DNA of 38,248 bases from Myxococcota bacterium (GTDB lineage: Bacteria; Myxococcota_A; UBA796; GCA-2862545), in the NCBI GenBank assembly GCA_039208735.1, contig JBCCQY010000081.1, positions 1 to 38,248 of the forward strand. Direction: 5' to 3'. Every line of letters starts with the position of its first letter. Position 1 is the stretch's first letter. Positions 1 through 38,248 of the stretch are shown here, in pieces. The translations under genes were made by a program, and so were the position numbers. The notes below the pieces were generated by a model. That model did no database searches, was not told the origin of the DNA, and saw nothing but the letters and a program-made list of their open reading frames with translations.

Positions 1-565
1 CGGCGTCTGAAGCCATCTGACGATCTTGACCTTCGAGATAGGTAAACACCGCGGTGGCGCCGAACCCTACCGCCAAAGCCGCTCCCGTACCCACAAGGGC
101 CCAGCGCGGCCGGCTTTGGGGGAGCGCTTCAGACGTTGTCGGAAGAGGCGTGGGAACCGGAGCCTCGCGGACGACGGCTTCCGGCCGCGGGGCGGGCGCA
201 GGCTGCAGAGGCGGAATTTGTTCCATCCGGCTTTCGATGGCGGCGATGCGAAGGTCCAGCGACACCACATCAGACGGCGACGCATAGGGCCGATACGCCC
301 GGAGACTGTTGATGGCACCCGCGAGATCGCCAAGACGTTCCTGCGCATTGGCGATGTTGTAGAGGATTTTTTCGTTCCCAGACAGCGCATAGGCCTCTTC
401 GAACGCAGCGATCGCTTCTTTGTAACGGCCCGCCTTGTAGAGGCCGGCGCCGAGCTTGTACAGCTCACGAGCCTGGGCCACCCTTGCCTCCGGGGCGTCA
501 GGGTCCGGAGGTGGGGTTTGGGCGTTGGCCGGACTCCCCACGCCGACCAACCACGCGAAAAACAT
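1..565 (-). CDS. TPR-containing exported/membrane protein (partial, runs off left edge)
   Basis: Not in ORF track because truncated. Manual translation from ATG 565, overlapping the kinase stop (TGATG): MFFAWLVGVGSPANAQ...ARELYKLGAGLYKAGRYKEAIAAFEEAYALSGNEKILYNIANAQERLGDLAGAINSLRAY (signal peptide plus TPR helices), then a Pro-rich linker and a hydrophobic segment. Confidence 0.8.
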   Translation of the reverse strand, partial: MFFAWLVGVGSPANAQTPPPDPDAPEARVAQARELYKLGAGLYKAGRYKEAIAAFEEAYALSGNEKILYNIANAQERLGDLAGAINSLRAYRPYASPSDVVSLDLRIAAIESRMEQIPPLQPAPAPRPEAVVREAPVPTPLPTTSEALPQSRPRWALVGTGAALAVGFGATAVFTYLEGQDRQMASDA

Positions 566-1746
566 CACCACACCATCTCCAGGAGCCAGGGGTTTCCTAG
601 CTGAATCGTCAGTCCGTACCCTGCGACGAGACCCGCCGACATTGCGACAGCCAATCCGGCAAGTAGCAAGGCGATCTTGAGCCGACGAGAGGTTCTTTGA
701 GGTTGGGCTCTCTTTATTGGCCGAACGTCTATTTTCCCATCGACCAACACCGGACTGGCAAAGGTCGAGGTTGATTCGTCGAGCAGCCCCGCCTCACAAA
801 GTCGAAGCGCTCGTTGCAACTGTCCGGCGTCGATGAACCGCTGGGTGCGGTCCTTGGCGAGGCACCGGTCGATGGTCCATTGGACGGCGCTGGGAATGTC
901 GAGTTCCGGGAGAACCTCACGAATCGCGCGCGGCGTTTTCATGAGGTGAGCCTCAAGAACGGCCGCAGGTCCCGCGTGCGGGAACGGGTACTCCCCGGTG
1001 AGACACTTGAACAGCAGGACCCCCATTGCGTACACGTCGCAACGCTGGTCCAGGGCGTGGCCTCGAATTTGTTCGGGCGCCATGAACTGTGGCGTTCCCA
1101 AAATGAGGCCGTCCGCGGTCATTTCTGAGGCCCCCTCGACCTCCTTGACCAGCCCGAAGTCGACGACCTTCACCAGATCGGTCCCATCCTTTCCTTCGGC
1201 GATCAATACGTTCGCCGGCTTCAGATCGCGGTGAATGATGCCGATTCCGTGAGCCTCTGACAGGCTCCCACAGATCTGGTTGGCGATGCGGAGGAGGCGC
1301 AGGGGCTCGATCGGACCTGCGTTGACGAGTTGCCGGAGGGTGGGTCCTCGGACGAACTCCATCACGAGGAACGGTCGGTCGTCCTCGACGCCGTAGTCGA
1401 ACACGCGCACGGTGTTGGGGTGCGAGAGCTTCGACAACAGCGACGCTTCGCGCAGGAAGCGGACCGACAAATCTCGGGCCGAGACCTGGTGGGGACTGGC
1501 CGCCAACACCTTGATGGCCACGGTCCGGTTGAGCTGGAGCTGCTCCGCTTCGTACACCACGCCCATCGAGCCTCGCGCGACCCGTCGTAAGATACGGTAG
1601 CGCTCGGCGAAGATGGTGCCGACCCGCTCATCGCTGTCCAACCGGGGCCACGCCACGCGGGGACTTGCCCCAGGTTCCGTGAACGCCAGTGCTGCATCGT
1701 CGGAATGAGGGGTTCCCACTCCGGTGGTGCTGTCCCGAGGCTCCAT
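565..1746 (-). CDS. Hanks-type Ser/Thr protein kinase with C-terminal transmembrane helix
   Basis: ARGSMGVVY, VAIKVL, HRDLKPAN, DFG, GTPQFMAPE, DVYAMG motifs; C-terminal IALLLAGLAVAMSAGLVAGYGL. Confidence 0.95.
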   Translation of the reverse strand: MEPRDSTTGVGTPHSDDAALAFTEPGASPRVAWPRLDSDERVGTIFAERYRILRRVARGSMGVVYEAEQLQLNRTVAIKVLAASPHQVSARDLSVRFLREASLLSKLSHPNTVRVFDYGVEDDRPFLVMEFVRGPTLRQLVNAGPIEPLRLLRIANQICGSLSEAHGIGIIHRDLKPANVLIAEGKDGTDLVKVVDFGLVKEVEGASEMTADGLILGTPQFMAPEQIRGHALDQRCDVYAMGVLLFKCLTGEYPFPHAGPAAVLEAHLMKTPRAIREVLPELDIPSAVQWTIDRCLAKDRTQRFIDAGQLQRALRLCEAGLLDESTSTFASPVLVDGKIDVRPIKRAQPQRTSRRLKIALLLAGLAVAMSAGLVAGYGLTIQLGNPWLLEMVW

Positions 1747-2216
1747 CGTGGGCCATCCCCCTACTCGGCGCTAGTCTACGCCTCCGTCCTCACGGCCTCG
1801 GAAACCCCACGGGACGTTTCCTCGACGGTTGTGTGTCGGTTCAGGATCCAGGGTACCAATAAAATCAAGATGAGCCTTCGGGAAGGATCATTCTTTTATA
1901 AATCCGTACTCGGCGAAGACCTGATCCAAGCCCCAAGTCGCTCGCCATCTTCGGGTTCATGTGCGGCGTCGGTCCATACGACCAGAATCCGGTAACCGCC
2001 GTCGTCGGTTACATCAGGGCCGGTTTCAATCACGGAAATGCATGGAAACTCCCAGCAGTCGTGGGCCATTTGGGCGGCGGACCCGAGGCAGCACTGGGGC
2101 TAGGACTCGCGTGGTCTCCGCCGAGCTTCGACGACGATTCGACGACGATTCCACGAAGGATTCCAAATCTGGGAATCCCTAGGTTGACACAAACAAGTTC
2201 AACCTGAGGACCGCCG

Positions 2217-3752
2217 ATGGAAATCGAGATTCTATACAAGGGATTTCACTGCGTCAGAGAGTCACGTTGGGACCGATGGTCCAACTCTGACGAACCCTAC
2301 TTCATCTTTACCGTCGATGATGGTGTCGACTCAAAAGTTCGTAAGGTAGGCCCGTTTCAGGACGTCGACACGGGCGACAGTGTGGCCGACAGTTCGCCGG
2401 CCCAGATTGGCCTGGCGATTTGGAACTCGACGACATCGGGTCAGCGCCGAGACATTCTGATCGCGCTTTCGGTCGCGGAGGACGACGGCAATGGAAGCAG
2501 TGAGGTGGAGACCGCGGTATCCGCTCTCTTGGGTTCGGCGGGGGCGGCCCTTGGTGTCGCAGTAGGCGCGGGCGGAGGGCTTTTCTCGGCGATCGGTAAG
2601 AAAGTCGGGGAGATTATCGTCGGGGCCGACGATGACAACGTAGGGACCACGGGGCTGCTCCTCTCCGAAGACGAGCTGATGAGACTCGCGAGGAAAACCC
2701 CTCAGTTTCGACCCGACATGGGCATCGATTTCAACATCGCCTTGACGGTCGATGGAGGAAAAGAAGGGAAGTACATTGTCTTTCTCTTGGCTCAAGAGGT
2801 GGGAGGACAAAAGTCAAGGGACGAAATCCGCGTTGTCGGGATTGGCGAACGCAATGACCAGGTCATTCCCGAGCAGTGGCGTATGGCAAACCGCGAACGC
2901 GTGGATCTACTTGCTGCATCACGCCATACGGTCTTTGGGTACTCTCGGGCGACGAGCCTTGGGGTGGACTACGACGTCGAGCCCCGCGGGTTGCGGCTGG
3001 ACGACTTTCATGTTTTCGACAACCACCAGACGCATTCGTTGCTCGGTCCCTTTCGCCACACAACGCGGGATCAGGCAACCCTGGTCACCTACTCGTCCGT
3101 CGAAGGTCGCGTGACGGTGAGGTCGCCTGATCTGGTCGGGACCGTAGGTTCGAACACGGGTCTCCGTCCTTACCAGGTCGACCGGACGTTCGAGCTGGGT
3201 CGCAACTGGACCGCCATGGTGCCGGGTCGGTTCAGCCACGCCGCGGTGCGAGATCAAAGAATGGACCTTCTCTTTTACCGAAAGCACGATGGTCATCAGC
3301 GCATGATCTCGCTGCCGAGGAGAGGAAAACGTACCCTTCGGACCAACTTCAAGAACTGGCGTCGTCATTGGGACGTCATTGCGCCCGTGGTGTTTCCCGG
3401 AGCCCGAGGCTTCACGTCACTGTTGCTGTACACGCGCGGCGATCCGAACTCACCTCAACCCAGGGGGCAAGGTCAGATCTGGCGAGTGGAGGATGAGGGC
3501 GACCTCGGGAGTCAACCCGCGATCAGCGGAGGCTGGTTTGCCACCTGGGACTTCATTTGCCAGGTGCGAGGCAACGCCGACCGGATCCGTCTTCTGTTCT
3601 TTAGTCGCTCAAGGCGCCAGGTTGACATCTGGGAGTTCCCAGGTGCGAATCTGATCGCGAGACAGCGAATCGACTTCGATGTGTTTCGGATTGTGCCGCA
3701 GTACGACTGGAACGACTTCCCGTTCGTGGAGCGACTGATGTTGCTGGTGTGA
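2217..3752 (+). CDS. Hypothetical protein: N-terminal beta-rich domain with Gly/Ala hydrophobic insert, C-terminal Trp-rich propeller-like repeats
   Basis: 511-aa ORF, GAGGA RBS at 2206-2210. Repeated units such as RNWTAMVPG..LLFYRK, RHWDVIAPV..LLLYTR, ATWDFICQV..LLFFSR. Confidence 0.7.
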   Translation: MEIEILYKGFHCVRESRWDRWSNSDEPYFIFTVDDGVDSKVRKVGPFQDVDTGDSVADSSPAQIGLAIWNSTTSGQRRDILIALSVAEDDGNGSSEVETAVSALLGSAGAALGVAVGAGGGLFSAIGKKVGEIIVGADDDNVGTTGLLLSEDELMRLARKTPQFRPDMGIDFNIALTVDGGKEGKYIVFLLAQEVGGQKSRDEIRVVGIGERNDQVIPEQWRMANRERVDLLAASRHTVFGYSRATSLGVDYDVEPRGLRLDDFHVFDNHQTHSLLGPFRHTTRDQATLVTYSSVEGRVTVRSPDLVGTVGSNTGLRPYQVDRTFELGRNWTAMVPGRFSHAAVRDQRMDLLFYRKHDGHQRMISLPRRGKRTLRTNFKNWRRHWDVIAPVVFPGARGFTSLLLYTRGDPNSPQPRGQGQIWRVEDEGDLGSQPAISGGWFATWDFICQVRGNADRIRLLFFSRSRRQVDIWEFPGANLIARQRIDFDVFRIVPQYDWNDFPFVERLMLLV

Positions 3753-3791
3753 GTGGGCGTCGACCGATGTCGTGGATGCAGGCGACGTCGG

Positions 3792-3822
3792 TTGACATGA
3801 GTCATTTTGTTGGATATCTAAC
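3792..3822 (+). promoter_or_regulatory. Sigma70-like promoter (TTGACA-N17-TATCTA) overlapped by palindromic operator GTTGGATATCTAAC
   Basis: TTGACA at 3792-3797, TATCTA at 3815-3820; near-perfect 14-bp palindrome at 3809-3822 directly before the MarR gene. Confidence 0.65.
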
Positions 3823-3826
3823 GAAT

Positions 3827-4297
3827 GTGCTGAGCCTGCTGGAGTCGCAGATTCGACGTCCTCTTGCCGCGACGGATCGATTGGAACAGGCCCATGCGTA
3901 TCGCCTGCAGCGGCTCGGTCGTGGGCTGCGCTACCACCTGTTGAAGCACCTCGAGCCTTACGGCATCACGCCCGAGCAGTACCTCATCCTGTTTCGGTTG
4001 AAGGAGCGGGACGGACGCGGGCAGTCCGAGCTGGTGGACCCCGGGTTTGATGACCGAGCGAACATCACCCATCTCGTGAACCAACTTGAGAAAGGCCGGC
4101 TCGTCGAGCGACGCGCCGACGAGTCTGACCGCCGGAAACGCCAGGTTTGGCTGACGGATACGGGCCGTGACCTCATCCACTCGTTGCTTGACGACGCGGT
4201 GCGCATTCGCATGAAGCTCTTCCAGGATTTCGATGACGATGAGCTTGAAAAGCTGATCGAGTTCGTCGATCGAATCGAAACCCGCCTCTATCCATGA
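3827..4297 (+). CDS. MarR-family transcriptional regulator
   Basis: GITPEQYLILFRL, QSEL, DRANITHLVNQLEKGRLVER, DRRKRQVWLTDTG wHTH motifs. Start uncertain: ORF opens at 3749; GTG 3827 chosen because it lies downstream of the promoter. Confidence 0.9.
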   Translation: MLSLLESQIRRPLAATDRLEQAHAYRLQRLGRGLRYHLLKHLEPYGITPEQYLILFRLKERDGRGQSELVDPGFDDRANITHLVNQLEKGRLVERRADESDRRKRQVWLTDTGRDLIHSLLDDAVRIRMKLFQDFDDDELEKLIEFVDRIETRLYP

Positions 4298-4343
4298 GTA
4301 TTTAGGAGTCGAGGGCAAGGCCGAGAGGTCTGTCTTCTAGATA

Positions 4344-4357
4344 GTTAGATACGTAGC
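4344..4357 (+). promoter_or_regulatory. Second, degenerate copy of the putative MarR operator (GTTAGATACGTAGC)
   Basis: 11/14 match to the ideal palindrome GTTAGATATCTAAC; just upstream of RBS AAGGAG (4361-4366). Confidence 0.5.
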
Positions 4358-4370
4358 AAAAAGGAGAATC

Positions 4371-4781
4371 ATGTACATCTTCCTGATGAGTTTGATGTCT
4401 GTTGGCACGTCTTGGGCCGGTCGTGGCGACAAGGCGGCCGTGACCGAAACGCTTGAACTTTGGACCCAAGCGACGGACGCGCGAGACGCGGACGCCGTGG
4501 CCGCCCTGTTCCGTCCCGATGCGGTTCAGGCCATCACGATGGGCGACAAGGCCATGAGCCTGCCTACCGACGTTTACGTGCAGATGATTCGTGATGGGAA
4601 GGTGGGCGGAGACGACACTGAGCTCGATGTGCACGCGGTCTCGGTCCACGGCGCGTTGGCCACGGCCCTGACGACGCGCACCACCAAGGCCCTGACCATG
4701 CACACGGCCGTCGTATTGGAGCGAGACGGAGATCGATGGTTGGTCGTCTCCGCCACGGTGAAAGCAGAGTCCAAGCCATAG
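4371..4781 (+). CDS. Secreted NTF2-like (SnoaL/DUF4440-type) protein
   Basis: Signal peptide ending SWA; WTQATDARDADAVAALFRPDA and VLERDGDRWLVVS are typical NTF2-fold motifs; strong RBS. Confidence 0.75.
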   Translation: MYIFLMSLMSVGTSWAGRGDKAAVTETLELWTQATDARDADAVAALFRPDAVQAITMGDKAMSLPTDVYVQMIRDGKVGGDDTELDVHAVSVHGALATALTTRTTKALTMHTAVVLERDGDRWLVVSATVKAESKP

Positions 4782-4789
4782 GTCTCCGC

Positions 4790-4817
4790 CTCAACTCGAG
4801 AGGACGTCGACCGATTG
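4790..4817 (+). promoter_or_regulatory. Sigma28/FliA-like promoter of flgI operon (CTCAA-N15-ACCGATTG)
   Basis: Resembles TAAA-N15-GCCGATAA; identical -10 box and spacing at flgM and flgB. Confidence 0.65.
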
Positions 4818-4863
4818 CGCACACGAGGCCTCTGCGCCGTGCGGAGCCGTCAGGAGTCCCTCG

Positions 4864-5946
4864 ATGTTGTTGTTCGCACTGTCCCTTGCCACGACCGGGC
4901 CAGCCCTGGCCACCAAGGCCAAAGATGTTGGTCGGTTCTATGGGGTTCGCGAAAACACCCTATCGGGGCCTGGTCTCGTGGTGGGTCTGCGCCGCACCGG
5001 AGATTCGCCGAGCAATGCCGCGACCGTCCGGTCGTTGGTGGCTCGGCTCCAGGGCCATGGGCTTTCGATTCGCATTGAGGACGTCACGAGTCGGAACGCA
5101 GCCCTTGTGATGGTCCGTGCTGCGCTGCCTCCCGACTACCGGCCGGGTGACCGCGTCGACGTCACGGTTGCGAGCACCTCAGATGCCACGTCGCTTGAAG
5201 GAGGGATGCTGGTTTGGACGCCACTCTTCGATCAGAGCAAGCAGCTCGTGGCCATCGCAGAGGGACCGCTGGTGGTGGGGGGCTACGCGGCCCAGTCGGC
5301 GGGCAACACGGTGCGCAAGAATGCCCCTACTACGGCCATGATTCCTGGGGGGGCGCTCATCGAGCGCGAGAACGACCGCGCGCTCAACTATGCCGCGTTG
5401 GAGACCACCGAATTCGTGCTCGACCGGCCCGACTTCGCGACGGCCGCGGCGCTTGAAGACGCGGTCAATGCCGCGTTCGGATCGGAAGTGGCCCAGGCGG
5501 TGAGCGCTTCGACCGTACGGATGGCCATTCCGGAAGACCTTCGGGGGCGGTTCCCCAGATTTGCGGCCCAGGTTGAAGCCGTCGATGTTACAGTCGCGGC
5601 CCCGGCGCGGGTGGCCATCAACGAGCGAACGGGCACGGTGGTGATGGGAGGCGAGGTCACGATTTCGCCGGTCGCGGTGGCCCACGGAGGGCTGACCGTC
5701 GAAGTGCGTCGGGTGAACCAAGCCATCCAACCGTCACCTCTCTCCTTTGGGACGACCGCGGCGCTCTCAAATGTCGAGGTTGAGGCTAGAGAATCCGAAG
5801 GCAAGCTCCTGCTGGTCGAGGGTGCACAAATCGCAGACCTCGTCGCCGCCCTCAACGCGCTTGGGGTCAAGCCTCGCGACCTCGTGGTCATTCTGCACGC
5901 CATCCGAAGGGCGGGCGCCCTGCAAGCGGAGATTGTGACGCTATGA
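4864..5946 (+). CDS. flgI: Flagellar P-ring protein
   Basis: Signal peptide; GVRENTLSGPGLVVGLRRTGD, SRNAALVMV, DATSLEGGML, INERTGTVVMG, VAVAHGGL, ALNALGVKPRDLVVILHAIRRAGALQAEI. Confidence 0.97.
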   Translation: MLLFALSLATTGPALATKAKDVGRFYGVRENTLSGPGLVVGLRRTGDSPSNAATVRSLVARLQGHGLSIRIEDVTSRNAALVMVRAALPPDYRPGDRVDVTVASTSDATSLEGGMLVWTPLFDQSKQLVAIAEGPLVVGGYAAQSAGNTVRKNAPTTAMIPGGALIERENDRALNYAALETTEFVLDRPDFATAAALEDAVNAAFGSEVAQAVSASTVRMAIPEDLRGRFPRFAAQVEAVDVTVAAPARVAINERTGTVVMGGEVTISPVAVAHGGLTVEVRRVNQAIQPSPLSFGTTAALSNVEVEARESEGKLLLVEGAQIADLVAALNALGVKPRDLVVILHAIRRAGALQAEIVTL

Positions 5947-6620
5947 ATCCCGTGGATCTGGCTGGGGTTTCGTTTTCGGCGCTGTCTTCAGCTCCGCGTC
6001 CATCGGAAGAGGCCTCCACTTCGATGGTGTTTGCGCAAATCCTCGTCAAGGAGCTTCGCAGCGCGTTGCCCGAGGGGGGCTGGCTCGGTGGGGGACCCTT
6101 CGCGTCCTTTGAGACGTTGCTCGACGAGCAGTTCGCCACGGTGCTGGCCGAGCAGCTCGAGGGGCTCATCGAACCCCCACCGCACGGGGAAGGGATGGCC
6201 TTGCCAAGTCGAGGGCTTCCCGACGCGGTGCTTCCGGTCCGCGACGGACGCCTAACCTCGGCATTTGGCATGCGCACCGACCCCATCGACGGCGCCCATC
6301 GTCACCACGACGGCATCGATCTGGCCGCGCCCAAGGGCAGTCCGATCCGAGTCGTACGCGCAGGTCGGGTCACGCGTGCGCATGAGGTGCCTGGGTATGG
6401 GCGTCTCGTGGTCGTCGATCACGGACGGGGACTCGAGACGCGGTACGCTCACTGCGACGACATCCATGTTGCGGTGGGCGACGATGTAGCGGCAGGCACC
6501 GTGCTGGGCACGGTCGGCTCGACGGGCCGCTCGACCGGGCCCCACCTGCACTTTGAAGTTCGCCAAGATGGGACGCCCATCGATCCCGTGGCCACGGGGC
6601 TCGTGGACCCTCGAGACTGA
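5943..6620 (+). CDS. flgJ: FlgJ-like protein: Rod-binding domain fused to M23 peptidase
   Basis: flgJ position, ATGA overlap with flgI. N-terminal SMVFAQILVKELR...FETLLDEQFATVLA; C-terminal HDGID, YAHC, GSTGRSTGPHLHFEVR (M23 Zn ligands). Confidence 0.8.
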   Translation: MNPVDLAGVSFSALSSAPRPSEEASTSMVFAQILVKELRSALPEGGWLGGGPFASFETLLDEQFATVLAEQLEGLIEPPPHGEGMALPSRGLPDAVLPVRDGRLTSAFGMRTDPIDGAHRHHDGIDLAAPKGSPIRVVRAGRVTRAHEVPGYGRLVVVDHGRGLETRYAHCDDIHVAVGDDVAAGTVLGTVGSTGRSTGPHLHFEVRQDGTPIDPVATGLVDPRD

Positions 6621-6628
6621 TCTTGGAC

Positions 6629-6656
6629 CTTCAGCTCGGCGCTGGGGTGTCGAATG
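6629..6656 (+). promoter_or_regulatory. Upstream sigma28-like motif before flgM (CTTCA-N15-GTCGAATG)
   Basis: Same spacing and CTTCA box as the fliD motif; in tandem with the 6668 motif. Confidence 0.4.
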
Positions 6657-6667
6657 GTCGCGTCGCC

Positions 6668-6695
6668 CTCAAGTGGACCGCTCGATGACCGATTG
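6668..6695 (+). promoter_or_regulatory. Sigma28-like promoter of flgM-flgN-flgK-flgL (CTCAA-N15-ACCGATTG)
   Basis: Motif read directly; flgM is a canonical FliA target. Confidence 0.75.
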
Positions 6696-6730
6696 GTCTC
6701 TTCGAGCCATATGCGCAAACCGAGGTTTTC

Positions 6731-7009
6731 ATGAAGATCGGTCGACTGCCCCCAATGCCCGCTCAGGACGGGACCGGTACCTCCGCGCCGCGCACCGCGA
6801 ACGGAGAGTCCTCTGCCGATGAGGCAACGAAAGTTTCGCTGTCGAAGGACGCCGCCTTCGTGGCAGACATGCGCAGCAAGGCGAACCGTGCGGTTCCCAA
6901 GGTGCGCGACGATGTCGTAGAGAAGGTGAAGGCGGAACTCGAAGCCGGAACCTTCGAAGAGAACACCGACATGCAGAAGGTTGTTGACGGCCTTCTGGCT
7001 GATCTCTGA
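6731..7009 (+). CDS. flgM: Anti-sigma28 factor
   Basis: KVSLS motif and PKVRDDVVEKVKAELEAGTF...VVDGLL C-terminus; size and position. Confidence 0.85.
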   Translation: MKIGRLPPMPAQDGTGTSAPRTANGESSADEATKVSLSKDAAFVADMRSKANRAVPKVRDDVVEKVKAELEAGTFEENTDMQKVVDGLLADL

Positions 7010-7024
7010 ACCGGGGACCGTCCC

Positions 7025-7336
7025 ATGACGCTGCCCGAGATGGTGGAACGGCTCGCTGAGTTGACGGAACAGCACGTCGCTGCGGCCGTGGCTTTGGATG
7101 CAGCCACGGTGGCGGCGATGGCTCGGCGCCGAGTCGACCTCCTTTTCGAACTCGACATTGCCCTTCAGTCCAAACCGACGCTGACCGATGCGCAAAGGCG
7201 AGAGACCAAGCAGCAGACCGAACGCCTTGCGCGTGCGGAACAACGCTTGGCTCACGTCATTGGTCACGTGCTGACGGTCCTGACGCCGACCGTCCCCTCG
7301 GTCTACGGCCGCACGGGGAGGCTCGGCTGGAGGTGA
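7025..7336 (+). CDS. flgN: FlgN-like export chaperone
   Basis: Small helical protein between flgM and flgK with C-terminal VYGRTG tyrosine motif; call mainly from synteny. Confidence 0.6.
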   Translation: MTLPEMVERLAELTEQHVAAAVALDAATVAAMARRRVDLLFELDIALQSKPTLTDAQRRETKQQTERLARAEQRLAHVIGHVLTVLTPTVPSVYGRTGRLGWR

Positions 7337-7337
7337 C

Positions 7338-8681
7338 ATGGGCATCCTCGATACGCTCCGAACAGGCGCAAGCGGCATCTTTTCGGCTTCGGCCGGGCTT
7401 GATGCGACAAGTTCGAACATCACACGGGCACAGCTCCCGGGTGCGACGCGGCGTCTTCTTGAACAATCCACCCGAGCCCCGCTTCGACAGGGCCTGGTCC
7501 ACATCGGACAAGGCATCCAGGTCGACGGCATCGTTCGCGACAACCCTGCGCTTCTCGGTGCGCAGCGGATTGCCGCGGCGGGCGATGCAGGGCAAGCCTC
7601 GACGCTCGCCGATGGTCTGCGGTTCGTCGCTCCACTCGTCGACGAGACGGTGTCAAGCGGCCCACGGAGCACGCTGACGGCGTTCTTCGAGTCGCTTACC
7701 ATGGCGACCTCGGACCCCGCTGACCCCAATCTGCGAACGGCGGTGGTGCAAGCGGCCGAGACGTTGGCCACCAGTGTGGTGCGAGCCGCGGAAGGGTTTG
7801 AGGCGTCGATGCGCGAGTTCGAGGGTCGCATCGAAGCGGGCGTCGCTCCCGTCAACGAGATGCTGAAGACCGTTGCAGCGTTCAACCGTCAAATCACGTC
7901 GGTCGAAGGGGCCACTCCCGACTTGGCCGACGAACGGGACCGCCTGTTGCGCGATTTGGGCGAACTCGGCGGCTTCGTGGTGCGGTTTGAAGCCGACGAT
8001 ACGGCCACGGTCTACCTCGACAGCCACATCATGGTTCAAGGCGACGTCGCGCGCACGCTCGACTACGAGCCTCCGGCTGGCTTTTCCATCCCGCTTGACG
8101 GCAGCAGCGTCACGGTTGAGGTGGGAGGCGCCATGCAGGGCTACGTAGAGGCCCATCAGGCGGTCCAGTCCTACGCCGACCAGCTCGATGACTTCGCGGG
8201 GGCGTTTGCCAACGAAGTGGGAACCACCATGGGCTTAGGCTTCACGGCCAACGGTGTGTCCGGCGGCCCAATGTTCGTCTTTGATGCGTCTAGCCCCGGC
8301 CTTACGTTTTCGGTGGCCGACGGACTCACGGGTGCCGATCTGGCCTTTGCTGGTCAGCCCATCGCGGCGGCCGGTGATGGCGAGAACCTCGCGCGTTTGC
8401 TGTCGTTGCAGAATCAATCCTTCGTCAACGGTCTGACGCCGGGCGACGCGTTGTCGAGCATCACCAACCAAGTGGCGCTCGATCTCGCGGAGGCCGAGCG
8501 GGCTCGAGAGCGCTCCGATGGCGTGCTCCTCGATCTAGACCAGCTGGCCGAGAACCTCCACGGCATCGATATTGACGAGGAGGCTACCAACCTCATCGCG
8601 TACCAGACCGCTTACCAAGCCTCTGCCCGCGTGGTGTCGACGGCTCAGGAGTTGGTCGGTACGCTCCTGGAGATCACGTGA
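7338..8681 (+). CDS. flgK: Flagellar hook-associated protein 1
   Basis: LDATSSNITRAQLPGATR, IGQGIQV, DLADERDRLLRDL, GIDIDEEATNLIAYQTAYQASARV. Confidence 0.93.
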   Translation: MGILDTLRTGASGIFSASAGLDATSSNITRAQLPGATRRLLEQSTRAPLRQGLVHIGQGIQVDGIVRDNPALLGAQRIAAAGDAGQASTLADGLRFVAPLVDETVSSGPRSTLTAFFESLTMATSDPADPNLRTAVVQAAETLATSVVRAAEGFEASMREFEGRIEAGVAPVNEMLKTVAAFNRQITSVEGATPDLADERDRLLRDLGELGGFVVRFEADDTATVYLDSHIMVQGDVARTLDYEPPAGFSIPLDGSSVTVEVGGAMQGYVEAHQAVQSYADQLDDFAGAFANEVGTTMGLGFTANGVSGGPMFVFDASSPGLTFSVADGLTGADLAFAGQPIAAAGDGENLARLLSLQNQSFVNGLTPGDALSSITNQVALDLAEAERARERSDGVLLDLDQLAENLHGIDIDEEATNLIAYQTAYQASARVVSTAQELVGTLLEIT

Positions 8682-9550
8682 TCGTTCGTCGACCTTTTGC
8701 GTCCACCACGGACGCTTCCATCCGCCGCCTTAGCGATCTGAAGGATCGGTTGGACCACCAGAATGTGGTGGCCGCGAGTGGCATCACGATTCAGGACGTG
8801 GATGACGCCGCAGGATTGTGGCGTCAGATCGACAACTTGAGCCAATCCCGGGTCAATCTCGACGCGTTTCTGACCAACGGTGAGTTTGCCGAATCGATCT
8901 TGCGGGTGGCTGACGTGGCCCTCCAAGAAGGGGCGGACGTGCTTTCGAGCGCGCGGGCGTTGGCGGTGTACCTCTCGAACGACTCGTTTGTGCCCTCGGA
9001 CCGGTCCGCACAGCTGCCCGAAGTCGAGCAGATGATCGAAAGCATCGTCCAGATCGGAAACGCCCAATATGGCAAACGATTTGTATTCGCCGGCACCGCC
9101 TACGATTCGGCCGCGTTCGATGAGGGCGGCACCTACCTGGGAACCAACGATGTGCCAAGTACTCAGGTGTCAGACACGCAGTTCGTGAACACGGGCTTCG
9201 ACGGTAGCGTCGCGATTGAGTCCGCCCTCGCGGCCCTTCAGGACTTTGCGAACGCCCTTCAGTCCGGTGATCAGGCCCAGGTGAACGCCCAGATCGATGT
9301 GCTCGACGAGGCCTTTCGTGACTTGGTGCTTCAACGTCAGCAGGTCGGCCACGAACAGTCCGATGTCGGCCGAATCAATGACCTCACGCGGTCGCTTCAG
9401 ATCACCGTGGCGGAATCCCTCGACCAGCTGGTGGGGCAAGATCCCATCGAGGCGTTGACCTCGTTGTCTGAACTCCAGTCGGCCTACCAGATTGCGCTGC
9501 AGGTGACGGCAACCCGAAGCTCCAACACGATCTTCGATTTCCTTAGGTAG
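8678..9550 (+). CDS. flgL: Flagellar hook-associated protein 3
   Basis: GTGA overlap with flgK; ASG..IQDVDDA, GNAQYGKRFVFAGT, DPIEALTSLSELQSAYQIAL, TIFDFLR. Confidence 0.92.
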   Translation: MIVRRPFASTTDASIRRLSDLKDRLDHQNVVAASGITIQDVDDAAGLWRQIDNLSQSRVNLDAFLTNGEFAESILRVADVALQEGADVLSSARALAVYLSNDSFVPSDRSAQLPEVEQMIESIVQIGNAQYGKRFVFAGTAYDSAAFDEGGTYLGTNDVPSTQVSDTQFVNTGFDGSVAIESALAALQDFANALQSGDQAQVNAQIDVLDEAFRDLVLQRQQVGHEQSDVGRINDLTRSLQITVAESLDQLVGQDPIEALTSLSELQSAYQIALQVTATRSSNTIFDFLR

Positions 9551-9562
9551 GGTCGGGCGGTG

Positions 9563-9648
9563 GGGGTGGCGCACCCCTTCAAACGCAGCCGCATGACCAC
9601 GCCGCGAGGGTTCAGGGCCCGCAGGCGGTTTCTCCGCTGCGGGAGCCC
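9563..9648 (+). terminator. Two GC-rich stem-loops downstream of flgL
   Basis: GGGGTG-GCG-CACCCC at 9563-9577 and GGGCCCGCAGGCGG-TTTCT-CCGCTGCGGGAGCCC at about 9615-9648; no strong U-tract. Confidence 0.35.
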
Positions 9649-10068
9649 TCGCTCGACTCGACGTAGTGAGCCACATGCATCTGGTTGGCTCGCCGGATGA
9701 GTTGGATGACGTCGATGGCTGTCGTGGAACGGCCTCCGTTTCCAACGTAGCGGAATTCCGAGGCGGCCTTGCCTGGCACGTCATCGCGAAGCGGAAGGAT
9801 GCATTGGGCCTTGGCGTGAAGATCGAGCCCGAACGCCACCGGCGACCGCATCGTCGCCGACCCGCTCCGCAATGCCGCTTCGAGTGCCGGTGATGTCAAG
9901 TCGGTGCGTGCAGTTCCGGCACATTCGGTCTGGAAGGAGCGTCAGGCCTGCCTCTCCGAGTCGCGTAAGCTTCTCACATTGCGTTTCCCGCAACCCTGGC
10001 GTGTCCCCAGATGGTTGGCCTTCGACCACTCTTCTTTGTCTAAATGGCACGGATTGGTTCGGACACCT

Positions 10069-10097
10069 CTCAATCGGGCCGGAGTCGGGTCCGAACA
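10069..10097 (+). promoter_or_regulatory. Sigma28-like promoter of flagellin (CTCAA-N16-TCCGAACA)
   Basis: About 70 nt upstream of the fliC ATG; same subtype as the EAL-HDOD promoter. Confidence 0.65.
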
Positions 10098-10170
10098 TCT
10101 GGGCGAGTCGAGGAGCTGCTAGCCGGCACCTCAAGCCTTTTGAATCCGACCCCACGCAAGGAGGCCAACC

Positions 10171-11010
10171 ATGGCCCTGTCGGTCAACACGAATATCGCG
10201 TCGCTCGACGCCATCTCTCGCTTGAACATGACCCAGACCAACCTGACCAAGACGCTGGCTCGAATCAGCTCTGGGCTTCGCATCACGCGAGCGGGTGACG
10301 ATGCGGCCGGTTTGGGCGTGGCCGAGAACCTCTCCGCTTTGACCCGTTCACTGCGTATGGCGATGCGGAACACGAACGATGGCATTTCCGTGGTGCAAAC
10401 CGCAGAAGGCTCAGCGTCGGAAATCAGCAATATCCTGAAGCGGATGCGAGAGCTGGCCATCCAGTCCGCGTCGGAGACGCTCGCCAACTCGGAACGAACC
10501 TACGTAAATGACGAGTTTGCGGAACTCGGTGCGGAAATCGACCGTATTGCCGAGGTGACCGAGTTCAACGGTGTGCCCCTCACCGACGCGGGTGCCGTGG
10601 CGACGCTGCAGGTACAGGTGGGCGTGGATGGCACGGCGAATAGCCGGGTGGCCATCAACCTGACGAACCTCCGTTCCGACTCCGCGAACATGGGCGTCGA
10701 CACGGGTAGCATCGACCTGCTGACGGCAGCCAACGCCCAGGCGGCCATCGCCAACATCGACTCCGCGCTCGACTTTGTGAACCAGGTTCGTTCCGGCTTT
10801 GGGGCCACTCAGAACCGTCTCGAATCGGCTTACCGTCAGCTCGACAACTACTTCCTCAACCTCACGGAATCCGAGTCCCGGATCCGCGACACGGACTTTG
10901 CGTACGAGTCGGCACAGATGTCGAAGTACCAGATCATGCAGCAGGCCGGCGTCGCCGTGTTGTCGCAGGCCAAGAACATGAACGCGCAGGCGGCCCAGCT
11001 CCTTCAGTAA
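10171..11010 (+). CDS. fliC: Flagellin (minimal, 279 aa)
   Basis: MALSVNTNIAS, RISSGLRITRAGDDAAGL, RNTNDGISVVQTAEG, RMRELAIQS, GATQNRLE, ESRIRDTDFA, QQAGVAVLSQA; RBS AAGGAGG. Confidence 0.99.
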   Translation: MALSVNTNIASLDAISRLNMTQTNLTKTLARISSGLRITRAGDDAAGLGVAENLSALTRSLRMAMRNTNDGISVVQTAEGSASEISNILKRMRELAIQSASETLANSERTYVNDEFAELGAEIDRIAEVTEFNGVPLTDAGAVATLQVQVGVDGTANSRVAINLTNLRSDSANMGVDTGSIDLLTAANAQAAIANIDSALDFVNQVRSGFGATQNRLESAYRQLDNYFLNLTESESRIRDTDFAYESAQMSKYQIMQQAGVAVLSQAKNMNAQAAQLLQ

Positions 11011-11017
11011 GGGGGCC

Positions 11018-11046
11018 GGCGGGCCGAGGAATCTCTTCAGCCCGCC
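11018..11046 (+). terminator. Stem-loop after flagellin
   Basis: GGCGGGC...GCCCGCC stem with partly paired interior, followed by TGATTTCT. Confidence 0.5.
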
Positions 11047-11062
11047 TGATTTCTATCGATAA
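11035..11062 (+). promoter_or_regulatory. Sigma28-like promoter of fliD-fliS-fliT-like (CTTCA-N15-ATCGATAA)
   Basis: -10 box matches 6/8 of GCCGATAA at canonical spacing; fliD is a typical FliA target. Confidence 0.55.
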
Positions 11063-11088
11063 CCCTTGCGTTCAGTTGGGAGAGCCCC

Positions 11089-12453
11089 ATGTCCATCACC
11101 ATCGACGGCGTTTTCTCCGGATTCGATACGACCGCCCTCATCGAAGCCATCCTCACCGGCTCCCGGCAGCGGATCATTCTTCGCGAAGGCCAAGTTAGCG
11201 ACAACCAGATCACGTCGGACAGACTGTCCGAGATGTCGGGTTTGCTCTCGAGCCTGTCGAGTCGGATTGAGACGCTTCAAGGCACGAGCGGAGGCATCGA
11301 GTCCCAGGCGTTCACGACAAGCTTCGCCGAGGGATTCGGATTCACCGCAGAAGCGGGTGATGGCGCGGTGCTCGGCACCTACGACATCGACATCGCGAGT
11401 CTGGCCACCGCACAGATCGAATCGAGCAACGAGACCTACGCCGAGCGTTCGACGACTGGGGTGATGGGCCAAGGGACCATCGCTATCGATATCGGGGGCA
11501 CGGTCACCGACGTGACCATCGACTCGACCAACGATAGCCTCACGGGGTTTGCTGACGCGATCAACGCGGTCAGCGGGGTCAGTGCCTATGTCCTCGACAC
11601 GGGCGATGCGACCAACCCCTACCAGCTGATCGTTCAGGCGGAACGGACGGGGGCAAGCAACGCCTTCACCATCGACACGTCCGGACTCTCGGGCGGTTCG
11701 GTGCCCACGTTCTCGAACGTGCAGGCCGGAGCGGATGCGGCGCTGACCGTTAACGGCATCGCGGTCACGTCCGATTCCAACACCATCCAGGCCGTGCCGG
11801 GCTTGACCATCAATGCCACCCAGGCAGGACTCGGCAACAGCGTGGTCACGGTGGGCTTCGACTCGGCTGCGTTCAAGCAGCAAGTGGAAGACCTGCTTAG
11901 CGACTACAACGAGATCATTACGTTCTACGATGCCAATACGGCGTTTGACACGGACGCGAACACGCAGGGTCCGCTGAACGGCGAGAGCGTCGCGAGAAAC
12001 ATCGTCGACCGCATCGGGACCCTGATCTCCGGGAACTACACCAGCGTTTTGGGTTCGTTTTCCCTTCTCGCCCAGATCGGTGTTCAGACCCAGCAAGATG
12101 GGACGCTGCTCCTCGACTCGCCGACGTTTGACGCCGCCGTCGAGAACAACTTCGATGATGTCGTTGAGGTGCTTACGAGCGCCGACGGCCCGCTGTCCGC
12201 GCTCAAGGCTCAGATCGATGATGTCTACATCAACTCCGATGGGCTTCTCGACAGTCGACGCGACACCCTCCAAGACGAGATTGTTCGTCTTCAGGAGGAC
12301 ATCGAGCGCGAAGAAGAGCGCATCGAGAGCCGTACCGACACCCTTCGCGCTCAGTTCACCAGGTTGGAAGAATCCCTGGCCGAACTCCAGAGTTCTGGCA
12401 ACTCCCTTTCTGCCCTGCTCAGCACCGCCCCGTCCGGTGGCGCAGGCATTTAG
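11089..12453 (+). CDS. fliD: Flagellar filament cap protein
   Basis: GVFSGFDTTALIEAIL, GTYDIDIASLATAQ, DAALTVNGIAVTSDSNTI, QIGVQTQQDGTL, LRAQFTRLEESLAELQS. Confidence 0.95.
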   Translation: MSITIDGVFSGFDTTALIEAILTGSRQRIILREGQVSDNQITSDRLSEMSGLLSSLSSRIETLQGTSGGIESQAFTTSFAEGFGFTAEAGDGAVLGTYDIDIASLATAQIESSNETYAERSTTGVMGQGTIAIDIGGTVTDVTIDSTNDSLTGFADAINAVSGVSAYVLDTGDATNPYQLIVQAERTGASNAFTIDTSGLSGGSVPTFSNVQAGADAALTVNGIAVTSDSNTIQAVPGLTINATQAGLGNSVVTVGFDSAAFKQQVEDLLSDYNEIITFYDANTAFDTDANTQGPLNGESVARNIVDRIGTLISGNYTSVLGSFSLLAQIGVQTQQDGTLLLDSPTFDAAVENNFDDVVEVLTSADGPLSALKAQIDDVYINSDGLLDSRRDTLQDEIVRLQEDIEREEERIESRTDTLRAQFTRLEESLAELQSSGNSLSALLSTAPSGGAGI

Positions 12454-12468
12454 TCCAGGAGGACGTGA

Positions 12469-12843
12469 ATGAACGGCATTGCCCGCTACAAGCAGGCGCG
12501 GTCCAGGGTCGAGCCCGAGCAGCTGGTCCTTTTGCTCTTGCAGGAGGCGGTCGTGCGGCTCACTCGTCTCGAGTCGACCTCGGGCAACGATCCGCGCTGG
12601 GTCCAGGACCTGCACCATGTGCGGGCGATCGTGCTCGAACTCTTCGATGGGCTCGACCCATCCGTCGATGAGACCCTGGTGAAGCGCCTTGCCAACCTCT
12701 ACCAGTGGTGCCTCGAGGAGCTGATTCGCGCAGGCAACGAACGTGAGAAGGATGTCATCGTACCTGTGCGCAAGGTCCTGGAAACCCTGCTCGAAGCATG
12801 GCAGCACATTCTCAAGGATCCAACGCCACCTGAGGCCGCGTGA
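12469..12843 (+). CDS. fliS: Flagellin chaperone
   Basis: YKQ...PEQLVLLL, IVLELFDGLD, LANLYQW, LETLLEAW; follows fliD. Confidence 0.9.
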   Translation: MNGIARYKQARSRVEPEQLVLLLLQEAVVRLTRLESTSGNDPRWVQDLHHVRAIVLELFDGLDPSVDETLVKRLANLYQWCLEELIRAGNEREKDVIVPVRKVLETLLEAWQHILKDPTPPEAA

Positions 12844-13130
12844 ATCCTCATCCTCTGGTGGCGGAGGCAAAGCGACTGCTCGACCAGGAGCACCTCGACC
12901 CCGACGAGTTGAATGAGCTGTCGCAACAGGTGCGGACGAAGCCCCCCACCGAGCCCGACACGGCTCGCGCGTTGCTTGCCCTGATCGAGACCCTAAGCCA
13001 GCGGGTGTCGACGGAACTCGACGTGCTGGGCCATGCGCTCAAGGAAGCCGCTGCCTCGAAGAAGGCACTGGCGGGCTATGGCTTCGTGAAGCCAACCGTC
13101 AAGAACCAGCACGCCAACAAGGTCGTCTGA
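12840..13130 (+). CDS. Small helical protein in fliT position (FliT-like chaperone?)
   Basis: GTGA overlap with fliS; helical with C-terminal ALAGYG; synteny only. Confidence 0.55.
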   Translation: MNPHPLVAEAKRLLDQEHLDPDELNELSQQVRTKPPTEPDTARALLALIETLSQRVSTELDVLGHALKEAAASKKALAGYGFVKPTVKNQHANKVV

Positions 13131-13331
13131 TAGCGTTGGGAAGACGCTGAAGATGGTGGGTGCGATCGCCGACTTCAGGTGAGGCCTTGCGGAAACCTCC
13201 GTGTTCACCCCAGCTTAAGTACTGGAGAACGCGGGCTCTCGAGTCACGAACCGAGTTTGTGACCAGCTTTCGGACTATTGGGCATTTTGGTCCACGGGTG
13301 AGCGACGCTATGCTCCTGCCCCGGGGGCGAA

Positions 13332-14762
13332 GTGCAGGACGTTCCAGAGTTGGTGGGGGGCGAGCTGCGGATCGACCGCTATGTGGTCGAGGCCAAGCTC
13401 GGCGAAGGAGGCATGGCAGACGTCTGGTTGTGTCGGCTCGCGGGCGCTCGTGGGTTCACCAAGCGGGTGGTGATCAAGACGATCAAAGCCGCGTGCCGCA
13501 ACGATCACTACGAGTCGATGTTCATCGATGAGGCCAACATCGGGGCGCGCCTCGAGCATCCGAACATTCCCCGGGTGACGGAATTGGGCCAGACGGCTTC
13601 GGGGGTGCTCTACCTGGTGCAAGAGTACGTCGATGGGCCCAGCGTACAGCAGATCATCGGGGCGCAGCGGGCGATCGGACGCTGCGATCTGCGACTCGCG
13701 GTGAAGATTGCGTCCAGCGTCGCCAGCGCGCTCGACTTTGCCTATCGGCTTGGAGATGACCAAGGCCGTCCACTCGATGTTGTTCATCGTGACGTTTCAA
13801 CGTCGAACATTCTCGTTTCCCGGCGCGGCCCCGCCAAGCTCATCGACTTTGGGGTGGCCCGATTTAGTGACCGCGAGACCGAGACCCAGACAGGCATCCT
13901 GAAGGGGAAGCTGCGATTCATGGCGCCCGAAGTGGTTTCCGGAGGGCCAACGAGTCACCAGTCCGACCTGTACTCACTGGGTCAGGTGCTGTACCGGCTG
14001 TGCACCACCCAACGGCCTGGGGGGCTGGTCGGGTCTGCCGATTTCGCGATGCCATCCGAGATCCAGCCCGATGTGGACCCTGCGTTGGACTCCATCATCC
14101 TCGCATGCCTGCAGGTCAAGCCCGACCATCGCATCGTCAATGGCGAGTTGCTTTCGCAGCGTTTGGATCGGTGGGCCTTGGCTCATGGAGGGCCGGTCAC
14201 CGCCGCCGAGTCTGCGGCCCGCCTCGCCTCGATGTTCCCAGGTGGGGCCACAGATTGGCAGCCGACGGATACCGAACCGCTCAGCGCATCGATGGCGAGC
14301 GCAACGCCGTCGGCACGGCCTCGGTCCCGTCCTGGGAAAGGTCGAGTGTCACGGTCGGTGGTCTTCGTGGCCAGCGTAGGGGCGGGATTGTTGTTGGCAG
14401 GGCTAGGATTCGCCGCCTTTTTGGCGACCCAACCCGACCGTGCGGCAGTGGCGCACAGCACCCCGGCCGATGCGGCGCTGAAGAACTTGATCGAATCCGC
14501 GACACAGGCCCTGATGGCCGATCGCTATTCGGATGCGGAAGCGTTGTGGCGGGAGTCGATGCGTCTCAAGACGTCCGACGTGGAACTCCAAATGCGTCGG
14601 GCCCAGCTCACCGCTGACCTACAGCTGTACGGTCAGATTGAGGGGGTGCGGGCGTTGGCGGGTTTGGACCCTGAGAAGGCTCGTACGCAGGCGGAACAAC
14701 TCCACCATGACCACCCAGAACACCCCGACGTGGCTGCGCTCCTCGATGAACTGAGTCCGTAG
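13332..14762 (+). CDS. Hanks-type Ser/Thr kinase with TM helix and extracytoplasmic helical/TPR-like domain
   Basis: LGEGGMADV, VVIKTI, MFIDEA, HRDVSTSN, DFG, GKLRFMAPE, DLYSLG; TM VVFVASVGAGLLLAGLGFAAFLA. Confidence 0.93.
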   Translation: MQDVPELVGGELRIDRYVVEAKLGEGGMADVWLCRLAGARGFTKRVVIKTIKAACRNDHYESMFIDEANIGARLEHPNIPRVTELGQTASGVLYLVQEYVDGPSVQQIIGAQRAIGRCDLRLAVKIASSVASALDFAYRLGDDQGRPLDVVHRDVSTSNILVSRRGPAKLIDFGVARFSDRETETQTGILKGKLRFMAPEVVSGGPTSHQSDLYSLGQVLYRLCTTQRPGGLVGSADFAMPSEIQPDVDPALDSIILACLQVKPDHRIVNGELLSQRLDRWALAHGGPVTAAESAARLASMFPGGATDWQPTDTEPLSASMASATPSARPRSRPGKGRVSRSVVFVASVGAGLLLAGLGFAAFLATQPDRAAVAHSTPADAALKNLIESATQALMADRYSDAEALWRESMRLKTSDVELQMRRAQLTADLQLYGQIEGVRALAGLDPEKARTQAEQLHHDHPEHPDVAALLDELSP

Positions 14763-14766
14763 GGGA

Positions 14767-14794
14767 CTCAAGGGCGAACGACTCCGACCGATGG
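14767..14794 (+). promoter_or_regulatory. Sigma28-like promoter of the four-gene accessory operon (CTCAA-N15-ACCGATGG)
   Basis: Nearly identical to the flgI and flgM motifs; ATG follows 6 nt after the -10 box (leaderless-like). Confidence 0.65.
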
Positions 14795-14800
14795 CGAACC

Positions 14801-15043
14801 ATGATGTGGTCGATCGGAGTCTTGGCGACAACGTGGGCGGTGGAACCGCCTGCCGATACCGGCGAAGTGCTCGACACGGGCATGCCCGCGGCGGAGGACA
14901 CGGCTCCGCCGCGAGCGCGGTCCGCCGCCGAGCTGGCGGGCGAGACCGGCGGGTGCCGCTGTAGCTCGTCGTCCCCCTACGCTCCGTGGCTGGGCGGGGG
15001 GCTTGGTCTGCTCGTGGTCGCCCGAAGGCGGGTGGGTCCATGA
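14801..15043 (+). CDS. Small secreted protein with MYXO-CTERM-like sorting tail
   Basis: Signal-like N-terminus, acidic linker, then GGCRCSSSS-PYAPWLGGGLGLLVVA-RRR. Confidence 0.7.
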   Translation: MMWSIGVLATTWAVEPPADTGEVLDTGMPAAEDTAPPRARSAAELAGETGGCRCSSSSPYAPWLGGGLGLLVVARRRVGP

Positions 15044-15573
15044 CCGAGTTCCATCAGTTTCCGGCCGTCGTCGAACTCGCGGTGGTGCCATTGCCGAACG
15101 CCGATGCCGACGATCCCATCGTTCTTCCCCGGTACGGCACGCCGTTGGCGGATCGGGCGCGTGCGGCGGTCGCGCGGGTCTCGCGCAGCAGTCACGACGT
15201 TCGAGATGCGCTGTCGTCCGTGCTCGAAGCGGTTTCCGGGCTCGAGCGGACGCTGTCGTGGTCGACCGGAACGCTCGTGCTGTCGAAGGCCGGCATCGAG
15301 TTGAAGCCGGAACTCGTGCTGATTGGCGAAGGGGCCATCGACCTACAGCGGGCAGGTCCGTGGGCCAATGAACAGCCGGTCATCACTTACGTGGTGCTCG
15401 AGATTCGGGATGCTCGTCACCTGCTCGTCCTCCGAGGAACCGTGCTCCAACGGGACGACGGGGCTCGACTCTCGCTTCGTGGGTTGCGAGCCGAAGAACG
15501 AGACTTGATCGTCGCATTCGTATTTCAGCAGGAAGCCAAGGAGAGGCGCCGTGCTCTGGACCATCCTGACTAG
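15040..15573 (+). CDS. Degenerate PilZ-like protein
   Basis: ATGA overlap with upstream gene. C-terminus LRGTVLQ...LSLRGLRAEERDLIVAFVFQQEAKERRR resembles PilZ C-termini; RxxxR absent and D/NxSxxG reduced to LIGEGA. Confidence 0.55.
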   Translation: MTEFHQFPAVVELAVVPLPNADADDPIVLPRYGTPLADRARAAVARVSRSSHDVRDALSSVLEAVSGLERTLSWSTGTLVLSKAGIELKPELVLIGEGAIDLQRAGPWANEQPVITYVVLEIRDARHLLVLRGTVLQRDDGARLSLRGLRAEERDLIVAFVFQQEAKERRRALDHPD

Positions 15574-16132
15574 CGGTATCGCCGCACAGGCCGCCGACAT
15601 CGTGTTGCTCGCTCGGGGGCAAGCCTCCGCGTGGGCGGACCCTGCGATTGGTACGTTCTATCGAACGGGTGCATTGATGGGCGGAGCCGGCGTTGTGGTC
15701 GATGTTTTCGGACCGATTTCGGCCGACTTGGATGTCGCCTACAAGCGAGCCAACCCGGCCCTCGATCCAAGCGACGATTCGACCCGGTTTGAACTCGTTC
15801 CGGTGACGTTGTTCGCCGAATACAACTTCAAGTTCGCCAATGCGCCGGTGCTCCCCTTTGCAGGGCTGGGCTTTGCGATGGTCCAGTTTGCAGAGCGACA
15901 CGCTCCGATGCCGGACGGGCGGACGGTGACGCGAGGGATGCGGCCGGCCATCGAGTTGCGGACCGGCGTGCGGGTCGACCTGGGGCTGGTCCCCGGGAGC
16001 CTGATGCGCACGGGGCCAGTCAAGAGCATTGATCTTGAGGTCTTTGGGGGTCGGCGGCTGGAAATGCCGGGTGGCATGGGCTTCAACCTCTCCGCGTGGC
16101 GGGCGGGCCTTGGTCTTGGGGTCCGACTGTGA
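15551..16132 (+). CDS. Small outer-membrane beta-barrel protein
   Basis: Signal peptide ending AQA; alternating amphipathic strands (LVPVTLFAEY, PFAGLGFAMV, IELRTGVRV); terminal strand WRAGLGLGVRL. Confidence 0.7.
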   Translation: MLWTILTSGIAAQAADIVLLARGQASAWADPAIGTFYRTGALMGGAGVVVDVFGPISADLDVAYKRANPALDPSDDSTRFELVPVTLFAEYNFKFANAPVLPFAGLGFAMVQFAERHAPMPDGRTVTRGMRPAIELRTGVRVDLGLVPGSLMRTGPVKSIDLEVFGGRRLEMPGGMGFNLSAWRAGLGLGVRL

Positions 16133-18291
16133 CCTTGGTTGCGTTGTGGCTCTGGCTGGTGGCGGCCACCGCGTCGGCCATCGGGCCAACCCGTGGGGTG
16201 GTGGTGTTCGGAACCTCACCCGACGCGGATGTCGTGGTCTATCCACGCAACGATCCGCGCCGGATCGATGTGATGGTCCGCAACAACCGCATGCCCATCG
16301 ACCGGCAAACCGCCGGCATGACTGCGCTCTACCTCCAGGAGATCGAGGCCCTGGCGATTGGGGGGGGCACCTGGTTTGTGAAACTCTGGGTGGATGCCGA
16401 CAACATTGTTGTGAACCCGAAGGTCACGCCAGGTCGGGTGGTGCTTTATCTCGAGCCCGGAACGCCCAAGCTCTTACCCCCTGTGGAGGTGCCTACGGTG
16501 GAGCAATTGCTCACCGCCCCGCCTCCACGCCAACCGCTTGCCCCAGCCCCCATCGCACTGACCTTCTTGCGTGGAGGGTCCAACACCTTGACCCTGCGAC
16601 CGCAGGACATCCAGCTCGATCTTCCGATCTGGGACACCGGCGAGGTACCCCCCGACGCCCGCGGCTGGATGGCCATCGACGTCTACCGCGCTCGGATGAT
16701 CGAGAGCGTCACGCGGGCCCGAAAGGCGGAGTTGCACTACCGACTGGGGCTCGAGCATCTGGGCCTCGGTTGGTATCGTGAGGCGGCGTACTACTTCGAA
16801 GCGGTCATGGGCAGCGACACCCCCTACGACATTCCGGCGGTGGCGCTCGCGGCGGCCCGTGCCCACCTGGCGCTGGGCCGTCCCAAACGGGCGCGAGAAC
16901 TCTGTCAGGTTGCGGGTTCGGCCGGAGCGACCGCGATTGGGGTGCTCCAGTGCATCGGAGCCGCATCGTTGTTGGACGGCTTCCCTTCGCCGACCCACGT
17001 GGGTCGCGCATTGCTCGCCAATTCGAACCTGCCCGAGCATCGGTTGCTGGCGGGGCAGCTCATTCTTTCCGACCACCGGTTCACCGAGGCCCGGCGGGTG
17101 CTCGAAGCGGTGGCCCACGGCGAGCCCAGTGGGCGTGTCATGGCCTCACTAGGAGATGCTCGCTACGCCACGGGCGATGTGGCGGGCGCCAAGCTTGCGT
17201 GGTTGGAAGGGGCGGCCAAGAACCGGCGATTGTCGGAACGCATCGCGCTTCGGGTGGAGATGGCGGCCATGCTGGAAGGTGGCGCGTCCGAATGGGCCAC
17301 CTACATTCCCCGGCTCATCGATTTGTCGGAGCGAAAAGGGTTTCTTGCTGCGGAAGCCCATTACCTGCTCGCCCAGATCGCAGAGATGTACGGCGACCCC
17401 GATTTGGCCGCCGAGCACCTCAATCGCATGTGGGACCGCTTTCCTTCGCGAGTGATCCAGTCCGACGTCCCCGAACGCCTCGTGGAGGTCTGCAACCAGC
17501 GCCTTTCGATGTTGGCGCGGGCGGGACGGTCCGCGCAGGAGGTGTCGTTCTTTCTCGCGTGCTGGCGGCAAGAACTCGACATGCTCACCGGCAACCCCGA
17601 GGTGCTGCAGCGGGTTGCCATGTTGCTGTCCGAGTTGGGGCTGCCCTATGACGCGTTGGCGCTCCAGCAACGGGCGCTGCTCATCCACACGAGGCTCGGT
17701 AGCGACGATCCAGCCGCGCTGGCGCAGTTGACGCGCCTGTATGTGGCCACCGGAAAGCCCATCGAAGCGCTCGAAACCCTCGAGTATGCTGAGGGCATTG
17801 GCCGTCAGCTCCCTGCGGGACAGTACTTGGTGGCGGAAGCCGAAGCCCGGCTTGCGGCAGGCGATGTGGATGGCGCCTTGCAGGCGTATCAGCTTGCCGA
17901 TGCCGAGGGTATGCCGGGCATCCGTCGAACGATGGGGCTCGTGTTGGCCGAAGAAGGTCGATGCGAACAGGCCGACCGCTATCTTGCGCCCCTCGACGAC
18001 GGAGAATCTCGGTTGGCCCACGGGCGATGCCTCATCGCGTTGGGTCGCAACGACGAAGCAGCCGAACGACTGCCCAGTCGCAACGAGGACCCACTGGTCA
18101 TCGAGGACGCATCTTGGATGTCGGGCGTCCTCGCCACGCGGGGCGCTCCGATGCAGGTCGAGGCCGTGGACGAAGACGATGCGTTGGCCGATGCACCCGT
18201 CACAGGGCCCAAGGGCATCTGGTCGAAGCTCAAGGCCGAGGAAGAGGCCGCCGAGGACTTCCGGGCGCGCCTCGAAGAGCGTGAACAATAG
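16129..18291 (+). CDS. Secreted protein with N-terminal beta-sandwich (AMIN-like) region and long TPR array
   Basis: GTG 16129 overlaps the upstream TGA; signal peptide ending ASA; beta-rich N-terminus, Pro-rich linker; TPR-like units (LHYRLGLEHLGLGWYREAAYYF, SLGDARYATGDVAGA, AEAHYLLAQIAEMYGD). Confidence 0.8.
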   Translation: MTLVALWLWLVAATASAIGPTRGVVVFGTSPDADVVVYPRNDPRRIDVMVRNNRMPIDRQTAGMTALYLQEIEALAIGGGTWFVKLWVDADNIVVNPKVTPGRVVLYLEPGTPKLLPPVEVPTVEQLLTAPPPRQPLAPAPIALTFLRGGSNTLTLRPQDIQLDLPIWDTGEVPPDARGWMAIDVYRARMIESVTRARKAELHYRLGLEHLGLGWYREAAYYFEAVMGSDTPYDIPAVALAAARAHLALGRPKRARELCQVAGSAGATAIGVLQCIGAASLLDGFPSPTHVGRALLANSNLPEHRLLAGQLILSDHRFTEARRVLEAVAHGEPSGRVMASLGDARYATGDVAGAKLAWLEGAAKNRRLSERIALRVEMAAMLEGGASEWATYIPRLIDLSERKGFLAAEAHYLLAQIAEMYGDPDLAAEHLNRMWDRFPSRVIQSDVPERLVEVCNQRLSMLARAGRSAQEVSFFLACWRQELDMLTGNPEVLQRVAMLLSELGLPYDALALQQRALLIHTRLGSDDPAALAQLTRLYVATGKPIEALETLEYAEGIGRQLPAGQYLVAEAEARLAAGDVDGALQAYQLADAEGMPGIRRTMGLVLAEEGRCEQADRYLAPLDDGESRLAHGRCLIALGRNDEAAERLPSRNEDPLVIEDASWMSGVLATRGAPMQVEAVDEDDALADAPVTGPKGIWSKLKAEEEAAEDFRARLEEREQ

Positions 18292-18321
18292 GCACCGTTT
18301 GGGCGACTCAGCGGCTTTCGT

Positions 18322-18948
18322 TCACAGCAGAAGGTCGATGAGTTCAGCCATCGGATTGCGACCGAGGATCCAGGGATAAAACAGGCTACCCAGCCATCCG
18401 TGGACCACGGCAAGAGGCCAGAGGTTCCGGTAGCGCTGGAACAACGCCACATAGAAGCCTCCCATGGCCGAGGTGGCGGCCCAAAGTGCAGGGTGCTCGA
18501 GATGGAGTAGGCCAAACCCGATGGCTCCAATGAGCACGAGCCATCCTCGTCCGAGTTCTGCCACCACCCGCAAGTTGTCGATAAACAAGCATTGCACAAG
18601 CCATTGCTGCACCAAGCCCCACAGTGGGTAGAGCAGCATCGACAACCAGAGGTAGCGCGGAACGAGTGGCCGACCGAGCGACGTGGCCCACATGCCGCCG
18701 GCTGCAACGAGGATCACGAATGGCAACGCCAGCACGCTTACGATCGAGCCAAGGTTTCGGGTTGGCGCGAGGCCCCACTGGCGGGAACGTTCGCCTGCGT
18801 TGGCGAGGAGATAGCCTCCCCAAAGCAACATGCAGCCCACGATGAAGGTGGCGAGAGGCTCGATGGGATCCGGCGGCTTCGGAATGGCCAGAAAGGCCAA
18901 CGCGGTCACGGACACCATGGCGAGTTCAGTTGCGGGACCCAGTTTCAT
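18322..18948 (-). CDS. CPBP (Abi/CAAX protease-like) intramembrane protein
   Basis: Multi-TM; FGLLH and RNLWPLAVVHG motifs; motif 1 reads QQWLVQ instead of EExxxR. Confidence 0.75.
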   Translation of the reverse strand: MKLGPATELAMVSVTALAFLAIPKPPDPIEPLATFIVGCMLLWGGYLLANAGERSRQWGLAPTRNLGSIVSVLALPFVILVAAGGMWATSLGRPLVPRYLWLSMLLYPLWGLVQQWLVQCLFIDNLRVVAELGRGWLVLIGAIGFGLLHLEHPALWAATSAMGGFYVALFQRYRNLWPLAVVHGWLGSLFYPWILGRNPMAELIDLLL

Positions 18949-19008
18949 GTTCGCAACGTACCTACGTCAGGGGGTGTGCGGTACACTTGCCGTCGCTTGG
19001 GAGGAACA

Positions 19009-19248
19009 ATGGTTCGCTCGATGTGGTGGGTTCTGTCGCTTGGGTTGATGGGGTGCCTCGAGCCTGCAATCGGCCAACCCTGTACGCTGCATGACGACTG
19101 TGGTTTGGCGTTGTTCTGCGCCATCGGCGAGGCGGGGGCGGACGACGGGGATGTCGAAGGCGTATGCGCGGCACCAGAACAGGCATCTGAGGATGACCTG
19201 ATGCGGCTGAAGCGGATGATCGACAAGCGCAGCCAGATGTATGACTGA
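19009..19248 (+). CDS. Small Cys-rich lipoprotein
   Basis: RBS GGAGG, lipobox LMGC, GQPCTLHDDCGLALFC...GVC disulfide module. Confidence 0.7.
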   Translation: MVRSMWWVLSLGLMGCLEPAIGQPCTLHDDCGLALFCAIGEAGADDGDVEGVCAAPEQASEDDLMRLKRMIDKRSQMYD

Positions 19249-19353
19249 GACGGTGCGGCTCGAATCAGACCTCATCCAGGATCGACCGCCACATCCGTGA
19301 TGTGCAGGAGAATCCTGGCGTCAGTCCGCATCTTCGAAGCGCACGATCGACGT

Positions 19354-20466
19354 TCAGCGAACGATGGCACGGAGGGGGGCGCTGACCGGAGAGGAGAGCA
19401 GGTGCCGGGTGGCGTCGAGCCAGGCGGCCACCTTGGCGAGTTCTTCCTCGGGGCAGCTCGGCTCATAAGACACCCCGAGGCGCACACCGTCGGACCGTAC
19501 CGCGACGTTGCGCAGGCTCACGGGCAAAATAGCCACTTCCCCCATCGTGGGGAGGTGCAGCTGGATGGTAAACCCGGGGCCCAGGCGGCCGGCTCGCCGC
19601 GCGTCGAGGTCGACCTTCAACCCGATGCCGCTCGCCGAGATATCCACGACCTCGGCCGGAAGACGGCCCAATGCGCAGACCATGGTGACCCCGGCCGGAT
19701 TCGAAGCTACCGGGCGAATGCGCATCGACCGGCGCAGTTCGAGTGCGGTGGCGAGATTTCCGGGCAACATCGAGGCCTTCAAAGGAGGGTCGAACTGAAA
19801 CACCCACTCGGCCAGGTCGAGTTGGCCGCCTCGTGCGGGGGCCAGAACGATGGTGCCCGGCAATTCGACGTAGGTCTCCTCGACCGAGACCTCGAGCCCC
19901 ACGGGGAGGCCCGGCACGAGCATGCCCGATTGACTGGGCGTGACCCCGAGTACGGCGGCCTCAAGGGAGAGGTCCAGCACCGCAGCCGGTGAGGTTCGCG
20001 GACCGACCGTGAGCCGCGCCTGTAGATTGTCCAGGCGGGCGATGCGCCGGCGCCGGTCTTCTGTCGTGGGGTCGCGCAGGCGTTCTTCGGTTCGGGACAG
20101 GTGCGAGGCCAGGTCGTCACGCTGTTGCCGAAGCAGGCGCAGCCGCATCACCATGCGGCCTCGGGCTCGTTCGAAGGCCTCGCCTAGAGGCGCGAACTCG
20201 TCCCATCGCATGGGGAGCACGAGCGCCACGTTGCGGTCTTCATCGTCGGTTCCGAGTCGTTCAGCGCCTTGTCGGAGCAGGTCGAGGTCTTCGGCCGAGC
20301 GATGACGGGCCCAGGCCATCGTGAACAGAACCGAGAGCCCGACGAGGAGCCCGACCGACCCCCGAATCACGACCGATGACGCGTCGGCGTCGGCCATGGG
20401 TACAAGCAGGGGCCCCACGGCCGCCAGTGCCGTGCACAGCCATTGGATGCGGACCCAGCTCTGCAT
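19354..20466 (-). CDS. Membrane protein with HAMP-like linker and tandem PilZ domains
   Basis: Two N-terminal hydrophobic segments, DEFAPLGEAFE HAMP-like motif, coiled coil, degenerate PilZ (RRRRIAR...DLSLEA), canonical PilZ (RRSMR...DISASG). Start set to ATG 20466 because the longer ORF overlaps flgB. Confidence 0.8.
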   Translation of the reverse strand: MQSWVRIQWLCTALAAVGPLLVPMADADASSVVIRGSVGLLVGLSVLFTMAWARHRSAEDLDLLRQGAERLGTDDEDRNVALVLPMRWDEFAPLGEAFERARGRMVMRLRLLRQQRDDLASHLSRTEERLRDPTTEDRRRRIARLDNLQARLTVGPRTSPAAVLDLSLEAAVLGVTPSQSGMLVPGLPVGLEVSVEETYVELPGTIVLAPARGGQLDLAEWVFQFDPPLKASMLPGNLATALELRRSMRIRPVASNPAGVTMVCALGRLPAEVVDISASGIGLKVDLDARRAGRLGPGFTIQLHLPTMGEVAILPVSLRNVAVRSDGVRLGVSYEPSCPEEELAKVAAWLDATRHLLSSPVSAPLRAIVR

Positions 20467-20473
20467 GCCTAGA

Positions 20474-20501
20474 AGGTCGGCCAGACCGGCGTGGACTTGA
20501 G
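20474..20501 (-). promoter_or_regulatory. Sigma28-like promoter of the HAMP-PilZ gene (CTCAA-N15-GCCGACCT)
   Basis: Minus-strand motif ending 7 nt before ATG 20466. Confidence 0.6.
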
Positions 20502-20570
20502 CGGAGAAAATGCGTGGAACGGCGTTGTCGGCGGGGCAGGCTCGTTTGGTGGATTCCCTTCTCGACGCGG

Positions 20571-20598
20571 CTAAACCTCCTAAACCGGCGACCGATTG
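20571..20598 (+). promoter_or_regulatory. Sigma28-like promoter of flgB operon (CTAAA-N15-ACCGATTG)
   Basis: Consensus TAAA -35 box, 15-nt spacer, -10 box identical to those at flgI and flgM. Confidence 0.7.
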
Positions 20599-20622
20599 GC
20601 CCTCCGCACAACGGGGAAGCCG

Positions 20623-21027
20623 ATGCCGACGATGTCGATGTTCGACCCGATGATGAACGCGCTGCAACGCGTGCTCGACCTACGCCAGCAACAACACGCC
20701 GTGACCGCGAGCAACCTTGCGAACGCCGAGACACCTGGGTTTCGGGCCAAGGTGCTCGAGTTCGACGAGACGTTGTCGGCCATCATGAAGCGGGCCCAAA
20801 GCGAGATGGTCAACCAGCGTGTGCCGGGCCACGTCACGCGTTTGGCGGTGCAAGCCCCTGACATCGAAGAGGTCGCGCCGGCCCCCTGGTCGACCGACGA
20901 CAATTCGGTGCTTCCCGAAAGAGAAATTGCGCGGATGCAGGAAAACAGCCTCATGTACCGTGCCGTGGCCGAGGGATTGTCTCGACGCCTTGCCCTTCTC
21001 AAGTATGCCGCTAGCGACGGGAGGTAG
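20623..21027 (+). CDS. flgB: Flagellar basal-body rod protein
   Basis: LDLRQQQHAVTASNLANAETPGFRAKVLEF, DDNSVLPEREIARMQENSLMY; ATG 20623 after GGGGAAG. Confidence 0.95.
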   Translation: MPTMSMFDPMMNALQRVLDLRQQQHAVTASNLANAETPGFRAKVLEFDETLSAIMKRAQSEMVNQRVPGHVTRLAVQAPDIEEVAPAPWSTDDNSVLPEREIARMQENSLMYRAVAEGLSRRLALLKYAASDGR

Positions 21028-21032
21028 GTTTC

Positions 21033-21449
21033 ATGGACCTTCTCGATACCTTCAACATTGCGGCCAGTGGCCTGACGGCCCAGCGCGTTCGCGTGCAGAC
21101 GATTTCGTCGAACCTGGCCAATGCACGCACCACCCGCACCGCCGACGGAGGGCCCTACAAGCGTCAGGCCCCTGTGTTTCGGTCCCAGGCGGCGACCTTT
21201 GGATCGGTACTCGATCGCACCATCGCAGGCGTTCAGGTGGATCGCATTGCCGAGATCGACGATTTGCGCATGGTGTTCGACCCTCGACACCCCGATGCGG
21301 ACGCCGAAGGCTTCGTGGCCATGCCCGACATCGATGTCATTGGCGAGATGGTCGACCTGATGTCGGCATCCCGGTCGTACGAAGCTGCACTCAACGCGGT
21401 CGACACGACTCGTGAGATGGCGATGCGAGCCCTCGAGATTGGGAGGTAA
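21033..21449 (+). CDS. flgC: Flagellar basal-body rod protein
   Basis: ASGLTAQRVR, SNLANARTTRT, GPYKRQ, DPRHPDADAEGFVAMP, EMVDLMSASRSYEA. Confidence 0.97.
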   Translation: MDLLDTFNIAASGLTAQRVRVQTISSNLANARTTRTADGGPYKRQAPVFRSQAATFGSVLDRTIAGVQVDRIAEIDDLRMVFDPRHPDADAEGFVAMPDIDVIGEMVDLMSASRSYEAALNAVDTTREMAMRALEIGR

Positions 21450-21451
21450 CG

Positions 21452-21775
21452 ATGATTCGCGGAGTCAACGGCCTCCAGGCCTACGCACGCGCGCTTGGCA
21501 CATCCGGCGTCGACGCAAACATGCCGAGCGATGTGGTGTTGCGGCCAAACGATGGGCCCGACTTCACGGCTACCTTGACCCGGGCGCTGGGTGCGGTCGA
21601 GACCCAACATGCCACGGCCGACAGCGTGTTGGCGGACCTCGCAAGCGGCGACAGCGTCGACCTGCACGCCACGATGATCGAGCTTGAAAAGGCCGACATC
21701 GCTCTTCGAACCCTTGTGTCCGTCCGGGACAAGTTCATCGCTGCCTACGAGCAGGTGATGAACATGAACGTCTGA
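21452..21775 (+). CDS. fliE: Flagellar hook-basal body protein
   Basis: LASGDSVDLHATMIELEKADIAL...VRDKFIAAYEQVMNM. Confidence 0.95.
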   Translation: MIRGVNGLQAYARALGTSGVDANMPSDVVLRPNDGPDFTATLTRALGAVETQHATADSVLADLASGDSVDLHATMIELEKADIALRTLVSVRDKFIAAYEQVMNMNV

Positions 21776-21779
21776 GCCT

Positions 21780-23336
21780 GTGAGACCTGCGTTGGAACGG
21801 TGGCTTGCCCTTTGGGGTGAGCTCGACATGAAACGCCGCGTGCAGCTTGTCGTCGTCACTCTGCTGACGATTGGCGTGTTGGTGACGGTGGGGGTGTGGT
21901 CGGCCACGCCCGCTTGGCGCCCCTTGCTCGAGGGGCGCGCCTACGACGAGCTGCTCGATGCGGCGGCCTCGCTAAGCGATCAGGGGATCCGGTACCGCAT
22001 CAAGGACGGGTCGCTACAGGTCCCGGCGGGTGAACTCGGTGCAGGAAAGGCGGCGTTGGCGACCATGTCCGACCTGCCTGGCTTGGCCGATGTCGGCGAT
22101 CTGCAATTGGGGCTGACCCCGGCCGCCCAGGAATGGGCGTTCCTTCGTGCTCGCGAAGGGGATTTGTCGAGGGTCATCAACGCGATTGACGGCATTGCCG
22201 CCTCGCGGGTCAACCTGGTCCCCAGCAAGGAGTCTCTGTTTCTCGACGAGGCCCAGCCCGCCCGTGCCTCGGTGTTCGTGCGGCTGCGTCCGGGGCGAAG
22301 CATTGGAGACACGCAGGTTCGGGCCATCACGAACCTGGTGGCCGGCGCGGTCGAAGACCTCACCGCGGACCGGGTGGCGGTCGTGGACGACCGTGGCAAT
22401 TTGCTCGCCGAGGGAGCAGGACCCCGGGCCAACACGAGCGATGTGCCCAATGAACTGTTGGCGTATCGGTCAGACCTCGAGCGGCACTACGAGCGCGCGG
22501 TCTCCCAGGCGTTGTTGCCGGTCGTGGGATTCGACGGAGGCTTTTCCGTCACCGCTTCGGTCGACATCGATCTGACATCCACCGAAACCGTCACCAAGCG
22601 CATGGACACGAAGACCCAGGCGCTCATGTCGGAGCAAATCGACGAGTCGAACAGCGAGCGGGAAGCCCCGGGCGGCGTTCCCGGCGTCGATGCAAACCTT
22701 CCCGAGCGGCCCGCTCAAGGGGCCCAGGGAAAGACCCGCGAAGAGAAGAGCACGCTCAAAAACGACTACATTTACCCCACCGTCGACGAAATCTCGCGCC
22801 GGCCCGCGGGCGGCATCAAGCGCGTCGCGGTGGCGGTGCAGGTCGACAGTACCAAGGTGGAAGAGATGGCCAAGGTCGCCGGGGTCGAGGCGACCGAGGT
22901 GCAAGGCCAGATCAAGCAGGCCGTCGAGGCGGCCATCGGCATGGACAAGGGACGCAACGACCAGGTCATCGTCAACTTCATGCCGTTTTCGCAGGACGAC
23001 CTGTCGGAAGAGGCGGTGGGAACCATCACCGCCACCGTCTTGGCCCATGACTCGATGCCGTACTTGCTCGTGGCGTTGGCGCTCATCCTCGCCTTCGTGT
23101 TCGTGGTGCGCCCCTTGGTTGCAAGCGTCACAAGGCCACCTCCCTCGCAGTCCGAAGAGGAGCAGCTCAAGGAAGGCGAACTCAGTGAGGAAGAAGCCGA
23201 TGAGCTGCTGGCCCAAAGACTCCAGCAGCTGGTTGAGAACTTCGTTCCCGTTGACGCCCTCGAGTTGTCCGAACTCGTGAGTCACAACCCCCAGGCGGCC
23301 GCCAAGGTCCTGAAGCAGTGGCAAAAGTATGGCTGA
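21780..23336 (+). CDS. fliF: Flagellar MS-ring protein
   Basis: N-terminal TM, RAREGDLSRVI, SKESLF...ARASV, LVAGAVEDLTADRVAVVD, GGVPGVDAN, second TM, NPQAAAKVLKQW. Confidence 0.95.
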   Translation: MRPALERWLALWGELDMKRRVQLVVVTLLTIGVLVTVGVWSATPAWRPLLEGRAYDELLDAAASLSDQGIRYRIKDGSLQVPAGELGAGKAALATMSDLPGLADVGDLQLGLTPAAQEWAFLRAREGDLSRVINAIDGIAASRVNLVPSKESLFLDEAQPARASVFVRLRPGRSIGDTQVRAITNLVAGAVEDLTADRVAVVDDRGNLLAEGAGPRANTSDVPNELLAYRSDLERHYERAVSQALLPVVGFDGGFSVTASVDIDLTSTETVTKRMDTKTQALMSEQIDESNSEREAPGGVPGVDANLPERPAQGAQGKTREEKSTLKNDYIYPTVDEISRRPAGGIKRVAVAVQVDSTKVEEMAKVAGVEATEVQGQIKQAVEAAIGMDKGRNDQVIVNFMPFSQDDLSEEAVGTITATVLAHDSMPYLLVALALILAFVFVVRPLVASVTRPPPSQSEEEQLKEGELSEEEADELLAQRLQQLVENFVPVDALELSELVSHNPQAAAKVLKQWQKYG

Positions 23337-24372
23337 GGATAGTGCGCCTAAACCCCAAGGGGCCCAGCTTGACAAGCCGGATGGGCTGACCGGGCCGCAA
23401 CGCGCGGCCATCTTGGTGATGTACCTGACGCGCGACGTCGCGAAAGACGTGCTGCGGCACCTCTCCGATACGGATCTGGAGCAGGTGGGCGCCGCCATGG
23501 CGGCAGTGGAACAGGTGTCGCCCAAAACCATCGAGATCGTGGTCGAGAAGTTCATCCGGGACATGTACGACGCCTGCCTTGTGCCGAGCACAGGGCCCGA
23601 GTACGCGCTCGAGACCCTGCCCCAGCTCGTCGATGAACCTCGGCGCCCCCGGCTTGTGTCGGCCCTCCGGCGCCGTTTGTCCGACCGTTTGGCCGCAGCG
23701 GTGGCCAAGCATCCGCCTCGAACCGTCTCGACCGTCATCAAGGACGAACATCCGCAAACCCAGGCGGTGGCGTTGTTGTTGATGGGGGAGGACAACGCAG
23801 CGGGCGTGTTGGCATGCTTCGACGAGGACGAACGGGCCTCGGTGGCGCTTCGGATGGCGCGCATCGAACGCATTCCGGCTGCCTTGGCCGATGAGGTAGA
23901 GGACGGCCTCCTTGCCGCGCTCGAAGACAAGGGCGTTGGCGGCTTGGTCATGCCGGGCGTGGACCGTACGGCGAAGATCTTGGGTCGCCTGCCCGGCGAC
24001 GAGCAACAGGCCGTTCTCGATGGCATTGCCAAGGGCGAGCCAGAGCTTTCCGACACGCTCCGCCGACGCATGGTCGTCTTCGATGACCTCGGACGCCTTG
24101 ACGACCGCTCGATGCAGACGCTGCTCAAGAGCATCGAACGCGAGAAGTTGGTCATCGCGCTGCGGGGAGCCGGGGACGACATCCTCAACCTCGTCATCCG
24201 CAACATGTCGAGTCGGGCCGCCAAGGACCTCGTCGAAGAGATCGATGTGCTCGGGCCGAAGCCCAAGGCGGTGGTCGAGCAGTCGCGCGAGGAGATCGTG
24301 CAGACGGTGCTTCACCTTCGCGAAGAGGGCGCCATCGTGCTGTCCTTCGGCGACGAAGCGGAGATGCTCTAA
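23329..24372 (+). CDS. fliG: Flagellar motor switch protein
   Basis: LTGPQRAAIL, EHPQTQA, MVVFDDL, NMSSRAAKDLVEEI torque-helix region. Confidence 0.96.
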   Translation: MAEDSAPKPQGAQLDKPDGLTGPQRAAILVMYLTRDVAKDVLRHLSDTDLEQVGAAMAAVEQVSPKTIEIVVEKFIRDMYDACLVPSTGPEYALETLPQLVDEPRRPRLVSALRRRLSDRLAAAVAKHPPRTVSTVIKDEHPQTQAVALLLMGEDNAAGVLACFDEDERASVALRMARIERIPAALADEVEDGLLAALEDKGVGGLVMPGVDRTAKILGRLPGDEQQAVLDGIAKGEPELSDTLRRRMVVFDDLGRLDDRSMQTLLKSIEREKLVIALRGAGDDILNLVIRNMSSRAAKDLVEEIDVLGPKPKAVVEQSREEIVQTVLHLREEGAIVLSFGDEAEML

Positions 24373-24375
24373 GCC

Positions 24376-25017
24376 ATGTCGCAGCCCTTCGAGCCCTTTC
24401 CTGAAGTTGCCCGACCGTTCGACGCCTGGCGGCGTGAACGCTGGTTGCCACCGGCTCCGCCGCCGCCGCCCGACCTCGAGGTGCACGGACCGCCCGCGGT
24501 GGACCCCGACGAATTGCCGGGGCTCCTCGCCGAGGCTCGAGAGGCGGGAGCCCAGGCGGTTCGAGAGGAACTGGAGGGCGAACTGACGTCCTTGCGGGAA
24601 ACCGTCGAGCATCTGGGGCCGGTGCTCGACGACCTCGCGCGATTGCGGCATGCCACGCTGCTGACCGCGGCCGAGGACGTGGCCGAAATCGTGCGCCTGT
24701 TCGCCCGCAAGGTGGTGGGGGACTCGGTGGTCCTGCACCCGGAAGCCCTGCCGCGCATCGTGAAGGAAGCATTGCAGCAATTGCCTGATGCAGACGAGGT
24801 GACCCTGGTTGTCTCGCCGCAGGCGTCGGAATCGTTGAGCCGGCATTTGGATTCGAGCCTCCGAGAACGACTCACCGTCGACCCGGAGCTTGGAGAAGGC
24901 GTCATCGTGCGCACCCATCACGCCACGCTTGACGCCACCTTGCGCCACGCCGAGCAGGCCCTGGATAGCGCTATCCAGAGCTGGCTTTCCGAGCAGTGGT
25001 GGGTCGAAAGCCCGTGA
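24376..25017 (+). CDS. fliH: Flagellar export ATPase regulator
   Basis: Between fliG and fliI; ARKVVG, LVVSP, VDPELGEGVIVRT...LDATL C-terminal domain. Confidence 0.85.
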   Translation: MSQPFEPFPEVARPFDAWRRERWLPPAPPPPPDLEVHGPPAVDPDELPGLLAEAREAGAQAVREELEGELTSLRETVEHLGPVLDDLARLRHATLLTAAEDVAEIVRLFARKVVGDSVVLHPEALPRIVKEALQQLPDADEVTLVVSPQASESLSRHLDSSLRERLTVDPELGEGVIVRTHHATLDATLRHAEQALDSAIQSWLSEQWWVESP

Positions 25018-25028
25018 AGGAGGGGGCG

Positions 25029-26339
25029 GTGTCGCTCAAGCTCGATGCCCTGCGCGAAGCCGTGGCCCGTACGCCGATCGCGAAGATTCATGGTCGCGTC
25101 ACGCAGGTGCTGGGTCCCCTTCTCGAAGCGGATTTACCCGGAGCGGTACTTGGATCCCGTTGCACGGTGGGCCGCGATCGTCCCTGTGAAGTCGTGGGCT
25201 TTCGGGGTGAACGCGCCCTGCTCGTTCCGCTTGGCTCGCTGGTCGGCGTCGCCCACGGAGACCCCGTTGAAGTGCGTGACGAGACGCTTCTCGTGCCGGT
25301 CGGGGAGGGGTTGCTAGGACGCGTGTTGGACGCGTTGGGCCGTCCAAAAGATGGAGGCCCGGCGTTTTCGGACACGCGCATGCGCCCTATTCAGGGTCGA
25401 CCCAGAGACCCTTTGCGTCGCGACCTTATCGAAACGCCATTGGCTACCGGGGTCAAGGTGATCGATGGGTTGATGCCGGTGGCTCGCGGCCAACGGCTCT
25501 CGATTACGGCGGGTTCAGGCGTAGGCAAGTCCACCCTCCTCGGCATGCTCGCCCGGTGGGTCGAGGCCGACGTCGTCGTCGCCTGCTTGGTGGGGGAACG
25601 AGGCCGCGAGGTGCGCGAGTTTCTCGAACACAGTCTAGGTGACGAAGGCCGGAAGCGAACCGTCTTGGTCGTTTCGACATCCGACGAGTCGCCAGCCCTC
25701 CAAATCAAGGCCCCGCAAACCGCGAGTGCGATTGCGGAGTGGTTTCGCGACATGGGCCGCGATGTCCTGCTCCTCGTGGATTCGCTCACCCGACTGGCCC
25801 ATGCCCAACGTCAGGTGGGGCTGGCCGCAGGCGAACCTCCCACCACGCGGGGCTACACGCCGTCGGTGTTTGCCTTGCTTCCGCCGTTGCTCGAGCGAGC
25901 GGGCGCAGGAGAGGGCGGAGGGAGCATCAGTGCCTTCTACACGATTCTCGTCGAAGGGGATGATGAGCACGACCCCATCGCCGACGCGGTGAGAGGCATC
26001 GTGGACGGTCACATCGTGCTGTCACGATCGCTCGCTAGTAAAGGCCATTATCCGGCCATCGATGTGCTGCGGTCGCTCTCGCGGGTGGCCCACCGGGTGA
26101 GCGATCCCGCCCACCATACCGATGCGTCGCGGTTTCGCCGCTTGCTCGCCACGTGGGAAGAGAACGAAGAGCTTGTCCGGCTGGGGGCCTACAAGCGCGG
26201 CGCCTCGGCGGAGGTGGACGAAGCGCTGGCGCGTCACCCCGCGATGGTGCACTGGATGCAGCAGACCGAAGATACCAAAGTCGACAAGGCCGAAACGCTC
26301 GCCCGGCTCCACGGCCTGCTCGCGGCTCCCCTCGAGTAG
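25029..26339 (+). CDS. fliI: Flagellar export ATPase
   Basis: Walker A AGSGVGKST, GERGREVREF, LLLVDSLTR, GEPPTTRGYTPSVF, DPIADAVRGIVDGH. GTG 25029 follows AAGGAGG; alternative start 25014. Confidence 0.97.
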   Translation: MSLKLDALREAVARTPIAKIHGRVTQVLGPLLEADLPGAVLGSRCTVGRDRPCEVVGFRGERALLVPLGSLVGVAHGDPVEVRDETLLVPVGEGLLGRVLDALGRPKDGGPAFSDTRMRPIQGRPRDPLRRDLIETPLATGVKVIDGLMPVARGQRLSITAGSGVGKSTLLGMLARWVEADVVVACLVGERGREVREFLEHSLGDEGRKRTVLVVSTSDESPALQIKAPQTASAIAEWFRDMGRDVLLLVDSLTRLAHAQRQVGLAAGEPPTTRGYTPSVFALLPPLLERAGAGEGGGSISAFYTILVEGDDEHDPIADAVRGIVDGHIVLSRSLASKGHYPAIDVLRSLSRVAHRVSDPAHHTDASRFRRLLATWEENEELVRLGAYKRGASAEVDEALARHPAMVHWMQQTEDTKVDKAETLARLHGLLAAPLE

Positions 26340-26342
26340 AGG

Positions 26343-27563
26343 CTACGCAACGGCGATGGCCGACCACAAGGCTTCGCGGGTGCGAAAGGCCCAGGAGAGG
26401 GCTTCCATGTAGGCCTGCTGAATGCTCTGGTCGTCGAGGTTCTCGAACCCGAGTTGGTCCCACTGGGCTTGCTCGTGGGCCAGCACGCAGGAGAGCGCCT
26501 TGCCGATCGAGCCGCGACGTTCGGTCAGTGCCTCCTTGATGTCCGGCGTGAGGGGAAGCACACCGACGATTTCATCCAGAGGCTGGTCGAGCACCGCGTC
26601 GAGCATCGAGAACAGGCCGCTGATGTAGTACGCGTCTGCGCGGTCGTGCCCTGTGATTTGGGCCAACCGCTCGCACATCTTGGCGCGGATCGCAGCGGCG
26701 GTCACCACCTCGAGGGGCGCATCTCCGACGTCCGCCAGCACAATGAGGCTGACCCAGGTTCGGGTAAACTTGAGTCCCAACAGCGCAATCGCCTGCTGTA
26801 CGGACTGAACCTCGCGAGGCAGGTGGTAGTACGCCGAATTGATGATGCGCAGGATGCGGTAGGAAAGGCCCACATCGCTCGAAATAATGCGTTCGATCTC
26901 TTCGAGCTTCACATTGGGGTCATAGACCCGCGCTACCAAATTGAGCAAGGTCTTGCGGGACGGGGGGAGGGCCTGGCGCTGCAGATTGCGAGGACGGGCC
27001 AGGAAGTAGCCCTGGAACAGCGCACAGCCCATGGCCTTGCAGGCATCGAACTCCTCACGCGTTTCGATCTTCTCGGCGATGATCTCGACGTCGTAGGGTT
27101 TCAATTGGTCGATCGATGCCTGTACACCATCGATGCCGAGCGCCATCACATCGAGCTTCACATAGGTCGCGAAAGGCAAGAGGTGCTCGAAGCCTTCGCG
27201 GTAGACGTAGTCGTCGAGGGCGAAGGTGTAGCCCTGGTCCGCGAGTTCGCGCACGACTCGTACGAGGTCGTCGTCGATTTCAATGTCTTCGAGCAGTTCG
27301 AGGACGACGCGGTCGGGAGGTAGCGAGATGAGTCTGCGGTTGCACAACAGCCCGCGCGTCACGTTGATGAACGCCCGGCTTCGCCCGCACACTTCATCAA
27401 GCCCCATGTCGACCAGGGCCCCCACCACGACGCGTGCCGTTGCGTGATCACCATCGGTGAAATTCGCCCGGGTCTGGTTGGGCCGCCTGTACAGCAGCTC
27501 GTAGCCGATCGCCTCAAGCGAGGCGTCGAAGATGGGCTGCCGTGCGAAGACCACGGGTTCCAT
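26343..27563 (-). CDS. EAL-HDOD signal transduction protein (YuxH/PdeH-like putative c-di-GMP phosphodiesterase)
   Basis: ARQPI, YELLYR, AFIN, LELLE, ALDDY, VKLD, AEKIE, FQGY, then HDOD (DVGLSYRILRIINS, RAKMCE, GLFSMLDA). Confidence 0.92.
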   Translation of the reverse strand: MEPVVFARQPIFDASLEAIGYELLYRRPNQTRANFTDGDHATARVVVGALVDMGLDEVCGRSRAFINVTRGLLCNRRLISLPPDRVVLELLEDIEIDDDLVRVVRELADQGYTFALDDYVYREGFEHLLPFATYVKLDVMALGIDGVQASIDQLKPYDVEIIAEKIETREEFDACKAMGCALFQGYFLARPRNLQRQALPPSRKTLLNLVARVYDPNVKLEEIERIISSDVGLSYRILRIINSAYYHLPREVQSVQQAIALLGLKFTRTWVSLIVLADVGDAPLEVVTAAAIRAKMCERLAQITGHDRADAYYISGLFSMLDAVLDQPLDEIVGVLPLTPDIKEALTERRGSIGKALSCVLAHEQAQWDQLGFENLDDQSIQQAYMEALSWAFRTREALWSAIAVA

Positions 27564-27585
27564 GGAAGAACTCCTCTCCGGTTGT

Positions 27586-27614
27586 TCTTCGGAACCCAGC
27601 CCCTCGGGGTTGAG
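27586..27614 (-). promoter_or_regulatory. Sigma28-like promoter of the EAL-HDOD gene (CTCAA-N16-TCCGAAGA)
   Basis: Same -35 box, spacing and TCCGAA as the flagellin promoter; upstream of RBS GAGGAG. Confidence 0.6.
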
Positions 27615-27638
27615 GTCTTCAGGCTGTCCAACAGCGGT

Positions 27639-28499
27639 TCATCCCAGCTTGTCCTGGGTCTTCGACTCGAAGTCGCTGGCGTCGTGTCGTTCGTGAAGCT
27701 GTGAAGCCGGATCGCCCCATGCGCGATTCACCATGCGACCCCGTTTGACCGCGGGACGCTGTCCGATGGCATTGGTCCAGCGGAGCACGTTCTCGTACTC
27801 ATGTACGGCCAGGAACGTAGCCGCCTCGTACAGCAGTCCTCTGACGAGGGCGCCGTACCAAGGCCAGATCGCCATGTCCGCGATGGAGTAGTCGTCGCCC
27901 GCCAGGTACGCGTGGTCGGCGAGGTGTTGATCGAGGACGCTCAGCTGCCGCTTGACCTCCATCGAGAACCGGTTGATGGGGTATTCAAGCTTCTTGGGTG
28001 CGTATGCGTAGAAGTGGCCGAATCCGCCTCCGAGAAATGGCGCGGCTCCCATCTGCCAGAACAACCACGACAGCGCTTCGGTGCGGCTCGCGGGTTGAGT
28101 AGGCAAGAACGCCCCAAACTTCTCGGCCAGATACAGCAAGATGGCTCCCGACTCGAACACGCGCTGGGGAGCCTCTCCGCTGCGGTCCACGAGCACGGGG
28201 ATCTTCGAGTTCGGGTTGGCGCTCACGTAGCCGCTGCTGAACTGATCGCCTTCCATGATGTTGATGATCCACGCGTCGTACTCCGCGCCTGCGTGACCGG
28301 CCGCGAGCAGCTCTTCGAGCATCACGGTGACCTTCACACCGTTAGGCGTGGCAAGGGAGTAGAGCTGAAGCGGATGCTTGCCGACCGGCAGATCTTTGTC
28401 GTGGGTCGGCCCCGCGATGGGGCGGTTGATGCTCGCGAAGCGGCCGCCGCTCTCCTGGTCCCAGGTCCAGACCTCGGGGGGGACGTACTCATCGCTCAT
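27639..28499 (-). CDS. yghU: Glutathione-dependent disulfide-bond oxidoreductase (Nu-class GST)
   Basis: YVPPEVWTW, FASINRPIAG, LQLYSLATPNGVKV, NPNSKIP, FESGAIL, LHERHDASDF; ATG 28499 with AGGAG RBS. Confidence 0.93.
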   Translation of the reverse strand: MSDEYVPPEVWTWDQESGGRFASINRPIAGPTHDKDLPVGKHPLQLYSLATPNGVKVTVMLEELLAAGHAGAEYDAWIINIMEGDQFSSGYVSANPNSKIPVLVDRSGEAPQRVFESGAILLYLAEKFGAFLPTQPASRTEALSWLFWQMGAAPFLGGGFGHFYAYAPKKLEYPINRFSMEVKRQLSVLDQHLADHAYLAGDDYSIADMAIWPWYGALVRGLLYEAATFLAVHEYENVLRWTNAIGQRPAVKRGRMVNRAWGDPASQLHERHDASDFESKTQDKLG

Positions 28500-28560
28500 G
28501 GCGCAACTCCTGGTTCGGTTGCCTCCAGTCCGTATGGACATCCCAAACGCTACGCCGATC

Positions 28561-28917
28561 TCACGGCATGCCGCACGCCACCCAATCGAGCAGACGAAGT
28601 TGTTCGTCGTCGGGCAGCGCTCCGCCCGGAGGCATGTCCATCGAGGTCACGACGCGTTCGACAATGCGCTCGCCAAACGGTCGCGCGAGCTCGACGGTGT
28701 CAAAGTCCACGCCATTTGGAGCCGCCTGGCGATCCCCGGACGCCAATCGGCTCGAATGGCAGGGCGTACAGTACCCAATCAGGATGGGACCGCCCGCGTT
28801 TTCCCACGAAAGCGGGCTTGCCGCACAATCGACTTCGGGCAGCGATGCGGTGGCCATCGGTTCCGGATCTGCCCCGCAGGCCGCGACCACCCACCACCCA
28901 ACGCTATACCAACGCAC
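28561..28917 (-). CDS. Monoheme cytochrome c lipoprotein
   Basis: Lipobox VAAC, CTPCH heme motif, distal MPP; start uncertain (28917 or 28932). Confidence 0.8.
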   Translation of the reverse strand: MRWYSVGWWVVAACGADPEPMATASLPEVDCAASPLSWENAGGPILIGYCTPCHSSRLASGDRQAAPNGVDFDTVELARPFGERIVERVVTSMDMPPGGALPDDEQLRLLDWVACGMP

Positions 28918-30181
28918 GAAGCACCGCCGCATCGGGAAGCCAGCGTTTGGGATCGACGTCGAGCAATTCGAGGAGTCCCGCCGTCAGCCGTTCGTGCGTG
29001 ATGAGCCAGCCGCTCGCGTCCGGGGCTCCCGTTTCGAGGTCCACGGGGATGGCTTCGACTTCGTCGGTCGTGCCGCCAATCACCCGTCCACCGCGGACCG
29101 GTCCGCCAAACAGGAGCGCCGAGGTGACGGGCCAATGGTCTTTGCCATTTTCGGTGTTGCGGCGCGGGGTTCGTCCCAGTTCCGAAACGACGACAACCAC
29201 GGTATCTTGGTAAAGCCCGGCGCCCTTCAGGCCATTGGCAAGCTGGAGTAGGCTGCTGAAGAGCACTTCGTGCTTGGGGCTCTGATCGGGGTTCCCATCG
29301 TGGGTGTCCCACTGAAGGCCGTCGTTGATCATCACGGCCCGCGATAGCCCGAGCGACAACAGGTCGACGGCGAGCGCGGCCTGAGCTTCGAGGCCGAGCG
29401 TTCGCCCAAACTGAAGGCGCTGGGCCAGTGTTGCCCCGTCCCCTCGGAGTTGGGCCGAGCGCCCCAACGATTCCCCCATGGCATCGAGTCGCAGGTCGTT
29501 GTGGCGGCCCTGATCGCCCACCTGGGTCCGAAATGCGTCGATCCGCCCCTGCAGGTAGGCATCGATGGCGGATTGGGCATCCGACGTGGGCGCGTACAGC
29601 GGGTAGTCATGGTCGGTCGGGAAGCCTGCCCGCCGCAGTGAGGTGGGGTCGAGCAACTGCTTGAGCTGGTTGACCGCTCCCACCCGACCAGACGCGGCCG
29701 CAAGTTCCCCTGAAAAGCCACTTCCACCGAGGTCGAAGTACGGCACGGCGACCGCATCGCCGTGGGTGGCGCCCACGATGGCGGCGATGTCGGGGCTGGT
29801 GTTGGCGCGAGTGCCGGTCAGGATGCGGATGCGTCCGACTTCGTGCGCCACCGTGCCCACATCGATGCCGTTGACCACAAGGGTGTCGGAGGCCAACGCA
29901 TTGAAGAATTGGTTCACCGAGGGGCGCAGGACCGGGTTCACTGCGATGGGAATACCCGAAAACGTCTGAACGGCTTCGTTCGCGCCGCCTACGTCTACTT
30001 CAGGGCCTTCCACCAAGGGATTGTCGATCTTCGGATCGACGCCGTAGCTCGTGTCCCATCCGCCATTGGCATGGATGATGATGAGGTTTCGGTTGGACGG
30101 GGTCGCCGCGAGGCTTGGAAGCCCCAGCAAAGCGCACACGCCGGCGCTCGAGAGGAGCGCGCTTCGTCTCGTGAGGTTCAT
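28904..30181 (-). CDS. DUF1501-family Tat-exported protein
   Basis: TRRSALL Tat motif; GGWD, WDTH, SELGRTP, GKDHW, GGRVIG motifs. Confidence 0.9.
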   Translation of the reverse strand: MNLTRRSALLSSAGVCALLGLPSLAATPSNRNLIIIHANGGWDTSYGVDPKIDNPLVEGPEVDVGGANEAVQTFSGIPIAVNPVLRPSVNQFFNALASDTLVVNGIDVGTVAHEVGRIRILTGTRANTSPDIAAIVGATHGDAVAVPYFDLGGSGFSGELAAASGRVGAVNQLKQLLDPTSLRRAGFPTDHDYPLYAPTSDAQSAIDAYLQGRIDAFRTQVGDQGRHNDLRLDAMGESLGRSAQLRGDGATLAQRLQFGRTLGLEAQAALAVDLLSLGLSRAVMINDGLQWDTHDGNPDQSPKHEVLFSSLLQLANGLKGAGLYQDTVVVVVSELGRTPRRNTENGKDHWPVTSALLFGGPVRGGRVIGGTTDEVEAIPVDLETGAPDASGWLITHERLTAGLLELLDVDPKRWLPDAAVLRALV

Positions 30182-30191
30182 CCGGGACCTC

Positions 30192-31907
30192 CTAGTAGAA
30201 CATCAGGCGAGGGTGTTGGAGCAATGCCGAAACCACGGCACGCCATGCGTCGGGCGCTCCCGTTTCGGCCCGCACGGTTTCGAGCAGGCCGTACGTGGCG
30301 TCGATGGCTTCACTGTCGGGCTCATCGAGCTGACCAAGGATGCGTGCATGGAGTTCGACGAGTTGGGCACGGTCCATCGCTTCGTCTGCGGTGGGCGTGG
30401 CCATCGTCAGTAACTGGCGCTGTGCGGGAGGGGCTGCGAAGTCCGCGGCCACGATGTAGCCCGCCGCTTCGTTAGCGAAGGTGCTCATCACCAGCGTCTT
30501 GATGGGGGTGGGGGAATGGGCGGGAAAGGTCACCCGCAGGCCGTCAATCCCTCCCGACATCGCGCGAAACCCGAACAGATCGGTGGTCGCGAGGTCCACG
30601 TCTCCCAGGCAGGCATTCGAGGCGGTGCAGTTCAAGGCAGGCCGGTCTGCGGAGGCCCCCCATTCAAACCCAGTGAGCTGCTCGACAAGTCGGGCGTACT
30701 GTTCGGGCCGGACGGTCTGGAGGCCGACGTTTGCGTCCTCGTCTGACCCGGTGACCGTCCGAAAGGCGTCGGACAAGACGATCTGCTTGATCATCGTGCG
30801 CAACGAGAATCCAGAGTCCACCAAGGTCTGCTGCCATTGGGCCGCCCGCTCGTGAGGCACGCTGGGGGTTGGGGTTTGGGTGAGGTAGGCATCGACCCGT
30901 TGTGCGGTGCAAAGCGAGAAGCGAGGGTCATCCGCGATCTGGTCACCCAGATGGGCGAGGTCGTCGGTCGGGGCTCCGTAAAAGCCGGGGCTTCGAAGAT
31001 CGAGCCGCTGCCAGGCGAGCGTCAACTCGGGCACCCAGTAGCGGATGGGGTAGCAGTAGTCGGAGTCGTCGATGCACTGCCCGTTTTCGTCGTAGGAGAA
31101 GCGGATCCGTGCGGCGTTGACGCGCCCTCGATGGGGCCAGAACGAGGCGGCCAGGGGGTCGAGGGCCTGGTGGCAACTCACGCATCCCGCATTGGTCTCG
31201 ACTGCGTCGGCCACTGCGGCCTCGTCGGCCAGATCGATGCTTCCGTCCACGTTGACGTCCCGCTCAAGGAAGCTCTGGCACAGCAATGCATTGGCGATGA
31301 GTTCGGCGCGGCCCCGATTCGCGTTGCCGCCCACACTCATGTGTCGGGCAAACAGGGCGCTGTCGGTGAGCAGCCCCGCGGCGGGCCGCGCGTCAGGCCA
31401 GGACTGGGCTTGCCAATCGTCGCCTTGGGGGTCGTAGGTCACTCCCCACACCCGGGCCGATCGCGCGTCGACCCACGCCTCGTCGCTCGTCACGATGTCG
31501 GTGTACGGTCGGTCCTCCATGACCACGGCTTCGACGAGCCGCAAGGGGCCTTCGGCCACACTGGCGTCGATGTCGAGCTGGTCGACACCCGTCAACGGTC
31601 CGTAGGACAGGTACGTCCGCAAGATGTCCACGCGACTCCGGAAGAGTTCCGCATGCATGTCGCGGACGGTGTCGCCGAACTCTGGTGCCTCGAGGTACCG
31701 ATCCACGATGGCCTCGATCGCATCGGGGTCGGCGGCGACCGTTTCGAGATCTGCCACGCTCGGTCTTAAGCCTCGCAGGGCCATTGACACCCGAACGAGA
31801 TGATCGGTGGCCGAGAGTTCTTGTCGAGCGACCGCGTCTTCGAGCGTCGGCGAGGCAGGGTCGGCTCCGCAACCGACGAGCCCCCAAAGCAACCACGATA
31901 CGCGCAC
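30192..31907 (-). CDS. Heme-motif lipoprotein of the DUF1592/DUF1588/DUF1585-like group that partners DUF1501
   Basis: Lipobox LVGC; RVSMALRGLRPS, NRGRA, CVSCH..LDP, LLQHPRLMFY; directly upstream of DUF1501. Confidence 0.75.
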   Translation of the reverse strand: MRVSWLLWGLVGCGADPASPTLEDAVARQELSATDHLVRVSMALRGLRPSVADLETVAADPDAIEAIVDRYLEAPEFGDTVRDMHAELFRSRVDILRTYLSYGPLTGVDQLDIDASVAEGPLRLVEAVVMEDRPYTDIVTSDEAWVDARSARVWGVTYDPQGDDWQAQSWPDARPAAGLLTDSALFARHMSVGGNANRGRAELIANALLCQSFLERDVNVDGSIDLADEAAVADAVETNAGCVSCHQALDPLAASFWPHRGRVNAARIRFSYDENGQCIDDSDYCYPIRYWVPELTLAWQRLDLRSPGFYGAPTDDLAHLGDQIADDPRFSLCTAQRVDAYLTQTPTPSVPHERAAQWQQTLVDSGFSLRTMIKQIVLSDAFRTVTGSDEDANVGLQTVRPEQYARLVEQLTGFEWGASADRPALNCTASNACLGDVDLATTDLFGFRAMSGGIDGLRVTFPAHSPTPIKTLVMSTFANEAAGYIVAADFAAPPAQRQLLTMATPTADEAMDRAQLVELHARILGQLDEPDSEAIDATYGLLETVRAETGAPDAWRAVVSALLQHPRLMFY

Positions 31908-31958
31908 GGGCGACCTCCGTGTCCAAGGTTCGACACAGAGAACGCAAGGCCTGGTTCG

Positions 31959-32498
31959 TTATTGAGCGGCAGACACCATGTGCTCAAGCATGTGTCGATT
32001 GACGCCACCCACGCGGGCTTGCACGATCTCTTGGTTCTTCACCACCAAGGTCGTGGGGAAGGCCGAAACCTGGTAGCTCCGGGCCACCTCGGCCCGTGCG
32101 TCGTGCAACACCGGGTAGGCGATGCCCAACCGTTTGGCCGCGATTTTCAGCCGGCCCGGCGTCATGCGGTCGGTCGACAACCCATAGATCGGGACGTCGG
32201 GATGCTCCGCCGCAAAAGCTGAAAGTTCGGGGATCTCGGCTCGGCATGGCGGGCAGTCGGTGAACCAAAAGTTGAGGATGACCACATCGTCATCGAGCTG
32301 GGACAGGGTCACGGGCTCGCCCGAAAGGTCGGGCAACGTGAAGTCGGGCGCATGCCCCAGGCTCGGAACGGAAGGCGGAAACATCAACTGGAAGACCACG
32401 ACAACGGCAAGGACGACGCCAAGGGCCAATCCCCAGTCTCGCAGCAGGGTGACGACGAAACTGCCTGTGGTCTCGCGGGTTTCTGTCGCGTCCGCCAT
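31959..32498 (-). CDS. TlpA/ResA-like membrane-anchored thiol-disulfide oxidoreductase
   Basis: TM helix, APDFTLPDLSG, LNFWFTDCPPCRAEIP, FPTT; ATG 32498 after GGAG. Confidence 0.92.
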   Translation of the reverse strand: MADATETRETTGSFVVTLLRDWGLALGVVLAVVVVFQLMFPPSVPSLGHAPDFTLPDLSGEPVTLSQLDDDVVILNFWFTDCPPCRAEIPELSAFAAEHPDVPIYGLSTDRMTPGRLKIAAKRLGIAYPVLHDARAEVARSYQVSAFPTTLVVKNQEIVQARVGGVNRHMLEHMVSAAQ

Positions 32499-32553
32499 GT
32501 CCCGTTCTCCAGGTGTGACCTTGAGGGCTTGTCTGACGACCTTTAGCCTTGTT

Positions 32554-33615
32554 TCACTGAAGAATCGTGTCGGCCAGTTCCTTGGCCACCTGTTCATTCG
32601 AAACCGTGGCCTGAAGGCTACTCTCATCCTGGAAGACCGCGGCAATCCCCACGCGAAGCGTGCGGTCGTTGGCCAACAGCTTCAAGTCTTTGGATTTGCG
32701 GCTGCGGATTTTGGCCTGCTTCTTCCGCTCGGCCTTGTTGATCACCACTTCGATGAGCGCGCTTCGCCCCGGTTTTGTGGCTTCACAGTTGACCTTTTGC
32801 AGCTCCGGGTTGCCCGGAGGCAGCGGGGTGCAGTCGACTTCCCACGACCCTCCCCGTACGGCACGGGTAAGCTCGTAGCGGTTCAACAGGGCCACGGGGT
32901 CCCCCTCGGGAACGATGGCGTCGCGCAGGGTGGCCGCGCTGTCGCCATCGAGCACCGTGGTCGTCATGAAGGTATCGCCGTCCAAGAAGATGTGGGCGTT
33001 CGCCGCGGGATTCTCGGATGCTTGTTTGGCGTCGTCGGCCTTGGGGTAGCGATCGATTTGCACGTGAGCGAAGAACTGCCCTTGGCGCAAATCGCAGAAC
33101 GCAAACTGGATGCCGTCGATCTCGTCATCGTCGCAGCTGCTGACTTCCCAATCGAGGGTGTCGACGACGTCACGTAAGTCGTCGGGCAGCACCCAGTTCG
33201 CGATGTCACCGCCACCTTCAGCGCTCCGCCCGCGGCGTCGTTGCTGCCCTCGGCTGGCCCGAACTTTCGCGTCCATCGACGCTTTCCGACGCAGGATGGT
33301 CGTGCGTTGCCCCGGGTCGAGGTTGGGCATCACGAAGGCTTCGGCCAGCGAGGACAGCCGATTGAATTCGGCTTCGTCGAAGATGCCATCCGACGCACAC
33401 TGGTCGAATGCGATCTCGAACGAAATGCCGGCGAAGGTGCTCACTCCGTCGTAGTGAGAGGCGATCCAAGCGTCGTCGAGCAGGGTCTTTACCCGGTCCC
33501 GGTACGGATCGTTGAGGCCGATGAACTCCTGCAGGTCGACGGTGAGTTCGGAAAACGACTCCGTCTGGACTTCACGCCACAGCCCGCAACCCGCCATGAA
33601 CAACGTCAGCAGCAT
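32554..33615 (-). CDS. Hypothetical lipoprotein
   Basis: MLLTLFMAGC lipobox after AGGAAGG; two similar GWEV/DWEV..C...C modules in the C-terminal half. Confidence 0.7.
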   Translation of the reverse strand: MLLTLFMAGCGLWREVQTESFSELTVDLQEFIGLNDPYRDRVKTLLDDAWIASHYDGVSTFAGISFEIAFDQCASDGIFDEAEFNRLSSLAEAFVMPNLDPGQRTTILRRKASMDAKVRASRGQQRRRGRSAEGGGDIANWVLPDDLRDVVDTLDWEVSSCDDDEIDGIQFAFCDLRQGQFFAHVQIDRYPKADDAKQASENPAANAHIFLDGDTFMTTTVLDGDSAATLRDAIVPEGDPVALLNRYELTRAVRGGSWEVDCTPLPPGNPELQKVNCEATKPGRSALIEVVINKAERKKQAKIRSRKSKDLKLLANDRTLRVGIAAVFQDESSLQATVSNEQVAKELADTILQ

Positions 33616-33728
33616 CGGTCCTTCCTGTGCCAGCTCGGGACAGTCCCCTTGGGAGTCCCGAATACCTCCCTCCGCAAATTCGACAAGCCCGACGTGTCGA
33701 CCTCCTCGCTTCCTCCGCCATCGGCGTG

Positions 33729-35249
33729 TCAGCGTCCGAGTTGGGCTCGCCTCCGTTCCGCGCAGGCGGAACCGCACGCGTGTTGACGTTGAATGGCCGT
33801 GGCAAGGGCTTCGCCCAAGGCTTCTTGAGCCATGGGCCGCTGGCGACCGGGCAACATGCCTCGACGAAAGCCCGATTCTTTCACCCACGGATCAAGCAGA
33901 TGAGGATTCGAAGCGATCACGTGGACGAGGGGCATGGCCTTGGGGTCATCGCGTTCCGCAGGCGCAGGCTCGCCAATCCACAGCCACACCACCTGGTGCT
34001 CCGGGCCATTGGCGATGATCGACACCAGGGAGTCGAACTCGTCTTGAAGGCCTTTCACCGCATCTTCGGGCAGCTGGTGGCCCGCACGAATCCAGATGAG
34101 GGACGGAGAGCGGAGGGGGGTCAGGCTGCGTTGGGAGGCCTCATAGCGGTCACCCACCGTGGCGGGCAGTTTGGGAGGCGTGAACACGTTGCGAAACCCC
34201 AGCGGTCGAAGCGAGGGCTGTGCATTGGCGGCTTCCAGTACGGCACTGCTGTAGCCATGGCGATCGAAGAATCGGGGCAACGCATCCAACTCGTGATCCC
34301 ACAACAGCACGTGGGCCAAGTTGGGAGGCCTTGGAATGCGCAGCCCCGTCAGGATGGCCATTTCAGAGAGTCCGCGGGGACCGATGCCCGCAGGGGTAGT
34401 GCGTCCGGTGGCCACCGACCAGCCCGCCGAGGCAAGCCGACGCTGCAACGACCGAAGCATGGCGCCCATGCGCTTGCCATCGGGTTCCTGCCACCGATTC
34501 GATGTGTGGCCGCGCACCATCGCGATGCGGATTTCGGGGGGATGCGACAGCACCTGGTCTCGCGGGCCAAACCGGGCCTCGGGGTCGATGGCTTCGGTCA
34601 TGGTGGTCCATTCTTGGTAGCTGGCCACCAGGTTGTCGCGCAGCGGTGGCAGGACCGGCCGGGACTTGGGGAACCAAACGAACAAGCCTGCAGCAACCAC
34701 GGCAAGCAAGCCCATGCTGCGCCAGGGGCCTTGCCACCGGACCTCATGCAACCAGCGAGCCGCGATCGCCATGCCACTTGCGTAGAACACTGCGGTTGCG
34801 AAGAGCGTGATGCCGATGAGGGCCGGTGTTGCCATCGATCCGTACGCCGCTTCGGCCTCACCCAGGCTCGTTCGAGCGAGCATCAGCGCGTCGTAGAGCA
34901 GCAGATCTTCACCGGTGGTGGCCCGCCCGATGGCCCGAATGCCCTCGAACATCACCAGCACTGCGCCGGCGAGGCCGACGAGGGCCGCAATTCCCGTTTG
35001 CAGAGTGTGTCCGCTCTTCCAGAAGCTCAGGATCCAGATGAACGCCATGCCCACGGCCAGATCCGGCGCAATGGCGAGGGATCCGCTGGGATCGACAAGC
35101 AATCGAGGTCCGAGCGGCGCAGCCAGCGACACCAGGGTCAGGCCCACGAGCCAGACGATCGGACGCTTCCGAATGATCGTCTTGGTTTTGACCTCGACTT
35201 CTTCTTCGACCTCCGGCGCGGCGGCGTCGTCTTCCTCATCGAGAAACAC
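33729..35249 (-). CDS. Multi-TM membrane protein with soluble C-terminal domain, possibly a degenerate sulfatase/LtaS-like fold
   Basis: Acidic N-terminus, about five hydrophobic segments, then SEMAILTGL and LPRFFDRHGYSS reminiscent of the alkaline-phosphatase superfamily; metal ligands not evident. Confidence 0.55.
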   Translation of the reverse strand: MFLDEEDDAAAPEVEEEVEVKTKTIIRKRPIVWLVGLTLVSLAAPLGPRLLVDPSGSLAIAPDLAVGMAFIWILSFWKSGHTLQTGIAALVGLAGAVLVMFEGIRAIGRATTGEDLLLYDALMLARTSLGEAEAAYGSMATPALIGITLFATAVFYASGMAIAARWLHEVRWQGPWRSMGLLAVVAAGLFVWFPKSRPVLPPLRDNLVASYQEWTTMTEAIDPEARFGPRDQVLSHPPEIRIAMVRGHTSNRWQEPDGKRMGAMLRSLQRRLASAGWSVATGRTTPAGIGPRGLSEMAILTGLRIPRPPNLAHVLLWDHELDALPRFFDRHGYSSAVLEAANAQPSLRPLGFRNVFTPPKLPATVGDRYEASQRSLTPLRSPSLIWIRAGHQLPEDAVKGLQDEFDSLVSIIANGPEHQVVWLWIGEPAPAERDDPKAMPLVHVIASNPHLLDPWVKESGFRRGMLPGRQRPMAQEALGEALATAIQRQHACGSACAERRRAQLGR

Positions 35250-35547
35250 GGCAGCCCTCCATCACAAGGAGCGGTCTGCAGGCCCGCCTGTCGTCGGCGA
35301 CCCAAGGAAAGGGTTCAGACAAGAGACCTCCAACGCTGCAGATAGGCGTCCAGTTGCGCCTTGCGGTACTCCCGCTGGGTCTGCGTTTGTTTTGAGCCAG
35401 CCGACAAGGGGCACGGAACGCGTGCGGGTGGCCACGATTTCGTGAAGCGCCTCCACGAGGCGTTGCTCTGAGAACTCCGAGCTGGCCACCCTGCCTCCGA
35501 CCGTCCTGTCGGATCGAAGGCCCTGGACCTTTCGAAGGAGCTTCGAA

Positions 35548-38248
35548 CTACTCGCGTGCGGCGGAAGCGGGCGCACGACCCAGGACTTCACGCGTCCAAC
35601 CGCCGTCCTGGTACGACAACAACACGGTGGGCCAGAAGTTTTCCTCGGGCTGCAGGGTCAACACCTGCTCCTCGCCGGAGAGCTGGGCAAGCCGGAGGCG
35701 CACCGGTTCGCCAGGGGGCAGCGCGGCAAGCACTTCCACCAGCGTGTCGAGATCGGGCGTGTCGATGCCGTTGATGTCGAGAATCGATCGCTGCGGATAC
35801 ACCTTGGCCCGACCGGCCGGGCTGCCGCCGTTCCACCATGCGATGTAGGGCCTTTCGGGATCGGCCCCGGCAAAGCGGGCGGCCCGATGGGGGTCATGGA
35901 TTCGGAGGCCGGCCCACAGCAGCACCTCCGTGATGTCGAGGGGTTCGAGCAGATCGCTTGCCACAGCAATCGATTCCGAACGCCCCTCCCGGATCACTTC
36001 GATACTCGCCGTCGACCGGTTGCCCACCGCGCGTTCGATGTCCTCAAACCGGGTCACCGGCTTTCCGTTGACCGCGACCACGAGGTCGCCAGGTTCGAAC
36101 TCGTTGGCTGCCTGGGTGCCTCGCATGGTTCGACGCACCATCAAGACCTGTCGACGCTCCGGATCGTGCCGGGTGAGCTGGCGTGCGGTTCCGCCCGGGA
36201 GGCCCTGCTGCAGGGCCGTGGGCAGGTCGATGGGAACGAGTTCCCAACCGATGTCGGTACCCGGTCGGCCCTTGGCGAGGTCGATGGCTTCCTGCACCAG
36301 GGTGGCCGGCATGGTCCGCCAGATTTCGTTGGCTTCTCGACCCGAGTTGAACGAAAACGAGGCTTGGAATGCAACGACGCGGCCCTTACGGTCCACGATG
36401 ACCCCGTTGTGGCTCGGTCGTGGGTCGGTCACCCAGGTGTCGAGGTGGGTCTGTCGAAACCGGGGGGCGCCCGCAGCGCCCAAGACCAGCGCGTCCGTGT
36501 CGCGGAATTCCGTGGTTCGAACGTCGATCGCGCCCTGGTCTTCGAGTTCCACCATCCAAAGCTTGTCGCCTGGTTTTGCGGGGGTGGTTGCGAACTCCGC
36601 GGCCTTCAGACCAAAGCGCTTGAGAATGGCGGGATCGATGCGTAACACCGCCAGATTGTGTCGCGGGTGAAGTGCGACGAGCGAGGCGGGGACGCGCACC
36701 GTGCCAAACAAGATGGCCGACAACTCCGCGACCGCGATGGGCACCGTGTTGCGATCGACGATCACGAGCCCTTCTTCGTCATCGACGACCAATCCGCCGC
36801 CTACGAAGTTGTCGCCCGGCAGCCCGGCCACCTGGTAAGGGACGTCACATTCGATTCCAATCAGCGAAGATTGCAACCGCTTGCCTCGCTTATCGCTGAC
36901 CGGCGGCCGTTCGAGGTCCGTGGCTTCGGGTCCGAACGTCGAGCCGGGTGCTTGGGCTTGGGTCTCAAGATTGGTGCACGGCCATTCGCCTGTTGCGTCG
37001 TTGCGGATGCAGTGACGGGCTTCAAACCATTGGCGATCGAGCCGGACCGCCGAAACGCGACGTTCTTGAGGTCGACCTTGGGGGTACCACTTGAACCGGA
37101 CGGACTCGCCGTGGGCCACGTCCGCAAGGACCTTGGTAAACGCTCCGAGATCGGGCAAGGTGACCCCGTTCGCCGACACGAGAATGGCCCGACGCGGGAT
37201 GCCGTCTCGTTCGAACGAAAAGCCATTGTCGGCCACGAACACGCCTTCGACAGGCGTCTGAACGAGGCGCGCTTGGTGGTACGAGAGGTTGTGAAGGACC
37301 GCCCCGCCAATGGTGACGTAGGCATTGGGCACGATCTGGTGGAGGTCGCCTACGGTCGGTGACACGGTGATCGCCTTGCCCCTTCGGTTTACGGTCACCG
37401 TGACGGCGTCGCCGACCTTGTCATCGAGCAGGGCTTCGAGGGTGACGAAGTCGTGAATGGGCGTGTCGTCGACCGAGATGAGGATGTCGCCGACCTCGAG
37501 GAGGTCCGATGCGGGGCCCTTCGCCAACACATCGCGCAGCACGAGGAGCCCGAGGCCATTGGGGCGCTGACGACGCGCCACGGCTTCGACCTCTTCGGGC
37601 AGGCCAAGCCGCCGAAGCTCGTCGTAGCCAACGTAGTTCCACGTCGTCTGGAGTGTCCCTCGCGACACGGGCTGACCCTTGCGAATCAACTCAACCGCCC
37701 GCTTGACCCGAGGCAGCGGCAGGAAGAACGAGCTTGCGCGGGCGCCACTTGCGGCCCCAGCGTTCAGCCCCACAACGTCGCCCCGGATGTCGACGACCGG
37801 ACTGCCGGAAGAACCACCCGAAATGCCTGCTGCGGCCTGCAGGTAGAACGTGTTGAAGTCGTTGTAGCTCGGGCCGTAATTCGGGGCGTCCCGGTCGAGC
37901 CGCGCGATGGTTCCATCGAGGATCGAGAGCTGCTCCCCCGAGTCGTTGCCGATCACCCGAATGGCGAGGCCCTCTTTCGCCTTGTCCGGTCGTAGGTCGA
38001 GCGAGGCGGGACGATGGAACTTGACCTGGTCGGGGTCGTACCGGAACAGCCCGAAATCATGCACCGGATCCCGGTACACCGGTACCAGATCGACCTCTTC
38101 GCGATTTCGGAAGCTTCCGCGTGCCACGACCGGCGCCGCGGTGACCACGTGCCGGTTGGTCAGCACCAAGCCCTGTTCAGCGTCGACAACAAACCCGGTC
38201 GCTTCGCTGTTGCTCCGGTTCTTGCCCTCGAACGAACGTGGGCGATCC
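35548..38248 (-). CDS. Nma111/DEG7-like HtrA serine protease with duplicated protease-PDZ architecture (5' partial)
   Basis: Frame stays open to the window edge (…SEATGFVVDAEQGLVLTNRHVV). YRDPVHDFG, DFNTFYLQAA, GGSSGSPV triad motifs; second protease-like domain GLVVDDEEGLVIVDRNTVP lacks the catalytic His; PDZ repeats. Confidence 0.9.
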   Translation of the reverse strand, partial: DRPRSFEGKNRSNSEATGFVVDAEQGLVLTNRHVVTAAPVVARGSFRNREEVDLVPVYRDPVHDFGLFRYDPDQVKFHRPASLDLRPDKAKEGLAIRVIGNDSGEQLSILDGTIARLDRDAPNYGPSYNDFNTFYLQAAAGISGGSSGSPVVDIRGDVVGLNAGAASGARASSFFLPLPRVKRAVELIRKGQPVSRGTLQTTWNYVGYDELRRLGLPEEVEAVARRQRPNGLGLLVLRDVLAKGPASDLLEVGDILISVDDTPIHDFVTLEALLDDKVGDAVTVTVNRRGKAITVSPTVGDLHQIVPNAYVTIGGAVLHNLSYHQARLVQTPVEGVFVADNGFSFERDGIPRRAILVSANGVTLPDLGAFTKVLADVAHGESVRFKWYPQGRPQERRVSAVRLDRQWFEARHCIRNDATGEWPCTNLETQAQAPGSTFGPEATDLERPPVSDKRGKRLQSSLIGIECDVPYQVAGLPGDNFVGGGLVVDDEEGLVIVDRNTVPIAVAELSAILFGTVRVPASLVALHPRHNLAVLRIDPAILKRFGLKAAEFATTPAKPGDKLWMVELEDQGAIDVRTTEFRDTDALVLGAAGAPRFRQTHLDTWVTDPRPSHNGVIVDRKGRVVAFQASFSFNSGREANEIWRTMPATLVQEAIDLAKGRPGTDIGWELVPIDLPTALQQGLPGGTARQLTRHDPERRQVLMVRRTMRGTQAANEFEPGDLVVAVNGKPVTRFEDIERAVGNRSTASIEVIREGRSESIAVASDLLEPLDITEVLLWAGLRIHDPHRAARFAGADPERPYIAWWNGGSPAGRAKVYPQRSILDINGIDTPDLDTLVEVLAALPPGEPVRLRLAQLSGEEQVLTLQPEENFWPTVLLSYQDGGWTREVLGRAPASAARE

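Follow-up and report, generated by a model that had tools for sequence, protein, structure and literature searches.

The window, by which we mean the whole 38,248-nucleotide stretch of DNA that was analysed (contig C81), holds 15 recognised flagellar genes, together with a flgN and a fliT assigned by position, and all of these reading frames are open. Pfam and NCBIfam scans placed the named flagellar genes on the + strand without internal stops. This confirmed the original prediction of uninterrupted genes for flagellin, cap, hook junction, P-ring, rod, MS- and C-ring and export ATPase. The features are as follows.

4864..5946, +, flgI, P-ring protein (Pfam FlgI 1.6e-105; NCBIfam above cut-off)
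5943..6620, +, M23 peptidase in the flgJ position (Pfam Peptidase_M23 6.4e-34)
6731..7009, +, flgM, anti-sigma-28 (Pfam FlgM above cut-off)
7025..7336, +, probable flgN chaperone, positional (between flgM and flgK in 4 relatives, 29-46%)
7338..8681, +, flgK, hook-filament junction (TIGR02492 above cut-off)
8678..9550, +, flgL, hook-filament junction (TIGR02550 above cut-off)
10171..11010, +, fliC, 279-aa flagellin (Pfam Flagellin_N and Flagellin_C)
11089..12453, +, fliD, filament cap (Pfam FliD_N and FliD_C)
12469..12843, +, fliS, flagellin chaperone (Pfam FliS)
12840..13130, +, probable fliT, positional (after fliS in relatives too)
13332..14762, +, Ser/Thr kinase (Pfam Pkinase)
14801..15043, +, 80-aa secreted protein with a MYXO-CTERM-like tail (TIGR03901 17.8 bits, cut-off 20)
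15040..15573, +, probable PilZ-type c-di-GMP receptor (conserved in families f1 and f2)
15551..16132, +, predicted 8-stranded outer-membrane beta-barrel (AF2, Foldseek, FlgI co-occurrence)
16129..18291, +, 720-aa AMIN-like + TPR protein (AF2 model; position after the barrel)
18322..18948, -, CAAX (Rce1-like) protease (Pfam Rce1-like)
19354..20466, -, membrane protein with a PilZ domain (Pfam PilZ 1e-05 on the longer ORF 19354-20667)
20638..21027, +, flgB, proximal rod (TIGR01396 above cut-off)
21033..21449, +, flgC, proximal rod (TIGR01395 above cut-off)
21452..21775, +, fliE (TIGR00205 above cut-off)
21780..23336, +, fliF, MS-ring (TIGR00206 182 bits, above cut-off)
23329..24372, +, fliG, rotor (three FliG Pfam domains; torque-helix charges)
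24376..25017, +, fliH (Pfam FliH)
24996..26339, +, fliI, export ATPase (TIGR01026 above cut-off; Walker A intact)
26343..27563, -, EAL-HDOD protein, likely c-di-GMP signalling (Pfam EAL and HDOD)

The M23 peptidase is, from its position, likely a wall hydrolase for rod passage; it comes next after flgI in relatives from families f1, f2, f5, f6, f11 and f8, and its N-terminal part has no Pfam match. Family scans also gave no match for the probable flgN and fliT. The torque-helix residues of FliG were compared with PDB chain 8umd_B: R279 (for K264), R296 (R281) and E303/E304 (D288/D289) are retained, whereas the position of R297 holds P312, flanked by K311 and K313. The predicted conservation of these charges thus holds for four of the five. 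All 14 genes tested against the genus relative G001 are under purifying selection (dN/dS 0.045-0.29), including fliC (0.07), fliG (0.09), the barrel gene (0.16), the AMIN-like + TPR gene (0.17) and the 80-aa gene (0.29). No integrase or transposase family was matched among the 46 window ORFs scanned, in agreement with the earlier remark that mobility genes were not visible.

A search of the rest of the genome, as the original prediction had proposed, located the export gate, hook, L-ring, stator, C-ring, FliA, four more flagellins and chemotaxis genes on other contigs. flgD, flgE, flgF and flgG lie on contig C13 and motA-motB-fliL on C28, while the four fliC paralogs (50-79%), which bring the flagellins to five, are on C62, C241, C24 and C170. 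On the flagellar model FlhA reached 793.7, above the cut-off of 772.1, whereas its 577 on the injectisome (SctV) model falls short of the 692 required there. FliP is above its cut-off; for FlhB (NPTH site intact), FliR and FliQ the flagellar models give the highest scores, slightly below the cut-offs, and FliG is also slightly below its own. FliM is divergent (46.6 bits against a cut-off of 219.6). FliN, FlgH, FlgA and FliJ were detected, and FliK, with no family match in the genome, was assigned by position. Just one FlhA-family gene and one FliI were found, and the single-copy flagellar genes on three contigs sum to exactly one set; an ancestral single cluster persists as three blocks (C81, C13 and C28). 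No core gene is missing or interrupted, and the genome encodes rod, hook, junction, cap and flagellin, the FlhAB/FliPQR/FliHIJ export apparatus, MS-, C-, L- and P-rings and MotA/MotB; the export-gate and stator genes, whose absence had been named as grounds for refuting the prediction, are both present. Chemotaxis genes comprise two full CheA, CheW, CheX and only 4 MCPs, those scanned being PAS-type cytoplasmic receptors. Searches of the genome gave no FlhF, no CsrA and no close FlhG, and flhF was not found in 55 order genomes either.

In the stator, the MotB Asp aligns with PomB D24, and MotA carries the rotor-contact stretch RARREGLLSLE, the same as in 6ysf. Sodium-type stators are expected to have a leucine at position 35 of PomB or its counterpart; the equivalent here is Met, and among 24 order loci with MotB this position is Met in 15 and Leu in 9. 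MotA T161, T188 and T189 fall at PomA T158, T185 and T186 when mapped by a +3 offset without a printed PomA alignment, and P154, G157, G164, A185, A193 and D117 show the same offset to residues listed in PMC10374538. PMC10374538 describes the three PomA threonines as shared by every sodium-driven stator, and the triad occurs in 30 of 30 close MotA loci. The stator thus appears to bear a sodium-type signature, and sodium drive is predicted.

Judging from its genes, the bearer of this genome probably swims, like some cultured relatives. We consider it improbable that an intact system lies silent or sees little use, or that it serves surface sensing and attachment instead of swimming: five flagellins, strong purifying selection and retained stator and rotor charges argue against silence, as do flagellins among the top transcripts of predator MAGs, although their phylum is not stated in the available text of PMC11937823. 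Such a system would nonetheless fit with the few chemoreceptors, with the repeated loss of flagella (scored by FlgI) in sister genera and inside genera, and with Anaeromyxobacter 2CP-C, in which swimming is not commonly observed according to the accessible part of PMC2330069. The genome also holds an Agl-Glt-like cluster and Tad pili, which offer alternative surface functions. No type IVa PilT was found above cut-off in this 92.7%-complete genome (best PilT-like score 104 bits of 319).

The contig resembles its genome in GC (0.635 vs 0.639) and tetranucleotide use (58 of 93 similar-sized contigs deviate more from the genome mean), and in GC3 the cluster genes (0.754) match the genome as a whole (0.755). 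The same cluster with identical non-flagellar neighbours occurs in the genus relatives G001 and G003, and flagellar gene order is common to families f1, f2, f5 and f6. Of the 60 order genomes 40 have FlgI, as do 54 of 78 in the class and 168 of 401 in the phylum. Like the RpoB tree, the FlgI tree recovers the genus (100), the order (98) and the class (94), although it lacks an outgroup drawn from the other former deltaproteobacteria; within the order there is conflict, with f2 joining f1 for FlgI (99) and f5/f6/f7 for RpoB (98, 91). Because FlgI is widespread in the order and phylum and its tree broadly tracks RpoB, the flagellar system was likely inherited from the ancestor of the class. Native composition, shared gene order and these trees bear out the suggestion of long residence. 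It is very unlikely that the cluster was horizontally acquired or that the contig was mis-binned from a flagellated non-myxobacterium, and recent transfer is largely refuted. Genome contamination is 6.15%, and stators have been replaced within the order, which shows that module transfer does occur; against this stand the composition and GC3, the single flagellar set across three contigs, the shared neighbours and the nesting of FlgI by genus, order and class. The contig accordingly looks native where a chimera had been feared.

For the host, RpoB separates the class (support 100) from clades with Myxococcaceae (P0200) and Polyangiales (P0189), on a single gene and with submitters' labels; by this sequence, the lineage is outside the classical myxobacteria. 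By RpoB, the closest proteins carry the labels Deltaproteobacteria, Alphaproteobacteria, Proteobacteria and Myxococcota bacterium, and no 16S is present in the assembly. We provisionally take the class to be GTDB UBA796. The host does not fall in the known flagellated groups that had been considered, and one family of its phylum clusters, by RpoB, with proteins labelled Bradymonadaceae; gene set and RpoB grouping together support the prediction of a complete flagellar system in a Myxococcota-related host. Another reading is a needle-less type III secretion system as in Myxococcus, not flagellar and used for prey killing. Such systems are typical of Myxococcales (PMC3459982) and reported for Bradymonadia, and FliI scores 510 on the SctN model as well, but this reading, next to negligible in probability, is refuted by gene content: the genome has rod, hook, junction, cap and flagellin genes, both the L- and the P-ring and MotAB, and besides the one FlhA, which fails the injectisome model, and the one FliI no second copy was found. 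The fliF product scored 40.5 on the injectisome SctJ model vs 182 bits on TIGR00206.

The lineage genes interleaved with the cluster had been taken as a further sign of residence. The barrel and TPR genes proved to be fixed flagellar-operon parts across the order, and only the kinase, the CAAX protease and the second PilZ gene are genus-level insertions. The kinase is at the same place only in G001, and not in G003 or the other families examined, and is a recent insertion that does not belong to the conserved operon. Among relatives the CAAX protease was seen only in G001, and the PilZ membrane protein in G001 and G003. The ORF at 15040..15573 has no family match itself, but two of five relatives match Pfam PilZ weakly (E 0.003, 0.027), and it is present in 14 of 30 barrel loci. 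The 80-aa protein, conserved in family f1, is where the predicted MYXO-CTERM-like tail was located; its TIGR03901 score stays below the cut-off, which is passed by 25 other sites in the genome, and two of four relatives scanned gave 15.3 and 17.9. The tail LAGE-x-GG-x-x-C occurs in 9 of 30 barrel loci, the window's own included. The EAL-HDOD gene adjoins the flagellar cluster in two further f1 genomes, G016 and G023.

The AF2 model of the barrel (pLDDT 87.3) has 8 strands, and its Foldseek matches are the NspA (5e-08), OmpA (TM 0.65) and OmpW barrels, the pattern of a small outer-membrane beta-barrel. Barrel and FlgI presence or absence agree in 56 of 60 order genomes: the barrel gene is co-inherited with the flagellum, kept and lost together. 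Family f18 has no strong barrel match (best E 3.7e-10), and a literature search on the barrel found no paper. The predicted barrel may be an unrecognised part of the flagellum, and it is likely a motor accessory. An outer-membrane anchor or spacer beside the L-ring is the foremost candidate for its job, though we hold this only tentatively; otherwise it would be a co-regulated surface protein of swimming cells.

The 720-aa protein follows the barrel directly in 29 of 30 barrel loci. Its model (AF2 pLDDT 84.6) shows an N-terminal hydrophobic helix, an AMIN-like beta-sandwich (8 strands, residues 24-110) and a TPR solenoid. Residues 18-135 compare with AMIN-bearing models at TM 0.59-0.71 and Atlas features of 0.87-0.89, below the family-naming bar. 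The TPR array is long, single copy and within the flagellar cluster, as in PflA/MotK-type proteins; there was no PflA among the 60 PDB sequence matches listed. The fold matches are mostly generic TPR solenoids, and chain 9hmf_K, from the C. jejuni scaffold, comes 7th in the Foldseek ranking with 825 columns and a TM of 0.20, amid generic TPRs. From this architecture, a PflA/MotK-type periplasmic motor scaffold is likely. A candidate FlgY/MotE/FlbB partner is a 173-aa protein (C13 51050-51571; MgtE_N above cut-off, FlbB model E 1.3e-4), whose gene follows fliI/fliJ in relatives.

A complete inherited flagellum with chemotaxis, used for swimming, with a predicted sodium stator, a FlgY/PflA-type scaffold and a barrel accessory, is as a joint explanation well favoured. 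By known flagellar biology, rod, hook, junction, cap and five flagellins would be exported by FlhAB-FliPQR-FliO and FliHIJ through the FliF ring; FlgH/FlgI would form the bushing, the M23 enzyme would open the wall, FliA/FlgM would time late genes, and MotAB would turn FliG while CheA/CheY switch FliM/FliN. Architecture and gene order suggest that the MgtE_N protein may form an E-ring and that the AMIN-like + TPR protein may provide spokes that bind peptidoglycan and hold the stators; the barrel is the weakest step of this scheme. Points that sit awkwardly with it are the divergent FliM, the slightly low scores of FlhB, FliR, FliQ and FliG, the FliK lacking a family match, the few MCPs, the one replaced FliG charge, the FlhF, close FlhG and CsrA that were not found, the within-order tree conflict, the outgroup lacking in the FlgI tree, and a TPR protein with mostly generic fold matches and no sequence match to PflA.

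Cultured myxobacteria had been thought non-flagellated, the premise of the original surprise. It is not supported: Anaeromyxobacter dehalogenans has a 55.7-kb flagellar cluster and its strain K swims (PMC2330069), flagella of Persicimonas caeni were seen in electron microscopy and it swims and glides (PMC7188933), and FlgI is in two thirds of the order. Flagellar genes had thus been reported, as the original prediction allowed, in Anaeromyxobacter, Persicimonas and uncultured MAGs; what is new here is the barrel gene tied to the flagellum, flagella themselves being already known in the group. In the accessible parts of PMC2330069, strain 2CP-C, also a myxobacterial relative, likewise has a near-complete set, for which ancestry was argued over transfer, but in one cluster with embedded che genes, whereas here, in a different class, there are three blocks with che elsewhere; fliJ, flgN, fliT, flgA, flgJ and fliK were not found in 2CP-C, whereas here FliJ and FlgA were detected and flgN, fliT, flgJ and fliK are positional. 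Persicimonas caeni (Bradymonadia) is cultured and its family lies inside this genome's phylum; by the available text of PMC7188933 it encodes flhF, which was not found in this genome, and a sister genus lacks flagellar genes, a patchy loss as here. Flagellar genes and flagellin transcripts were noted in uncultured predators including Myxococcota MAGs (bioRxiv 10.1101/2021.07.06.451402; PMC11937823), but the text available gives this a single line each and covers neither gene order nor trees nor accessory parts.

The pairing of an MgtE_N/ARM-type protein with an AMIN+TPR protein encoded with flagellar genes resembles the FlgY E-ring and PflA spokes of Campylobacter, MotE/MotK of Cereibacter and the PflA-like TPR of Bdellovibrio (PMC11870540; PMC13023049; PMC5758724), though no sequence similarity to Campylobacter PflA was detected. 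FlgY occurs in 66% and cluster-linked TPR proteins in 52% of flagellated species (PMC11870540), and the accessible parts of these three papers contain no description of an 8-stranded outer-membrane barrel in a flagellar operon. In Myxococcus xanthus, the surface-sorted SgmI (MXAN_2561), linked to motility, is likewise followed by a co-transcribed predicted outer-membrane barrel, MXAN_2562 (bioRxiv 10.64898/2026.08.28.747804, as far as available); in contrast, the tagged protein here is 80 aa and confined to f1, the context is flagellar and not pilus, and membership of the barrel in the MXAN_2562 family was rejected (25.7 bits on NCBIfam NF040596, cut-off 100). From the sources at hand, only the Bdellovibrio motor has been imaged in this bacterial branch, and its extra densities have no assigned protein.

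A bolder and rather doubtful proposal is that the whole uncultured order swims with a motor having its own 8-stranded outer-membrane barrel, its gene lying immediately ahead of that for a PflA-type scaffold, the two linking outer membrane, wall and stators, with sodium- and proton-type stators swapped within the order. If true, a small OmpA-like barrel would for the first time be known as a built-in part of a flagellar motor, and the barrel would be a candidate for the density enlarging the outer rings of deltaproteobacterial motors. The analysis puts numbers to the 2008 idea that flagella are old and common in myxobacterial relatives (168/401 sampled genomes) and were lost in non-flagellated lineages, which bears on how gliding and the needle-less type III system arose. 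It also suggests that many uncultured predators of the order seek prey by swimming, and it offers the barrel and the PflA-like protein as concrete candidates for motor parts.

The intact-looking flagellar cluster that the original prediction placed at 4864-26339 was borne out by a Pfam and NCBIfam scan covering 46 of the 187 ORFs in the window: the named genes are present, and internal stops are absent from the translations of all recognised flagellar genes. The window is the whole of contig C81 in the host assembly, G000 (9.40 Mb, 288 contigs, 92.7% complete, 6.15% contaminated), and a search of the rest of this genome located export-gate, stator, hook, L-ring, further C-ring and fliA genes on contigs C13 and C28.

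Flagellar genes and associated features in the host genome
Window, 4864-26339: flgI, M23 peptidase, flgM, flgK, flgL, fliC, fliD, fliS, flgB, flgC, fliE, fliF, fliG, fliH and fliI (Pfam/NCBIfam)
Window, 15551-16132 (+): predicted outer-membrane barrel
Window, 16129-18291 (+): TPR protein, 720 aa
C13, one strand: flhA-fliA-flgF-flgG-flgA-flgH (family profile searches)
C13, strand opposite to the flhA block: fliJ, MgtE_N protein, 334-aa ORF, flgD, TIGR02530 protein and flgE
C28: fliP-fliQ-fliR-flhB
C28: motA-motB-fliL-fliM-fliN-fliO

The expected positions of flgN and fliT are each occupied by a small ORF without a family match, and the fliK position by the 334-aa ORF on C13, also unmatched. Each structural flagellar gene of the window is single-copy in the host genome except flagellin, which has four further copies at 50-79% identity. 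FliG was said to keep its torque-helix charges, and it retains 4 of 5; the R297 position is a proline between lysines. All 14 window genes compared with G001, a genome of the same genus, had dN/dS values of 0.045 to 0.29 (Nei-Gojobori; dS 0.9-1.6), ruling out a decaying relic. A pattern scan, using a single strict form of the patterns, found no sigma-28 or sigma-54 sites upstream of the flagellar genes. The fliC leader contains an inverted repeat, GTTCGGAC...GTCCGAAC (window 10060-10120). The fifth flagellin (G000:C170:9404-10237) has only 50% identity to the other four (76-79%), and a divergent N-terminus. Five related genomes (G041-G045) each have 6-10 flagellin-domain matches; some of these lie within uninterrupted reading frames 1,300-1,600 codons long and are possible giant flagellins.

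FlhA scored 793.7 on the flagellar model, passing the cut-off of 772.1, and 577 on the injectisome model, failing the cut-off of 692. At 46.6 bits FliM is divergent; FlhB, FliR, FliQ and FliG fall slightly below their cut-offs. Gene content rules out a needle-less type III secretion system of the kind reported from Myxococcales (PMC3459982). The flagellar system is real and complete, and it is likely functional and inherited. The host also encodes two full CheA proteins, a third Hpt-kinase, CheW, CheX and 4 MCPs, together with CheR/CheB-like ORFs read from the sequence. Using relatives' proteins as tblastn queries, we did not find FlhF or CsrA in the host, and the nearest match to FlhG was MinD. 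An FlhF model matched 0 of 55 order genomes, but this search is insensitive: in G235, a genome of another order, it failed to pick up the FlhF-like ORF that separates flhA from fliA. With flhF, flhG and CsrA not found, flagellar placement and number may be under different control. On C13 flhA is followed directly by fliA (G000:C13:56117-59041); other orders have flhF and flhG between them. Close to this block are two giant ORFs of 2,513 and 2,338 aa (G000:C13:67762-82337, minus strand) that, judging by their sequences, look like polyketide synthases.

The suggestion of long residence rather than recent transfer agreed with composition, synteny and the FlgI tree. GC content, tetranucleotide use and GC3 of C81 are ordinary for the host. 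FliG_C was present in 24 of 41 relatives, including all 4 other members of the genus. FlgI occurred in 168 of the 401 phylum genomes (order 40/60, class 54/78, outside the class 114/323), in a survey of genomes at least 85% complete that counts the host and in which kin are not independent. Four families, including the host's own (f1, f2, f5 and f6), have a common flagellar gene order (20 regions, 16 genomes). In several relatives flgH lies immediately upstream of flgI, which marks the separation of the C13 and C81 blocks as a break that came later. The FlgI tree (53 rows, five alphaproteobacterial outgroups, quick mixture model, SH-aLRT supports) used 15 of 30 phylum loci and excluded a split Undibacterium FlgI; it recovered the genus (100), the order (17 rows, 98), the class (23 rows, 94), as well as further groups that appear in an RpoB tree. 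The RpoB tree comprised 77 rows, excluding a stop-interrupted row (G201), a partial match (G020) and a second, weaker match (G192). The two trees conflict on family f2, which groups with f1 by FlgI but with f5/f6/f7 by RpoB. Composition, synteny and trees largely rule out a recent transfer or a chimeric contig. With alphaproteobacteria as its outgroups, in place of Desulfobacterota or Bdellovibrionota, the FlgI tree leaves room for an ancient transfer into the phylum ancestor.

As the assembly has no 16S gene, lineage placement rests on RpoB, and the tree supported the expected Myxococcota-related host. The closest RpoB database proteins bear uncultured labels only. With 33 database proteins included, a support-100 branch separates the class, which is probably UBA796, from the clades holding proteins labelled Myxococcaceae and Polyangiales. 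All 47 other-class genomes of the tree fell outside these clades (family f14 is sister to the Polyangiales clade), and family f18 of the same phylum clusters with proteins labelled Bradymonadaceae and Persicimonas. These placements put the host among relatives of Myxococcota but not within the fruiting myxobacteria. At G000:C30:8231-19756 (L266), a TolQ/ExbD-type trio adjoins GltG-, GltE- and GltC-like genes, all three scoring below cut-offs; this Agl-Glt-like cluster could be an ancestral-type gliding or envelope machine alongside the flagellum. Genes for a Tad pilus (CpaB, secretin, CpaF, TadB/C-like) are clustered at G000:C60:37682-45085 (L272). No type IVa PilT scored above cut-off in this 92.7% complete assembly; a degenerate PilT-like ATPase lies at G000 C98:21162-22094 (L271).

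Lineage-typical genes had been described as interleaved with the cluster. This held for the genes of the kinase, the CAAX protease and the PilZ membrane protein, whose presence here was seen in the genus alone, but not for the barrel and TPR genes, which are conserved across order loci: the TPR gene is immediately downstream in 29 of 30 order barrel loci, fliS is within 1.5 kb in 25 of 30, and a PilZ-like gene is upstream in 14 of 30. The reported MYXO-CTERM-like tail was located on an 80-aa ORF (14801-15043), but at 17.8 bits it is below the cut-off of 20, which at least 25 other host sites passed (150 of 217 candidates scored); this small tailed protein is restricted to family f1. Elsewhere in the window are a 511-aa ORF with no Pfam/NCBIfam match (2217-3752, plus strand), lying in a stretch of slightly lower GC (0.59), and a DUF1501 gene adjoining a DUF1549/1585/1588-like gene (28904-31907, minus strand), preceded by a small CxxCH protein (28561-28857).

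The barrel is predicted to be 8-stranded, of the NspA/OmpA/OmpW type (pLDDT 87.3; Foldseek), with 160 representatives at E ≤ 0.001 and no paralog among the called genes of the host. Sequence profile A2 matched 40 of 401 phylum genomes, every one in the order, where 37 genomes had barrel and FlgI, 17 neither, 3 FlgI only and 3 the barrel only. A deeper profile, A3, gave a gap in its scores: at least 98 bits, then 84 (G235), then at most 71. Above this gap, a threshold chosen after the gap was seen, and with both profiles seeded from flagellar loci, 38 of 60 order genomes had barrel and FlgI, 18 neither, 2 FlgI only (G016, G349) and 2 the barrel only (G412, where fliS adjoins the barrel, and G369, where the barrel is at a contig end). 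Four genera are mixed for barrel presence; FlgI varies the same way in g10, g31 and g47, and g4 has a barrel-bearing member with fliS but without an FlgI match. The divergent copy in G235 follows fliS-fliT-PilZ, so the barrel may be class-wide. A3 matches below 72 bits were not counted because the loose profile also picks up a paralogous barrel, which forms the C-terminus of ~800-aa proteins that non-flagellated genomes encode; the weaker matches are mostly such barrels, with flagella present or absent. Members of this ~800-aa family include P0372, P0378, P0382 and P0388 (e.g., G008:C64, G206:C14), and one database protein resembles a fused MXAN_2561/MXAN_2562 pair, reported in M. xanthus as a surface-sorted protein and co-transcribed barrel (bioRxiv 2026.08.28.747804). 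A co-regulated surface protein is the less favoured reading of the window barrel; we tentatively prefer an outer-membrane anchor near the L-ring, though this too falls somewhat short of even odds.

The TPR protein model (pLDDT 84.6, 10-row alignment) combines a hydrophobic helix at the N-terminus with a beta-sandwich (24-110) and a solenoid of TPRs. The sandwich is AMIN-like, with TM scores of 0.59-0.71, below the tool's naming bar. This is the layout of the motor scaffolds PflA and MotK (PMC11870540, PMC13023049, PMC5758724), and C13 encodes a FlgY/MotE/FlbB-like protein. Two results speak against it: a PDB sequence search gave no PflA among the matches listed for the TPR protein, and by Foldseek a C. 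jejuni scaffold chain ranked only 7th amid generic TPRs. For the FlgY-like protein the PDB search gave only coiled-coil noise, and a second structural comparison (VIA) of the TPR model returned generic TPR solenoids only, barely covering the N-domain. Complex prediction for the TPR protein (18-676) and barrel (15-193) gave a score of 0.00 in two runs, with no folded controls, and speaks neither for nor against binding. TPR genes are reported near flagellar genes in 52% of flagellated species (PMC11870540), making this a known kind of part, and the order's TPR and FlgY genes may already be in that study's genome tables. An E-ring and spoke scaffold is the probable reading.

The host MotA has threonines at all three PomA sodium-site positions (PMC10374538). 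The same holds for all 30 of the close MotA loci examined, drawn from 31 matches across 61 order genomes. In each of five flagellated order genomes checked that lack a close MotA, the stator is a distant one (about 27-34% identity) whose first site carries alanine and whose second carries alanine or glycine, a proton-type pattern (L261-L265, in G030, G009, G034, G019 and G304). This points to repeated stator replacement within the order, perhaps tracking habitat salinity. By its residues the host stator is likely sodium-driven. From gene content, the core mechanism would follow established flagellar biology, and a sodium-driven, E-ring-and-spoke-braced swimming motor is, overall, highly probable. 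The host has another MotA/MotB-like pair, divergent and lacking the rotor-contact motif (G000:C71:29197-32351; L267:3198-6352), which precedes a 599-aa MgtE_N protein within an operon of secreted proteins and is possibly a non-flagellar ion-driven motor; G019 and G009 have a second MotB-plug match of similar length.

The premise that cultured myxobacteria are non-flagellated is not supported. The 55.7-kb flagellar cluster of A. dehalogenans 2CP-C was argued to be ancestral, and strain K is reported to swim (PMC2330069); P. caeni has flagellar genes and flagella seen by electron microscopy (PMC7188933). Uncultured Myxococcota MAGs are reported to encode flagellar assembly (bioRxiv 2021.07.06.451402), seamount predator MAGs to express flagellins (PMC11937823), and a 2026 preprint places Myxococcota among motile phyla. 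In literature searches, no paper dealing specifically with the flagella of this class turned up, nor any on a flagellar outer-membrane barrel, whose absence from print is tentative. Flagellated Myxococcota are already known; the new leads are the barrel linked to the flagellum and the swapping of stators.
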